In this document: one piece after another, positions 1 through 45,718 of the stretch
Position numbering within the stretch: the first letter of the stretch is position 1
How the letters are laid out: the number at the start of each line of letters is the position of its first letter
IMG/VR virus record: IMGVR_UViG_3300006045_000004
Location: 90,180-135,897 of that record
Strand: one strand, 5' to 3'
Length of the DNA: 45,718 bases
From: a virus
Translations under genes and position numbers: made by a program
The notes under the pieces: model-generated
Databases searched by the model: none
Seen by the model: only the letters and a program-made list of their open reading frames with translations
Told to the model about the DNA's origin: nothing

Positions 1-1
1 A

Positions 2-181
2 CCAAATGCAGAATATAAAGGTGCAATTAAATTCAATGTTATTAAATATATTTTAAGAGCAGAAGATAAACATGAAGACCCAATAGACCAAATGAAAGAT
101 ATAGAGAAGGCAATAGATTATTGTCAAGAATATAAAAGAGTATTATATAATGAGCATTTTACAGGTGATAAAAATGAATGA
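2..181 (+). CDS. 5'-truncated DUF3310-like (phage nucleotide kinase-like) protein
   Basis: Hand-translated, not in the ORF track: ...GAIKFNVIKYILRAEDK...KDIEKAIDYC resembles the NxIKYxxR...DLxKAxxY signature. Confidence 0.6.
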   Translation, partial: PNAEYKGAIKFNVIKYILRAEDKHEDPIDQMKDIEKAIDYCQEYKRVLYNEHFTGDKNE

Positions 182-362
182 TGCTGAAATAACTCGAATG
201 TTAAATGAAGAAGATAAAAGAATGAGAAAGCTTATTGAAGAGGAAGAAGAATATAATAAAAAATATTTGGAAACTATTCAAGAACTTGATAATGCAAAAC
301 TTATATCTGGTGTGAGTAATGAATATAAGAAACAACAAAATGTCAATCTCAAAAATTTTTAA
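174..362 (+). CDS. small coiled-coil hypothetical protein
   Basis: ORF 150..362; AGGTGA SD just upstream favours ATG at 174. Confidence 0.55.
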   Translation: MNDAEITRMLNEEDKRMRKLIEEEEEYNKKYLETIQELDNAKLISGVSNEYKKQQNVNLKNF

Positions 363-1623
363 ATGTAAACCAAAAGAATTAAAAGAGATAAAATTTAAAA
401 CACCAGAAGGAAATGAAGTTGATGGATATATAGCTTATACTTTTAATGAGTTTAAGGGTTCTATATATACTAAACTTGTTAACGGAGAGTTTAATGAGCA
501 AATTCTTAGAGGTTTTCCAAAACTTCATTCTTTTGGTGAATCTTCTCCTTTTTATAGGGGTGAAATTGATTTTAGAGAAAAAGAAGATGGTACAAACATT
601 GGTTTTACTGCATTAATGGATTCTGATAAAACTATTGTTTTAGAAACCTTTCCAAGAAATAGAAGAATTCTTACCGAGAAAAATAGAGAATCACCAGTAA
701 TCGACGACCAATTCTTAGACATGCTATCAACAATAAACACAAACAAATATCATAACTTCGTGCAAAAATATGGAGGTAGTATATTTTTTGAATTATTTGG
801 CTCTAACAACCCACATGAAATTAATTACTCTGATGTTACAGATTTAGATATTAGATTTTTATTTGGGTATGATAATAACGGTCATACATATAACAATAAA
901 ATATTAAATGACATAGAAAAATATGAAAAATTTAAAAGACCAAACAAATCTTTTGAATTAGAATATATTGATAAAGAAAAATTAATTTACCATCTCGAAC
1001 CAACAATGGATTTCATAGATAGGTATATTAGTTATATAGATGATAATCTTAATGATTTTTTACTATCCAATAAAGTAAACAATCCAAAAGAAATATATAA
1101 CAGTATTAAATATATTTATGATGAAATTAATAAAAATTCACTAACAAAAGATAATGGATATATTGGTGAAGGATGTGTATGGACAGGGTTTTCTAAAGAA
1201 GATAAGAATTTAACAATTCAAATTAAAAATAAACCAAGTGCAATTGAAGAACTACATAGTTTTCCACATGGTATTCCAAAAATAATGATAAGAAAATCAT
1301 TAAGAACTTTTACTGAAAATATAGGAAATAACTATTTATATTCAAGAGACAAAATGATACAATGGATAAATGCTGATTTAAAAGAAGATATATTAGATGA
1401 AAAAGTAGATATGCCAGAAACTCAAGAAAGAATAATAGAAATAGTTAAAGAATATTGCACAAAAAATACATTAAAACCAAATATATTAGCGATTGTAAAT
1501 ACTTTAATATCAAATAACCAGGAGATGACAATTGAAGAATTAATGAGGAAATTTGCAGAAATACATCCAGAGCATATTCAATATTCAAATAAAGTTTATC
1601 AGTATTTAAGTTCAATTCTTTGA
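319..1623 (+). CDS. ATP-dependent RNA ligase-like nucleotidyltransferase with C-terminal extension
   Basis: Motif I EKEDGTN, III FFELFG, IV GEGCV, V IKNK; GFPKL upstream as in Rnl1-type enzymes. Confidence 0.65.
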   Translation: MNIRNNKMSISKIFKCKPKELKEIKFKTPEGNEVDGYIAYTFNEFKGSIYTKLVNGEFNEQILRGFPKLHSFGESSPFYRGEIDFREKEDGTNIGFTALMDSDKTIVLETFPRNRRILTEKNRESPVIDDQFLDMLSTINTNKYHNFVQKYGGSIFFELFGSNNPHEINYSDVTDLDIRFLFGYDNNGHTYNNKILNDIEKYEKFKRPNKSFELEYIDKEKLIYHLEPTMDFIDRYISYIDDNLNDFLLSNKVNNPKEIYNSIKYIYDEINKNSLTKDNGYIGEGCVWTGFSKEDKNLTIQIKNKPSAIEELHSFPHGIPKIMIRKSLRTFTENIGNNYLYSRDKMIQWINADLKEDILDEKVDMPETQERIIEIVKEYCTKNTLKPNILAIVNTLISNNQEMTIEELMRKFAEIHPEHIQYSNKVYQYLSSIL

Positions 1624-1631
1624 AATTTTGT

Positions 1632-1652
1632 CGAAACCTTTATATAGTATGA
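1632..1652 (+). promoter_or_regulatory. archaeal BRE-TATA promoter
   Basis: CGAAACCTTTATATAGTATGA; motif recurs at 4682, 12724 and 30532. Confidence 0.75.
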
Positions 1653-1714
1653 GGTTAATATATATTATATAGACTTGTCGTGAGAAGTTTTATAATATAT
1701 GGAGATAAAAAATA

Positions 1715-2098
1715 ATGGTTAAAGTAGGAGAATATGAAGCGAAATCTTTTAAGATGAAAGATAGAATAGGTTCATTGGTTGTAACACTTATAGGTATTTT
1801 GATTGTATCATTACCTCAATTGTTAAATTTTGCACTTAATTACATAGAACCAGGTAGTACATATGCTATAATTATTAATATTGTAGGGATTATTGTAACT
1901 GCTGGTGGTGTGCAAGGATTGGGTGAAGTAAGAATACCTGCTGCTGAAAAATTAGCTGTGTTTAATTATGTAAGAGGGAATGAAGATAGATTACCTGATA
2001 CTATTCCAGAAGAAATTTGGAATATGAGCCCTAATGTGGACGAGACAGGAACAGTAGAGATTAGTGAGGATGAAGCTAATCCAGAGGAAACTGCATAG
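1715..2098 (+). CDS. two-TM membrane protein, possibly holin-like
   Basis: Two hydrophobic segments, acidic C-tail, GGAG SD; function is inference. Confidence 0.5.
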   Translation: MVKVGEYEAKSFKMKDRIGSLVVTLIGILIVSLPQLLNFALNYIEPGSTYAIIINIVGIIVTAGGVQGLGEVRIPAAEKLAVFNYVRGNEDRLPDTIPEEIWNMSPNVDETGTVEISEDEANPEETA

Positions 2099-2125
2099 TT
2101 TTTTTAAATTTATCATTTGTTAACC

Positions 2126-2170
2126 TGCCTCAGCTTTTTTAGACTCGTGTGAAGCTGGGGCATTTTTTTT
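2126..2170 (+). terminator. hairpin plus T-tract terminator
   Basis: TGCCTCAGCTT/AAGCTGGGGCA stem followed by T8. Confidence 0.6.
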
Positions 2171-2179
2171 CGAAAAATT

Positions 2180-2353
2180 ATGATACTTTATAGAATTAGA
2201 AAATGGATTAGGCAGAATATAGCCAAGAAATGTTTTGATTGTAAGCATTATGACACTTGTAATATGATTCATACAGAATGCTATAATTGGGAATTAAAGA
2301 TTAAGAAAAAGAAGAAACTTAAAGTTAATAAAAATATATATAAAAAAGGATAA
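2180..2353 (+). CDS. 57-aa Cys-rich basic protein
   Basis: Hand-translated MILYRIRKW...CFDCKHYDTC...C...KKG; below the ORF-track cutoff. Confidence 0.45.
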   Translation: MILYRIRKWIRQNIAKKCFDCKHYDTCNMIHTECYNWELKIKKKKKLKVNKNIYKKG

Positions 2354-2417
2354 TGGTCTAAGGGGAGGACATATGCCTGAAGAGCATAGTGTGGGAGTTC
2401 GAATCTCTCTTATCCTA
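2347..2417 (+). tRNA. tRNA-Phe(GAA)
   Basis: AGGATAA/TTATCCT acceptor, TATGC-CTGAAGA-GCATA, TTCGAAT T-loop. Confidence 0.9.
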
Positions 2418-2420
2418 TAA

Positions 2421-2493
2421 GGGGTCGTAGCTCTAACGGAAGAGCATTTGCTTTGCAAGCAAAGGGCTATGGGTTCGAATCCCATCGATTCCA
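2421..2493 (+). tRNA. tRNA-Ala(TGC)
   Basis: Cloverleaf with G3.U70; TTTGC-TTTGCAA-GCAAA. Confidence 0.93.
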
Positions 2494-2500
2494 TTTTATT

Positions 2501-2575
2501 AGGTCGTTAGCTCAGTCTGGACAGAGCATTGGACTTTTAATCCATGTGTCAGGGGTTCAAATCCCTTACGACCTG
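2501..2575 (+). tRNA. tRNA-Lys(TTT)
   Basis: AGGTCGT/ACGACCT acceptor, loop CTTTTAA. Confidence 0.93.
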
Positions 2576-2582
2576 TTCATAT

Positions 2583-2656
2583 TCCCCTATAGTGTAGTCT
2601 GGATATCACAGGAGACTTCTAATCTCTTTACCTTGGTTCAAATCCGAGTAGGGGAG
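2583..2656 (+). tRNA. tRNA-Arg(TCT)
   Basis: TCCCCTA/TAGGGGA acceptor, loop CTTCTAA. Confidence 0.92.
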
Positions 2657-2673
2657 CTTAATAAAAAAAGTAG

Positions 2674-3057
2674 GTGATTAAAATAAACTTATTAAAACAA
2701 TTAAAGAAAATAAAACTTCCAGTTGATGGATATAATGTATTTAGTGCTACTATTATTAATGGTGAAGACTATGAAATACAAATAGAATTCCCAGAAATAA
2801 CAGAAATTTTATATAAATTATCAGAAGATATATCAGATGAAGAAAGAGAAAAACTTTGGGAAGAATCTAATAAGATTTCTGAAGAACGAGCATTAGAATT
2901 TGCTAAAGCAATTGGTGCTGAGGATGAATATTGTTGGTGCGAGCATGATTATCAAGGTTTACTTGATATCCGTTTTGGTAAGTGTGAGTTTAATTGTTGT
3001 GGTGATGAAGATATTGTTGATATTGATTTAGATGAAGAAGATTTATTATTTGATTGA
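2674..3057 (+). CDS. acidic hypothetical protein
   Basis: 127-aa ORF between tRNAs; the listed GTG start lies inside the SD, so the true start is uncertain. Confidence 0.6.
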   Translation: MIKINLLKQLKKIKLPVDGYNVFSATIINGEDYEIQIEFPEITEILYKLSEDISDEEREKLWEESNKISEERALEFAKAIGAEDEYCWCEHDYQGLLDIRFGKCEFNCCGDEDIVDIDLDEEDLLFD

Positions 3058-3065
3058 TTGGTATA

Positions 3066-3083
3066 AAGGGGCATAAGCCCCTT
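3066..3083 (+). terminator. GC-rich hairpin (terminator or processing signal)
   Basis: AAGGGGC-ATAA-GCCCCTT between ORF end and tRNA-Gly. Confidence 0.4.
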
Positions 3084-3088
3084 GTATT

Positions 3089-3178
3089 GCGAGGTTGGTG
3101 TAATAGCAGCATAACTCCCTTCCATGAGTTATTACTCGGAGACAGGAGACGATAGGGGTGCAATTCCCCTACTTCGCA
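3089..3178 (+). tRNA. tRNA-Gly(TCC) with 19-nt BHB intron (3125-3143)
   Basis: GCGAGGT/ACTTCGC acceptor; central helix CTTC/GGAG, bulges CA|T and AC|A. Confidence 0.88.
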
Positions 3179-3187
3179 TTTATATTA

Positions 3188-3261
3188 TGGCATTTAATTC
3201 AGCTTGGTAGAATACCTCGTTTACACCGAGGAAGTCGCAGGTTCAAATCCTGCAATGCCAA
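3188..3261 (+). tRNA. tRNA-Val(TAC)
   Basis: TGGCATT/AATGCCA acceptor, CCTCG-TTTACAC-CGAGG. Confidence 0.92.
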
Positions 3262-3366
3262 TTGACCGTTGTTTCGTTTAATTTCTTACGGTCAAATTTT
3301 TCAGAGGTTTTTGTTTGTGGGTTTTCATCTATTCTTTTCCCACAACAAAAAATAATGTTGATTATT

Positions 3367-3834
3367 ATGATAAAAACTAAATATGGAAATGCAAAAATAA
3401 ATGATGATGGATATTATGTAATAACATCAAGAAAAGAAGGTTTTCATAATAAAAAATTATCTCGTTTGGTTTGGGAAGATTATTGGGGTTGTGAAATTCC
3501 AATTGGTTATATTATTCATCATATTGATGGTTGTAAAACTAATAACGATATAACTAATTTAGTATGTTTATCTGATTATAGGCACAAACAACTACATCAG
3601 GTTGGAAGATTACATACCGAGAAAACTAAAAAATTAATTTCTAAAAATTCAAGAGTTGAAAATAAAGGTTTGTTTGGTTCGACTGGTGCTACTTTAAGTA
3701 ATGGTATTATAGCTGAAAACAAACCGTGGATGTGCAGAATAAGGTATAATAAATATACTACTCATATTGGGTATTATAGTGATTTTGTAACATGTGAGGT
3801 AATATATAAGTTAGTATTAAAAGAAATATTTTGA
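3367..3834 (+). CDS. HNH homing endonuclease with C-terminal AP2-like DNA-binding domain
   Basis: IHHIDGCKTNNDITNL...H HNH motif; start probably ATG 3367 or 3355, since the upstream part of the tracked ORF is hairpin sequence. Confidence 0.8.
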   Translation: MIKTKYGNAKINDDGYYVITSRKEGFHNKKLSRLVWEDYWGCEIPIGYIIHHIDGCKTNNDITNLVCLSDYRHKQLHQVGRLHTEKTKKLISKNSRVENKGLFGSTGATLSNGIIAENKPWMCRIRYNKYTTHIGYYSDFVTCEVIYKLVLKEIF

Positions 3835-3905
3835 GAGGAATTGGTCTAAAAGTATGATATGATGTTTGGAACATTGTGAAGAAGGGGCAGTACCTTCATT
3901 CCTCA
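3835..3905 (+). tRNA. tRNA-Pro(TGG), atypical T-loop
   Basis: GAGGAAT/ATTCCTC acceptor, TGATG-TTTGGAA-CATTG, T-arm GAAGG-GGCAGTA-CCTTC. Confidence 0.8.
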
Positions 3906-3914
3906 TTTAAATAG

Positions 3915-4217
3915 GTGATAATAATGACAGAATTTCCATTTACTAAAGAAGAAATGAAAAAATTTGATGATATATTTAAAAAGAAAAAACAATTTCATGA
4001 TGATTGTATAGAAGCACAAAAAATTGCTATCTTTATAAAAAATTATGCTGATAATCTTAATATGAATTATGCAGTTAGATGTAATCATGGTGAAGATTTA
4101 GGTGAGTGGATAGATTATCTTTATGCTGATAAACAATTTGTTGAAGCTAAAAACTCTTACAATGCTTTGAAAAGAATGTATTATGAAAAGCAAGGTTGGG
4201 AATATTATGATGATTAA
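3915..4217 (+). CDS. hypothetical protein
   Basis: 100-aa ORF with AGGTGA SD; likely ATG start at 3924. Confidence 0.6.
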   Translation: MIIMTEFPFTKEEMKKFDDIFKKKKQFHDDCIEAQKIAIFIKNYADNLNMNYAVRCNHGEDLGEWIDYLYADKQFVEAKNSYNALKRMYYEKQGWEYYDD

Positions 4218-4479
4218 ATGGAAAATTTTAATAATTTTTCTAATAATTATTAGTTTTATATTAGTTGGATTAAATACTATAAGTGGAGTTGATGAAGATT
4301 ATAATCAACCTTCTTTTATTGAGCCAACAGAAGAAATTGAAGAGAATGAATATTCTATTTGTAATAAAGAATATACTGGTGTAAAACCAGTACCTTGGCA
4401 CAATATCCGTTCGGAAAAGTGTGTTGTTGTTAATGGTGAGAGTAGTAATAGGACAATTTGTATGAAAGATACTTTGTAG
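4183..4479 (+). CDS. small membrane-anchored/secreted protein
   Basis: N-terminal hydrophobic stretch ILIIFLIIISFILVGL. Confidence 0.55.
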   Translation: MKSKVGNIMMIKWKILIIFLIIISFILVGLNTISGVDEDYNQPSFIEPTEEIEENEYSICNKEYTGVKPVPWHNIRSEKCVVVNGESSNRTICMKDTL

Positions 4480-4579
4480 GGCAATTGGTGTAATAGAAAC
4501 ATTAGGGATTCCAGACAAGTGGGGTATATATCTGCTTGGGAAAAACCCCTGGCTGTCTGTGCGACTCAGGCATTGCCCA
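4479..4579 (+). tRNA. tRNA-Trp(CCA) with 30-nt BHB intron (4515-4544)
   Basis: GGGCAAT/ATTGCCC acceptor; helix TTCC/GGAA, bulges AG|A and AA|A; T-loop TGCGACT. Confidence 0.85.
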
Positions 4580-4586
4580 TTAAATA

Positions 4587-4658
4587 GCTCCGTTGGTGTA
4601 TTTGGAAACATCATGGTCTTTCGAACCGTGGCGACGGGTTCAAACCCCGTGCGGAGCA
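4587..4658 (+). tRNA. tRNA-Glu(TTC)
   Basis: GCTCCGT/GCGGAGC acceptor, loop CTTTCGA. Confidence 0.92.
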
Positions 4659-4681
4659 TTTTTTATTTTTTGTAATTTTAT

Positions 4682-4701
4682 GAAACATTTAAATACTATG
4701 A
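4682..4701 (+). promoter_or_regulatory. BRE-TATA promoter
   Basis: GAAACATTTAAATACTATGA. Confidence 0.7.
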
Positions 4702-4781
4702 ATGACATAATATTATATGTAGCATTTAATTTTTTTTGCTATATGAGAGATTTTTAATAATTAATTAATAGGAGGTAAACC

Positions 4782-5825
4782 ATGAAAAATTATATATTAT
4801 TAATAACAATAACAATTTTATTATTATTTTCAATATCTACTGTTGTAGCAACAGATAATATTGGTGTTTTGGAAAACGGAACTAATGTTACACTAAACGA
4901 AACACATAATGTTAGTGATGTTATAAATATAGATGGGGATGATTATTATGTTGAGAGTATAATAAAAGAACCGTCAGAAATTATTGGATATGAGGATGGT
5001 TCTAAGATAGTTACTAAACCAGCTTATAACGAAAGTAAAGTTGAAGATTATTTAGTACAAAGTGGAACAGGTACTCAACCTTGGGGTAATTTTTTACCAC
5101 CAAATGGAAAAAATACAACTTACACATATAATGTATTTAGTTCAGCTACATATGGAAAATATGGAATGGGATATATAGATATTTATTTTAGTGGAAGTTT
5201 TCAAGGTGGAGGATTTTATGGTAGAATTGCAGATAGGTTTTATTTCCAATATTATTTAGATGAAAATGGTAATGTAAAATATATACCAATGAATAATATA
5301 TCAGTCTTTAACTTAAAAACTCATGTACAAACACTTTATAATGTAAAATTGGTTAATGATATACTTATTAGTCTTACAGAAGATGGTATATTAACTGTCA
5401 CTTTTGATATGACTGGAGCTAATGTTGCTCCTACTGGCTCTAATCCTGGACGATTTTATATACAAGGATATTTTTTAAACTTAGCTCAAAGAACTGTAAT
5501 TATTGAACATGATGAAGAGTTTTATTATGAGCAGATTCCTATATATTCAGAGGAAAAGATAATTTACATATTAAAAAAAGTACAAGTTAAAACAATAAAT
5601 GAAACTAATGAAGATAATGAGACTAATAAAGGTCAAGTTTTAAATTATAAAAAACCTATGAAAAGTTCTAATAAAGTTACATTAACAGAGGGATTAAAAC
5701 CACCAGTTAAAAATTCAAAAAACAATAAAATTAATATCGTTAAAGCAAATATGAAACAAACTGGATTACCAATTAGTATTTTTATATTATTATTGTTAAT
5801 AATTCCATTAAGAAGATTTAAATAA
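4782..5825 (+). CDS. cell-surface adhesin-like protein with signal peptide and C-terminal MxxTGxP-TM-basic anchor
   Basis: Signal peptide ending VVATD; C-term MKQTGLP + hydrophobic helix + RRFK; GGAGGT SD. Confidence 0.75.
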   Translation: MKNYILLITITILLLFSISTVVATDNIGVLENGTNVTLNETHNVSDVINIDGDDYYVESIIKEPSEIIGYEDGSKIVTKPAYNESKVEDYLVQSGTGTQPWGNFLPPNGKNTTYTYNVFSSATYGKYGMGYIDIYFSGSFQGGGFYGRIADRFYFQYYLDENGNVKYIPMNNISVFNLKTHVQTLYNVKLVNDILISLTEDGILTVTFDMTGANVAPTGSNPGRFYIQGYFLNLAQRTVIIEHDEEFYYEQIPIYSEEKIIYILKKVQVKTINETNEDNETNKGQVLNYKKPMKSSNKVTLTEGLKPPVKNSKNNKINIVKANMKQTGLPISIFILLLLIIPLRRFK

Positions 5826-5856
5826 TCTTCTTTTTTATTTTTTTTTGAAAATCAAT

Positions 5857-5878
5857 GCAAACATTTATATATAATGAA
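5857..5878 (+). promoter_or_regulatory. BRE-TATA promoter of tRNA cluster
   Basis: GCAAACATTTATATATAATGAA about 25 nt upstream of tRNA-iMet. Confidence 0.7.
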
Positions 5879-5896
5879 GATATAATATAATAACAT

Positions 5897-6079
5897 ACTG
5901 GGGTAGAATAGTCTGGTCTATTTCGGTGGGCTCATAAATGAGATATAAAAAAGTTTGAGTTAATGTTTGACAAAATATTTTATAAATAAAGTAAAATAAT
6001 AATTTATTGATAAGTTTTTAGTTACTACATATCTCATTGAGATACCCACAGAGCAATGGTTCAAATCCATTCCTCAGTA
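5897..6079 (+). tRNA. initiator tRNA-Met(CAT) with 107-nt BHB intron (5937-6043)
   Basis: A1-U72, GGG/CCC anticodon stem, purine11-pyrimidine24; helix CTCA/TGAG, bulges TA|A and AT|A, intron stem ATGAGATAT/ATATCTCAT. Confidence 0.87.
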
Positions 6080-6174
6080 TTTTTACCATACAGATAATTA
6101 TTTGGGTAAATAAGTGGTTTATGGGATTGATTATCCTTGGGTTTCCATACCAATCAATAATCCTAAAATCAAAT

Positions 6175-6247
6175 GCTACGGTAGTTCTAACGGCAGAACA
6201 GGGCTCTTGTAAAGCCACGGTTGGGGGTTCAAATCCCTCCTGTAGCT
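6175..6247 (+). tRNA. tRNA-Thr(TGT)
   Basis: GCTACGG/CTGTAGC acceptor, loop CTTGTAA. Confidence 0.9.
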
Positions 6248-6260
6248 TTCATTATGGTAG

Positions 6261-6452
6261 GTGATATTTTTGAGTGATGTTAAGAAAAAAAATAGTTGTT
6301 ATAGAGATGATGTTACTTGTGAGAAAGTGATGGAGTTGGAAAGACAAGGTTTTTCTATTAAAGAAAGTGCTGAAGAGCTTGGTTGTTGTAAGTCCACGAT
6401 TACAAGTAGAAGAAAAGATTTTTATAATAAAAGATTATTAGAAGAGAATTAG
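6261..6452 (+). CDS. small helix-turn-helix DNA-binding protein
   Basis: GFSIKESAEELGCCKSTITSR HTH pattern. Confidence 0.65.
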   Translation: MIFLSDVKKKNSCYRDDVTCEKVMELERQGFSIKESAEELGCCKSTITSRRKDFYNKRLLEEN

Positions 6453-6454
6453 TT

Positions 6455-6541
6455 GGCAAGATGGGAGAGTGGTTTATTCCGTAGGTTTGCTATGCCTATG
6501 TTATCGAGAGGTAACCGCAGGTTCGAATCCTGCTCTTGTCG
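6455..6541 (+). tRNA. tRNA-Ser(GCT)
   Basis: Long variable arm, G73, loop TTGCTAT. Confidence 0.9.
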
Positions 6542-6545
6542 TTTT

Positions 6546-6617
6546 GACCCATTGGTGTAGTGGTTATCATATTTGGTTGTCAGTCAAATGAAAGGGGTTC
6601 AATTCCCCTATGGGTCG
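6546..6617 (+). tRNA. tRNA-Asp(GTC)
   Basis: GACCCAT/ATGGGTC acceptor, G73, loop TTGTCAG. Confidence 0.9.
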
Positions 6618-6620
6618 TTT

Positions 6621-6741
6621 GGCGGTGTGCCAGAGTTTGGTTTATTGGTTCGGTCTTGAATTAATGATATGCTCATTCATATCATAACAAGATAACCGAT
6701 GGTATTAGTAGTACACAGAGGTTCAAATCCTCTCACCGTCG
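6621..6741 (+). tRNA. tRNA-Ser(TGA) with 33-nt BHB intron (6661-6693)
   Basis: Helix CTTG/CAAG, bulges AA|T and AT|A, long variable arm, G73. Confidence 0.87.
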
Positions 6742-6753
6742 TTTTTTCATTAA

Positions 6754-6838
6754 TGGAGGATGCCTGAGTGGTTAAAAGGGCAGGGCTTAAGACCCTGTGT
6801 TCGTAGGAGCTTCGTGGGTTCGAATCCCATTCCTCCAA
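6754..6838 (+). tRNA. tRNA-Leu(TAA)
   Basis: CAGGG-CTTAAGA-CCCTG, long variable arm. Confidence 0.92.
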
Positions 6839-6864
6839 TTCATATAAAATATAGAGGTGAATTT

Positions 6865-7074
6865 ATGAGATATAATGTAAGTAAAAGTATAGTTAAAAAA
6901 ATAGGTAAAGAAGGTGGAATCAACAGAGTATCACCTAAAGCTATTGATTTAGTACAGGAAGAAGCGACTAAATATGTTTTGAAGCTTTTAGCATGGGGTC
7001 AGACTTATGCTGGACATGCTGGTCGCAGGACTGTTAGAAAAGAAGATATTATTATGGCTCTTGAAGACCATTAA
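6865..7074 (+). CDS. archaeal histone (HMf/HMt family), 69 aa
   Basis: RVSPKA...HAGRRTVRKEDI histone-fold signature; GAGGTGA SD 4 nt before ATG 6865. Confidence 0.9.
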   Translation: MRYNVSKSIVKKIGKEGGINRVSPKAIDLVQEEATKYVLKLLAWGQTYAGHAGRRTVRKEDIIMALEDH

Positions 7075-7090
7075 TATTTTTTTATTTTTT

Positions 7091-7172
7091 TGGGGATTGC
7101 TCGATTGGAGAAGAGGGGAGGTTTAGAACCTTCTGTGGTAGCACTTAGGGAGTTCGATTCTCTCATCCCCAA
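7091..7172 (+). tRNA. tRNA-Leu(TAG)
   Basis: TGGGGAT/ATCCCCA acceptor, GGAGG-TTTAGAA-CCTTC, long variable arm. Confidence 0.85.
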
Positions 7173-7194
7173 TTCATTATAGAGGTGATAATTT

Positions 7195-7515
7195 ATGTCA
7201 GAAGAATATAGCGTAGAGGAAATTGGTGAAGATTTTAATAAAATAACTAATATTCTTAACAAACATAATAAGATAATAGCATATAGAGAACATGAAAGTA
7301 GGTTATTAGGTAATGGAGAATTAATGGATAATGCAGAAGACAATGAGGTTACAAGACCTTATTCGATTTATAAAAGTAATGAGTTATCAGCTAATTATTT
7401 GTTAAAGTATATGGAAAAGGTTGTTCAACCTGCTTTACAAGAGTATGTTAGTGAGTATATTAATCATTTTTCTAAGGAAGCTAATAGAGATGCTGAAAAA
7501 GATTTGTTCAGATGA
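7195..7515 (+). CDS. hypothetical protein
   Basis: GAGGTGA SD, 106-aa ORF. Confidence 0.65.
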   Translation: MSEEYSVEEIGEDFNKITNILNKHNKIIAYREHESRLLGNGELMDNAEDNEVTRPYSIYKSNELSANYLLKYMEKVVQPALQEYVSEYINHFSKEANRDAEKDLFR

Positions 7516-7585
7516 GTAGTATGGTGTAGTGGTAGCACTCCAGGTTGTGGTCCTGATAGCTCGGATTCGATTTCCGATATTACTC
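7514..7585 (+). tRNA. tRNA-His(GTG) with encoded G-1
   Basis: G-1:C73 pair, loop TTGTGGT. Confidence 0.9.
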
Positions 7586-7592
7586 TTTTATT

Positions 7593-7666
7593 GGGAGTGT
7601 AGCTCAGTAGGTAGTAGCGTGGGGCTGTTAACCTCAAGGTCGAGGGTTCGAATCCTTCCACTTCCG
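7593..7666 (+). tRNA. tRNA-Asn(GTT)
   Basis: Cloverleaf, loop CTGTTAA, G73. Confidence 0.92.
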
Positions 7667-7670
7667 TTTG

Positions 7671-7745
7671 TGGAGCATAGCTCAGTTTTGGTAGAGTACC
7701 AGTCTGATATACTGGCGGTCGTGGGTTCGATTCCCTCTGCTCCAA
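7671..7745 (+). tRNA. tRNA-Ile(GAT)
   Basis: TGGAGCA/TGCTCCA acceptor, CCAGT-CTGATAT-ACTGG. Confidence 0.92.
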
Positions 7746-7765
7746 TTTTTTACAGGTGATAAATT

Positions 7766-8434
7766 ATGAAATATCCAAAAACTTTACATTTACCTTTTAG
7801 TCAATGTGTTAATAAAGATGACCGTGTTGCTGATGATATTAGTAATATTATTGGTAAAGAGATTGTTATTACTGAAAAGCTTGATGGAAGTAATGTTTTT
7901 CTTGGTGATGATATTATTCATGGTCGTTCAGATAAAAGTAAGCTTGGTGAATGGAATCATAATTTTTATTGGGATAAAAGAATAAATGTATTACAAATTA
8001 ATTTAGGTGTAAGAAAGTTATTAGGTGCTGGTAATGGTTTCTTTTTTGAGAATCTTAATGCTGTTCATTCAATTGAATATCCACAACTAAATGATTATAT
8101 CCATTTGATTAATATTACTACTGATGATGGTTGGTTTACAAAGTGGTTTTTTGTTGAAGAACAGGCAGATATATATGGTTTTCCTACTGTTCCTAAGTTA
8201 TTTGAAGGTGTTTGTTGGACTGAACAACAGTTAAAAGGTACTATTGGTAAGTTAATGAGTGAGGATTCTGTTTATGGTGGAAAGAAAGAAGGTGTTGTTG
8301 TTAGAACGACTGATGCTTTTCCGAAAGAAGATTTCGATAAGAATGTGTTTAAATTTGTTAGAGAAAACCACAACCAAACAGACAGTAATTGGAAAAGAGA
8401 GTGGAAGAAAGCAGAGTTGATACAAAGTGAATGA
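7766..8434 (+). CDS. RNA ligase family protein (Rnl2-like adenylyltransferase domain)
   Basis: KYPKTLHLPFS, TEKLDGSN, EGVVVR, KFVRENH motifs. Confidence 0.85.
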   Translation: MKYPKTLHLPFSQCVNKDDRVADDISNIIGKEIVITEKLDGSNVFLGDDIIHGRSDKSKLGEWNHNFYWDKRINVLQINLGVRKLLGAGNGFFFENLNAVHSIEYPQLNDYIHLINITTDDGWFTKWFFVEEQADIYGFPTVPKLFEGVCWTEQQLKGTIGKLMSEDSVYGGKKEGVVVRTTDAFPKEDFDKNVFKFVRENHNQTDSNWKREWKKAELIQSE

Positions 8435-8674
8435 TGAGATAGATGTATTGATAGTGTTTATTATTTTAATTATAGTTTTAATAGGAGCTGTTATGAGTGT
8501 ATGGATATGATAATGTTATTGGTAGGAGTAGTTCGCCGATTTATGAGATTAGGTGTGCTAATGTTGGTAAGTTGAATGAGTATCAGATTGAGTTTTTTGA
8601 TTGGATTCATCGTATTAGTTTAGAAAGAGAAGAGACTATAGATGAACAATAAAAATTTAGATATATTTAATTAA

Positions 8675-8749
8675 GGGCATGTGACCAAGTCTGGTTAAGG
8701 TGCTTGACTCATAATCAAGAAATCGCAGGTTCGAATCCTGCCATGCCCA
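8675..8749 (+). tRNA. tRNA-CAT, non-initiator (elongator Met or Ile2)
   Basis: GGGCATG/CATGCCC acceptor, CTTGA-CTCATAA-TCAAG; Met versus Ile2 not resolvable by eye. Confidence 0.88.
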
Positions 8750-8765
8750 TTTAGGAGTTGTTTAA

Positions 8766-8957
8766 ATGGTTGATACAAGTAGATATTATATTAAGAAAGT
8801 TAATAATAAATTTGTTATTAAAGATAGAAGAGGTAATCATAAAAATGTTGCTACTTTTACTATTATAGATACTCTTCAGAGTGAAGATATTTATAAAGCA
8901 ATTGATTTTTCTGAATTGATTTGTAATTATTTGAATAGTAAATTTTCTAATGTATGA
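8766..8957 (+). CDS. hypothetical protein
   Basis: AGGAG SD, 63 aa. Confidence 0.55.
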   Translation: MVDTSRYYIKKVNNKFVIKDRRGNHKNVATFTIIDTLQSEDIYKAIDFSELICNYLNSKFSNV

Positions 8958-9028
8958 GTTAAGTTTATATATGATAAAATATATAATATATATATGTTTT
9001 TGTTAGATTACATATATATAAAAAGTTT

Positions 9029-9100
9029 ACTCCTGTAGTCTAACGGAAAGATTCCTGCCTTTGGAGCAGGAGTTGGTGGGTTCAAGTCCTCCCAGGAGTA
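9029..9100 (+). tRNA. tRNA-Gln(TTG)
   Basis: A1-U72 ACTCCTG/CAGGAGT acceptor, CCTGC-CTTTGGA-GCAGG; TATA box at 8964. Confidence 0.9.
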
Positions 9101-9118
9101 TTTAAAAAGGTTTTTATT

Positions 9119-9445
9119 ATGGTTTTAGGTTTTTTAAGAAGAAAAAAAATAGATACACTAAATGCGGCAACTTTTTCACATATAGTAACAATATTATTGT
9201 TTAATCCTTATATGGAATACACCAAAAAATATTTAAAAAAATATGTTTTCATGGGTTTTGAAGAACCAGAAGGTTTAGTTTATCTTTTTACAGATGTTGG
9301 TGTTTTAGATAAAATGTCTGATGATTTATATTTTCTTAACTTAGAAAATAAAATTGTAAAAAATGAAATAAAAAATCAAGAATTTATAGAAGATTATATG
9401 GTAGAGAAGATGGGAATTGATGACCTATCGACCATGAGTTCATAA
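9119..9445 (+). CDS. hypothetical protein (possibly winged-helix-like)
   Basis: 108-aa ORF; fold guess only. Confidence 0.5.
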   Translation: MVLGFLRRKKIDTLNAATFSHIVTILLFNPYMEYTKKYLKKYVFMGFEEPEGLVYLFTDVGVLDKMSDDLYFLNLENKIVKNEIKNQEFIEDYMVEKMGIDDLSTMSS

Positions 9446-9564
9446 TATCACCTCGTAGGAGCATTGTTCTCCACAATAAAGAGTAATTCATGGTCACTTT
9501 AATAATGGGGTATTAATTTTGAGGTGATATCTTTCTCTACATTATAATATATGAGTGAATTGAA

Positions 9565-9810
9565 ATGAAAGAAATGTGTAGCTTATCTTATCAAGATTTA
9601 AAAAAAGAATCACAAATACTTTATAAAAAAGATTCAAGAGTAAACTATACTATTAAAAAAAAATCTAATAAAATTTATCTTATAAAAAGAAGTGATAATA
9701 AAGTTGTTTTTCATAAAGAATATAGGGAAAACCAACTTGAAGAATTATATATACTTCTTTTATCAAATGAATTAACTTATAAACAAGAAATTAAAGATTA
9801 TAAAAGGTGA
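9565..9810 (+). CDS. hypothetical protein
   Basis: 81-aa ORF. Confidence 0.55.
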   Translation: MKEMCSLSYQDLKKESQILYKKDSRVNYTIKKKSNKIYLIKRSDNKVVFHKEYRENQLEELYILLLSNELTYKQEIKDYKR

Positions 9811-9814
9811 TATT

Positions 9815-10432
9815 ATAACTTGTATAGCTTATGTGCGAGATGGAGATAAAATTGTACTTGCATCTGATAGATGTTCAAGTCAAGGTGATAGGAAACATTA
9901 TAAAGAACAACAAAAATTTTTTTCAAAACCTATAATGGTTGATTATGGTGATGATTCGGATAAAGAAGATACCATTTGTGTTGTTATTGCTTTTACTGGA
10001 TATATTAATGTAGCTAATTATATTAAATTTGGTTTTGTAGCTCCTAAAATTGGAAAAGATGAAGATTTTCCAGTATATTTAAGTGGTGCTTTTCTACCAG
10101 AATTAAAAAAATCATTAAAAGAAACAGGTCTTATTCAAATAGATAAGGAAGAAACAAATACTGGTAGTAGTTTTTATTTATTTTATAATAATATTGTTTA
10201 TGATATTGACCACAATTTGGGTTTTACTTTTACAACAGAAAGGAAGTTTGATTCTTGTGGTTCAGGTAGTCATTTTGCTTTAGGAAGTTTATCAACTACA
10301 TCATCAAGAATGAATCCAGAAAAAAGATTGAAAAAAGCTATTGAATCAGCAGCTATGCATTTGGGTAGTGTTGATGATAATATAGATATTACAACTTTGG
10401 AGATGAGCGATTATGTGTGCAAACCAAAATGA
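9815..10432 (+). CDS. HslV/proteasome-beta-like Ntn-hydrolase
   Basis: (M)TCIAYV..GDKIVLASD N-terminus when read from ATA 9815; GSGSHFALGSL motif. Confidence 0.75.
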   Translation: MTCIAYVRDGDKIVLASDRCSSQGDRKHYKEQQKFFSKPIMVDYGDDSDKEDTICVVIAFTGYINVANYIKFGFVAPKIGKDEDFPVYLSGAFLPELKKSLKETGLIQIDKEETNTGSSFYLFYNNIVYDIDHNLGFTFTTERKFDSCGSGSHFALGSLSTTSSRMNPEKRLKKAIESAAMHLGSVDDNIDITTLEMSDYVCKPK

Positions 10433-10664
10433 TGAAATGAAAGATGTAGCTAAGAATTTAAGAAAAGATATTGATGATTTATATGATAAGACAGTTGAAG
10501 ATGTTCTTGTATTATATAAAGGTGAAGATTATATAACTTCTGTTCTTGTTCTTGGTGGTATACTTAATAGTATGTTGTCTGATATTGGTTCTCAATCTTT
10601 AGCTGATTTGTTAGGTGATAAGATTAAGATTTTACAAGTAGTTGATGAGAATGAGAGTAAATGA
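10413..10664 (+). CDS. hypothetical protein
   Basis: 83-aa ORF coupled to neighbours. Confidence 0.55.
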   Translation: MCANQNDEMKDVAKNLRKDIDDLYDKTVEDVLVLYKGEDYITSVLVLGGILNSMLSDIGSQSLADLLGDKIKILQVVDENESK

Positions 10665-11394
10665 GTATCTTATTAATATAACTCTTGAAAAATTAAAACA
10701 AAAAGAATATTCACCATTATGTTTGTATGGTTCTGGTGATGATTTAAGAAGTATTCAAAATGATAAAAGTCCTATAAGTATTAGAGGGGCTTTTTTAGAA
10801 CATGAAGATGTACTTCTTGGTTTTTTAGGTCAACCTGAATCTATTATTGAGTCTGGTATTGATAATAGTATAAAATTAGAAGTTATGGAAATGAAAACTC
10901 TTTTTAAAGAATATTTACAAGGTAATTATTATGCATTTGAAACTTTTTTTGCACCCAAAGAATTTAAAACAGATTATTTTGAAGCTATTCAAACTTTATT
11001 AGAAGTAGTTTACCCATATCCATATGAAAAACTTTTAAAGAATACTAAAAATATGGTCAAAAACTTCACAAGATATCCAGTTTTCTCATCTTATTCTTAT
11101 ATTAATGTTTTACAGATTTTGTCTTATTGTGATAATTTGTTTAATACTGATACTCATAGTTTTGTTGTTGATGATAAGTTTTTGATTAATAATATTATGG
11201 ATTATCATCTTGAGGATAAAGAGTTAGATAATGATTATAGTATTACTATGAATAATGATATTAATAAGCTTATGGTTGATGTTGAGGGTTCTTTTCATAA
11301 TAATAAGAATGATTTTGATATGATTAGTAATGGGGATTATGAAGCTATGAATGATTGGTTGGTTGATTTGAGACAGGATTTTGTTTATCCGTAA
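10642..11394 (+). CDS. degenerate Pol-beta-superfamily nucleotidyltransferase-like protein
   Basis: LYGS...SPISIRGAF aligns by eye to GS...SDxDxRGvF; GN..aFE.ff.P further downstream. Confidence 0.5.
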   Translation: MMRMRVNEYLINITLEKLKQKEYSPLCLYGSGDDLRSIQNDKSPISIRGAFLEHEDVLLGFLGQPESIIESGIDNSIKLEVMEMKTLFKEYLQGNYYAFETFFAPKEFKTDYFEAIQTLLEVVYPYPYEKLLKNTKNMVKNFTRYPVFSSYSYINVLQILSYCDNLFNTDTHSFVVDDKFLINNIMDYHLEDKELDNDYSITMNNDINKLMVDVEGSFHNNKNDFDMISNGDYEAMNDWLVDLRQDFVYP

Positions 11395-11965
11395 CTATTT
11401 CTGTTTCTATTTCTTTTGCTTTTTCTCTTTCTACTGCTTTTTCTATTACACTTGCGAAGCTGTGTTCTACATTGATGTTGCTTCCGTTTTCTATTTCTTC
11501 TTTTATTTTTATCATTTGTAAGTAGTTGTTTACAGCATTTTCTGTGTGCATGTTGTTTCCTCTTCCTGCTAATACTTCTGCTGTTATTCCCATTTCAACT
11601 CTTTTTATTTGTACTGGAATGAGTTCGTTTACTAATGTTAGTGCATTTGGTAGGTTTCTTGCTAATTCAAATGCTTCTTGTCTTTGGTTTTCAGGCATAC
11701 TATTTAGCATTACTGATAAGCTTGTTATTCCTGTTGTTGGTACTAATGGATTTTCTGATGGTAATACAAAGTTTTTATTTTTTGTTAATGTTATTCCTTT
11801 TTCTTGTTCTACTACTTTTTTTAATGTATTAAGTTCGTTTTCATCTAATTGGGTCAAATTCATCAACTCTTTTGTTGTTTTGTGTGGATAGATATTTGTA
11901 AATATGTTTTTTTCTTCTTCTGATAAATCATTATATGTTTTATGTTCTATTATCAAAACTATCAC
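11345..11965 (-). CDS. hypothetical protein, possibly terminase small subunit
   Basis: Only real counter-oriented gene in this block; AGGTGA SD; N-terminal HTH-like region and C-terminal beta strand INVEH. Confidence 0.45.
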   Translation of the reverse strand: MIVLIIEHKTYNDLSEEEKNIFTNIYPHKTTKELMNLTQLDENELNTLKKVVEQEKGITLTKNKNFVLPSENPLVPTTGITSLSVMLNSMPENQRQEAFELARNLPNALTLVNELIPVQIKRVEMGITAEVLAGRGNNMHTENAVNNYLQMIKIKEEIENGSNINVEHSFASVIEKAVEREKAKEIETEIVTDKQNPVSNQPTNHS

Positions 11966-12069
11966 CTATTATTATTATATTTGTTTTTAATACTATTTAA
12001 AAGAATCTGAAAATTTACAAACTTTTTGATGAGGTAAGTTTATATATTTTAATATATATATTATATAGT

Positions 12070-12699
12070 ATGGGTTATGGTGTTATTTATTGTAGGAAGT
12101 TTCCTAATAATAAAGTTTATATAGGACAAACAATACAAAAACCACAATATAGGTGGTCACAAGCTAAGTGGGTTGCTAAAAGAACCAATTCAAATGAACT
12201 TATTTATCGTGCATTAAGAAAATATAATTATCAAACTGAAGATATAATACTATATAAAGCAAAAACAGAATGGGAACTAAACTTTGCAGAAGCACTAATA
12301 ATAAAAATGTACAACAGCACAAATCATAAACTTGGATATAATATAAAGTTAGGTGGGAATAGTTCACCACACTCAAAAGAAACAAAAGAAAAATTATCAA
12401 AATTAAGAAAAGGAATAAAATTTAGCAATGAACATAAAAAAAATTTATCAAAAGCTAAAAAAAATGTAAAATTTAGTCAAAATCATAAAACAAATATAGG
12501 AAAAGGTCATACAAAAAAATTATATAAAATTAAAAAAAACTTTTTAGGTTTTTATAAGTCTTATTTCTTTAAAAGAAATAAAAAAAGACAATGGTATTTG
12601 GTAATAAATTATAATAAAAATAAAACATATATTGGTTCATACATAGACCCATTAACTCCACAAATAATTTTTGATTTAATAAAAGATGAAATATATTAA
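12070..12699 (+). CDS. GIY-YIG homing endonuclease with NUMOD3-like repeats and AP2-like C-terminus
   Basis: GVIY...VYIGQT..R, GYN, HSKETKEKLS repeats; TATA at 12039 suggests a leaderless mRNA. Confidence 0.88.
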   Translation: MGYGVIYCRKFPNNKVYIGQTIQKPQYRWSQAKWVAKRTNSNELIYRALRKYNYQTEDIILYKAKTEWELNFAEALIIKMYNSTNHKLGYNIKLGGNSSPHSKETKEKLSKLRKGIKFSNEHKKNLSKAKKNVKFSQNHKTNIGKGHTKKLYKIKKNFLGFYKSYFFKRNKKRQWYLVINYNKNKTYIGSYIDPLTPQIIFDLIKDEIY

Positions 12700-12723
12700 T
12701 TATTTTTTTTACAATATTAATAG

Positions 12724-12743
12724 TAAAGCTTATATACTATGAG
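12724..12743 (+). promoter_or_regulatory. BRE-TATA promoter
   Basis: TAAAGCTTATATACTATGAG. Confidence 0.65.
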
Positions 12744-12833
12744 AAACATAATAAAATTATACTTATGTGTAGATATGTATAGAATAAATCATAAGTATAA
12801 TTTTATATAAAAAAACTTTATAGAGGTATATAA

Positions 12834-13817
12834 ATGAGTTTTATTAAGAAAGATGTAGATGTAGAAGAGTTAAAAGAAAGTGTCTATGAAGTAGCTACCA
12901 ATGCTGGTTTAAGCGAAGATAGTGTAGAGGAAAAAATAAATCAGTTCGCTGATGAATTTAGAGAAAAAGGAGTTCCAGAAGAGGAAATTGAAGTTAAATC
13001 TTTAAGAAGACTTTTTGCTTCTTTAAGAAGAAGAGCTGTTCGTAATTTAACAACTCTTAACGGAATTGTATTTGCAAAAACTCGTACAAAGGACTTTGGA
13101 AAACAACATAGAGATAATGCTGAAACTTATGTAAGAGAACATGGTAGAGAAGCTGCAATAGATAATGGATATATTAACACAGCTGGTAAACCATTATACA
13201 AAGGAGACCAATATAACGAAGGAGTTGTACCACAAGATACAAGACTTGCTTCAATAATTGGATATTTTGAAACAGGTGATGGTGAAAATAGTGGTATATA
13301 TGAAATATATATAACTAAATCACAAATTGATGAAGAAATACCTTTGTTTACAAAAGTGTCATTAATTACAAGACCAGGTAGACAAGATTCTGTTTATGGA
13401 ACTAAAAAAATGTATTTAGACTCATTTGATGGAGTATTAGAACCATTAGGTGATGTACAAGCATTTGCAAATTACTTATTAACTGAGTTTGAAGATAAAG
13501 TTAGTGAGTTTGGTTCAATTAGTAGGAAAGCTGACCAAATGGACAATAATGACTGGCTCATTACAGAAGGAACAGTTGTTAACTCTGGATTAATCTATGA
13601 AGATAGTGAAGTTGTTCGTCATGAAATTATGGCAGTAGATGCAGCAGAAGATGATGAAATTCTTACATTTTGGGTAGATAAAACTATCTTAACTGGATTA
13701 GGTGATATTGATGGTGAAGATGTTTTATTAATTATGAAACCTTATGTTAAAAGAAATGGTGAAATTTCAGGAAACATTTATGGTATTCTTCCAGAAAATA
13801 TTGGTGATGTTGAATAA
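12834..13817 (+). CDS. acidic protein, possible ssDNA-binding/OB-fold replication protein
   Basis: First gene of recombination operon, beta-rich C-terminal half; function is inference. Confidence 0.4.
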   Translation: MSFIKKDVDVEELKESVYEVATNAGLSEDSVEEKINQFADEFREKGVPEEEIEVKSLRRLFASLRRRAVRNLTTLNGIVFAKTRTKDFGKQHRDNAETYVREHGREAAIDNGYINTAGKPLYKGDQYNEGVVPQDTRLASIIGYFETGDGENSGIYEIYITKSQIDEEIPLFTKVSLITRPGRQDSVYGTKKMYLDSFDGVLEPLGDVQAFANYLLTEFEDKVSEFGSISRKADQMDNNDWLITEGTVVNSGLIYEDSEVVRHEIMAVDAAEDDEILTFWVDKTILTGLGDIDGEDVLLIMKPYVKRNGEISGNIYGILPENIGDVE

Positions 13818-13853
13818 ATATTTATTCAACTATTATTATTTTTTTTGAGGTAA

Positions 13854-14075
13854 ATGAAAATGAATATGCAAAATACAGATAATTATAAGACTTTTGAAGC
13901 AAGTTATAATAAATTACTAAATATTAATACTCAAAGAATTAATGATTTAAGAGAAAGTATTCCTTTCATCAAAGATAATATTCTTAGGGGAATTGCTATG
14001 CAAGAGTTAACTAATTGTCTTAATGAAAATTGTAGATTATTAGCACCAATGGAGGCAGAAAAAGATGGTCGGTGA
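13854..14075 (+). CDS. hypothetical protein
   Basis: GAGGT SD, 73 aa. Confidence 0.55.
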   Translation: MKMNMQNTDNYKTFEASYNKLLNINTQRINDLRESIPFIKDNILRGIAMQELTNCLNENCRLLAPMEAEKDGR

Positions 14076-15015
14076 GAAATTTAAAATGAGTCAAGAAAAA
14101 ACTCGACAACCAAAAAAATCATTAGCTGAAACTTTAAAAATTCAGTTTGAAGCACCTAATAAACCATTAGATGAACAAAATTATGATAATGTATTGGTAT
14201 TAGGTAAGCCAGGAACAATGAAGTCTGGTAGTGTTTTATCACATTTATTAGATGATATAGGTGATGATGAAAAGATATTTGTGTTAGATGTTGATGGAAG
14301 TAGTTTTAAATTAATTAAATTATTCCATAGAGATAAATACGAAAACAACAATATCATTTATTACGACCCTTATGTTACAAAAGCAGAAGCTAAAACCAAA
14401 CATAATGTTATTGATTATGAAAATGTTATTGAAAATGTTAAAGGTGCTGCTGGTGCTATTGAAATGATGCTTGAAGAAGGTCAGAAGATTAAAGCTGTTA
14501 TTTTTGATGGATTAAGTCGTTTACTATTGTTTGCAGAACTTAAAATGCGAGAAGATAAAAATTTAACTGACCCATCAGAAGGTTTTGACCAAAGGATATA
14601 TAAAATTCGTCAAAGATTATTTAACGATGCTGTTACAATGTTTGTAAGAGCTAAACTTCCTGTTTACTTTGTAGGTCATGATGATTTCTTACAAGACGAA
14701 GATACTGGTAAGTTAGCATCTGTTAAAGCTAATCTTCATGGTGATGTAGATAGTATTCTTGTATATACTCAAACACCTGATAGAAGCAATCCTAATCTTG
14801 TTAATTTTAATGCTCAAATATTAAAAGATAGAGGTAATGTTTTAAATGTAGAAAAGAAAGTTACCTTTGCTGTTGGAAATAATTCAGAAGATGTTCTTGA
14901 TTATAACCCTAATAAAGCATTTGATTTAATTGAAGAAGTTCAGAAAGATGTAGTTAAAAAAACAAAGAGAACAAAAAAATCAAAACCCCAACAAAATTCT
15001 GGGGATGAAGGATAG
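14065..15015 (+). CDS. RecA/Sak4-like P-loop ATPase
   Basis: Walker A variant GKPGTMKS, FVLDVDG, Walker B VIFDGLS, FVGH. Confidence 0.7.
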   Translation: MVGEKFKMSQEKTRQPKKSLAETLKIQFEAPNKPLDEQNYDNVLVLGKPGTMKSGSVLSHLLDDIGDDEKIFVLDVDGSSFKLIKLFHRDKYENNNIIYYDPYVTKAEAKTKHNVIDYENVIENVKGAAGAIEMMLEEGQKIKAVIFDGLSRLLLFAELKMREDKNLTDPSEGFDQRIYKIRQRLFNDAVTMFVRAKLPVYFVGHDDFLQDEDTGKLASVKANLHGDVDSILVYTQTPDRSNPNLVNFNAQILKDRGNVLNVEKKVTFAVGNNSEDVLDYNPNKAFDLIEEVQKDVVKKTKRTKKSKPQQNSGDEG

Positions 15016-15227
15016 TGTCTTATAAAATAGTTTATGATATACACGAAGACACTCTTCATATAACAAGAGTAAATAAAGGAAATGCTGATTACGAAAAGCA
15101 AGGTAATTATGGTATTGAATTGGAATGTAGTATTTATGATATTCCAGTTGGTATAGTAATATATGAAGCCAGTATTCATACTGGTTTTACTAAAAAAGAA
15201 CTTCAAGATTTTGCTGGTGATTTGTAA
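15015..15227 (+). CDS. DUF2283-like small protein
   Basis: YDIHEDTLHI...PVGIVIYEAS resembles the YDxxxDxLYI...GIEIxxAS pattern. Confidence 0.55.
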   Translation: MSYKIVYDIHEDTLHITRVNKGNADYEKQGNYGIELECSIYDIPVGIVIYEASIHTGFTKKELQDFAGDL

Positions 15228-15232
15228 TTTTT

Positions 15233-15252
15233 GAAGTACCTTTATATATTAT
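15233..15252 (+). promoter_or_regulatory. BRE-TATA promoter of replication operon
   Basis: GAAGTACCTTTATATATTAT. Confidence 0.65.
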
Positions 15253-15314
15253 AAAAAACAAATATATATATTGCTTTTTGTTTAATTTTTTTAATTTTTT
15301 ATAGGTGAAAAAGT

Positions 15315-15707
15315 ATGATTAGTAAAGAAGATTGTAATATTCAAGAAGAAAATCAATTATTTGAAAGATTTTTAATGGATGTTTTAAGATTAAATTATTT
15401 TTTCGTTCCAGATGAAATAAATGCTGAGGAGGATATGGAAAAGTTTAAAATAACAATGATAGTTTCATATCAGGATTTTGAAGAAGAAATTAGTAGTTTT
15501 GTTGATGGCTTTAATGAAATATCAGAAGATGTCGATAATAATATTATTAAATTTAATTTATATAAGTTTGCAGCTGAAAATGATATTCATTGTCACGGTA
15601 AACCAAGTATTTTAAATGGTGCTTATGTTTTATATACTCAATGGTTAGGTCAGAAAACAAGTGAATATCTTTTGAACCAGAATCATACTTGTAATTGTAT
15701 GGAGTGA
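15315..15707 (+). CDS. hypothetical protein
   Basis: AGGTGA SD, 130 aa. Confidence 0.6.
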   Translation: MISKEDCNIQEENQLFERFLMDVLRLNYFFVPDEINAEEDMEKFKITMIVSYQDFEEEISSFVDGFNEISEDVDNNIIKFNLYKFAAENDIHCHGKPSILNGAYVLYTQWLGQKTSEYLLNQNHTCNCME

Positions 15708-15716
15708 GGTGATTAT

Positions 15717-16655
15717 GTGGGGAAGTTTATAAACCTCCACACTCATTCTGAATATAGTCTTCAAGATAGTGTTGTCAAAATATCAGATTTGGTAGAGAAA
15801 ATTAAAAGCTTAGGTCAGAATGCCGTTGCTATAACTGACCATGCTAATGTATCTGCTTATTTTGAATTTGAAGAGGAATGTTTAAAACAAAATATAAAAC
15901 CCATATTTGGGTGTGAATGGTATTGTAATTTTACTTATGGTGAAAAAAGTCAAAACAGACATCACTTAGTAATGTTAGCTAAAAATAATGAAGGTGTTAA
16001 AGAAATTCAACAACTAATGGTTGCTGCTAATGAAAATAAATATTACAAACCTATTGTTTCTTATGAAGAATTATTTAAAAATACACCAAAAAATGTTGTT
16101 GTAACATCTGCTTGTTCATTAGGTTCTGTTGGACAAGCATTAATTGAAAACGATTATCAAAATGCATTATCAATTGCAGAAATGTTTAAGAATGTTTTTG
16201 ATGATTATTATTTAGAATTACAAATGCATCCACAATATGAAGACCAACATAAAGTTAATAATGGTATTTTAAATATAAGCAAAGAATTAAACCTTCCTCT
16301 TACAGTATCTTCTGATATTCATATATTGAATAAAGAAGATGGGTCTGTTCGTGATATTTGGAAAGCTATAAGTTGGAAAAATAGTTTTGAAAATGTTCAC
16401 GAAAAATCTCCAACATTGAAAAGTAATGCTATATTTAATGATGATGGAATTTTAGAATTAGCAGAAGAAACAAACTTTGATATAAACAAAGTTAAAACTG
16501 CTATTAAAAATACAAAAAAAATATCTGATATGTGTAATGCTGAATTAATTAAATATGATAAATACATACCAGAATTTAATAAACATAATGAGATTTTAAA
16601 ATTTGATTTCTTTAAAGAAAAAGAAAAAAAACAAAAAAAATTAAGTGATTTTTAA
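15717..16655 (+). CDS. dnaE: DNA polymerase III alpha, stand-alone PHP domain subunit with C-terminal PIP box
   Basis: LHTHSEYSLQD, AITDH, GCE, HHLVMLAKN, SACSLG, YLELQ, SDIH; ends KQKKLSDF. Confidence 0.9.
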   Translation: MGKFINLHTHSEYSLQDSVVKISDLVEKIKSLGQNAVAITDHANVSAYFEFEEECLKQNIKPIFGCEWYCNFTYGEKSQNRHHLVMLAKNNEGVKEIQQLMVAANENKYYKPIVSYEELFKNTPKNVVVTSACSLGSVGQALIENDYQNALSIAEMFKNVFDDYYLELQMHPQYEDQHKVNNGILNISKELNLPLTVSSDIHILNKEDGSVRDIWKAISWKNSFENVHEKSPTLKSNAIFNDDGILELAEETNFDINKVKTAIKNTKKISDMCNAELIKYDKYIPEFNKHNEILKFDFFKEKEKKQKKLSDF

Positions 16656-19069
16656 TGGATAACAAAAAATTTCTAAAAAAACTTTGTAATATTGGAGCAA
16701 ATAAAAAAAATATTGATTTATCTGACAAAGTTTACAAAAAAAGATTTGAAGAAGAATATAATCTTATAATAGATAATGATTTAGAAGATTTTTTTCTTAA
16801 CACAAGCTTTATAATTAATAAAATAAAAGATAAAGGAATTTTTGTATCTAATGGCAGAGGTAGTAGTGGAGGAAGCTTACTGCTTCACTTACTTAACATT
16901 ACTCATGTAGACCCAATTAAATATAACTTATCATTCTCTCGTTTTTTAAACAAAGCAAGAGTAGAAACAGGAAATCTTCCAGATGTAGATAGTGATATAC
17001 CTACATCAAAAAGAAGAGAAGTTCTTGAAATGGTTAAAAATGATTTTGGTCATGACCGTGTTTATGAAATAGTTAATTTTAATAGAGTCAGTCCAAAAGT
17101 AGCATTTAAAGATATATCAAGAGCATTAGGAATTGATTTTGCAGAAGTAAATAATTTAACAAAACAAATTAACAAAGATGATTCATTGGAAGATGTATTA
17201 AAAATGGATATTGTTAAGAGTTTTTTAGAAAAATATCCTGATGTAGAAATGTTTTTACCTAAGATAAATGGATTAGTTCGTGCATGGGGTCGTCATGCAG
17301 GAGGATTAGCCATATTTCCACAACCTATATGGAATTATATGGGTACTGTTAAAACAGGTGATTATTATTGTACTTCATTAGATAAATCATTAGAAGGAAA
17401 AGGATTTATTAAAAATGATTTACTTGGAATAGAGGTTACAGATGTTATTTCTGACACATTAGATATGATTAATGAACAAATACCTGATAATTATGAAGAC
17501 CCAAAAGTTTTTGAAACTATATCAAAATATCCATTAGGTATATTTCAACTTCAAAATAACTCTGGTATGAAGTATTTGAAAGAAACTAATGTTGTTGATT
17601 TTGAAGATTTAGTAGCAAGTATTGCTATTATTCGTCCTGGTCCTTCTCAAGCTGGTGAAAAGGATAAATATATTGAATTTAAAGATAATCCTGATTTAGT
17701 TTCTTATGAGCATCCTGATTTAGAACCTGTATTATCTTCTACTAATGGTATTATTACTTATCAAGAACAGGTTATGGGTATTTCTAAGGTGTTTGGTGGT
17801 TTTGATGATGTTCAAGCTGATTTTCTTAGAAAAGCTATTGCTAAAAAGAAACCTGAAATGTTAGTGGAGTTTGAAGGAAAATTTAAAGATGGTGCTATGG
17901 GTAGATATGAAGATGAACTTGTTAATAGATTATGGGATATGATTAATGGTTGTGGAGACTATTTATTTGTTCTTTCTCATAGTTTGTTTTATGCTATGTT
18001 GGCTTATCAATGTGGTTGGTTGAAAACTTATTATCCAAAAGAGTTTTTGATTTCTTTGGCTAATCATTCTAATGATGTAAAGAGAGTTAGTGTTTTTAAC
18101 GAGATTAAAGAAAGGAATATTAATGTTCTTAATCCACATATAAATAAAAGTAAAGAGAAAACTTATCTTGATGATGAAGGAAATATTGTTTTAGGTTTTT
18201 CTTCTGTTAAAGGTATTGGTGTTAAAGCTATTCAATCTATTATATCTAAGCAACCTTATAATTCTTTTAATGACTTTATGAGTAGGAGAACTCCAAGACA
18301 AGTTAATAGTAAAGTTGTTAAAGCTTTGATTGAAGCTGGTGCTTTTGATAAGTTTGGTGACAGAAGAGATGATTTATATCATCGTGTTAGTGATGAGGAG
18401 TATCATGAATGGAGTATTCAGGAAATGTTACTTCGTGAATATAAGAAGCTTAAATTAAGTCCTTCACAAAACCTTATAGATTACTATAAAGATGAAATTA
18501 CAGGTATAGAAGTGTTTCCACTTAATAATATTCCAGATGAAGATATTGAAGAATTATATATACAAGGACTTGTTAATGATTTTACAGTTAAAGAAACATT
18601 TAACATACTTGAAATAAGTGATGGAACAACTACTGCTGGTCTTTTTGTAGACGATATAGTTAAAGAAAGATATTTTGCAGAATTAAACGAAATTGGAAAA
18701 CCTGTTCTAATAAAATGTAGCCAATACAATAATAATTTATCACTTAGTTTTATCATTGATTTAGAAAATAAGGAAAACATTAAATACAAACGACAACTAA
18801 GATATATTAAAAATGAATATGAACATAAGTTAGAAGCTTTAAATGACCGTAATGATGGGTTAGAATATAGTGTAATTAAAAAACTTAGATACTTTAAGAG
18901 TAAAAAAGGAACTAACTGTGTTAGAATAGATGGATATCATGGTAAAGATGTTGAAATTATGAGTTGTTTATCTAACTTTGGACAACCATATCCAAATATG
19001 ATAGCTGGTGATATTATTAAATATAGAGTTCGTAATAAACCTTTTAGTGATATTTATGGCTGCTTATAA
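16655..19069 (+). CDS. dnaE: DNA polymerase III alpha (family C) catalytic subunit
   Basis: GRGSSGGS, LPDVDSD, GRHAGG, KNDLLG, IFQL, YQEQVM, LKTYYP, HhH VKGIG. Confidence 0.93.
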   Translation: MDNKKFLKKLCNIGANKKNIDLSDKVYKKRFEEEYNLIIDNDLEDFFLNTSFIINKIKDKGIFVSNGRGSSGGSLLLHLLNITHVDPIKYNLSFSRFLNKARVETGNLPDVDSDIPTSKRREVLEMVKNDFGHDRVYEIVNFNRVSPKVAFKDISRALGIDFAEVNNLTKQINKDDSLEDVLKMDIVKSFLEKYPDVEMFLPKINGLVRAWGRHAGGLAIFPQPIWNYMGTVKTGDYYCTSLDKSLEGKGFIKNDLLGIEVTDVISDTLDMINEQIPDNYEDPKVFETISKYPLGIFQLQNNSGMKYLKETNVVDFEDLVASIAIIRPGPSQAGEKDKYIEFKDNPDLVSYEHPDLEPVLSSTNGIITYQEQVMGISKVFGGFDDVQADFLRKAIAKKKPEMLVEFEGKFKDGAMGRYEDELVNRLWDMINGCGDYLFVLSHSLFYAMLAYQCGWLKTYYPKEFLISLANHSNDVKRVSVFNEIKERNINVLNPHINKSKEKTYLDDEGNIVLGFSSVKGIGVKAIQSIISKQPYNSFNDFMSRRTPRQVNSKVVKALIEAGAFDKFGDRRDDLYHRVSDEEYHEWSIQEMLLREYKKLKLSPSQNLIDYYKDEITGIEVFPLNNIPDEDIEELYIQGLVNDFTVKETFNILEISDGTTTAGLFVDDIVKERYFAELNEIGKPVLIKCSQYNNNLSLSFIIDLENKENIKYKRQLRYIKNEYEHKLEALNDRNDGLEYSVIKKLRYFKSKKGTNCVRIDGYHGKDVEIMSCLSNFGQPYPNMIAGDIIKYRVRNKPFSDIYGCL

Positions 19070-19197
19070 TGTTCATGATGTTAATAAAGTTCAAAGAATT
19101 GTAACTAAAAGGCATGAAGAGCGAATAAGAAAAATGATGGAAATCGAAAAATCTATTAGTGATAAGAAAATGAAACTTTTATTAGAGGTGTGTTTAA

Positions 19198-19935
19198 ATG
19201 AGATTAAGTAAGTCTAAAATTAATACTTTTCAGCAATGTCCTCGGAAATTTCGTTATATTTATGTAGACGAATTACCAAGAGCTGAACCAGATGATGAGT
19301 CTCCATTAACTATTGGTACAGAGATACATAATATATTTGAAGAGTTTCTTAAAGATGTTGATTTAGAATGGTTTAGTAGTATAGGTAGTGCTGGTCAACT
19401 TAATATTATTAAAGAGTATGATATTGATAATAAGTATATAAGTCATTTGAGAAATTTTTTAGTTTTTCTTAATGATATTATAGATGATGGATATAATATT
19501 TTAGGTTGTGAACCTCATTTTGAATCAAGTGAATTAAATTTACATGGTTATTTAGATTTGGTTCTTGAAAAGGATGGTAAGCTTACTGTTATTGATTATA
19601 AAACTGGTAAAGCAAAGGCAATTACAGAGTTTCGTCTTGAGCTGATTTATTATGCTCTTCTTGCTCAAAAAGAATTAAATTTACCTGTTGAGATGGTTGG
19701 TATTTTCTTTTCTAAAACTGGACATTTAAAGTTAGCTAATTTTATTGAAGAGCCAGATAAAGGGGCTTGGATAAGTTATGAGGATGTGCAGTCTGCTGTT
19801 CTTTATTTGAAAGAAGTTGAGAGGAAGATAGAAGAAGAAGATTTTAGATTCAAAACGAATTGGCTTTGTGATTATTGTGATTATCAAACTGAATGTAGAG
19901 AAGAGGGATATCAAGAGTATGGTGTGTTTGAATGA
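19198..19935 (+). CDS. Cas4/RecB-like PD-(D/E)XK exonuclease
   Basis: CPRKF, GTEIH, GYLD, IDYKTG, CDYCDYQTEC. Confidence 0.88.
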   Translation: MRLSKSKINTFQQCPRKFRYIYVDELPRAEPDDESPLTIGTEIHNIFEEFLKDVDLEWFSSIGSAGQLNIIKEYDIDNKYISHLRNFLVFLNDIIDDGYNILGCEPHFESSELNLHGYLDLVLEKDGKLTVIDYKTGKAKAITEFRLELIYYALLAQKELNLPVEMVGIFFSKTGHLKLANFIEEPDKGAWISYEDVQSAVLYLKEVERKIEEEDFRFKTNWLCDYCDYQTECREEGYQEYGVFE

Positions 19936-20504
19936 GTTTAATAACTTATGAATGGGATTATGAAAAAATGATTGATTTGTTAGAAAATCATTTTAAATAC
20001 TATACCAAGTTAGATAATGATTTAAAAAATTATTTAATAAAAGAAGTTGTAATGAACCGAGCTATGTTTCATAGAGATAAAAATAATGAAACAATAAATC
20101 ATTGTAAAATGTGTGGTAAGTGTTGTCGTAAACAAAGGTGTTTTAATCTTGATGAGAATAACAAATGTATTGAGCATGGTACTTCAAATTATTCTTTTCT
20201 TTGTTCAGAATATCCATATATGGAAAGGGAAGATGGTGAGGGTTTTGATGTTTATGTTGATACAGATTGTTATTTTAGTCGTAAGGTTTTAATAGATAGA
20301 TGTGAAGCTATATTTCGTATTTCTATTGAAGCTAAGGAAAAAGTTGTTAATCCTACAATTTCTAATTTAACTTATACTTTTGAGGAGCTACAAAGAGAAC
20401 TTAGAGATATGATGTCGGATAATATTGCTGAAATGTTAAGAAATGTTAGTTTTGAAAATTTAGAAAATGTAGAGTTTATAGGTGATGATGATGAAGAAAG
20501 TTGA
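19932..20504 (+). CDS. YkgJ/CxxCxxCC Fe-S/Zn-cluster protein
   Basis: CKMCGKCC...C..L..NNKC..H....C..YP. Confidence 0.75.
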   Translation: MSLITYEWDYEKMIDLLENHFKYYTKLDNDLKNYLIKEVVMNRAMFHRDKNNETINHCKMCGKCCRKQRCFNLDENNKCIEHGTSNYSFLCSEYPYMEREDGEGFDVYVDTDCYFSRKVLIDRCEAIFRISIEAKEKVVNPTISNLTYTFEELQRELRDMMSDNIAEMLRNVSFENLENVEFIGDDDEES

Positions 20505-21474
20505 GTTAATGGTATTTCCTAAAAGATTTAGAATGAATTTTAATAAAAATAGTTCTGAACTTAAAAGTATTATTAAACTTAATGGTAGTAGGAAGGAAAT
20601 GTATTTATCTGTTTATGATTTTAATGATGAAGTTGTTAAAGAAAATATTATTATTGATAAAATTTTTATTGATTTTGACCCAGAAAAAAATGATGAAGGT
20701 GAAATCATAGATGAAGAAAAACCTTTTGAAAATTGTAAAAAAGTAGCTAAATATCTTAAAGAAAAAGGTGTAAGTTTTTATGTTAGATTTTCAGGTAGGG
20801 GTTTTCATTTATATATAAGAACATTACCACATAATTATGAACATAATATTAATTCTAAAATTAAACAATATGTTAATGATTTAATGAATACTACTGATGC
20901 AACTTGTGACCGTCAGGTTGTTGGTGATTTAAGAAGAATGAGTCGTATTATAAATACAATAAACAAAAGGACAAATCTTTATTGTATTCCATTAACATAT
21001 GATGCTTTAATGAATTGTTCTTATGATAAAATAAAAGATGTTGCTGAGAAAAAAAGTTTTAGTGGTTCTGATAATATTAATTATGGTTATGCTGTTGATT
21101 TGTCAGATGTTGTTGTTCAAAAAGCACACAACTATATATATAATAAACAACAAAATATAAATCACAGTTTGAGTAATACTCAAATACCATTACCTCCGTG
21201 TTTATCAATTTTATTGAATAAGGCAGATATCAACTACAGAGAAAGATTTATGATTATAGTGTATGCAAGGGATATGGGATATACTGTTGATGAAGTAGAG
21301 AATTTTATAGAGGAAAATCTGTCAGAAGAGAAGTCTTTTCATTGTTTGCATGAAGAAAATCAGGTTCAATATTTATTTGATAGAGAAGATATCTTGTTTC
21401 CTGAATGTAATAGCTTAAGAAATGAAGGTTTTATTTGCACAGAAGAGTGTAATGGTGTTGATTTATACATTTAA
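20482..21474 (+). CDS. archaeo-eukaryotic primase, PriS catalytic domain fused to PriL-like C-terminal domain
   Basis: FIDFD, FSGRGFH, D..R.SR...T.N; then PPC, R.RF, PEC..L..EG.C...C. Confidence 0.85.
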   Translation: MMMMKKVELMVFPKRFRMNFNKNSSELKSIIKLNGSRKEMYLSVYDFNDEVVKENIIIDKIFIDFDPEKNDEGEIIDEEKPFENCKKVAKYLKEKGVSFYVRFSGRGFHLYIRTLPHNYEHNINSKIKQYVNDLMNTTDATCDRQVVGDLRRMSRIINTINKRTNLYCIPLTYDALMNCSYDKIKDVAEKKSFSGSDNINYGYAVDLSDVVVQKAHNYIYNKQQNINHSLSNTQIPLPPCLSILLNKADINYRERFMIIVYARDMGYTVDEVENFIEENLSEEKSFHCLHEENQVQYLFDREDILFPECNSLRNEGFICTEECNGVDLYI

Positions 21475-21479
21475 TAAGG

Positions 21480-22163
21480 ATGAGGTGTATGAGTAATATT
21501 AAAAAGGTTTTGGTTGATTATCGTGAAGTTTCTAATGGTATAGCTCAACAAAATTTCAAACAACAAATTATTAGTCATTTTGGTGAAGATAAAGTTTTTA
21601 TTGAAAGTCTTCCTATTGGTGATTTTGTTGTTATTCTTAATGATGGAACTGTATTTGTTGTTGAAAGAAAAGAAGACCTTGATTGGATTAGTTCTTGTAT
21701 TAAAAGAAGAGTTCAAAGTCAAGTTTTAAAGATGGTGGAAGCTTTTGACCATCGTTTTGTTATAATAATAGGAGACTATAAATCAATACAAAATAACAGA
21801 CAATATGTGAAGTTTAGTAAAAAACAATGGATATCCAATATGATTTCATTAGGTATAAGGTATAAAACTCCTGTTTATATGGTGGAAAGTAAGTTGGATT
21901 TCTTAAAAGCTATTGATAGTATAGCTAAGATGATTGATAGAGAAACTGAACCATTAGAAAAACCAAAAAATATAAAGAATACTGGTAATCCTAAAACAGA
22001 TATTTTGGGTGCAGTTCCTGGTATTGGTAAGAAAAAAAGTGAAAAACTTTTGTTAAAATTTGGTAGTATTAAAAATATAATTAATTCTTCGGCAGATAAG
22101 ATATCAGAAGTGAATGGTGTGAGTAAAAATAATGCTGAAGAAATATTGCGGTGGTTTAATTAA
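21480..22163 (+). CDS. XPF/ERCC4 structure-specific nuclease with HhH2 domain
   Basis: VDYRE, LPIGDF, VERK; VPGIGKK HhH. Confidence 0.9.
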   Translation: MRCMSNIKKVLVDYREVSNGIAQQNFKQQIISHFGEDKVFIESLPIGDFVVILNDGTVFVVERKEDLDWISSCIKRRVQSQVLKMVEAFDHRFVIIIGDYKSIQNNRQYVKFSKKQWISNMISLGIRYKTPVYMVESKLDFLKAIDSIAKMIDRETEPLEKPKNIKNTGNPKTDILGAVPGIGKKKSEKLLLKFGSIKNIINSSADKISEVNGVSKNNAEEILRWFN

Positions 22164-22178
22164 ATAAGGTGATAGATA

Positions 22179-22430
22179 ATGGTAAAGAGAATTGAAATTG
22201 ATGAAGATGAAATAATAGATATGATTAAGAGTAATATGAGTTTTGGTGAAATATCAACACATTATAAAACAACTACTCCAACAATCAGTAAATTCGTAAA
22301 AGATTTAAGAAATCGTAGAGATGATATTCCTGAGGTTAGAACAGGCAGAAGAGCTGGTACATTTAATGCTCCACTTAAACCTTTTATGAGGGAGTTGTAT
22401 AATAGAGTAATGGATATAGAGGTGGAGTGA
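22179..22430 (+). CDS. small HTH protein
   Basis: MSFGEISTHYKTTTPTISK pattern. Confidence 0.55.
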   Translation: MVKRIEIDEDEIIDMIKSNMSFGEISTHYKTTTPTISKFVKDLRNRRDDIPEVRTGRRAGTFNAPLKPFMRELYNRVMDIEVE

Positions 22431-22431
22431 A

Positions 22432-23109
22432 ATGATGGATTTAAAAATTCAACATTTAAAACTTTTGGTAGATGCAAGACAAACATTATTAAATGGTAAA
22501 AATGCAAATACAGCAAGATTAAATTACCTAAGAAGAAAAGGTAATATAAGTGAAGAAGGTGCTAATTTTCTTCAAGAACAAGGTATTGAACCGTTTGAAG
22601 AACCACTTTCTAAGTTTCGAGTAAAGATTATTGATATTCTTAATTTTATACCTGTATATCAGGATTATTTAAAGGATATTAGTGGTGTGTCTGCTTTTGA
22701 TTGTGCTAATTTAATTATACTTGTAGAGGATATTGAAAGGTTTGGTTATTTAAATCAATTTAAAGCATACTGTGGAGTTACACCTGTTGTTGAGTGTCAT
22801 GGTAGGGTACATAAGATGAGAAAAGGTGTTGATTATTCTGATTGTATTGTTATTGGTGATGAAAGAGCTAAGATAAAAAGTGTTTCTTATAATGAAAGAA
22901 TTAAAATTTTAATGAGTAAAATTATAAATCAATTAATTAAGTATAATGAAGATTATATGGATGCTTATAATGTTTTGTGGGAGCAAGAAAGAGTTAAGGC
23001 ATCTAATATAACTAAAAAGCATGTAAATAATCGTGTTAAAAGAAAGTTAGCTCAGAAATTTTTGAAAGAGTTTTATATACAATGGAAAGAATTAAATAAA
23101 GGTGTTTAA
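22432..23109 (+). CDS. IS110-C-terminal/Nop-like domain protein lacking the DEDD RuvC domain
   Basis: YLKDISGVS..DCANLI...DIERF....QFKAYCGVTP, YN..IK, H...R..RKL...FL. Confidence 0.65.
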   Translation: MMDLKIQHLKLLVDARQTLLNGKNANTARLNYLRRKGNISEEGANFLQEQGIEPFEEPLSKFRVKIIDILNFIPVYQDYLKDISGVSAFDCANLIILVEDIERFGYLNQFKAYCGVTPVVECHGRVHKMRKGVDYSDCIVIGDERAKIKSVSYNERIKILMSKIINQLIKYNEDYMDAYNVLWEQERVKASNITKKHVNNRVKRKLAQKFLKEFYIQWKELNKGV

Positions 23110-23725
23110 TATGAAATCTGCTTATACTGGTGGTGAGTTAAATATACTTAATGGTCAAGCTGGTGTTAGTGCACCAGGTAATTCTGTTCCTGTTATGAAG
23201 CTTATTAGAACTCATAATCCCAAAAGTGCTTCAGAACTTGAAATGTTGATAGAAGAACATTATGTTAATGATTGTGAGTGTGGTATTAAAAGTAAGGGTA
23301 GTGTTTTAGATTTTGGAAAAAATTTATATAATGCTCAAAAAATATATTGGGGAGAATATAAATATTCTCTTGATGAGTGTATTATGTGGGAATATAATCT
23401 TTTTATTTCACAAAGTTTAAAAGGTTGTATTGCTGAAACTGAGTGTAAAAAATTAATAGAAGAAAATTTAAAACAAAACTTTAGTGTAAGAGATTCTAAT
23501 GCTTATATTGATGAGGAATTAAGGGTTGATTTGGAAATTCTAAAAGATAATGAAGTTATTTGTGGAATTCAAATAAAGCCCAAGACATTTAAGAATGTTA
23601 GAGAAAATGTTATAAATTTTAATAAAAAAATGAACACAAAATATCCATACCCAGTACATTATGTGTTTTATGATGACGAGGGTATGTTTATTAATTTAGA
23701 GAGTATTTGTGAGGAGTTAGTATGA
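23102..23725 (+). CDS. MjaI-like restriction endonuclease
   Basis: N..AG...P......LI N-terminus, SLKG...E, VD...IQIKP PD-(Q/E)xK core. Confidence 0.55.
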   Translation: MFNMKSAYTGGELNILNGQAGVSAPGNSVPVMKLIRTHNPKSASELEMLIEEHYVNDCECGIKSKGSVLDFGKNLYNAQKIYWGEYKYSLDECIMWEYNLFISQSLKGCIAETECKKLIEENLKQNFSVRDSNAYIDEELRVDLEILKDNEVICGIQIKPKTFKNVRENVINFNKKMNTKYPYPVHYVFYDDEGMFINLESICEELV

Positions 23726-24219
23726 TTTTAGGTGAAGTAGATTTAGTGAGAATGTATCCAGAGTTTAAAGATGATGTTCAGCCAGCTGGTATTGATTTAA
23801 GATGTGGTGAGTTGTTCCATCTTAGAAATTCAAGTGATGTTGGAATGTATGATAATAAAAAGTTTTTACCAAAACAGGTGTCTGTTGCTACTGGAAAGAA
23901 ACAAATTAAGAATGGTGTTTTAGTTGATGGTTGGTATCTTGCTCCTGGTGCTTCTTATATTATTAGTGTTGATAGGAAAATAAAAATACCAGAGGGAGTG
24001 GCACAATTATATTATCCTCGTAGTAGTTTGCTTAGGGGTGGAGTTACTCTTGACACAGCTGTTGGTGACCCTGGTTTTAATGGTACTCTTAGTTTTCTTA
24101 TAAGAAATGAAGGCGAAGGTAGTTTTTTCTTAGGTAAGGGAGAAAGATTCTGTCAAGCTTTAAGTTATGAAGTATGGAGAGGAGGCAAATATGATGGCGA
24201 TTACCAAGAATCAGAATAG
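23722..24219 (+). CDS. trimeric dUTPase / dCTP deaminase
   Basis: QPAGIDL, PRSSLLR, DPGFNG, GERFCQ, Y.G.YQ. Confidence 0.88.
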   Translation: MILGEVDLVRMYPEFKDDVQPAGIDLRCGELFHLRNSSDVGMYDNKKFLPKQVSVATGKKQIKNGVLVDGWYLAPGASYIISVDRKIKIPEGVAQLYYPRSSLLRGGVTLDTAVGDPGFNGTLSFLIRNEGEGSFFLGKGERFCQALSYEVWRGGKYDGDYQESE

Positions 24220-24349
24220 ATATATTGTGCCATCTCCAATTTTTTGTGATTGTGGATTGCCTTTATTTTTTGATGATGAGAAAGAATACAACGACGATGA
24301 TTTTATAGAATGTCCTTATTGTAAAACAGCATGGGTTGTGACTGTATGA
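24167..24349 (+). CDS. small zinc-ribbon protein
   Basis: CDCG...CPYC; real start probably a downstream ATG. Confidence 0.55.
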   Translation: MKYGEEANMMAITKNQNRYIVPSPIFCDCGLPLFFDDEKEYNDDDFIECPYCKTAWVVTV

Positions 24350-24813
24350 AAAATGAAATATTTAATGAAGAAGATTTAAAAAGTATAGTAGAAAACCTTA
24401 ATGAATGTTTTAATAAAGAATATGGTCAAGCTTATATTCTTGAAATATATAATGCAGGACAGCACATAAATATTAGTATTAAAAGTAAAAATTTTGATGA
24501 TGGTTTTGGATGGCAATCTAATCATCAAATAGTAACATTAGATATTGATAATCAAGATAATAAAAGTGTTTGTGATGCAATAAAAGAAGGAAAAGATTTA
24601 ATTAAAAAATCAGTTGATGAATTGGAAAAAGTTAGTTTTTATGATGATTTAATAAAAGATTTAAACAAAAGAAAATTATTAGTTCTTGATAAAATTAAAG
24701 AACAAATATCAGATTCTTATATGCCTGAAAAAAGTCTTGATGAAGAGCTTGTACATTTATCAAATATGATTCAAGATATTGATAAAAAGTATTTAAGTAG
24801 GTGGAGTGTTTAG
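24331..24813 (+). CDS. hypothetical protein
   Basis: 160-aa ORF in operon. Confidence 0.6.
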   Translation: MGCDCMKNEIFNEEDLKSIVENLNECFNKEYGQAYILEIYNAGQHINISIKSKNFDDGFGWQSNHQIVTLDIDNQDNKSVCDAIKEGKDLIKKSVDELEKVSFYDDLIKDLNKRKLLVLDKIKEQISDSYMPEKSLDEELVHLSNMIQDIDKKYLSRWSV

Positions 24814-24986
24814 TTATGGATATAGATAGTGTTATTGGTAATAAACTTCAAAAAGTTTGGAATGAGTTAGATGATATTGAAGAAATAGTTAAGGAGACTG
24901 ATTTAGAAGATAATATTTCTAAGGTTAAGTCTGATGTTAATAGTATTATAACAAATATTATTAGAAAAAAAGTTTTAAAGGAGTAG
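24801..24986 (+). CDS. hypothetical coiled-coil protein
   Basis: 61-aa ORF in operon. Confidence 0.5.
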   Translation: MECLVMDIDSVIGNKLQKVWNELDDIEEIVKETDLEDNISKVKSDVNSIITNIIRKKVLKE

Positions 24987-24992
24987 GTATTT

Positions 24993-25277
24993 GTGCCGAG
25001 TGAAGAACAGAAAGTATATATGGATTTGGTAAGTGATGCATTTAATGATGATAAGGTTAAGCAGTTATTGGTTTTAGTTCAGCTTGATGATGATTATGCT
25101 CGTAATAATGGAACTATTGGTTTTGCTGAGGGTGAGAATAAGATGATTATTGAGTTTAATGATTCTAATACACAGGATGCTGATGATTTAATTGATTCTT
25201 CTTTATCTGCTATTGATGGTCATGAGAATAAATATCCTTTGTTAACAAGGATAAAGAATAAAATTAAGGGCTTATAG
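24993..25277 (+). CDS. hypothetical protein
   Basis: 94-aa ORF; 3' end overlaps tRNA-Arg. Confidence 0.55.
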   Translation: MPSEEQKVYMDLVSDAFNDDKVKQLLVLVQLDDDYARNNGTIGFAEGENKMIIEFNDSNTQDADDLIDSSLSAIDGHENKYPLLTRIKNKIKGL

Positions 25278-25341
25278 TATAATTAGGATAGTATAGAGAG
25301 CTACGAACTCTTTGATGGGGGTTCAAATCCCTCTAAGCTCA
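25268..25341 (+). tRNA. tRNA-Arg(ACG)
   Basis: GGGCTTA/TAAGCTC acceptor, GAGAG-CTACGAA-CTCTT, GGGGG-TTCAAAT-CCCTC. Confidence 0.85.
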
Positions 25342-25345
25342 TTAG

Positions 25346-25582
25346 GTGATATGTATGGCTCAGAAAAGTACAACAGCTTCTTTAATTAAAAAAAACAAAT
25401 GTTATTGTTTAAGACAACAAAAAGTAGTTGCATTGTCAAAATGTGATATGTTTAATTGCAATAGAGAAAAGAAGTGTCGCCAAAAATCGAATCGAGACTA
25501 TAGTAAATCTTTAAAGAAGGGAAATAATAGTGGACAAAGAAGAAAGAAAGCGAAAGGACAGAATACGACAACAAAAAAATAG
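25346..25582 (+). CDS. small basic Cys-rich protein
   Basis: AGGTGA SD, ATG 25355. Confidence 0.45.
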   Translation: MICMAQKSTTASLIKKNKCYCLRQQKVVALSKCDMFNCNREKKCRQKSNRDYSKSLKKGNNSGQRRKKAKGQNTTTKK

Positions 25583-25931
25583 AGAAAAAAAGCGAAAATA
25601 TGTAATGGAGTATAAAGAAAGAAGTTGTTGTGCGGTATGTGGAGTTTGTAATGCTTTGATAATGGATTTTCATCATATTGACTCTAAATATAATAGTGTT
25701 TCTCGTATTGTTAATAATAATAACTCATTAGAAACATTGAAAAAAGAAATAAATAAGTGTGTAACTATTTGTGGTAATTGTCATAGGTGTTTACATATGG
25801 ATAATGATTTTTATAAAAATTCTGATATAAAGCATTTGAAAGGAAAAGTTATAGAACCATTTGAAGCAATTGCATATGGTAGGATAAAAATTTCTAAATA
25901 TTGGGAACAAAAATGTTTTAAAAAGAGGTGA
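25530..25931 (+). CDS. zinc-binding HNH endonuclease
   Basis: CAVCG...DFHH...KCVTICGNCH. Confidence 0.8.
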   Translation: MDKEERKRKDRIRQQKNREKKRKYVMEYKERSCCAVCGVCNALIMDFHHIDSKYNSVSRIVNNNNSLETLKKEINKCVTICGNCHRCLHMDNDFYKNSDIKHLKGKVIEPFEAIAYGRIKISKYWEQKCFKKR

Positions 25932-27676
25932 CTAACATAAGTAATAAAGAAGGAAATAAAATGAAAGAAAGTAGTAAGAATATAGTATTAACAGATAAGC
26001 TTTTTAATGATGTTCGTTATAATTTTAATAATAATAATGCGAATATGAGTTTTAATGCAGGAACAGTAGAGCAGAATTTATTTGAGGCAGTAGGTAAGAA
26101 AAAATCTTTAAAAATATTGGAAGATGAATGTCCAGAGATAGTAAACCTTTATAATGAAGGTTATATTCATTTGAATGATTTAGGACAGTTTTATACACGA
26201 CCACATAATTGTTTCAATTTAGACCCAAGGTTTATATTTGAGAGAGGTTTTATAACAAATGGTAATTCCAAAATAAATACAATATCTAAACCTCCTAAGC
26301 ATTTAAGTAGTGCTTTAAATCAATTAATGGAATCTTTAATTAATATAAGTGGTGAGCAGTCTGGTGGAATTGGTGTTGCTTATTTTAATTGGTTTTTAGC
26401 TCCGTTTTGGAGAGATGCTGGTGAACGAGAAAAAAGACAATCTATCCAGAATTTTATTTTTAGGTTTAATCAGTTGCTTCGTGCTGGTAATCAGCCAATT
26501 TTCAGTAGTTTGAATTTGGTTTTAACTTGTCCTGAGTTTTTAGAAAGTGAATATGGTGAATACAAAGATGAGTCTGATGAAATAATTAAATATATTTGTG
26601 AGGAGATGATTTCAGGTGATGCTCGAGGAAATAGTTTTAGGTTTCCTAATCTCGTTTTTAATATCACAGGTGCTAATTTGGACAACTATATGGAAATATT
26701 TGAGTTAACTGCTAAATTTGGTACTCCTTATTTTAGTAAGAATCCGTCTGGTGTTAATGTACAACAAATGGGTTGCAGAACAGCACTACCAGCCAACTTT
26801 ACTCAAAATCCACAAAAAGATTGCATGAACTCAGGTAATGCAGTATACTCAACAATATCACTACCAATGATAGCAATAGAATCAAAAACACCAAAACAAT
26901 TTTTATCAAAATTAAAAAAGGTAATGGATATTGCTTTTAAATATACAATGATTCGTAGAGAAAGAATAGTACAATCATTAGATGATGGTTTAATGCCTTT
27001 CTTGAATCAAGATGGTTTATATGATATCGATGCTAATAGTCTTGTAATAGGTCTTTTAGGTTTAAATGAAGCATGCATATCCTTGTTTGGAAAGTCATTG
27101 GAAAAATCTATTGGTCAAGCACATGAAATATTAAGATATGCTAATGAAATAATAATGAGTTATAGGGAGAAAACTGGATATAGGTGGGGTTTATTTAGTC
27201 CTCCTTCGGAGAATTGTTCTTATACTTTGGCTAAGAAGGCAGTTAATAAATATGGGTTTAAAGGTAGTCTTGCTAATGGAACACATGATGCTCCATATTA
27301 TACAAATGGTATAAACTTTAATGTTGAAAATAATGATTTATTGCAACAGTTAGAGTATGAAACTGGGTTAAGTACATTTACAATGGCAGGGAATATTAAT
27401 AATTTTTTGATTGGTGAGGCATATATAACACCTTCTGCTTTAAAAAGTTTAACAGAAAAAGTTCGTGATGATACAGATAGTTTCTTTTGGGCTTATTCAA
27501 TTTCATATTCTATTTGTAATGAATGCGATAGTCTGTTCCAAGGTACACATGAAGTTTGTGGTGTCTGTGATGGTGAGTGTGAGTGTTTTGACCGTGTATG
27601 TGGATATGTAACCAATACAAAATCATGGAACAAAGGAAAACAAGAAGAAAAGAAAAATAGGTATTATTACTCATGA
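25928..27676 (+). CDS. nrdD: class III anaerobic ribonucleotide reductase (no ATP cone)
   Basis: IHLND, HNC, QSGG, FPN, MGCRT, PSE, YYTN, CxxC...CxxC, RVCGY glycyl-radical motif. Confidence 0.93.
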   Translation: MTNISNKEGNKMKESSKNIVLTDKLFNDVRYNFNNNNANMSFNAGTVEQNLFEAVGKKKSLKILEDECPEIVNLYNEGYIHLNDLGQFYTRPHNCFNLDPRFIFERGFITNGNSKINTISKPPKHLSSALNQLMESLINISGEQSGGIGVAYFNWFLAPFWRDAGEREKRQSIQNFIFRFNQLLRAGNQPIFSSLNLVLTCPEFLESEYGEYKDESDEIIKYICEEMISGDARGNSFRFPNLVFNITGANLDNYMEIFELTAKFGTPYFSKNPSGVNVQQMGCRTALPANFTQNPQKDCMNSGNAVYSTISLPMIAIESKTPKQFLSKLKKVMDIAFKYTMIRRERIVQSLDDGLMPFLNQDGLYDIDANSLVIGLLGLNEACISLFGKSLEKSIGQAHEILRYANEIIMSYREKTGYRWGLFSPPSENCSYTLAKKAVNKYGFKGSLANGTHDAPYYTNGINFNVENNDLLQQLEYETGLSTFTMAGNINNFLIGEAYITPSALKSLTEKVRDDTDSFFWAYSISYSICNECDSLFQGTHEVCGVCDGECECFDRVCGYVTNTKSWNKGKQEEKKNRYYYS

Positions 27677-27740
27677 TAGCTGAATTGGCTTTTGCTTTTA
27701 TAGGTGCAATTATATTAATGAAATTGTTGGAGAATAAAAT

Positions 27741-28343
27741 ATGAAGTTTTATCAAACAAGCTTGAATAATCACCCAGATGGATTGTGTATTCTTTTGATA
27801 TTATTTGGATGTTCAGAAGGATGTAGTTATTGTTTTAATAAAGAATCATGGAAAGAATATTCTCCTCCATTTGAAATATATAAGGAGATTATAGATAAAT
27901 CTCCTATAATAGATAATTTTGTATTAGGTGGAAACAATATATTAGATGATAAAAATAAGACTCTTACAAAATTATTATGCACTTATTTAAAAGAAAAAAA
28001 TAAAAATGTTTCTCTTCAAATAAATATAAAAAGTTTGAGAAACAATATTAATTTTTTACAAGAATTACCTTTTAATCATATCAGATTAAGTATTAATGGT
28101 GCTTGGTATAGTGACATACCAATTATTGAAAAACTTTCAAATATGCCTATAAAAATGACCAATATTTTAGTGTATGATGATGAGGGTAGAATTGTTATTC
28201 CAGAAAATATAAATATTGATGAAATTATTGTGAACTATGATAAACCATATTTGTATGATGTTGCTAAAAAGTTTGCTGAAATTCATAAAGTTGAGTATTT
28301 GATTAGTAAAGAGTTTGGTAAGGAACAAGTTTATATAGTATAA
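27741..28343 (+). CDS. nrdG: radical SAM NrdD-activating enzyme
   Basis: GCSEGCSYCFN CxxxCxxC, LGG; adjacent to nrdD. Confidence 0.8.
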   Translation: MKFYQTSLNNHPDGLCILLILFGCSEGCSYCFNKESWKEYSPPFEIYKEIIDKSPIIDNFVLGGNNILDDKNKTLTKLLCTYLKEKNKNVSLQINIKSLRNNINFLQELPFNHIRLSINGAWYSDIPIIEKLSNMPIKMTNILVYDDEGRIVIPENINIDEIIVNYDKPYLYDVAKKFAEIHKVEYLISKEFGKEQVYIV

Positions 28344-28367
28344 CGAACATATATTTTATAAGATAAT

Positions 28368-28973
28368 ATGAGAATTTCTGATATGAAAGTGTCATTGTGT
28401 GAAAGAAAAGAAGTGAGAGATTTTATTGAGAAATGGCATTATAGTCATAGTATTAATGGATTAAACACTTCTTATTGTTTTAAACTTACTTACAATGATA
28501 AAATTATTGGTGCTATGTTATATGGTAGGTTAGCTATGGCTGGTGTTTGGAAGAAGTATGCTGATAGTGTTGATGATGTTATTGAACTTCGTCGTCTTTG
28601 TTGTATTGATGATACTCCTTCTAATACCGAGTCTTTTTTTATAGGTAATACTCTTCGTTGGTTAAGAGATAATACTGATATTAAAATGGTTGTTTCATAT
28701 GCTGACCCTTATTATAATCACGAAGGAATTATATATAAAGCAAGTAATTTTTATCATGCTGGATTTACAGCTAAAGGAAGAGTAATAGATTACAATGGTC
28801 GCCTGTATCATGATAAGGCAATTAGAACAAAGTATAAAGGTAAATTAAAACCTTATGCTCAAAAATTAAAAGATGCTTTAGATAATGGTAAAGCTAAATA
28901 TGTAAATACACCTGGTAAACATATATATTTATATGAATTACGAAGGAGAAAAGGTAATGACAGAAAAAAATAA
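28368..28973 (+). CDS. Mom-like GNAT-fold DNA modification enzyme
   Basis: WHYSHS, ELRRLC, NTESFFI, VSYADP, H.G.IYKASNF. Confidence 0.8.
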   Translation: MRISDMKVSLCERKEVRDFIEKWHYSHSINGLNTSYCFKLTYNDKIIGAMLYGRLAMAGVWKKYADSVDDVIELRRLCCIDDTPSNTESFFIGNTLRWLRDNTDIKMVVSYADPYYNHEGIIYKASNFYHAGFTAKGRVIDYNGRLYHDKAIRTKYKGKLKPYAQKLKDALDNGKAKYVNTPGKHIYLYELRRRKGNDRKK

Positions 28974-29044
28974 AGATAAAGTTATTGTTGATTTTATGCT
29001 TTATAAGTCAACTTGTAAAAGTATTGATGATTTAAAAAAACATT

Positions 29045-29278
29045 ATGGATTGGATAAAAATGATAGTGAAAGAACTGATTAATATATTAAATGAATATGA
29101 ATTACATGAAGAAGTAGCTGTTAAAGTTAATTCTACTGTGTATAGTAATTTTAAGATAGATGAAGGAATTTATTTTGGTTCTGCTGGTCAAACAGAAGAT
29201 TCAATGATATTAAGTAGTAATAAAGCTGTATTTATATGTTTAGATACATTAAGAAAAAAGAAAGGAGGTGAAGAATAA
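29045..29278 (+). CDS. hypothetical protein
   Basis: 77-aa ORF. Confidence 0.5.
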   Translation: MDWIKMIVKELINILNEYELHEEVAVKVNSTVYSNFKIDEGIYFGSAGQTEDSMILSSNKAVFICLDTLRKKKGGEE

Positions 29279-29466
29279 TGGGTTTATTTGATGCTATAAG
29301 TGTAACTGGAATTATATTAGTTGTTTTATTTGTATTTATTGCAAGTCTATATCCAGTAGCATTTTTTATAACTAATGTATTAGGAGCTACTTGGTGGAGT
29401 TTTGATTTCTATATGTTATTCATAGGAGTTGAACTTATATTAGGTGGGCTAATGGCTAAATCATAA
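29278..29466 (+). CDS. small two-TM membrane protein
   Basis: GGAGGTGA SD, hydrophobic. Confidence 0.6.
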   Translation: MGLFDAISVTGIILVVLFVFIASLYPVAFFITNVLGATWWSFDFYMLFIGVELILGGLMAKS

Positions 29467-29473
29467 AGATAAT

Positions 29474-29758
29474 ATGTTTAAAGAATACGATAAAATACTT
29501 TATGTTCAGTTTGATAAAAAACCAATAAGAATAGCTGATTATAGTATTTACAAAAGAAAAAATCAAATAAAATTTGAAATAAATGCTCAAGCACTTAGTT
29601 ATCATAGCTTTTGTAATAAAAAAGTAAAAATATTAGTTGTTTATCCTGAATTAAAAATGTATGATAAATTTGAAGGACTTGTAGTCAAAGATAATTATAA
29701 TTATCTTTATTATGCTCCTTCAAAGTATTCTTGTATTATTCAATATGGTGATTTATAA
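29474..29758 (+). CDS. hypothetical protein
   Basis: 94 aa; shares YDKF.G motif with the next ORF. Confidence 0.55.
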   Translation: MFKEYDKILYVQFDKKPIRIADYSIYKRKNQIKFEINAQALSYHSFCNKKVKILVVYPELKMYDKFEGLVVKDNYNYLYYAPSKYSCIIQYGDL

Positions 29759-30102
29759 TGATAAATGCTTGTTTTATTGAAACTTCTAATAAAACTTATG
29801 ATTTTTATAATGGAGAATTTGAATTAGAAAAGAAAAAAATACTTTCAGACCAATCTCATTATAATCCTGAAGTTTTTAGTCCAATAGTAAAAAGTATAGA
29901 GTATATTTTAAGAATTAAAATAAGAAATAATGAAAGGTTTGAAGCATTATATCATAGAGGTAGTTTACATAAGATATTATTAATTATAGATGGTAAATAT
30001 GATAAATTTTCTGGAATAACAACAAAAATAGAAATGAATGGTATAGGAGGTATTTCTGCATATCTTGGAGATGCAACACTTATATTACAAAAAATACCGT
30101 AG
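29758..30102 (+). CDS. hypothetical protein
   Basis: 114 aa; TAATG coupling. Confidence 0.55.
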   Translation: MINACFIETSNKTYDFYNGEFELEKKKILSDQSHYNPEVFSPIVKSIEYILRIKIRNNERFEALYHRGSLHKILLIIDGKYDKFSGITTKIEMNGIGGISAYLGDATLILQKIP

Positions 30103-30135
30103 AGAACAATACTCCACTATAAAAGGTGGTTAATT

Positions 30136-30522
30136 ATGAAAAAATGTAATAAGTGTAATAATGAATATGAAGAGACAGAATTTAGTAAAAATAGTAATAC
30201 ATGTAAATCATGTGTGAGAAAATATCATAAAGAATATTATGAAAATAAAAGAAAACATAAAAAGAAAACATATAGAAATTTGATAACGAAACTTAAAAAC
30301 AAGGGTTTTAAGTATGGAGAAATAGATAAAGAAAAAGTTGATAATTTAGTATGGGATATGATTGACTTCCCAGAGCAACCTTATCTTCAGCATAGCTTGA
30401 GCCATGCTAATTTTATGAGAAAATATGATTTATGTATTTCTGAATATATTTATATTAGGAAGAGAGTAAGAGATAATAAGTTTTATATTGAAAATAAGTA
30501 TTTTTTTGTTATGATTTTTTGA
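30136..30522 (+). CDS. N-terminal zinc-finger protein
   Basis: KKCNKC...F......CKSC. Confidence 0.6.
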   Translation: MKKCNKCNNEYEETEFSKNSNTCKSCVRKYHKEYYENKRKHKKKTYRNLITKLKNKGFKYGEIDKEKVDNLVWDMIDFPEQPYLQHSLSHANFMRKYDLCISEYIYIRKRVRDNKFYIENKYFFVMIF

Positions 30523-30531
30523 AATTTTATG

Positions 30532-30552
30532 GAAACATTTATATACTATGAG
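30532..30552 (+). promoter_or_regulatory. BRE-TATA promoter of ncRNA/tRNA cluster
   Basis: GAAACATTTATATACTATGAG. Confidence 0.75.
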
Positions 30553-30567
30553 ATACAATAGTATATT

Positions 30568-30704
30568 GTTACAATAGTTTTTGAGTGGTTTTTGTTTAAT
30601 CTCCCACTTATATTGTAACCTTTCTATGTTATTCAGTTGTTGGTGTGGTTTTTCGTAAGGTCTTTCGTCTAATTTATTCCTTATTATTTCCCCACATCAA
30701 CGAT
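30568..30704 (+). ncRNA. two tandem hairpins, candidate structured RNA leader
   Basis: GTTACAATA/TATTGTAAC and GTTGTTGGTGTGG/CCACATCAACGAT stems directly after the promoter. Confidence 0.45.
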
Positions 30705-30705
30705 T

Positions 30706-30834
30706 CGGTGTGTAGCTCAGTTTGGTAGTAGCACTCGACTGTAGCGAAGGAGTAGCAATCGCTGTATAGGTTAACATATATGGCTATCCTTCACAGATAT
30801 CGAGGGGTCGTCGGTTCAAATCCGACCATGCCGA
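30706..30834 (+). tRNA. tRNA-Tyr(GTA) with 54-nt BHB intron (30745-30798)
   Basis: C1-G72 (archaeal/eukaryal identity element), helix CTGT/ACAG, bulges AG|C and AT|A. Confidence 0.9.
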
Positions 30835-30887
30835 TTTAAATCAAAATCCTTGTACAAGATTTGATTTAAGACCACAATTGTGGTTGA

Positions 30888-31010
30888 AGCTTAACTGGGG
30901 AACTTCATAAAAACTCTTGGTTCGAATCCAAGTATTCAGCTATTGTAGTCTGAATGTAGATTAAATGGGAAATCGTTATGATGACAGAAGTTCGATTCTT
31001 CTGTAAGCTA
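30888..31010 (+). ncRNA. two-headed tRNA-like RNA (two T-arms, cross-paired acceptor stems, no anticodon loop)
   Basis: T-arms CTTGG-TTCGAAT-CCAAG and AGAAG-TTCGATT-CTTCT; stems TATTCAG/CTGAATG, AGCTTA/TAAGCT, CATAA/TTATG; D-arm GATT/AATC. Confidence 0.7.
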
Positions 31011-31027
31011 TTTTTTGAGGTGATGCT

Positions 31028-31183
31028 ATGATAAAAACATTTACAAAAGTAAGAAATAAATATTGTAATAAATGTAATAGAAAATTAGATATTTATGAGG
31101 GAACTTATAATGAGCATTCTCATAAGGTAAATGGTAGAATTCGTCGTTATTATTTGTGTCACACTTGTGAGGCAAAAAAATAA
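31028..31183 (+). CDS. 51-aa zinc-finger protein
   Basis: Hand-translated; CNKC...CHTC; GAGGTGA SD. Confidence 0.6.
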   Translation: MIKTFTKVRNKYCNKCNRKLDIYEGTYNEHSHKVNGRIRRYYLCHTCEAKK

Positions 31184-31190
31184 ATATTTT

Positions 31191-31264
31191 GCTGGTGTAG
31201 GGTAGTTCGGCGACTCATCTGGTTGCAGACCAGAATCACGCAGGTTCAAATCCTGCCACCAGCT
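31191..31264 (+). tRNA. tRNA-Cys(GCA)
   Basis: GCTGGTG/CACCAGC acceptor, U73, TCTGG-TTGCAGA-CCAGA. Confidence 0.92.
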
Positions 31265-31283
31265 TTAAATGAGGTAATTACTT

Positions 31284-31670
31284 TTAAGGTTCTTCCTCAG
31301 GTTCTTCAGGAATTTCTGGCTCTTCTGGTAATTCTGGTTCAGTTGGTTCTTCAATTATTTCTTCTTCTATTTCAGAATTTTCGTCAACACTAATGCTTGA
31401 TAATTCTTTTTCTTTATATTTTAATATAACCATTTTATTTTCTTTATCAAATTCTAATTCTAAATTGGCTAATTCTGTAATAAAGAAATATGTATCTGTT
31501 TTTGTTGTATACTCATCATCAAAGAACTTTTCTGATAGTGTTTTTTTAATCCATGTATTTTCTTTATCTATAAGCTCAATTTTAGTTTGGGTATATGATA
31601 AATCATCATATCCACTTTTAATAGCCCATGTCATATATTCATTTAATATTTCATCTATTGTTCTTATCAT
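31284..31670 (-). CDS. hypothetical protein with PE-rich tail; paralog of 31684..31983
   Basis: W....GY....Y...I......WIKK.L...FF shared with neighbour. Confidence 0.65.
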   Translation of the reverse strand: MIRTIDEILNEYMTWAIKSGYDDLSYTQTKIELIDKENTWIKKTLSEKFFDDEYTTKTDTYFFITELANLELEFDKENKMVILKYKEKELSSISVDENSEIEEEIIEEPTEPELPEEPEIPEEPEEEP

Positions 31671-31683
31671 GAGATTGTAACTC

Positions 31684-31983
31684 CTATTTTTGTTTTAACA
31701 TGATTACTTTACTACTTTTGTCTTCTATTAGTGATGTGTTTTCTAATGCATTTTCTACATAATTTGGGTCATCACTTTTTACTTCAAAGAAGTTTTTTGG
31801 TAGTATTTTTTTAATCCATTTTCCTTCTTCGGTGTTGGATTTTATTTCTGATTTTTTGTATAAAAATTCTTCATATCCATTTTTTGTACACCATGTTTTG
31901 ATGTCTTCTAATACTTTTTCTTTAATGTTTGTTTCTTCTGTTGTTGTTTCTTCAATATTTTCTTCTTCTGGCATTTTATTCAT
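31684..31983 (-). CDS. hypothetical protein; paralog of 31284..31670
   Basis: Same shared motif. Confidence 0.65.
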   Translation of the reverse strand: MNKMPEEENIEETTTEETNIKEKVLEDIKTWCTKNGYEEFLYKKSEIKSNTEEGKWIKKILPKNFFEVKSDDPNYVENALENTSLIEDKSSKVIMLKQK

Positions 31984-32323
31984 TCTCCTGTTCTGGGTTT
32001 ATATCTATTATTGGTAGTTCGTTTATTGTTTCTTCCAATTGTGTTGTTGTTTGTTCAACATTTTCTACTTTTTGATTTAGTGCTGTTATCATATCTATTA
32101 ATAAATCTAATTTTTCTTCTGATATATTTGATACATCTGTTGTTGTTTGTTCTGGTATTTCTAATGATAGTGTTGTTAAGTTTTCGTTTACTGCTTGCAT
32201 TTCTGTTGTTGCTATGTTTACTGCATTTAATACTGATTCATTTATGTTTATTGTATCTTGTATCGCTTCTCTTTCTCTTATATTTTTTACTTGATTTACA
32301 GTCTGTATTTCTGTTTCTGGCAT
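31976..32323 (-). CDS. coiled-coil protein of tail module
   Basis: AGGAG SD, heptad pattern. Confidence 0.6.
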   Translation of the reverse strand: MPETEIQTVNQVKNIREREAIQDTININESVLNAVNIATTEMQAVNENLTTLSLEIPEQTTTDVSNISEEKLDLLIDMITALNQKVENVEQTTTQLEETINELPIIDINPEQENE

Positions 32324-32364
32324 ATATAATCATCTCCTTTTATAAAATAAAAAAATAAATAGAG

Positions 32365-35300
32365 CTATAAAGTAAATATAGCTCCGATTTTTCTTATCAT
32401 TGGTGCTTGGAATGTATTGTTCCCTGTTTCGCTATACATTTTGAACCTCATCCATTTATGGAATGCTGGTAGTACATCTGTATTATATGCTACCATTTCA
32501 TGTATTTCCAAATTAAATGGTCTCATATTATCAGTTGCTGCAACACCTGTTGTTCTTAGTATAACTGACCTTATTATTCCTAAGTTTTTATCGATTTTTT
32601 TGTATACATTTGTAGTTAAATCTGTTCCAGCTGTTAATAATGTTGGTATTGGTACTGATTCAATTACATTATTTCCATCTAAGTCTGAACATAAATCAAG
32701 GTAATAATAACCTTTTATTACTGGTTGACTTATTGAAAATCTAAATTTAACCATATTTATATTACTTAGGTTTGTTGTTACTGCAAATCTTGCGAGTTTT
32801 CCACTTGTTATTACCATTCCTGGTGCTACATTACTTGGTGTTGATGATGTTAAATCTCCTGGTACACATGTTCCAATTCTGAATCTTGCTATATTACCAT
32901 GAGTTGTAGGAACTACTCCTAAACATAATTTTCCTACATTTCCACCAGTAGCCATTGATGTCCAAGCTGCTGTTTTTGGTACAATTGTTCTAAAGTTTGT
33001 TATTTGTCCTGATAAATAGTTTAACATAAAATCATTATTTGTCATAAATGAAAAACCAGAACTGTCTTTTATTTTAAATCCTAAACTTTGTACATTTTCT
33101 AAACCATATGCTGAATCTTGTATATCCAATATTACTATGTTATTTTGTCCAGCATTTAGTTGTTGTGCTATTGTTATTTTCATACCGTCAGCTGAACTTG
33201 ATATTACTCCATCTGGATTTAAACTTATAACAAATTCTAACATATTAGCTGGTATTGTAACATTTGGTTTAATATTTAATGCTATTGTTCTGAATTTAGT
33301 TAAGTCTAATCCCTGTGGTGTTTTTTTACCAAAGAATATTTTAGTTGTATCATTAAATGCTCCTTGGAATTGTACTATTGGTGTTTTATCTCCAAACATT
33401 GGATTAGCTTCACTATATCCATATACTACTCCTGAACTTTGAGGTATTGGTGTTGAGTTTATATCTGTCCAACCACTTATTCCTGGGTCTAATAATACAT
33501 CAGAATCATTAAACATTTTATCGGTTTCTAATTTGAACCTATAATTGTTTTCATCGTATTCTACATCTCCTTCATAGTTAGAATAGTCTACTGATTCTTG
33601 TGAGAAGTCTTTTAATTCTAAGTCTGTTATAATTGTAGACCAATATCTATAATTAACTCCACCACTATTGTAATAAGTATCACCAAGATTTATATCTGTA
33701 ATTAACTTTCCATCATTTTCTTCTGCCCATATTCTTGCAAATTCATACATGTTGAATTTTTCTGAACCTTTTAACCATTCGTCTCCAAGAACTGCTTTTA
33801 ATATAGTATCTGGGTCAAATACTTTTGTTGTTAAACAATATTCAGAATCTTTAATTGGGTCAATTGGAACTGGTTCTACTATTGTAAGTAATTCATTTAA
33901 ATTAAATTTTAAAGCATAATTATTCTTTGATAAAAATTTAATTGTAGGTGATGATGTTCCATTACCATTAAGTGTTATTCTCCATTTAAATTGTGTTCCA
34001 CCACTTGTAAATGTTAATTTATTACTTACAAATTCTCTCCAAGGTCCGTTGTCTAAAGACCCTTCTACTTTATAACTACATCCACTTGGTACTGATATGT
34101 TACCAGCAAATGTTGCACTTGTAAATTTAGAATTTGCACTTGCTTGTATTGTTGATGAGATAACTGTTCCACTTTTTTTGTATTTAATTGTTGTTCCATC
34201 ATTAAAATTAACATCAAATATTTCTTTAATGTAATTTTTTCTATAGAAGTGATTTGGCTCATAAGGTCCATAATATCTAATCATAAAACTTTTTCTTTTT
34301 GGTCCGTCGTATGTTTTAGTATATATTATACCTGAATTACCTTTTGGTTCTCCCCATATAAATATAGCATACTGTCCAGCTGGTATTGTTTTATTGACTT
34401 TAAAATTATGTGCTGTTTTTAAAACTTGTGTTCCATTTTTATTTACTGGAGCTTTGGTTAAATCAACCTTTCCACTTGCATAAACATGATTAAATTTTTT
34501 ATCACCAGCCCCTTTCTTAATCCAAGCACCATTTTTACCGTGTGAATGTCTCAAAAATATATCTATTCTGAAGTTCTTCATACCTTTAAAATGCCTTACA
34601 TTCAACTTTAAATTCTTAATAGTAGTTTTACTACTAACATTAAAAATCAAAGCTGGATAGTTTGATGTCCATGCTCTGCTTTTATATATTTTAAAGCTTC
34701 TTGTTTTATTTTTTCCATTTCTGTATTGTGGATATTTTTCTGAGTCTTTTAAACTTATTGAACGAGATATTTTTTCATCTGATTCTTTAATTAAATGTAC
34801 TCTTCCGTCTTCATGATTTGAATGGTCTACATTTGACCATGAAGCAATTCCACTATTTTCATTATACATTCCTGCTATTGGACTTGCACCTGTGAATTTT
34901 TTGAAACTCCAATGTTTAGATACTGTTCTATTTTCAGTTCTAATTTGATAAACAAGGTCTCCTTTACTGTTTGTTGTTATTACAACATTACCTCCACCTT
35001 CGGTGTTATCTTTTATTTCTTGTCCAATGTAGTTGTATTTTATTCTTCCTGGAGCATTTCTATCCATTATGAATTGTGTTTTCTTTTTGAGTCTTCTGAT
35101 TTCTTCTTTGTTGTCTCTTTGTCTTGTTACTTTGACTGTTTCTATATTTTCATCATCTTGGTAAACAAGTGGGATTTTATTTATATCTTGATATGTTGTT
35201 ATATATGCTATTGGTAGGTATCCGTCTTCCATTATTTCTGGAAATTCTTCTTCTCCTGTCCATACATCTCCTTCTATTACTTCATAATGTCCATCGTATT

Positions 35301-36150
35301 TTAGAGCTACTATATCGGTTCTGTTACCATATTCTGATGGTCCTAAGATATTAACATGGGTATCTAATGCTAATACACTTTGTCCTAATATTTGTGCTCT
35401 TGCAGCTTCGACTAAGTAAACATTGTCTGATGAGAATTTTTCTTCAAACCATAAGTCAGCTTCTGGGAAGTATTCTTTTCTTTGTCCTTCTCCTGTTACA
35501 CTCATTGGTCCGTAGAATTCTCCATCATCTGATTCTTTTAATGATTTATTATAATTACCTCTGTAATCATACATTATAGCAATTGGGTTTGTATTCCAAT
35601 CTATCATATCTTCTTCTTCATCGCCGTTAATAGTTAAATCTACTGTATTTATATTAACAGGATTTATTATTAAATAATAATCTCCAATTGGTAAGTATTT
35701 TATATCAAATAATACTTCATGTTCTAATAAATCTGTGTGTGCAGGTAGTTCGACTATATTAGACCCCATTACCTCTCCACTTTCAGCACTTTCTATTGAG
35801 AATGAAATATCAGTTGTTATATGTGTTAGATTTCTTAATCTAACTGTAATACTGTTTAGCTCTGTTTTGGTTATACTTATTGTTTGTCTTAGATATTTTG
35901 CATAAAGAGAATACCATTTGTATTCTTCTTGTTCACAAACATTTCTATTGTGTTGGTCGAATTTTGTACTGCTTTTTGTTAATCTAAAAGCATGTTCTGC
36001 TCCACTTAAAACAACAGCTTTACCATTAGCATCTATATTTGATGCTGCATGTCCTTCTTGGATTTCATCAACAATGTCTCTTATTGATTCTGATTTAGCT
36101 AATTTACCAGGTTCTACATCATCTAAATTTGGGTCTATATAGTCTGACAT
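32365..36150 (-). CDS. large tail fibre/baseplate structural protein
   Basis: 1261 aa, beta-rich; R.DIV.L...G...V.EG...P motif typical of tail/baseplate proteins. Confidence 0.6.
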   Translation of the reverse strand: MSDYIDPNLDDVEPGKLAKSESIRDIVDEIQEGHAASNIDANGKAVVLSGAEHAFRLTKSSTKFDQHNRNVCEQEEYKWYSLYAKYLRQTISITKTELNSITVRLRNLTHITTDISFSIESAESGEVMGSNIVELPAHTDLLEHEVLFDIKYLPIGDYYLIINPVNINTVDLTINGDEEEDMIDWNTNPIAIMYDYRGNYNKSLKESDDGEFYGPMSVTGEGQRKEYFPEADLWFEEKFSSDNVYLVEAARAQILGQSVLALDTHVNILGPSEYGNRTDIVALKYDGHYEVIEGDVWTGEEEFPEIMEDGYLPIAYITTYQDINKIPLVYQDDENIETVKVTRQRDNKEEIRRLKKKTQFIMDRNAPGRIKYNYIGQEIKDNTEGGGNVVITTNSKGDLVYQIRTENRTVSKHWSFKKFTGASPIAGMYNENSGIASWSNVDHSNHEDGRVHLIKESDEKISRSISLKDSEKYPQYRNGKNKTRSFKIYKSRAWTSNYPALIFNVSSKTTIKNLKLNVRHFKGMKNFRIDIFLRHSHGKNGAWIKKGAGDKKFNHVYASGKVDLTKAPVNKNGTQVLKTAHNFKVNKTIPAGQYAIFIWGEPKGNSGIIYTKTYDGPKRKSFMIRYYGPYEPNHFYRKNYIKEIFDVNFNDGTTIKYKKSGTVISSTIQASANSKFTSATFAGNISVPSGCSYKVEGSLDNGPWREFVSNKLTFTSGGTQFKWRITLNGNGTSSPTIKFLSKNNYALKFNLNELLTIVEPVPIDPIKDSEYCLTTKVFDPDTILKAVLGDEWLKGSEKFNMYEFARIWAEENDGKLITDINLGDTYYNSGGVNYRYWSTIITDLELKDFSQESVDYSNYEGDVEYDENNYRFKLETDKMFNDSDVLLDPGISGWTDINSTPIPQSSGVVYGYSEANPMFGDKTPIVQFQGAFNDTTKIFFGKKTPQGLDLTKFRTIALNIKPNVTIPANMLEFVISLNPDGVISSSADGMKITIAQQLNAGQNNIVILDIQDSAYGLENVQSLGFKIKDSSGFSFMTNNDFMLNYLSGQITNFRTIVPKTAAWTSMATGGNVGKLCLGVVPTTHGNIARFRIGTCVPGDLTSSTPSNVAPGMVITSGKLARFAVTTNLSNINMVKFRFSISQPVIKGYYYLDLCSDLDGNNVIESVPIPTLLTAGTDLTTNVYKKIDKNLGIIRSVILRTTGVAATDNMRPFNLEIHEMVAYNTDVLPAFHKWMRFKMYSETGNNTFQAPMIRKIGAIFTL

Positions 36151-36151
36151 C

Positions 36152-36592
36152 TTATTCTAACTCCACAACTATCATATATAATAATGCTATATCTTTGTTT
36201 TTTGGAATAGGTGGCATTTGACATAAACAGAAGAATATTTCTTCATCTACTTTTTCAAGAGAGTTAACAAGTCCTATTTCTGTTATTGTTACCATTTCTT
36301 GACTTGGGTCTGGGTCTATATTTGAAGTTAAGACTGTTGCAGCCATTTCTACTTTTTTATCTCCTTGTTCTGGAGTGTATTCTACTTCAATTCTATTGTA
36401 ATTATACTGACCAAGGTCTATTTCTTGTATTAATTCTGTAGAACTTTGGTTGTAATCTCCAACACCAGTTCCAAGAGCCATAATATTAAAAACATTACCA
36501 ACAACATCATCAGTAGTATTACCTCTTTGTCCGAACCCTATTCTTAAAAATTCATCTTTTCCTTGTTCAACTATTATTTTTTTTGCTGACAT
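36152..36592 (-). CDS. baseplate/tail-fibre attachment-like protein
   Basis: MALGTG, ITEIGL, P.IPK motifs. Confidence 0.6.
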   Translation of the reverse strand: MSAKKIIVEQGKDEFLRIGFGQRGNTTDDVVGNVFNIMALGTGVGDYNQSSTELIQEIDLGQYNYNRIEVEYTPEQGDKKVEMAATVLTSNIDPDPSQEMVTITEIGLVNSLEKVDEEIFFCLCQMPPIPKNKDIALLYMIVVELE

Positions 36593-36773
36593 TTATTGTA
36601 CCTCCTTTTAAATAATCTTTTTTGAACTTTTCCGCAGATATTGTTTGAGGGTTTCCATCATCATCAAGATAATGAACTTTTTTAACCTCTCCAGTTTCCT
36701 CATCTATTTCTCCTACAAACCCTCTAACATTTTTAAAAGGGTTAAACTTAATATTCTCCTTAATTGATTTCAT
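36567..36773 (-). CDS. small hypothetical protein
   Basis: GAGGT SD before ATG at 36773. Confidence 0.5.
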   Translation of the reverse strand: MKSIKENIKFNPFKNVRGFVGEIDEETGEVKKVHYLDDDGNPQTISAEKFKKDYLKGGTINVSKKNNS

Positions 36774-36777
36774 TTTT

Positions 36778-39700
36778 CTACCTCTCCTTTCCATATTTTA
36801 CCATAGTATTATATGATTTTATATTAATTCCACCATTTTTTCTTCTTAGTCTATTTTTAATAATTATATCATTATTAAATTCATCATAAATTGGTACTTT
36901 GTTTACTGATTTTTGTTGATTTGAAGTGTATATTTTAAATGCTAATGAAGCATCTCCACTATTTATATCAATCATTTGATTACCTTCTTGTATTGATAAT
37001 TTTCCATACTGATAAACAATTCCTTCTTTATATCTGATAGTGTAGTAGTTTTTATTATCTAATTTCGGTACTGATAATTTTATCCAATATCTTTCACCTA
37101 TTACTAAATTATCAACACTTATACTATATTTTATAGTTGTAATACCAGTCCATCCTTCTATAAATTGTTTTTTAATAGATTTACCTGGTTTATTACTTCC
37201 TGTATCTTCTAATATTTCAAGTGTTATATATCTTGAAGGAAAACCACTTCTACCAGCAGTTTGGAACTCAATAGCAGATATGTTTGTGTTGGTTGCTTCA
37301 AATTGTTGATATAATCTATATTTAAAATCTATACCCTCTTTTCTTACAGTTAAATCCTGACCACCTTGGTTTGTTATTTCAACCAATGGTCTATCATATT
37401 CATTCTGCTCTATAACAACACGGTCACTACTAATATCCATTCCATAACCAAACATATTATTATATTGAGTTACTAATGACATATGCAATTCGTTATTAAT
37501 CCAACTGATTTTATATTTATCTCTTTTACTAAATGGTAATAGTAATTCAATCCAATATTTATCATCAATTACAATATTTTCTAAATTAATATCTATAATA
37601 CCAAATTCTGATGTTATACTATCCCATTCATTTATTTTCTTCTCGTACAATAATTCTCCTGGTCTATTACTTTCTGTATCATAAATTTTTATAGTAAAGT
37701 TATTTAATGGTGCTTGATGTGATTTAATAATATCATATTTTAATTGTGAAATTTCATTACTAACAGCTTTAAACTCATCAATCTTACTATTAATAATAGA
37801 TGAACTTATATATAACTTACCATCTTGATAAGAAGCAACATAATTTTTAGCTTGTTTATAAGGTAAATCAATTTCAAACCAATAAGATTCATCATTGTCA
37901 ACATCTATATCTAACTCAAAGCTTCCAATACCATCATTAACAATCCAATTATTTATTGTTTTTTGTGAAACTAAATTTCCCTTCACATAATTTTCACTAC
38001 CAACAGGGTCTTCAATACTTTCATAAACTTTAAATTCAAGATTATTAGGTAATTCAAAACCAGACCTTCTAATATCAAATTCAATAAAAGATATTTTAGT
38101 TGAATCTGTTGTGAATACTGATAATAATTTATTTTTAAATGTAACTGATTGTGTTGTATCTTCTATATCAGATGTTTCTTCTGCTATTTGTGCTACATTA
38201 TAAGTAGTGTTATTTGATACTTTATATATAGGTATTTCTTCAACATCTCCACCCTCATATATCACAGTAGCTACTTTATTTGGTATAGTTCCAGATATAA
38301 ACTCACCATAAGTATTTTTATAATAAATAATTATTTCAACAGAATATAATCTTACATATTCCCCTGGTTCTAATGAGCCAAAATCTATAAATGCTAATAT
38401 TTTATTCTTAATATCATATCCATTAAGATGATATGGTTTTTGATTTTTTAAATTCCATAAATTATCTGATGATAATAAAGTCCATTTTGTCATACTTGTT
38501 TTAGGTATTATTGTTTCTGCTACTTCTTCAAATAAAGGTATTGTTTTTACTTTTTTATTATATGTTATTTTTGAGTTTATTTGAGATAATTCTATTTGAG
38601 AATCTCTTTTTATATTACTAAATTGTAATTTAAATCCAAAACTATCATTATTTATTTCTTCTTTACTAAATATTTCTGTTAATCTTAATTGTTTTTCAAA
38701 ATTACCAGGATTAATATTATTAATAACATATATTTTTGATAAACTACCTTTACTTATCATTTGAACTCTACAACTAATAGGATTATTTGATTTATTAACA
38801 CCTTCTATATTTAATATAGTTTCTTCATGAGTTCCATCTATATTAAATTTAAAGTTATTATATTCAATCCATTCACTTGTAATTGTTCCAAACTGACTTG
38901 TACAATATGTATTATTAAGATTAGATTGTAAACTACCTTCAATATTTTGCCATTTCTTATTAGCACTAATAGTTCTAATACTATCTACATTTTGTGGATA
39001 TTTGATTTCAGTTGCCTTTTCAGTTGGTATATATGAATTACCATTTAATGATAAAGAAGTTTTACTATCTATATTAGTATTAGAATGAGTTTTAACTTTT
39101 ATATCTATTTTAGTAACTTCATCTAAATCTGATATATTAATATCATCAAATCCAATAATTACAGGACTAACATTTTGTCCTTCTAATATAGTATTATTTT
39201 CACACTTAGCATAACTATTAACATCATTATTTATGTAACTAAACCCTTGCCATTCTAAATCATCTTTTATTTCTGTTACTTCATTTATTTTTGATTTTGA
39301 TGTTTTAATATCATCTTGAATAACCTGATATACCTGAGTTGTATTACTATTTACTTTTTTAATTTCATAACATTTATATTCTATTGGATTATCTAACAAA
39401 TTTTTATTTATCACATAGATACCCTGTCTTTTGAAATTAAAATTCATTATAAATTCTTTAATAAAGTTAAAACTTAATCCATCAAATGAATAATAAAATA
39501 ATATTACATCATCTACTTTTTCAAGTTTTAAATAAATTTCTTCTGTTTCAGGTAATACATTTGAATACAAAGTTTCTTCTAATCCAGATTGATTACTTAC
39601 AAGTTTTATACCATTTTCACCATTAATAATATTTTTATTTCTACAGAACCTAACATATTCATCTCCATCAGAAATATATAATCCAAACTCACTATTATCT

Positions 39701-42700
39701 ATAATATCAGAATCAATCTTAACAACAATAGTATCAAAATCACCAAACATATCAGTTATTGGATATTTTGGTGCATTATCGAAACTTAAAATTGGTTCTT
39801 CTGGAATAGTCATTATTATATCATTTGTATTAATAGGGTCTATTGTACTTAAATCTAAAATTTTATTTAAATCTATATTTTTAAGATTATCACTTGATAT
39901 TGAACTTTTATAATCATTTATAGTATTAAATTTAACATCTCCAACATCTACTAATCCTTTTGAGGTTACTGGTTTAAACCTAATTTTATCATCAAGTGTA
40001 GTTTTAATACTTGGTTCAACATTAGGGTTTGTTATATCTACACCTTTGAATTTAGCATCAAGTTTCATTCTTAACTTATAATCTATTGGGTCAAAATATC
40101 CATATACTAATTTTAAATCATCTATATCATTATCCCATTCGAAAACTTGCATTTTACAATATGGGTCTTTAAACCTTAGTTTTTCTAATTCAGTATATAC
40201 TCTTGGTTCTACTTTTGCAGATAATAAATTCATTCCCATTTTGAATTTTTCTCTTGCCATATAAAATGGCATTCCTTTTGTTCCGAATGGTTTTGCTTTG
40301 TTTATTATTGCTTGTAGCTCATAATAATCAGGAATTATAAAGTTAGTTGGAATATCCGTATACATTATAGCTGCTTGGAATACTCCGTTATCCCATATAT
40401 CTCCAGCCCATACTTTTTCATTCCAGTTATCTATATCCCATCTCATCGCATAGTCACTCATATTAATTATTTTAGGAATTACTCCTGTTGCATGGAATAT
40501 ATCAGACCTTAATAGTCCAAATCTTCTTATAAATCCATCTGGATATATATCATAAACATCTGAACGAAGTATGTTTAATCCTTTTCTCATAAATTCAGAT
40601 TTAACATATATTGAATTATCATTTATATCATCTACAATTTTTCTTAAATTTCCACCTTCATAAACTTCCGCTCTATCAACTAAATATTTTTCAATATCTA
40701 TTATTCTTTCAGTTAAGTTTTCTTTATTGAATGTTTTTATTAAGTTTGGTTGTTCTGATATTCTTAAATTATAATATTTATTTAATTTATCAAAATTAAA
40801 TATTTTTATACTATGTCTTAAATTTTCATATATATATTCATCTGCACATCTCATTGTTAATATTCTATATTCAAGGTTTGTTTTATCTGCTTTAAATGAA
40901 AATATACTACTTATTTCTCCTTTTTCTAAAATTTTAACATATAGTTTAAAGCTTACGCTATCATTAGCTTCTATTTCATCTACTGTTAATGTATTGGTAA
41001 TAATATCATATTCAGAATTATCACTTCTTAATACTTCTAATTGAGGAGGTATAATATTTTCTATTACACAATTAAATAAACTTTCATCTTCAATATTTTT
41101 AATTTCAATAGTATAATATTCTTCTTCATCAACATATCCAATATCTGTACTTTGTGTTACATTAAATAAGAATTTAGGTGTTTTTTCAAACACAGTTGTA
41201 TAAACTTTTTTTGTTTGGAATAATTTATCTGTTTGTCTATATCCTTGTATTGTAAATGTTTTATCTCCTGGTGTTTTAGCTTTAAGAGTTAATATTATTT
41301 TACTATCATATCCAATACCTAAATCTCCAATATACCATTTCATATTGGTTTCATCAAAAATGCCATCTTCAACATCAATATCCATTAATTCATAATCGTC
41401 TAAATCAAATAATAAGTTTGTGTTTTTACTTATTTTTTTTGTGTTAGTTATTCTTGTTGTTAATATAAGTATTTCATCTACTTCTAATTTTCTTTTATCT
41501 ACATTAGGTATTATACTTGTTATTGGATATATACCCACATCTAACATATGGTATATTTCATTTAAGAAAACTTCTCCATCTATAATTGCAAACTTAAATC
41601 TATATGTTCCTTTTCCTCTTCCAGATAAAGTTACTTTTAATTGTATTGTACTACTTTCACTTTCTATTAAATCATGATTCCAACTTATTTCATATCCATT
41701 ACGAGTAAATCCATCTCCTTGTATATCTAATATATTGAATTGTTTTGGAATGTCTATTAAAGTTTCTACATCTAATGCATCTATTTGACTTGGATTTCTT
41801 AATGTATATATTAAATCAAATTCTTCATCTATGTCTGTTTCAGATGGTCCTTCTATATCCATTATTAAATATGGTAAGTCTTTTATTTTTACTTCCATTT
41901 CGTGAAGTGTTTGATTAAATATATTAAATAGTGTGTTAAATGTTATTACATCATTATGTCTAAATTCAAGATTAAATTTAAATTCATCTTTAAGTTCTGA
42001 TATTAATATATATCCCTCTGATGTTAATATTGGTGTTTCTTGTTTCTGAAGTATTCTTTCGAATAACTCTACATCAATATCTGAACCTATATCTATTCTA
42101 ACATTATGTAATACTGGTTGTTCTGATATGTTTTTAACTGTTATTGTAAAGATTCCACTTGTATTTAATGGTACTGCTCGAGGTCCTTTGCTTGTTATTG
42201 ATACCATTTCTGCTGGGTCAACTGATATTTCTGGGTCTTCATCTTCAATAGGTTTTTCTAATTCATCTCCATCAGTTACAACTAAATATGGTATTTCTAC
42301 ACTTGTACCATCTTCTACACTTATTTGAGTTTCTTCTCTTGGTAGTGCTGGGTCAGGTCCTGGTGGTTCAGGTGGCTCAGGTTCTTCTGGCTCAGGTGGT
42401 TTTGGTTGGTCAGGTAATAAAACATTTATATATCTTGTTACAGCACCATATCCATCTATCCAGTTTGATATGTAATATGAACCTGCTTGTGTTGCTCTAA
42501 ATGTAATTTGTTTTGTTGCTGTTTTGTTTGAAAATACAGCTCCCCATACTTTATTTGATTGTGTATATGTTCCATTTCCACTTTGACTTACTATTTGTAA
42601 TCCTGGACTATCTATATATACTGTTTTTGATGCATCAAATCCATTTGTACTACATGTTGATGTGTATGTGAATTGTTCATTTACATATAATTGTGTTTTG

Positions 42701-43623
42701 CTTATTGAATTACTTAATGAAAATGTAGGATTTGATATTGCTATTGTTTTATCTACATATTTACCAGTATCAGCTATTGTAGCTCTTACAGTTCTACTTC
42801 CAGCTGCTGTACATCTAAATCTTATGTTTAAAGTTCCACCAGTTCCACTACTAATTTTCCAAACTCCACCACTATAACTACCATTTGTAAGACCATGTTC
42901 TACAAATGTTAATCCAGCTGGGGTAGGTACATTAATATTAGTTGTTGTTGTAATACTTTTATTACTACTAAAACTAACACTATATATAACTTCTTGTCCA
43001 ACAATCGCAGTACCTGGTAAACTTGAGCTTATTGAATATGTAGGTGCTGTATAATAAACTCTTGCTGCAATATAATCCACAGCAGGAGTACACCATTTAC
43101 CAGCAACTGTTCCAACACATTGAAATTCAACACCAAAACTACTTGCATTAACAGTAGGAGGAGTTAAAGAAGAACTAAATCCCCACTTATTAGATTCACT
43201 ACCATAAGTAGATGTTCTAAAACTACTTCCACTTGTGGGCCAATTACTCCCATCAGCAGCATTACTTGAATTATTAGAACTACTTGTCCTAAGTCTAACA
43301 ATCCTATCTTTAATACCATTATAAGAAACATTATTCCTTTTCTTAATTATAACTTCTACACCATCAATACTTGAATTTTTAGGAATATCAAAACCATAAT
43401 TACTACAAGTAATTAAAGGAGAAGGTCTAATACCATCTCCACTAACTACACTAACCCCACCAGACGGAGGTATATGTGATACATTTCCATTATTAGCTTT
43501 AATATTTCCAAGATTAACCCAATCATAACATCCAGTCCTATTTGCTGGTATACCTGGACATTTAGTTTGAGCACTACCTGATGGTTGAGTTACTGAACTT
43601 GGGTATCTTGTTTGATATGCCAT
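36778..43623 (-). CDS. 2281-aa virion adhesin/baseplate protein with DUF11-like Ig repeats
   Basis: Repeated T.T..N...P.GL...G.Y..W units, Pro-rich hinge, repeated beta-sandwich domains. Confidence 0.65.
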   Translation of the reverse strand: MAYQTRYPSSVTQPSGSAQTKCPGIPANRTGCYDWVNLGNIKANNGNVSHIPPSGGVSVVSGDGIRPSPLITCSNYGFDIPKNSSIDGVEVIIKKRNNVSYNGIKDRIVRLRTSSSNNSSNAADGSNWPTSGSSFRTSTYGSESNKWGFSSSLTPPTVNASSFGVEFQCVGTVAGKWCTPAVDYIAARVYYTAPTYSISSSLPGTAIVGQEVIYSVSFSSNKSITTTTNINVPTPAGLTFVEHGLTNGSYSGGVWKISSGTGGTLNIRFRCTAAGSRTVRATIADTGKYVDKTIAISNPTFSLSNSISKTQLYVNEQFTYTSTCSTNGFDASKTVYIDSPGLQIVSQSGNGTYTQSNKVWGAVFSNKTATKQITFRATQAGSYYISNWIDGYGAVTRYINVLLPDQPKPPEPEEPEPPEPPGPDPALPREETQISVEDGTSVEIPYLVVTDGDELEKPIEDEDPEISVDPAEMVSITSKGPRAVPLNTSGIFTITVKNISEQPVLHNVRIDIGSDIDVELFERILQKQETPILTSEGYILISELKDEFKFNLEFRHNDVITFNTLFNIFNQTLHEMEVKIKDLPYLIMDIEGPSETDIDEEFDLIYTLRNPSQIDALDVETLIDIPKQFNILDIQGDGFTRNGYEISWNHDLIESESSTIQLKVTLSGRGKGTYRFKFAIIDGEVFLNEIYHMLDVGIYPITSIIPNVDKRKLEVDEILILTTRITNTKKISKNTNLLFDLDDYELMDIDVEDGIFDETNMKWYIGDLGIGYDSKIILTLKAKTPGDKTFTIQGYRQTDKLFQTKKVYTTVFEKTPKFLFNVTQSTDIGYVDEEEYYTIEIKNIEDESLFNCVIENIIPPQLEVLRSDNSEYDIITNTLTVDEIEANDSVSFKLYVKILEKGEISSIFSFKADKTNLEYRILTMRCADEYIYENLRHSIKIFNFDKLNKYYNLRISEQPNLIKTFNKENLTERIIDIEKYLVDRAEVYEGGNLRKIVDDINDNSIYVKSEFMRKGLNILRSDVYDIYPDGFIRRFGLLRSDIFHATGVIPKIINMSDYAMRWDIDNWNEKVWAGDIWDNGVFQAAIMYTDIPTNFIIPDYYELQAIINKAKPFGTKGMPFYMAREKFKMGMNLLSAKVEPRVYTELEKLRFKDPYCKMQVFEWDNDIDDLKLVYGYFDPIDYKLRMKLDAKFKGVDITNPNVEPSIKTTLDDKIRFKPVTSKGLVDVGDVKFNTINDYKSSISSDNLKNIDLNKILDLSTIDPINTNDIIMTIPEEPILSFDNAPKYPITDMFGDFDTIVVKIDSDIIDNSEFGLYISDGDEYVRFCRNKNIINGENGIKLVSNQSGLEETLYSNVLPETEEIYLKLEKVDDVILFYYSFDGLSFNFIKEFIMNFNFKRQGIYVINKNLLDNPIEYKCYEIKKVNSNTTQVYQVIQDDIKTSKSKINEVTEIKDDLEWQGFSYINNDVNSYAKCENNTILEGQNVSPVIIGFDDINISDLDEVTKIDIKVKTHSNTNIDSKTSLSLNGNSYIPTEKATEIKYPQNVDSIRTISANKKWQNIEGSLQSNLNNTYCTSQFGTITSEWIEYNNFKFNIDGTHEETILNIEGVNKSNNPISCRVQMISKGSLSKIYVINNINPGNFEKQLRLTEIFSKEEINNDSFGFKLQFSNIKRDSQIELSQINSKITYNKKVKTIPLFEEVAETIIPKTSMTKWTLLSSDNLWNLKNQKPYHLNGYDIKNKILAFIDFGSLEPGEYVRLYSVEIIIYYKNTYGEFISGTIPNKVATVIYEGGDVEEIPIYKVSNNTTYNVAQIAEETSDIEDTTQSVTFKNKLLSVFTTDSTKISFIEFDIRRSGFELPNNLEFKVYESIEDPVGSENYVKGNLVSQKTINNWIVNDGIGSFELDIDVDNDESYWFEIDLPYKQAKNYVASYQDGKLYISSSIINSKIDEFKAVSNEISQLKYDIIKSHQAPLNNFTIKIYDTESNRPGELLYEKKINEWDSITSEFGIIDINLENIVIDDKYWIELLLPFSKRDKYKISWINNELHMSLVTQYNNMFGYGMDISSDRVVIEQNEYDRPLVEITNQGGQDLTVRKEGIDFKYRLYQQFEATNTNISAIEFQTAGRSGFPSRYITLEILEDTGSNKPGKSIKKQFIEGWTGITTIKYSISVDNLVIGERYWIKLSVPKLDNKNYYTIRYKEGIVYQYGKLSIQEGNQMIDINSGDASLAFKIYTSNQQKSVNKVPIYDEFNNDIIIKNRLRRKNGGINIKSYNTMVKYGKER

Positions 43624-43626
43624 ACT

Positions 43627-45717
43627 TTATTCCTCTTTATTCCTCTTCATTGTTCCAGCTTTAGATTGCACTATAATATCATCTTGTAAATACTTCATAA
43701 CAAAATCATAATATAATCCTCTAACATGCTCTCCATTAATTGATGTTTGACCAATCGTATTGTCAACTCTATTATTTAACTTAACTATTCTCTCATCATA
43801 TAAATTAAAATTACTACTTAATAAATGTAATTTATCATTAACACCTAACACCATTTCATCTTCTGGCTCACTTGCACCTAATCCATACCAATGCTGTTTA
43901 TACCAAGACGATGAATCAAGATACTTAACATTAGTATGTACATTAACCTTTTGTGGTAAATAGCTCGGCATAGGTATTTTAACATTAGCACCAGTTAATC
44001 TATAAGGTTCTTTAATCCAAGTTTTCTTACCATTAATAGTATCAATTGTTTGATAAAACTTATTATCAGCTTTATAATGTGAAAAAATTGGATAATCAGT
44101 ATAATCATAATACTTATAATAAACTATTAAAGTAGGATTATAAATATCAACAACAGTAACAGATTCTCTATTACTATCACCATTTTTAATTTGATAACTA
44201 ACTGTTATATCAGTAAATGGTACAGATGTTAAGTTTAATCCCCATTTATCATAAACTCCACCATAAATAACAGTTTCTGTACCTTCCTGATATTTTGTTA
44301 TTATTGATTTATTTATACTTGTTTGACCATTAACTTCCAAAACTACTTTATTATCAAATTTATCCATTCCACCAAGTTTTTTTCTATCAAACATTAAAAC
44401 AATACCTAATAAATCTTTATAATCTTCAATATCAATATCATCAAATGTTATTTTTAATTCTCTTGATTTTTTATCATCATCATAAGTGTATTGTGAATGT
44501 TCTGATGTCAATATATTCCATGTTCCATTTCCATCATAATCATTTTCAATAAACTGTAAACTACTTACTTCTAACGGCTTATTTATTGTTTGGTATGGGT
44601 TTTGCATACCTAATACTAATGAGGTATTAACATATCCACTACTCCATTTACTCCAATAGAAGTATTGTCCATCATCAAATTGTGTATTTATTTCTGCTTT
44701 GTTTTCTTTATCATTGTAATTATCATAATATTGTAAGTGTTTGTTTTGCATAAGTAGTCTGCTTGTTTTCCATGTATTTTGTAACCACGAAAATGTTCCA
44801 CTCGGTCTTATTATTGTATTTGAATTTTCTCCATTTATATATAATTGTGGTGTTCCAATATCTGTTCCCATAGCTACATTTTTTACTCCTACTGGTTGAG
44901 TATCGTGACTGTTTGGACTCATGTTTAAATCATCACGAGTTCCATTTATACTTCTACTTCCAGAATACCATGCAGATTGTACATGTACTATATCTTTGTA
45001 TGGAAATTTCCCTATTGTTATACTTACTGGTCTGTTTACTTGTGTAGCACATATATCTTCACCATTTTCTATTGTCCATACTGGATTTCCATTTGTTGGT
45101 GTTGATGTTCCTGTTTTTTTGAAATTATGTATACTTTTGAATATTGATGTACTTCCTTCGTATTCGTATGTTTTTGGCATTATAAGAATTTCATAATCAT
45201 TAGTAGATTCATCAACAAGATTATAAGTAAACTTTATACTTGAGAACCAACTTGGCTGATGAAGAATAACAGATGTAATTTTAGGATTAAAATCACTAAA
45301 CCTACCATCATCAATTATCTCTTGAGCTGTTAAAATCTCTCCCACAGCGTGGTCTTTTCTTATTTCAACACTACTATTATTTAAATCATAAAATCCTAAA
45401 TTACCATAATTTCTACCACTACCCCATAACGCATAATGAGAAGAACCTTCTTCAAATCTCATAGTCCAAGAATTTGTATTTGCACCAGCACCAATATTAG
45501 CTAATGTTTCTGCTGATACAAAATTAACTCCTTCATAACCAGATAAAGAATTAAAATTAGTTACAGTATCAATTATATCATCACTATTATTATCAACTAC
45601 TTTTTCATATGGTATTTCAAATATAAAATTTTTTATTCCTTGATTATCTATAAGGTAATGTTTTAATAATTTATTATTATCTGGGTCATAAAATCTAATA
45701 TTCTTTAAATCAGGTCT
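43627..45717 (-). CDS. 5'-truncated virion/tail protein
   Basis: Frame is open from the window edge, upstream of ATG 45462; YGGVYDKWG motif shared with the 2281-aa protein. Confidence 0.6.
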   Translation of the reverse strand, partial: RPDLKNIRFYDPDNNKLLKHYLIDNQGIKNFIFEIPYEKVVDNNSDDIIDTVTNFNSLSGYEGVNFVSAETLANIGAGANTNSWTMRFEEGSSHYALWGSGRNYGNLGFYDLNNSSVEIRKDHAVGEILTAQEIIDDGRFSDFNPKITSVILHQPSWFSSIKFTYNLVDESTNDYEILIMPKTYEYEGSTSIFKSIHNFKKTGTSTPTNGNPVWTIENGEDICATQVNRPVSITIGKFPYKDIVHVQSAWYSGSRSINGTRDDLNMSPNSHDTQPVGVKNVAMGTDIGTPQLYINGENSNTIIRPSGTFSWLQNTWKTSRLLMQNKHLQYYDNYNDKENKAEINTQFDDGQYFYWSKWSSGYVNTSLVLGMQNPYQTINKPLEVSSLQFIENDYDGNGTWNILTSEHSQYTYDDDKKSRELKITFDDIDIEDYKDLLGIVLMFDRKKLGGMDKFDNKVVLEVNGQTSINKSIITKYQEGTETVIYGGVYDKWGLNLTSVPFTDITVSYQIKNGDSNRESVTVVDIYNPTLIVYYKYYDYTDYPIFSHYKADNKFYQTIDTINGKKTWIKEPYRLTGANVKIPMPSYLPQKVNVHTNVKYLDSSSWYKQHWYGLGASEPEDEMVLGVNDKLHLLSSNFNLYDERIVKLNNRVDNTIGQTSINGEHVRGLYYDFVMKYLQDDIIVQSKAGTMKRNKEE

Positions 45718-45718
45718 T

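Follow-up and report, generated by a model that had tools for sequence, protein, structure and literature searches.

A near-complete, strictly non-redundant set of 24 archaeal-type tRNA genes in a tailed virus of putative methanogen hosts

Overview

This study identified, in a tailed virus, a complement of archaeal-type tRNA genes that is real, selected, near-complete, and strictly non-redundant. The virus is represented by a record of approximately 136 kb (approximately 85% complete according to CheckV), and its hosts are presumably Methanobacteriaceae-type (gut-type) methanogens; a Methanobrevibacter MAG was used as the host proxy, that is, as a stand-in for an inferred host. The window, namely the whole 45,718-nucleotide stretch of the record analyzed here, contains exactly 24 tRNA genes between positions 2347 and 31264, all on the plus strand and together covering all 20 amino acids, and 21 of them lie within 2347-9100. 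In order of position, the anticodons of the first half of the set are GAA, UGC, UUU, UCU, UCC, UAC, UGG, CCA, UUC, CAU (initiator), UGU, and GCU, and those of the second half are GUC, UGA, UAA, UAG, GUG, GUU, GAU, CAU, UUG, ACG, GUA, and GCA. Near-complete tRNA sets are already known in other viruses; the design of this set is unusual.

Detection of the tRNA genes

ARAGORN at default settings identified 19 of the 24 genes, and Rfam identified 20; 19 of the 24 exceed the gathering score of the Rfam tRNA model RF00005. Both tools called tRNA-Phe (2347-2417; Rfam 61 bits), tRNA-Lys (2501-2575), tRNA-Arg (UCU; 2583-2656), tRNA-Val (3188-3261), tRNA-Glu (4587-4658), tRNA-Thr (6175-6247), tRNA-Ser (GCU; 6455-6541), which carries a long variable arm, tRNA-Asp (6546-6617), tRNA-Leu (UAA; 6754-6838), tRNA-Asn (7593-7666), and tRNA-Ile (GAU; 7671-7745). 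Intron-aware ARAGORN added the initiator tRNA-Met, tRNA-Ser (UGA), and tRNA-Tyr, the options -i -ps90 added tRNA-Trp, and a call marked '???' at 3088-3179 was parsed by hand as tRNA-Gly with a 19-nt intron. The weakest gene of the set, tRNA-Pro (3835-3905), was missed by ARAGORN and also by Rfam, even at E<=10. It was detected through a cloverleaf scan only, as a 71-nt gene with U33 and 20 of 21 stem pairs, and its MFE structure is a cloverleaf. The scan returned 14 matches in the real genome, 13 of which are known tRNAs, and 0 in 20 Markov-shuffled genomes. All 24 genes form cloverleaf structures with U33, correct arm lengths (stems of 7/4/5/5 bp and a 7-nt anticodon loop), and 19-21 of the 21 stem pairs, and their GC content is 39-56%, compared with 27.6% for the genome. 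The remaining 90 kb of the record yielded no extra tRNA by ARAGORN, the cloverleaf scan, or Rfam at the gathering score.

TATA-like boxes precede some tRNA groups, with an exact AAACATTTATATA at 5859 and 30533, and the motif showed no overall enrichment. The dinucleotide TT immediately follows 22 of the 24 genes. A 'two-headed' tRNA-like RNA devoid of an anticodon loop is located in the same region.

Introns with archaeal splice motifs

Five genes are split by introns, all at position 37/38: tRNA-Gly (3089-3178; 19-nt intron, 3125-3143; Rfam 42 bits and fold), tRNA-Trp (4479-4579; 30-nt intron, 4515-4544), the initiator tRNA-Met (5897-6079; 107-nt intron, 5937-6043; consistent in structure), tRNA-Ser (UGA; 6621-6741; 33-nt intron, 6661-6693), and tRNA-Tyr (30706-30834; 54-nt intron, 30745-30798; Rfam 44 bits). 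With splice sites placed after the second bulge base, each of the five introns forms a strict 3-4-3 bulge-helix-bulge (BHB) motif, in which two 3-nt bulges enclose a 4-bp helix (CUUC/GGAG, UUCC/GGAA, CUCA/UGAG, CUUG/CAAG, and CUGU/ACAG). The hBHBh' geometry and the position are identical to those of intron-containing tRNA genes in Euryarchaeota, in which EndA cleaves the transcripts and RtcB ligates them. The elongator tRNA-Met of the proxy host also carries an intron of this kind. The introns described here differ in residing in viral genes, namely those for Gly, Trp, initiator Met, Ser, and Tyr; only Trp among these is known as a usual euryarchaeal intron site.

Identity elements, elbows, and anticodon loops

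The initiator tRNA-Met exhibits A1:U72 and GGG/CCC in the anticodon stem and is closest to the proxy initiator, and tRNA-Tyr exhibits C1:G72 with a short variable arm. Further archaeal identity features were identified in four genes called by both ARAGORN and Rfam, namely A1:U72 in tRNA-Gln (9029-9100), an encoded G-1 with C73 in tRNA-His (7514-7585), G3:U70 in tRNA-Ala (2421-2493), and U73 in tRNA-Cys (31191-31264); tRNA-Thr also carries U73. The elbow formed by the D-loop GG and the T-loop UUCRA is normal in 21 genes but aberrant in Gly, Trp, and Pro, which have the T-loops UGCAAUU, UGCGACU, and GGCAGUA, respectively, and D-loops lacking GG (AAAAGUA in Pro). With this non-standard elbow, and being invisible to Rfam, tRNA-Pro may function poorly. 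Furthermore, tRNA-Pro, tRNA-Leu (UAG; 7091-7172, identified by ARAGORN and by its structure and loop), and tRNA-Arg (ACG) carry A37 in place of the G37 of the proxy, which could exact a cost in reading-frame fidelity. Overall, the viral tRNAs are 60-78% identical to the proxy tRNAs, and eight anticodon loops differ from those of the proxy.

The relatives of the virus encode 1-12 tRNAs each. Located outside the main cluster and called by both tools, tRNA-Arg (ACG; 25268-25341) is retained in the relative L007 (DnaE identity, 73%), where the anticodon stem has changed from GAGAG/CUCUU to AUGGG/CCUAU in a compensatory manner and the loop is identical. The tRNA-Cys gene is syntenic in two other relatives, L010 and L011.

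The second CAU tRNA and the missing species

Two CAU genes, and no others, were identified by ARAGORN and the cloverleaf scan in the whole record, which is approximately 85% complete. The second (8675-8749; Rfam 72 bits) has an acceptor beginning GGGC, which matches that of the proxy Ile2-type CAU gene, whereas the intron-bearing elongator tRNA-Met of the proxy begins GCCG. Judging from this sequence, the gene probably encodes tRNA-Ile2, which would read AUA (4.5% of viral codons) after agmatidine formation; the alternative is that it encodes the elongator tRNA-Met. No full-length match to it was found in 41 Methanobacteriaceae genomes. Because the second CAU tRNA resembles Ile2, the species missing from the set is probably the elongator tRNA-Met.

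A minimal anticodon set and its relation to codon use

The minimum tRNA set has been experimentally defined as 25 species (Alkatib et al. 2012, PMC3499367). The viral set comprises 24 of these, and no decoding unit is covered twice. A sequence-only reading of this DNA had already described 24 genes for 20 amino acids, with a single U34 tRNA for each family box (Ala, Gly, Val, Pro, Thr, Ser, and Leu), ACG for Arg CGN, one tRNA in every split box, two CAU tRNAs of which one is the initiator, no redundancy, either elongator Met or Ile2 missing, and a likeness to mitochondrial and mycoplasma minimal sets. Our results bear out this description: ARAGORN, its intron-aware runs, and the cloverleaf scan together yield the count, the anticodon list reproduces the pattern, and neither a second isoacceptor in the record nor a further G34 or C34 isoacceptor in the other 90 kb was identified by ARAGORN, the cloverleaf scan, or Rfam at the gathering score. 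Non-redundant cover by 24 random draws has a probability of 8e-5 for a 34-gene archaeal repertoire and 5e-7 for a 46-gene one, and the chance of U34 in seven of seven family boxes is <= 0.008.

The set shares its anticodon logic with the minimum sets of plastids, Mycoplasma, and mitochondria, namely a lone U34 in family boxes, ACG for CGN, a single tRNA per split box, and separate initiator and Ile2 species (PMC3499367). However, those sets are the sole pool in their compartment and rely on U34 being unmodified and on a TadA-type enzyme that deaminates ACG, whereas the viral set is one species short, lacks a deaminase, and stands beside a full host pool; for those family boxes that were recovered from the proxy (Thr, Val, Gly, Ser, Leu, and Arg), both G34 and U34 isoacceptors are present.

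Under standard wobble, the 24 tRNAs read 85.5% of viral codons; CGG is the sole codon left unread once I34-like reading and four-way reading by U34 are allowed as well. NNU family codons, which constitute 13-14% of all codons, require that U34 reads all four codons of a box or that G34 tRNAs of the host take part. The anticodon pattern agrees with the earlier description of the set as superwobble-type, but superwobble is not required because the preference of the structural genes for A-ending codons accounts for the choice of U34 as well. Viral codon use resembles that of the proxy for most amino acids; because the two are nearly equal, plain codon compensation is insufficient to explain the full set.

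RNA ligases, RtcB, and absent enzymes

Two RNA ligase genes accompany the tRNA genes on the plus strand. Just 5' of the cluster, an ATP-dependent RNA ligase with an Rnl1/Rnl3/Trl1-like fold is encoded at 319-1623; its KxDG, EG, and KxK motifs are invariant in 40 homologues, its model has a pLDDT of 90.6, and RNA ligases make up all of its best 40 Foldseek PDB matches, with E-values as low as 9e-9. The other (PF09414), at 7766-8434, lies inside the cluster (Pfam, 3.4e-13; PHROG RNA ligase, 2.9e-31). The virus also encodes RtcB (7.5e-57). No EndA or CCA-adding enzyme gene was found in the viral record, nor was there a match to the deaminase families PF00383 or PF14437 that could act on A34; archaea are not known to possess TadA. 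Compared with intron splicing in Euryarchaeota, the virus thus supplies the ligase (RtcB) but not the endonuclease.

Comparison with HGTV-1 and T5

The closest known systems are the haloarchaeal virus HGTV-1 and phage T5. This virus has the hallmarks of their type, namely at least 20 clustered viral tRNA genes for all or nearly all amino acids and genes for a viral RNA ligase or RtcB. HGTV-1 (Hagravirus capitaneum) has a genome of approximately 140 kb with 34-36 tRNA genes for 19-20 amino acids, one of them intron-bearing, RtcB, and RNA ligases (PMC8651126, PMC13532342). No archaeal virus is known to encode more tRNAs, and both viruses are tailed archaeal viruses with a near-complete tRNA complement, RtcB, and RNA ligases, a likeness drawn from gene content. 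HGTV-1, however, infects haloarchaea, has a GC-rich genome, and carries redundant isoacceptors and pseudogenes as well as genes for a CCA-adding enzyme and LysRS, whereas the present virus has 24 genes without redundancy that serve all 20 amino acids, His among them, with five BHB introns, U34 only in family boxes, an A34 Arg tRNA, and no CCA-adding enzyme found in its record.

In T5, viral tRNAs rescue infection from the tRNA nucleases PARIS and retron Eco7; their anticodon stem-loops are unlike those of the host, and translation persists when host tRNAs are cut (PMC11464382). T5 is a large lytic virus, and its 23-tRNA cluster is similar in size to the present set, but its tRNAs are bacterial and intron-free, and their function has been experimentally proven, whereas the present virus is described from its genes. 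We know of no matching archaeal tRNA nuclease; as context only, SLFN/AlbA_2-domain proteins occur in 11 of the 41 Methanobacteriaceae genomes searched.

Proposed function of the set

We consider it fairly likely that this near-complete, selected set, together with a ligase/RtcB repair arm, sustains viral translation without making it autonomous. What the analysis shows is gene presence, structure, and statistics; the course of events that follows is proposed. The tRNA genes would be transcribed from the early/replication strand and the transcripts trimmed by host RNase P and tRNase Z; the host splicing endonuclease would cut five of them at the canonical BHB motifs, host or viral RtcB would rejoin them, and host enzymes would add CCA and charge the products. 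The virus would have one decoder for every decoding unit but one (24 of 25), and its translation would consequently stay supplied when host tRNAs are limiting, degraded, or cut by tRNA-targeting defences; structural genes rich in A-ending codons would benefit most. Both ATP-dependent RNA ligases, together with RtcB, would form the repair arm. The host would need to provide EndA, the CCA-adding enzyme, synthetases, TiaS, and the missing CAU tRNA (probably elongator Met), and NNY family-box codons would have to be read either by U34 in a four-way manner or by G34 tRNAs of the host.

The sequence-only reading had gone further and suggested that the virus could replace the host tRNA pool after tRNA destruction. 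This suggestion is plausible in view of a full set beyond codon compensation, the 60-78% identity, and RtcB and the ligases; full autonomy is called into question by the missing CAU tRNA, the absence of a deaminase, EndA, and a CCA-adding enzyme, the demands of the NNU family codons, and the NNA preference of the structural genes as a second account of U34, and we found no sign of host tRNA destruction and identified no viral gene that would cause it.

A possible but rather doubtful explanation is an ordinary supply boost, in which the tRNAs top up the host pool for structural-gene codons (A-ending family codons and AUA), with U34 reading NNA/NNG and host G34 reading NNY, so that neither superwobble nor pool replacement is involved. 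The minus-strand structural genes indeed favour NNA over NNU in six of seven family boxes and exceed the proxy in NNA preference in all seven (Thr, 0.65 vs 0.38; Pro, 0.72 vs 0.49; Ser, 0.66 vs 0.44), the AUA share of Ile codons in these genes is approximately 0.6 vs 0.23 in the proxy, CGU, which pairs with ACG by Watson-Crick rules, is the most frequent CGN codon, and the 24 tRNAs read 86.8% of structural-gene codons vs 80.5% of proxy-host codons. The A3 bias may nevertheless be mere strand skew, and in plus-strand genes NNU is commoner in five of seven boxes (not Pro or Thr), yet no G34 tRNA serves them. Moreover, tRNAs for Lys, Glu, Gln, Leu, Phe, Asp, Asn, and others are encoded although virus and proxy use their codons alike, and piecemeal selection is unlikely to give strict one-per-unit cover.

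Roles other than decoding (anticodon-nuclease decoys, sources of regulatory fragments, processing punctuation of operons, or recombination targets) appear improbable. The interspersion of the tRNAs with short ORFs and the TT that follows most of them fit punctuation or termination, and the nearby two-headed RNA and the three aberrant elbows are also in keeping with such roles; however, exact cover of the code and conserved anticodon loops are decoding needs, superfluous for a decoy or punctuation, and the archaeal synthetase identity elements and compensatory changes likewise point to decoding. That the genes are decaying, currently functionless relics of captured host tRNA genes is highly improbable: their low GC (39-56%), their limited identity to cellular tRNAs, and a Pro gene under every Rfam threshold would fit decay, but the stems are intact, all five BHB motifs are perfect, neither duplicates nor fragments occur, tRNA-Arg (ACG) is conserved with covariation, and one gene per decoding unit is not expected of relics.

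Sustained viral translation thus remains the reading that we favour. A full set is dispensable for the virus group because the relatives get by with far fewer tRNAs; this virus probably supplies its own tRNA for protein synthesis because its 24 different genes serve nearly every decoding job.

Identification of a near-complete minimal viral tRNA set

ARAGORN was run with default settings on the 135,897-bp record (27.6% GC; linear according to IMG/VR) and identified 19 tRNA genes; every one is on the + strand and inside the window, which is the last 45.7 kb of the record. The Rfam count was 20. Permitting introns added a CAU tRNA (107-nt intron), Ser-UGA (33 nt), and Tyr-GUA (54 nt); Trp-CCA (30-nt intron) was recovered at a slightly lower threshold, and an odd ARAGORN call at 3088-3179 ('anticodon tc') proved to be Gly-UCC with a 19-nt intron. 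At -ps80, ARAGORN returned 218 calls, nearly all of them junk carrying huge 'introns', and the low-threshold candidates at 3303-3485, 30931-31010, and 31575-31681 were dropped after inspection.

Pro-UGG (3835-3905) was seen neither by ARAGORN nor by Rfam, even at E<=10 with that stretch alone as the query; its 71 nt fold into a cloverleaf that has U33 and pairs 20 of 21 stem positions. A cloverleaf scan with introns was too permissive in AT-rich DNA, and a stem-GC filter and a shuffle control were added; the filter gave no matches in 20 Markov-shuffled genomes compared with 14 in the real genome, 13 of which were known tRNAs. The Pro-UGG cloverleaf and this control, added to the ARAGORN and Rfam genes, therefore bring the total to 24, the number claimed by the sequence-only reading and now borne out by ARAGORN, Rfam, intron-aware ARAGORN, and the cloverleaf scan. 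For annotators, a caution is that one fifth of the genes escaped default tRNA finders.

The anticodons cover 24 of 25 decoding units, each by just one tRNA. A sole U34 tRNA serves each of Ala, Gly, Val, Pro, Thr, Ser-UCN, and Leu-CUN; Arg-CGN is served by ACG and each two-codon unit by one tRNA, the remaining members being Trp, the initiator, and one further CAU tRNA. The same reading had also described the set as minimal and non-redundant, and this pattern of U34 in seven family boxes, ACG for CGN, and 24 of 25 units held: neither ARAGORN, the cloverleaf scan, nor Rfam at gathering score detected a further tRNA, and hence an extra isoacceptor, in the other 90 kb of a record that is ~85% complete (CheckV). 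A minimum set of 25 tRNA species has been derived experimentally for plastids (PMC3499367), and the viral set is the same minus one species. The chance of such non-redundancy in 24 random draws is 8e-5 from a 34-gene or 5e-7 from a 46-gene archaeal repertoire, and the probability of U34 in seven of seven boxes is <=0.008.

Relatives and inferred host

A split DnaE adjoins the tRNA cluster, and related DnaE is present on many contigs of ~100-150 kb. One of these contigs carries the annotation Methanobrevibacter sp., and a second belongs to a Methanobrevibacter MAG bin (G006, 30% GC), which we used purely as a proxy in host comparisons. Single-protein searches found no relatives in IMG/VR, and matches to GenBank phages were no more than generic tRNA. 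Contigs near-identical to the record occur in the samples JGI 3300002504, JGI 3300002505, and SRR6220664. One tRNA-Leu(UAG) of the proxy (L191, G006:C4:65509-65595) is AT-rich, whereas its other tRNAs are GC-rich; the source of this gene may be a viral or an integrated element.

The nearest relative reachable (L007, 73% DnaE identity) has tRNA-Arg(ACG) in the corresponding position, with an identical anticodon loop and a fully re-paired anticodon stem, and tRNA-Cys is retained at a syntenic site in more distant relatives. By Rfam, five IMG/VR relatives (35-39% DnaE identity) carry 1, 12, 4, 5, and 3 tRNAs, which include C34 isoacceptors, redundancy (Thr CGU and UGU), and several genes interrupted by introns; introns are a common feature of viral tRNAs in this group. 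The few or redundant tRNAs of these relatives therefore indicate that the full non-redundant set is particular to this lineage, and the relatives with few tRNAs show that a full set is dispensable for this type of virus. L007 also encodes a Mom-like protein (12700-13332), and a further relative (L009, 57% DnaE identity) has a PTH2 peptidyl-tRNA hydrolase beside NrdD (19657-19995).

Decoding capacity and codon use

The second CAU tRNA (8675-8749) has the 5' end GGGC, as in the Ile2-type CAU gene of the proxy; the proxy elongator Met is intron-bearing and has the 5' end GCCG. AUA accounts for 4.5% of viral codons, and its share among Ile codons is twice that of the proxy. Because of the shared GGGC start and the AUA frequency, 8675-8749 is probably Ile2, which would make elongator Met the missing species. 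Searches of 41 Methanobacteriaceae genomes with this tRNA gave only short T-arm matches.

Standard wobble allows the 24 tRNAs to read 85.5% of viral codons, and the unread codons are mainly NNU of family boxes, NNU being the commoner codon in Ala, Gly, Val, and Leu-CUN across the whole genome. For these codons to be read, U34 must wobble four ways or the host must contribute G34 tRNAs. An ordinary explanation for the choice of U34 is that it follows the A-ending codon preference of the minus-strand structural genes, which prefer NNA in six of the seven boxes and in which AUA makes up ~60% of Ile codons, a considerably higher share than in the proxy. In the whole record, A3 in family codons is 0.53-0.60 for the minus-strand (structural) genes compared with 0.32-0.45 for plus-strand genes, and AUA behaves likewise. 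Strand skew may contribute to this preference, which could alternatively be an adjustment to the U34 and Ile2 tRNAs of the virus. Simple codon compensation cannot account for tRNAs for all twenty amino acids, because codon use in the virus and proxy is nearly identical for most amino acids.

The sequence-only reading had further proposed that the virus could replace the host tRNA pool. No host-tRNA-destroying function was identified in the virus, and pool replacement through superwobble, in which one U34 tRNA reads a whole family box, is therefore only a possibility.

Introns and structural features of the tRNAs

All five introns are located between positions 37 and 38 and form a strict archaeal bulge-helix-bulge (BHB) motif, in which nucleotides 32-35 pair with the intron 3' end in a 4-bp central helix flanked by two 3-nt bulges, with splice sites after the second bulge base and an outer helix present. 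The initiator tRNA has A1:U72 and GGG/CCC in the anticodon stem, tRNA-Tyr has C1:G72 and a short variable arm, tRNA-Gln has A1:U72, and tRNA-His has an encoded G-1. As judged from the sequences, these features point to tRNAs of archaeal type that are made in an archaeal cell. CCA is encoded by none of the 24 genes, and TT directly follows the discriminator base in 22 of them, often as TTTT or TTTA; these 3' flanks are probably an archaeal terminator or processing signal.

The Gly (3089-3178), Pro (3835-3905), and Trp (4479-4579) tRNAs share a non-standard elbow with G at position 55, T-loops UGCAAUU, GGCAGUA, and UGCGACU, respectively, and D-loops AAUAGCA, AAAAGUA, and AAUAGAA without G18G19. 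Because of this elbow, the three were missed or scored low by standard tools. Identity between viral and proxy tRNAs is only 60-78%, and eight anticodon loops are unlike those of the proxy. A37 is present in Pro-UGG, Leu-UAG (7091-7172), Arg-ACG (25268-25341), and Asp-GUC (6546-6617), whereas the proxy has G37, the usual site of m1G37, in Pro, Leu-UAG, the Arg CGN readers (UCG and GCG), and Asp.

The interval separating tRNA-Tyr from tRNA-Cys contains a tRNA-like 'two-headed' RNA (30886-31010, +). Each of the four stems expected of a circularly permuted tRNA, in which the 3' half precedes the 5' half, is present (T arm CTTGG/CCAAG, acceptor CTGAATG/TATTCAG, D arm GATT/AATC, and a stem TTATG/CATAA), together with a second T-arm-like hairpin and a leader AGCTTA that pairs with the trailer TAAGCT. 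It was considered as the missing Pro or Met tRNA and as a permuted tRNA with BHB processing, but no 3-4-3 BHB could be built at the junction and no closed anticodon loop is present; it was left as a tRNA-like RNA.

RNA-joining enzymes and other genes of the region

An intact RtcB tRNA-splicing/repair ligase of 417 aa (Pfam 7.5e-57) is encoded ~8 kb upstream of the window (G000:C1:80871-82016; L211:4773-6026), and a PF09414 RNA ligase lies within the tRNA cluster. Just upstream of the cluster, a 434-aa protein (319-1623, +) with the invariant motifs KxDG, EG, and KxK and ~100 uncharacterised metagenome homologues has no Pfam match of its own and no match in the PDB by sequence or profile, whereas the fold search was positive: its confident model matched ATP-dependent RNA ligases only (archaeal Rnl3, T4 Rnl1 and Rnl2, and fungal Trl1). 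On its motifs and modelled fold, the protein is a predicted ATP-dependent RNA ligase. The small RNA ligase has its nearest homologues (43-44% identity) on contigs of T4-like bacterial phages, which are not kin of the virus. Searches of the record found no TadA-type A34 deaminase, EndA, archaeal CCA enzyme, archease, AAA_33 kinase, or PTH2; a Pfam search for Rnl1 gave no match in the record, and its control likewise had none anywhere.

A 69-aa archaeal histone-fold protein (6865-7074, +; PF00808, 7.7e-8) is encoded between the two tRNA-Leu genes, and an HNH_3 homing-endonuclease-like ORF (3355-3834, +) separates tRNA-Val from tRNA-Pro; on a near-identical contig, another HNH ORF is listed farther upstream. 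The BRE/TATA-like sequence AAACATTTATATA occurs in exact copies at 5859-5871, 30533-30545, and 42420-42432, one of which precedes the initiator tRNA by 26 nt while another heads the Tyr/Cys RNA region; with <=2 mismatches, it showed no overall enrichment (26 found vs 19 expected).

Proposed role and comparison with known tRNA-rich viruses

These findings fit a virus that provides for both the supply and the repair of its tRNAs. Such a role has been shown, against tRNA nucleases, for the tRNAs of phage T5 (PMC11464382), and one of this sort has been suggested for HGTV-1 (PMC13532342). Purely as context, SLFN/AlbA_2-domain proteins, candidate tRNA nucleases, were found in 11 of the 41 Methanobacteriaceae genomes searched. 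A bolder proposal, which we consider unlikely, is that the set would work as a minimum decoding set in an archaeal cell, unmodified U34 reading whole boxes and A34 reading CGN without a deaminase; with RtcB and the two RNA ligases, late genes could then be translated after elimination of the host pool, whether the virus or a tRNA-cleaving defence had caused it. If true, the virus would carry a natural minimal tRNA set that can be transplanted, and superwobble decoding would be known from Archaea for the first time.

Large tRNA arrays are already known in phages and one haloarchaeal virus. For methanogen viruses, no described case was found in the literature searched, the main methanogen-virus compendium being outside its scope, and an earlier description is possible. 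HGTV-1, which has 34-36 tRNAs, RtcB, RNA ligases, and a single intron (PMC8651126, PMC13532342), is the most similar system known, and the methanogen-virus set represents this kind of system in another group of hosts. Compared with HGTV-1 and with phage T5, which has 23 tRNAs (PMC11464382), it is of a stricter, minimum-set design and has five introns. It is unusual in three ways: 24 of the 25 members of a minimum set, five genes needing archaeal splicing machinery, and three RNA-joining enzymes. If expression and decoding are shown, the set would provide a natural test of the fewest tRNAs that sustain archaeal translation and would point to a tRNA-targeting conflict between viruses and methanogens, hosts that are relevant to gut and rumen methane.

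Follow-up and report, generated by a model that had tools for sequence, protein, structure and literature searches.

Family C polymerases are seen as a bacterial trait, as is the beta clamp, and PCNA, together with PolB or PolD, as an archaeal and eukaryotic one. In T4-like phages, polymerase or RNR genes can occur as "genes in pieces", split by the insertion of a homing endonuclease. In E. coli Pol III, the proofreader epsilon binds the beta clamp through the peptide QTSMAF, and bacterial clamp motifs follow the spacing Qx2[L/M]x0-1F (PMC3642679). In archaea, the PIP box usually forms the very end of the C-terminus, and A. fulgidus RNase HII, whose box has no second aromatic residue, still binds PCNA (PMC3504372). 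PHP domains classed as "active" carry the ligand signature HHDHEH[C/H]DH (PMC12926913). Among viruses, the relevant system is that of PhiF1, an archaeal (Methanothermobacter) virus designated as a Methanobacterium virus, whose ORF58 and ORF57 (GenBank MK994522) are annotated with "putative DNA polymerase III DnaE superfamily protein". A literature search returned nothing that connects DnaE to archaeal viruses or to a PIP box (Medvedeva et al. 2023 lay outside its scope), and no family C polymerase or PHP domain described in it bears a PIP box.

The window analyzed here, a 45,718-nt stretch, derives from a tailed virus of ~136 kb that infects pseudomurein-walled methanogens (Methanobacteriales); its host is probably Methanobrevibacter-like. 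The original prediction placed the locus in an archaeal virus, an assignment borne out by synteny with PhiF1 and by a 343-aa ORF that is a lysin, with a pseudomurein-binding repeat (PMBR) above cut-off and a Peptidase_C39 domain. PhiF1 is also the best phage-database match of the virus. Downstream of the polymerase genes, the replication module comprises, all on the plus strand, a PD-(D/E)XK nuclease (19198–19935), a 190-aa ORF, an AEP primase with a PriL-like part (20482–21474), and an ERCC4-HhH nuclease (21480–22163), the three named enzymes being assigned by Pfam. This gene order (19198–22163) is kept in PhiF1 and in other relatives, and the syntenic PhiF1 module reads DnaE, PD-(D/E)XK nuclease, hypothetical protein, ERCC4 nuclease, Transposase_20-like protein, and NrdD. 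Like that of the window, the PhiF1 polymerase is split at the PHP/palm boundary. The two systems nevertheless differ in several respects: a uracil-DNA glycosylase domain stands at the N-terminus of the PhiF1 PHP subunit, which ends in ...REWLDW with no Qx2Lx2F, the PhiF1 polymerase contains an intein, its ORFs overlap by 80 nt with a +1 offset rather than the −1 frame of the window, and its proteins are only ~31% identical to those of the window.

Two translationally coupled genes of the virus encode one family C (DnaE-type) replicase. ORF1 (15717–16655, plus strand; 312 aa, GTG start, TAA stop) specifies a PHP subunit of the proofreading type, and ORF2 (16655–19069, plus strand; 804 aa, ATG start) specifies the catalytic subunit with palm, thumb, fingers, HhH, and C-terminal region. 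The genes meet in a TAATG stop/start overlap (16653–16657, plus strand), read directly from the sequence, in which the final A of the ORF1 TAA (16653–16655) is the first base of the ORF2 ATG (16655–16657), so that, with respect to ORF1, ORF2 is read in the −1 frame. An SD-like AGTGAT (16644–16649, plus strand) serves ORF2, and GGTGAT, GGGGAT, or GGAGAG takes its place in relatives. ORF1 terminates in FFKEKEKKQKKLSDF-stop. Re-reading the coordinates reproduced what had been claimed at the outset, namely separate ORFs for the PHP and catalytic parts joined by TAATG, and a Lys-rich linker followed by QKKLSDF-stop at the end of the PHP ORF.

ORF1 matches the Pfam PHP family (PF02811, E=1.2e-38) and DnaE entries of the PDB (E=1e-21). 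Its AlphaFold model has a mean pLDDT of 89.7 and is globular over residues 1 to ~280 (>90 within the domain), while the last ~40 residues fall to 56–63. The metal ligands H8, H10, D17, H42, E67, H83, C133, D200, and H202 are invariant or nearly so among the 21 relatives aligned, and they line up with the nine found in the PHP domain of M. tuberculosis DnaE1. The set reads HHDHEHCDH and satisfies the "active" signature; the metal-ligand motifs had been predicted to be intact, and all nine are indeed present. The metal site is thus intact and of the exonuclease type, and 3′–5′ exonuclease activity is predicted for the subunit.

ORF2 matches DNA_pol3_alpha (PF07733, 3.6e-56), DNA_pol3_finger (PF17657, 2.9e-39), and HHH_6 (PF14579, 2.8e-22). 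It can be aligned to E. coli alpha residues 321–904 (E=1e-87) and retains the PDVDSD and KNDLLG motifs. The catalytic residues D110, D112, and D255 are invariant among relatives and correspond to D401, D403, and D555 of E. coli alpha. The internal beta-clamp motif, located between the HhH and OB domains, is missing from the window catalytic subunit. In five bacterial DnaEs, a segment of ~40 residues carries GQ(I/F/L)(D/S)(M/L)F; none of the eight viral catalytic subunits in the alignment has this segment. The peptide QNLIDYY in the catalytic subunit was considered as a second PIP box and rejected: its counterpart in bacterial DnaE is the conserved ...GHPL..Y with which the OB region begins, and the true clamp-motif segment lies upstream of it and is deleted.

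The split recurs widely. Stand-alone PHP proteins of ~298–312 aa form more than 100 clusters, and at every locus examined the PHP gene is adjoined by a polymerase ORF of 580–830 aa; bacterial cellular homologs are one chain of 1150–1230 aa. PhiF1 and the IMG/VR viruses G002–G006 share the arrangement. Two relatives (L002 and L003) have a 236-aa GIY-YIG homing-endonuclease gene between the PHP and polymerase genes, and another (L178) has a 110-nt spacer there and a polymerase gene with its own SD. Because the split is seen in independent assemblies with different junction DNA, it is not a homopolymer artifact, and the original claim that it is genuine holds throughout the viral clade. It is hardly credible, then, that the two ORFs are one gene divided by assembly error or pseudogenization, or routinely fused by programmed frameshifting. 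Runs of A8 and T5 do flank the junction, and a −1 slip on GAT-TTT-TAA would continue into ORF2. However, junction DNA and frame offsets differ across the many assemblies, a whole gene or a stop-containing spacer separates the ORFs in relatives, and the start of ORF2 is conserved as M-[DSN]-N-K-[KED]-[FY]-[LI]. A −1 frameshift on the A-runs is ruled out since a TGA (16646–16648), 9 nt ahead of the ATG, stops the ORF2 frame. The sole slip able to fuse the ORFs is on TTTTTA beside the stop, which is impossible in relatives with an insert or a spacer.

The split is old and predates the tail. The original prediction held that it freed a C-terminus for tethering to PCNA. A causal link of this kind is not supported, since the split is common to a far larger clade whose other members lack the tail and are mostly also viruses of pseudomurein methanogens. 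Tailed sequences form one derived clade on the tree (96*), and the tail is therefore a later, lineage-specific addition. The break itself probably arose, or stays open, through mobile-element traffic at the site. Other relatives have inteins close to the break site, and the window encodes a free-standing homing endonuclease of the GIY-YIG type (12070–12699, plus strand; PHROG homing-endonuclease matches), a paralog of the L002 gene at 10933–11646 with which it has a C-terminal motif in common. As the break coincides precisely with the boundary between PHP and palm in single-chain DnaE, the 312-aa PHP and 804-aa catalytic chains would be expected to reassemble as a heterodimer.

The PHP subunit ends in a Lys-rich linker, EKEKK (residues 301–305; 16617–16631, plus strand), after the last helix (290–302), and then in QKKLSDF (residues 306–312; 16632–16652, plus strand), which runs up to the stop codon. 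This tail fills PIP-box positions 1 (Q), 4 (L/I/M), and 7 (aromatic); the second aromatic (position 8) is missing, as the subunit stops at position 7. It occupies the extreme C-terminus on a segment with low pLDDT, which fits a flexible peptide. Such a tail is present in each of the five members of the window sub-clade (QKKLSDF, QKRLSDF, QVKLGDF, QVSLESF, and QLTLGDF). Across the last 24 columns of their alignment, nothing but Q306, L309, and F312 is invariant, at an overall identity of 50–75%, and the linker of the five nearest relatives differs in both length and sequence. Two residues separate L from F in each of the five, which departs from the bacterial beta-clamp spacing. For a given protein of this genome, the chance of a C-terminal Q..[LIM]..[FYW] is 6.5e-4 and that of a strict Q..L..F is 1.2e-4. 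Elsewhere in the genome, a 392-aa viral protein ends in QINLDKF, and its two homologs end in QMNLNEF+KLSRF and KKKMVDF. No other PIP-tailed replication protein was found in the module of the window or of four relatives.

Part of the tail is constrained at the DNA level, because the codons for the pair of residues flanked by L and F double as the SD of the downstream gene. This raises the alternative that the tail is functionless as a protein and reflects nucleotide constraints at the junction (RBS, spacer, stop/start overlap, and A/T-rich run) together with recent shared ancestry of the five sequences. In its favor, the two codons before F spell the downstream SD in each of its forms (AGTGAT, GGTGAT, GGGGAT, GGAGAG), F is always TTT and serves as spacer, and Q is always CAA. 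SD-like DNA also shapes tail-less C-termini, such as GAT GAG GAT TGG TGG in L093, and the independent clusters number only five. Against it, Q and L are invariant though they lie outside the SD, while their neighbors and the linker length vary, and the Leu codon varies synonymously between TTA and TTG. The motif is moreover retained across three junction contexts, including one with a homing endonuclease downstream (L002) and one in which 110 nt separate the motif from a polymerase gene that has an SD of its own (L178). We consider a tail without protein function quite improbable, and the preferred reading remains a short linear motif of the PIP type.

Conservation of the tail among homologs gave a divided answer: it was found in all five members of the window sub-clade and is lacking in the larger sister groups. 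Confined to five protein clusters, the tail gives way in sister lineages to endings such as ...LFEEMM and ...SVGDW. These larger tail-less groups are also methanogen viruses, as is PhiF1, and thus a canonical PIP tail is not needed for this polymerase family in archaea. The notion that the tail-less ~298-aa PHP group represents bacterial phages was discarded, given that PMBR occurs in four of five related IMG/VR genomes (three above cut-off); "Bacilli" and "Alistipes" MAG labels on two tail-less contigs probably reflect mis-binning. A single-protein scan of viral contigs yielded no further members of the tailed clade, a scan of genome contigs only bacterial cellular DnaE and one tail-less viral contig, and a metagenome scan a best match of 45% identity and tail-less type. 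No archaeal provirus was found in these scans.

A model of the tail in complex with PCNA of Methanobrevibacter smithii, which may not be the PCNA of the host, scored 0.73, the best of three controls reaching 0.01 and an unrelated protein in place of PCNA 0.00. Of 80 solved complexes, 58 reach the mark applied to such models, as do 2 of 110 mismatched pairs, counts that are only rough for this model because it used a custom alignment. At least 91% of contacts are common to the model runs, and tail residues 303–312 touch PCNA residues 40–47, 123–126, 217–218, and 235–242, which constitute the canonical PIP site. The fold of the partner is itself uncertain in the model (pLDDT <50, at least 44), and the pass may reflect memory, since many PIP–PCNA complexes have already been solved. 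The model shows that the tail resembles a PIP box and says nothing firmer about binding. The original identification of a PIP-type motif is thus upheld by its Qx2Lx2F spacing, by its conservation in the window sub-clade, and by the placement of the tail in the canonical pocket.

A functional motif might still serve a partner other than host PCNA, such as the virus's own catalytic subunit, a viral clamp or clamp loader that escaped recognition, or some other replication protein of the host. That Q, L, and F are conserved at the protein level shows only that something binds the tail, and because most methanogen-virus relatives manage without it, the partner may be lineage-specific. A second viral protein (392 aa) has a similar C-terminal tail. 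Searches of the 136-kb record, which is 85% complete, gave no match to PCNA_N, PCNA_C, or DNA_pol3_beta, and PCNA_N had no match in the related viruses G002–G006; a divergent virus-encoded clamp could have been missed in a record of that completeness, and the search for a T4-type clamp (gp45) had no informative control. On the other side, the tail matches archaeal PIP boxes in its spacing and in its place at the terminus, the modeled tail sits in the canonical PCNA pocket and scores nothing with an unrelated protein, and neither a PCNA nor a beta-clamp gene was detected in the viral record. We regard a different partner as rather unlikely, and tethering of the proofreader, and through it the polymerase, to host PCNA as plausible and somewhat favored.

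The best account of the locus is that the catalytic subunit lost the segment bearing the bacterial internal beta-clamp motif, and that the PHP subunit, in the window sub-lineage, then gained a short flexible Lys-rich linker and Q-x-x-L-x-x-F-COOH. Most likely, the tail enters the hydrophobic pocket of host PCNA and would hold the proofreader, and thereby the polymerase, on the archaeal clamp, analogous to the way in which E. coli epsilon grips the beta clamp by its own motif. PCNA binding and an effect on processivity are what we infer. Whether the whole amounts to a family C replicase rewired onto PCNA, with a catalytic chain devoid of the beta motif, a detached PHP proofreader with a C-terminal PIP box, and an exonuclease subunit acting as the clamp adaptor, is an evenly balanced proposition. 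If true, it would be the first known case of a family C polymerase working with PCNA. A DnaE in a methanogen virus with a PIP-tailed proofreader would represent a natural experiment in which a replicase swapped clamp partners across domains, with a bearing on the movement of replication modules between bacterial and archaeal viruses. Two small proteins and PCNA make a simple test system for the minimum that couples a polymerase to a foreign clamp, and the tail-less sister lineages, also methanogen viruses, are ready-made comparators. Practical value is modest: a compact two-piece proofreading polymerase from viruses of mesophilic gut or rumen methanogens could interest enzymologists.

Relative to bacterial DnaE1 enzymes, as represented by M. 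tuberculosis DnaE1 (PDB 5LEW/7PU7) and the T. aquaticus enzyme (2HPI), the viral replicase has the same domains, nine PHP ligands, and catalytic aspartates. The bacterial enzymes, however, are one chain of ~1180–1220 aa with an internal beta-clamp motif after HhH, whereas the virus has two chains and the segment is deleted; the clamp of the host is beta for the former and PCNA for the latter. E. coli epsilon resembles the viral PHP subunit in being a separate proofreader with a clamp peptide on a flexible segment, through which the polymerase is held to the clamp indirectly, at a second point. Yet epsilon is a DnaQ/DEDDh exonuclease that is not related to PHP, and its motif is internal, reads Qxx[L/M]xF, and binds beta, while the viral tail is C-terminal, reads Qx2Lx2F, and is proposed to bind PCNA. 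The archaeal PIP boxes of Fen1, RNase HII, PolB, PolD DP2, and RFC-L are similar to the tail in their extreme C-terminal site, the spacing of Q, aliphatic, and aromatic residues, and the basic residues before Q, and the A. fulgidus RNase HII–PCNA complex (3P83; PMC3504372) likewise lacks the second aromatic. Known archaeal PIP boxes are borne by archaeal/eukaryotic-type enzymes, in contrast to the viral tail on a family C PHP subunit. The "genes in pieces" of T4-like phages, finally, parallel the viral locus in that an essential replication gene is in two cistrons, cut at a domain boundary, with a GIY-YIG gene at the break in some of the viral relatives. The viral locus differs in its polymerase family and host domain, in the absence of the endonuclease from most members, and in the direct coupling of its cistrons.

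The family C polymerase of the window is encoded by two genes, ORF1 (15717-16655; 312 aa, GTG start) for the PHP subunit and ORF2 (16655-19069; 804 aa) for the catalytic subunit, which meet at a TAATG junction where one A is common to the TAA stop of ORF1 and the ATG of ORF2. Pfam assigns a PHP domain (PF02811, E=1.2e-38) to ORF1 and DNA_pol3_alpha, DNA_pol3_finger, and HHH_6 to ORF2. ORF1 aligns with E. coli residues 5-285 and with the PHP domain of M. tuberculosis DnaE1, and ORF2 with E. coli Pol III alpha residues 321-904 (E=1e-87); by these alignments, the break point falls exactly at the PHP/palm boundary. The catalytic aspartates D110, D112, and D255 of ORF2 are present within PDVDSD and KNDLLG. 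The nine PHP metal ligands of ORF1 (H8, H10, D17, H42, E67, H83, C133, D200, and H202) are kept in 21 relatives and match HHDHEH[C/H]DH, the signature of 'active' PHP domains (PMC12926913). ORF1 terminates in FFKEKEKKQKKLSDF-stop. Direct reading, Pfam, and the alignments thus confirm all sequence features of the original prediction: separate PHP and catalytic ORFs with a TAATG overlap, intact metal-ligand motifs, and a Lys-rich linker followed by QKKLSDF-stop.

The split is genuine, as had been proposed. A protein search with the PHP subunit returned 130 matches (E <= 1e-10) on contigs of up to 134 kb; almost all are PHP proteins of ~298-312 aa that stand alone, and a polymerase ORF of 580-830 aa directly follows the PHP gene in each locus examined. 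Among the nearest relatives the junction takes three forms: the stop/start overlap (n=3; the window and loci L006 and L004), an inserted gene (L002 and L003), and, in L178, a 110-nt spacer with its own SD ahead of an intein-bearing polymerase gene. Fusion of the two ORFs by A-run slippage is ruled out in the window because a TGA 9 nt upstream of the ORF2 ATG closes the ORF2 frame. A tree rooted with bacterial cellular sequences groups every split PHP protein in a single clade (99*); the nearest homologues from bacterial cells have one undivided chain of 1150-1230 aa. With the closed frame and the inserted gene or spacer of the relatives against it, a split that is not genuine is scarcely credible. 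Methanobacterium virus PhiF1 has the same break point with a frame offset of +1 instead of -1, a UDG domain added to its PHP subunit, and an intein in its polymerase; a two-gene family C polymerase in an archaeal virus was already apparent from its GenBank annotation. A deeper branch of the virus family has a catalytic ORF of only ~580-600 aa (L099:4457-6259, L100:3517-5313, and L163:4429-6171), whose C-terminal OB-like region may be absent or supplied by a third gene.

The window is the final 45.7 kb of a 135.9-kb IMG/VR record with an estimated completeness of 85%; it has a G+C content of ~27% and 19 tRNA genes. Its top match in the phage collection is PhiF1 (host Methanothermobacter), with which it shares the order of the replication module: two DnaE ORFs, a PD-(D/E)XK nuclease, a hypothetical protein, an ERCC4 nuclease, a Transposase_20-like protein, and NrdD. 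A 343-aa protein of the genome combines a pseudomurein-binding repeat (PMBR) above the Pfam cut-off with a C39 peptidase domain and is a pseudomurein lysin. Its presence and the kinship with PhiF1 identify the host as a pseudomurein-walled methanogen, so the virus was rightly called archaeal.

Most tRNA genes lie in one cluster (2347-9101, with others at 25268-25341 and 31191-31264) that includes an RNA ligase gene (7766-8434) and an ARAGORN prediction with an abnormal 2-base anticodon (3088-3179). Positions 25928-28973 encode NrdD (582 aa), a radical-SAM activase (200 aa), and a Mom-family protein (201 aa, E=6e-34), the last of which suggests DNA base modification. A 330-aa protein (20482-21474) weakly matches both LigD/AEP primase-polymerase and the large subunit of eukaryotic/archaeal primase; it has the look of a primase with fused PriS- and PriL-like parts, encoded beside the bacterial-type polymerase. 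The Transposase_20-like protein (~225 aa, weak IS110-type match; 22432-23109, L001:10691-11311, L004:13981-14655, and L006:6881-7585) holds a constant position in the replication module of PhiF1 and all relatives, which suggests that it serves a domesticated role and is not a mobile element.

The DnaE gene is a target for mobile elements, given the GIY-YIG gene at the break and inteins at GRG|C. In L002 and L003, a complete 236-aa GIY-YIG homing-endonuclease gene (L002:10936-11646; L003:5646-6356) separates the PHP and polymerase genes; paralogues with a common C-terminal motif, ..DPL..QI(I/V)Y.., occur elsewhere in all loci of the window's group (12070-12699 in the window). Inteins interrupt the catalytic subunit at GRG|C(S) in PhiF1 (ORF57, L001:4621-8151) and L178 (5077-5508). 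NrdD carries an intein at locus L008 (17286-20237), and the window's own polymerase and NrdD copies are intein-free. The GIY-YIG gene at the break and its paralogues suggest a way in which the split came about or is upheld. The 'genes in pieces' of T4-like phages are a model for the origin of the two-cistron state.

The new feature here is a PIP-type tail that is conserved on the PHP subunit and specific to this lineage. The five tailed PHP proteins, 50-100% identical to that of the window, all end in such a tail followed by a stop (QKKLSDF, QKRLSDF, QVKLGDF, QVSLESF, and QLTLGDF). Q306, L309, and F312 are the sole invariant positions in their last 24 alignment columns, and the linker length and surrounding residues vary; the chance of a Q..[LIM]..[FYW] ending is 6.5e-4 for any given protein of this genome. 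AlphaFold predicts a confident PHP barrel (mean pLDDT 89.7) and, for the last ~40 residues (pLDDT 56-63), a helix at 290-302 and then the tail, which fits a flexible linker with a short linear motif. No additional tailed members were found in the viral, genome, and metagenome collections searched.

The SD of the downstream gene lies within the last PHP codons (16644-16649; same place in L006, L002, L004, L178, and L093), so the C-terminal residues are partly dictated by a ribosome-binding site. As AGTGAT, GGTGAT, GGGGAT, or GGAGAG, it encodes the two residues between L and F, and the TTT codon for F doubles as its spacer; the residues at the SD are GD, SD, or ES in tailed proteins and EE, GDW, or DEDWW in other clades. 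A tail that is a nucleotide-level by-product would account for these two residues. It is nevertheless improbable, since the Q and L codons lie outside the SD, the Leu codon varies (TTA or TTG), and the motif persists both ahead of the homing-endonuclease gene and in L178, whose polymerase gene has a separate SD and begins only after 110 nt. Conservation of the tail is therefore best read, from these sequences, as selection on the peptide.

A second PIP-type tail occurs outside the window, 46 kb upstream of it, on a 392-aa protein that ends in QINLDKF-stop (G000:C1:42803-43981, + strand; L009:6804-7982) and has no Pfam or PHROG match. It lies in an early region adjoining TelA- and ArdC-like genes; one of its two homologues ends in QMNLNEF then KLSRF, the other in KKKMVDF. 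The virus may thus have another protein directed to PCNA.

Most methanogen viruses with the split polymerase have no canonical tail. The tail-less ~298-aa group (endings ...EFDKLFEEMM, ...SVGDW, and similar) was considered as bacterial phages, which is rejected because, of five related IMG/VR genomes (114-155 kb), four carry PMBR matches, three of them above cut-off, and their modules are syntenic with the window's. The PHP subunit of PhiF1 also lacks the canonical tail and ends in ...REWLDW. The tree places all five tailed proteins in a single clade (96*), next to two clades that lack the tail, and PhiF1 branches outside; one later gain of the tail is the simplest reading. Thus, the original prediction holds for a genuine two-subunit enzyme with an intact PHP site in an archaeal virus and for a PIP-type motif in all five nearest relatives, but the gene was not split in order to accommodate the tail.

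In five bacterial DnaEs, a ~40-residue segment holds the internal beta-clamp motif (GQIDMF, GQFSLF, GQLSLF, and similar); it is deleted from the catalytic subunit, as from all eight viral sequences aligned. PCNA_N, PCNA_C, and DNA_pol3_beta have zero matches in the 136-kb record (85% complete), which leaves host PCNA as the candidate clamp if the enzyme uses one. The Qx2Lx2F spacing of the tail differs from the bacterial clamp motif Qx2[L/M]x0-1F, as in epsilon QTSMAF and alpha 920-924 (PMC3642679). PIP boxes follow Qxx[L/I/M]xx[aromatic][aromatic], mostly at the extreme C-terminus in archaea. A. fulgidus RNase HII has no second aromatic yet binds PCNA (PMC3504372); the viral tail lacks this residue as well. 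By motif, the tail is of the PIP type in a known truncated form.

A complex of the last 45 PHP residues, supplied as a five-row alignment, with Swiss-Prot PCNA_METS3 (Methanobrevibacter smithii PCNA) was modelled with a score of 0.73, against 0.01 for the best of three controls; 58 of 80 solved complexes reach the mark, as do 2 of 110 mismatched pairs, counts that are rough here because our own alignment was used. Runs agree in >=91% of contacts, with a partner pLDDT of >=44. Tail residues 303-312 contact PCNA 40-47, 123-126, 217-218, and 235-242, which make up the hydrophobic pocket, interdomain connector loop, and C-terminal strand of the canonical PIP site, as the original prediction would have it. 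With many PIP-PCNA complexes solved, this result speaks for likeness to a PIP box rather than for binding itself; the model favors tail-PCNA binding without showing it. A functional tail that engages another partner is conceivable, if rather doubtful. Tethering of the PHP subunit to PCNA is the best explanation and a reasonably probable one. In the literature searched, neither DnaE nor PHP is linked to a PIP box or to archaeal viruses. A precedent for a proofreading subunit that grips the clamp is E. coli epsilon, which occupies the canonical beta pocket and thereby attaches Pol III to the clamp at a second point (PMC3642679).

Follow-up and report, generated by a model that had tools for sequence, protein, structure and literature searches.

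A 123-base element at positions 30888–31010 (+ strand) of a tailed-virus genome contains two canonical T-arms, arranged as an outer acceptor/T-arm unit and an inner, circularly permuted tRNA body that share one anticodon-type stem and leave no anticodon loop. This is the architecture that a first-pass annotation of the DNA had proposed, and all of its helices and loops were located in the sequence and the pair list. We tentatively interpret the element as the gene for a stable, non-decoding tRNA mimic, a reading in which our confidence falls somewhat short of even. We would class it with the YrlA-type tRNA mimics, as a variant that has two heads, lacks Ro60 and belongs to an archaeal virus.

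To our knowledge, YrlA-type tRNA mimics are known only from bacteria and phages, and each has a single tRNA-like head attached to a handle that binds Ro60. If expressed, the element would be the first mimic of this type in an archaeal virus and the first with two tRNA elbows and without Ro60, and the tRNA fold would appear as a modular building block that is reused in viral RNAs. Because the virus also carries 22 tRNAs, several with bulge–helix–bulge (BHB) introns, and RtcB, the element bears on the protection or manipulation of the host tRNA pool by archaeal viruses, a little-known subject. Covarying arrays in jumbo phages suggest a wider, unannotated class that is missed by standard tRNA finders and Rfam.

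Genomic setting and architecture

The window, i.e. the whole stretch of DNA that was analysed (45 718 nt), corresponds to bases 90180–135897 of a 135.9 kb IMG/VR virus record. The GC content of the virus is ∼27%, and terminase, portal, head protein and tail sheath were found, as in a tailed virus. An archaeal host is supported by the BHB introns in the viral tRNAs and, as a second line of support, by a histone gene that we take to be present from a remark in the first-pass annotation. ARAGORN in intron mode gave 22 tRNAs, with introns in those for Met, Ser and Tyr; Pro and Trp are the sole isotypes missing from the set. The tRNA-Met (107 nt intron; window 5896–6080) and the tRNA-Ser(UGA) (33 nt intron; window 6620–6742) were called in intron mode only. 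At least three tRNAs with BHB introns are present in the virus, together with an RtcB tRNA-splicing/repair ligase (G000:C1:80772–82025, equivalent to L189:4773–6026; Pfam, 194 bits) encoded ∼8 kb upstream of the window start and 39 kb from the element. No splicing endonuclease gene was found in the virus. At window 3089–3178, a 90 nt gene resembling tRNA-Gly(UCC) has an odd T-loop and, separating its T-arm from the anticodon stem, ∼24 surplus bases; it scores 42 bits with the Rfam tRNA model, is left unassigned by ARAGORN (anticodon 'tc') and may contain a non-canonical intron.

The element lies within a 505 nt non-coding gap, with a 128-residue ORF on one side and a 51-residue zinc-ribbon ORF on the other. 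The order on the + strand is TATA-like box, hairpin pair, tRNA-Tyr, element and tRNA-Cys, all in + orientation. As read from the sequence, the archaeal TATA-like box TTTATATA (30538–30545, + strand) heads an RNA operon as its putative promoter and is followed on the same strand by a hairpin RNA, tRNA-Tyr, further hairpins and the element. The tRNA-Tyr(GUA) gene (30706–30834, + strand), directly upstream of the element, scores 44.1 bits with the Rfam tRNA model and has a ∼54–57 nt intron at 37/38 in a canonical BHB; the intron was identified using the intron mode of ARAGORN and the BHB was found at 30737/30791. The spacer between tRNA-Tyr and the element (30835–30886) consists largely of two perfect small hairpins (30838–30867 and 30871–30884); a promoter-like TTTAAG occurs within them at 30864, and a processing spacer is an alternative candidate role.

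All parts of the element are on the + strand. The outer acceptor stem, of the A1–U72 type, has its 5′ strand at 30888–30895; bases 30888–30893 and 30895 pair with 31003–31009 (pair probability 0.7–1.0), with A30894 bulged. A stemless, G-rich outer D-region (30896–30905), assigned from the sequence, overlaps a rival helix that involves 30900–30906 (see below). The 5′ strand of the shared anticodon-type stem (30906–30910; inner positions 39–43) forms five Watson–Crick pairs with its 3′ strand in the pair list (30976–30980; inner positions 27–31). Between these strands lie, in order, the inner variable loop of 5 nt with the T1 arm (30911–30932), the capped inner acceptor (30933–30956) and U8–A9, the D-arm and G26 (30957–30975). 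The T1 arm (30916–30932) has a canonical T-loop with G53–C61 (P = 0.85), and ARAGORN places the variable loop and T-arm in this way in a de-permuted construct. The inner acceptor, of the C1–G72 type, pairs 30933–30939 with 30950–30956 (7 bp including one G·U; P = 0.5–0.8) and is capped by a 10 nt loop consisting of a discriminator-like C30940 and a further 9 nt. The inner D-arm (30959–30974), assigned from the sequence and from the ARAGORN cloverleaf of the de-permuted unit, has a 4 bp stem and an 8 nt loop with A14, A15, G18 G19 and A21. A15–U48 and G26–A44 match tRNA tertiary pairs when the sequence is read in this register, and 28 of the 28 inner-unit pairs are intact, as are the tertiary nucleotides. 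The shared stem is followed by the outer variable loop of 5 nt and the T2 arm (30981–31002), which has a canonical T-loop; the 5′ strand of the arm competes for the rival helix (30987–30993), and an Rfam scan by E-value matched an 18 nt T-arm fragment at 30985–31002, where the T2 arm itself spans 30986–31002. The outer acceptor 3′ strand and the discriminator A31010 (31003–31010, from the pair list) complete the element. No ORF of ≥40 residues in the ORF list overlaps it on either strand.

A T6 tract (31011–31016, + strand) directly follows the discriminator and, judging by its sequence, is likely to be an archaeal transcription stop. A further 11 nt separate it from the zinc-ribbon start codon, and the 17 nt from the discriminator to this codon hold a Shine–Dalgarno-like GAGGTGAT. 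Located last in the RNA operon, and so close to the start codon and GAGGTGAT, the element could be a processing or termination signal: an RNase P/tRNase Z cleavage site plus T6 stop that would end the tRNA-Tyr operon and determine where the zinc-ribbon mRNA downstream begins, with no separate function for the RNA that is cut out. Established precedents for tRNA-like punctuation exist elsewhere, for example mascRNA, and the nearest relative of the virus has merely an unrelated 133 nt spacer at this site. However, such a signal would require no more than one minihelix or an ordinary tRNA, and a complete second tRNA body with its tertiary nucleotides intact would be unneeded; we consider this explanation improbable.

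Permuted order and proposed maturation

The inner unit (30906–30980) comprises an entire tRNA body whose order is permuted. Its 3′ half (30906–30940) precedes its 5′ half (30950–30980) on one strand, and 9 nt separate the discriminator from the 5′ half; such an arrangement defines a permuted tRNA gene. When the halves were swapped back and joined by any 7 nt loop, ARAGORN called a regular 73 nt tRNA cloverleaf with U8, a 4 bp D-stem, an 8 nt D-loop with GG, a 5 nt variable loop and a canonical T-arm. ARAGORN made no call for the outer unit by itself.

Several more conventional identities were tried and rejected. ARAGORN, run with and without introns, made no call of an ordinary, intron-bearing or split tRNA at 30888–31010, and Rfam RF00005 gave nothing at the element at the gathering threshold or at E ≤ 10. 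A disguised tRNA-Pro or tRNA-Trp was sought by hand: a Pro-like heptamer occurs at 30895–30901 and Trp- and Pro-like triplets occur inside T1, none of them with a flanking stem. The first-pass annotation had found no terminal BHB, and this was borne out by an exhaustive h-B-H-B-h scan, which recovered the BHB of the neighbouring tRNA-Tyr and at the element gave chance matches with 2 bp flanks. Splicing of the leader and trailer through a BHB or bulge–helix–loop was ruled out by the scan and by hand checks of four registers.

In known permuted tRNA genes a BHB is located at the paired termini and the product is a complete tRNA (PMC3218864). Since the element has no credible BHB and no encoded anticodon loop, it is not a classical permuted pre-tRNA. 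Removal of its leader and trailer by a non-canonical cut and joining of the ends, perhaps by RtcB, could still turn it into a decoding tRNA, in which case the trailer (30981–30987) would supply a 7 nt loop with anticodon GAC (Val). The order of 3′ half, short spacer and 5′ half on one strand resembles that of the Thermofilum and red-alga permuted tRNAs (PMC3218864), the bases after 30980 make a plausible anticodon loop with U33 and A37, and ARAGORN accepts the construct as a tRNA-Val. The viral RtcB, the BHB-intron tRNAs and the gap in the viral set at Pro and Trp would also fit. Against this, no loop is encoded between the halves, the Val(GAC)-like loop is obtainable from the trailer only by a cut without a known recognition motif, and no junction offers a BHB or bulge–helix–loop with credible flanks. 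This sole obtainable loop would provide Val, which is already covered by the viral UAC, and not the missing Pro or Trp; the virus has no splicing endonuclease gene; and the trailer comprises a canonical T-arm and an acceptor strand, which would be needless if discarded. We regard maturation to a decoding tRNA as very improbable.

For the non-decoding mimic that we prefer, the proposed pathway begins at one promoter, from which the element would be transcribed together with the upstream intron-bearing tRNA-Tyr as far as the T6 stop. The outer acceptor/T-arm minihelix would be recognized by the RNase P and tRNase Z of the host, both ends would be trimmed and CCA would be added, giving an RNA of ∼126 nt with two tRNA elbows. 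The inner 7 bp acceptor might also be cut and CCA-tailed, as in Mycobacterium smegmatis YrlA, to yield a two-piece RNA. Lacking an anticodon, the RNA can neither decode nor be cleaved by anticodon nucleases. Its most likely action would be to occupy proteins that recognize a tRNA by its elbow or by its acceptor end; enzymes of tRNA processing or modification and a tRNA-targeting host defence are candidate targets, and the RNA may act with the viral RtcB in a theme of tRNA protection or repair.

Folding, chance and conservation

Nearest-neighbour folding supported the proposed fold in part. The outer acceptor, T1 and the inner acceptor were backed by the energy model; T2 (P = 0.24), the D-arm (P = 0.22) and the shared stem (P = 0.04) were disfavoured, being outcompeted by a rival 7 bp helix between 30900–30906 and 30987–30993 (P ≃ 0.7). 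The minimum free energy was −27.2 kcal mol−1, compared with −17.1 kcal mol−1 for the proposed fold alone and −21.4 kcal mol−1 for the best structure with the proposed helices enforced; the folding z-score was −1.35. The second head is proposed on the basis of its canonical T-loop sequence and of analogy, and not of thermodynamics.

Taken at face value, the minimum-energy and ensemble preference for the rival helix over T2 and the shared stem describes a one-headed mimic on a rod. T2 would be unformed, and the leader and trailer would form an interrupted rod (6 + 3 + 7 bp) bearing the T1 hairpin and the capped acceptor hairpin, a shape nearer to the classical Y-RNA handle with a tRNA-like head. 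Such a rod, however, would break the inner anticodon stem and the D-arm geometry of a perfect inner cloverleaf and would leave the canonical T2 loop sequence unexplained. T2 is kept with covariation in the phage analogues described below, and energy models commonly misfold AU-rich tRNAs. We judge the rod to be distinctly improbable.

The likelihood of a chance arrangement was estimated by keeping both T-arms fixed and shuffling the remaining 89 nt 300 000 times. A capped 7 bp acceptor arose in 3% of the shuffles, the acceptor and D-arm together in 9 × 10−4 and the acceptor, D-arm and a correctly placed shared stem in 7 × 10−6; the outer acceptor arose in 13%. Since none of the 300 000 shuffles reproduced the whole, the topology is not due to chance. 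Within the 136 kb genome, the combination of T-arm, capped 7 bp acceptor and D-arm is a single case among 375 loosely defined T-arm-like hairpins. Two separate JGI assemblies share the element at 100% identity, and the 505 nt gene spacing is the same in one ENA contig and one Logan contig; identical independent assemblies and equal gene spacing show that the element is not an assembly artefact.

Homologues with compensatory changes, whose absence the first-pass annotation had named as one refutation of its proposal, were not found for the element's own sequence, and covariation is confined to the analogous phage family. In IMG/VR, an exact 21-mer and an exact two-T-loop pattern gave no homologue and a D-loop-anchored pattern gave tandem tRNAs only. 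An exact 24-mer had no match in 185 579 GTDB genomes, a result that also led us to reject an attachment-site copy of the 3′ half of a host tRNA. A pattern with anticodon-less spacing gave three chance matches in JGI metagenomes, a synteny search via the neighbouring 1261-residue protein gave no homologue, and a model built from the element alone (R1) had no match in 20 TerL-related records of more distant viral relatives. A recent duplicate of a viral tRNA was rejected as well, no part of the element resembling any of the 22 tRNAs above the T-arm background. In the nearest relative virus (Logan SRR27460153; terminase 66% and neighbouring protein 72% identical), the unrelated 133 nt spacer (L002:14365–14498) replaces the 505 nt RNA island at window 30523–31027. 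The missing island comprises the hairpins, tRNA-Tyr and the element, and the flanking ORFs and tRNA-Cys are conserved.

This distribution fits a rearrangement relic: recombination among tRNA genes would have left a tidy-looking chimera without function in an RNA island of recent acquisition, for example when the junction of a tandem tRNA pair was captured inside the anticodon arm of another tRNA. In our searches the element is a singleton, and the closest relative lacks the entire island; a degenerate outer D-arm and a bulged outer acceptor point the same way. A tandem-tRNA junction also mimics the permuted unit locally, and such junctions are false positives of searches of this kind (PMC4201824). 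On the other hand, the two acceptor stems differ, so that the element is not a simple tandem duplicate, and recombination would have required two precise breakpoints with one 5 bp stem reused in both senses. The intact pairs and tertiary nucleotides of the inner unit, the lack of resemblance to the viral tRNAs and the T6 tract exactly after the discriminator also speak against a relic, as does selection on the same design in phages. We consider a relic to be unlikely.

Two-headed phage RNAs and comparison with known systems

The first-pass annotation recognized no described RNA class with this topology. A search of the published literature likewise found no description of a two-headed topology, but the inner module follows the plan of YrlA and the whole plan recurs in jumbo phages. 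IMG/VR was scanned with a degenerate two-T-loop pattern and the matches were filtered for complementarity. The complete two-headed connectivity was found in unrelated bacterial jumbo-phage records, at L099:8817–8950, L065:4488–4621, L055:6033–6162 and 6438–6572, L168:595–725, L176:192–337, 348–505 and 1480–1607, and L040:8920–9056. Model R1 aligns over its full length to L099, L065, L055, L039 and L115 at 30–39 bits. Many of the 'one-headed' R1 matches (e.g. in L033 and L053) are junctions of adjoining tRNAs and were set aside. The element and the phage RNAs share an outer acceptor, a 5 bp shared stem, a variable loop, T1 and a 7 bp capped acceptor in the 5′ part and a D-region, the shared stem, a variable loop, T2 and the outer acceptor in the 3′ part; this order of parts was confirmed by a hand parse of the phage RNAs. 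The phage RNAs sit among tRNA genes without ARAGORN or Rfam annotation, and no TROVE gene was found in these jumbo-phage records.

The phage RNAs alone have a full outer D-arm, an encoded CCA and an outer acceptor whose 3′ strand carries a one-base bulge, with a reduced inner D-arm, high GC content and an arrangement in tandem arrays; the sole D-arm of the element belongs to the inner unit, and after A31010 comes T6 in place of a CCA. A model from four phage RNAs retrieved further copies in tandem arrays and also sister RNAs with the same tRNA chassis, in which a long hairpin replaces the inner tRNA body. In the phage alignment, which was fitted to the model and so somewhat inflates the figure, 96% of cells are paired, compared with 62% when shuffled and 41–47% when the partners are slid; all seven of the seven inner-acceptor pairs are changed on both sides. 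Model R2 scores the element at 34.3 bits, compared with 27–44 bits for ordinary viral tRNAs. Judged from sequence, the likeness of the element to the phage RNAs may be convergent.

A wider proposal, which seems possible but rather unlikely to us, is that bivalent tRNA mimics form a distinct RNA class that viruses of Archaea and Bacteria reached independently, acting as a decoy or a bridge. Such RNAs would consist of an acceptor/T-arm chassis in which the site of the anticodon loop is occupied by a second tRNA body, circularly permuted and sealed. With two elbows and no anticodon they might be uncleavable decoys for tRNA-targeting defence nucleases or acceptor-end toxins; alternatively, they might bridge two tRNA-binding proteins, alongside the virus-encoded RtcB.

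Other RNAs were noted in viral contigs. Tandem arrays of unannotated tRNA-chassis RNAs occur at L166:1501–1784, L168:595–1635 and L176:52–1607 (IMG/VR jumbo-phage records G021, G023 and G024); the chassis has an acceptor with a one-base bulge, a D-arm, a T-arm and an encoded CCA, its helices covary, and a permuted tRNA body or a long hairpin takes the place of the anticodon loop. These array records, too, contain no TROVE gene. A viral contig of 265 kb carries the gene for a full type-A RNase P RNA of the bacterial kind (L071:3063–3440, − strand; 170 bits); ∼430 nt from it lies a permuted tRNA-like RNA with one head and a closing stem (L071:3869–3962, − strand), which matched no Rfam family at the gathering score. 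A full-length tmRNA (L033:2039–2422, − strand; 125 bits) is present in a 28 kb tRNA-rich viral contig.

Among previously described RNAs, the small stable RNAs rnaC and rnaD of phage T4 (species 1 and 2) resemble the element in adjoining viral tRNAs, and rnaC ends in a T-arm-like hairpin. They were rejected as relatives, having at most one T-arm, no capped acceptor and no R1 match. Two-piece tmRNA has a permuted gene order, and the tRNA-like domain of tmRNA, like the outer unit of the element, combines an acceptor and T-arm with a stemless D-loop. Unlike two-piece tmRNA, the element lacks a tag reading frame and pseudoknots, for which 123 nt leave no room; ARAGORN made no tmRNA call and the Rfam tmRNA matches are two T-arm fragments at ∼6 bits.

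Like the permuted tRNA genes of Cyanidioschyzon merolae and those for tRNA-iMet and tRNA-Tyr of Thermofilum pendens, the element has its 3′ half upstream on one strand, and its intervening sequence of 10 nt compares with 1–85 nt in known permuted tRNAs (PMC3218864, PMC3978253). The setting is archaeal with BHB introns nearby, as in the T. pendens cases. Unlike these genes, it has no BHB and no anticodon loop, and its 'leader' and 'trailer' constitute a tRNA-like domain.

The closest comparison is with YrlA (RF02553), the partner of Ro60/Rsr. The YrlA plan of T-arm, capped acceptor-like stem, D-arm and closing stem is found in bacterial and phage Y RNAs, which carry tRNA-like modifications; in M. 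smegmatis YrlA, with a 7 bp acceptor, RNase P cleavage and CCA tailing have been described (PMC4201824). Membership of the family itself was rejected: RF02553 has no match at the element at E ≤ 10 (gathering threshold 69 bits), and its best matches in the genome, at 18.5 bits, are junctions between tandem tRNAs. TROVE/Ro60 (PF05731) has no match in the 136 kb record, which is 85% complete, and none of the partner proteins TROVE, DUF2828 and DUF7788 was found in the virus. Unlike YrlA, the element has no Ro60-binding helix or GNCGAA motif, its handle being a second acceptor/T-arm domain, and it belongs to an archaeal setting, for which no YrlA is described in PMC4201824. The inner unit nevertheless follows YrlA in its sequence of variable region, T-arm, capped acceptor and D-arm, its closing stem takes the place of the anticodon stem, tertiary nucleotides including the 15:48 pair are kept, and its inner acceptor has 7 bp, as in M. 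smegmatis YrlA.
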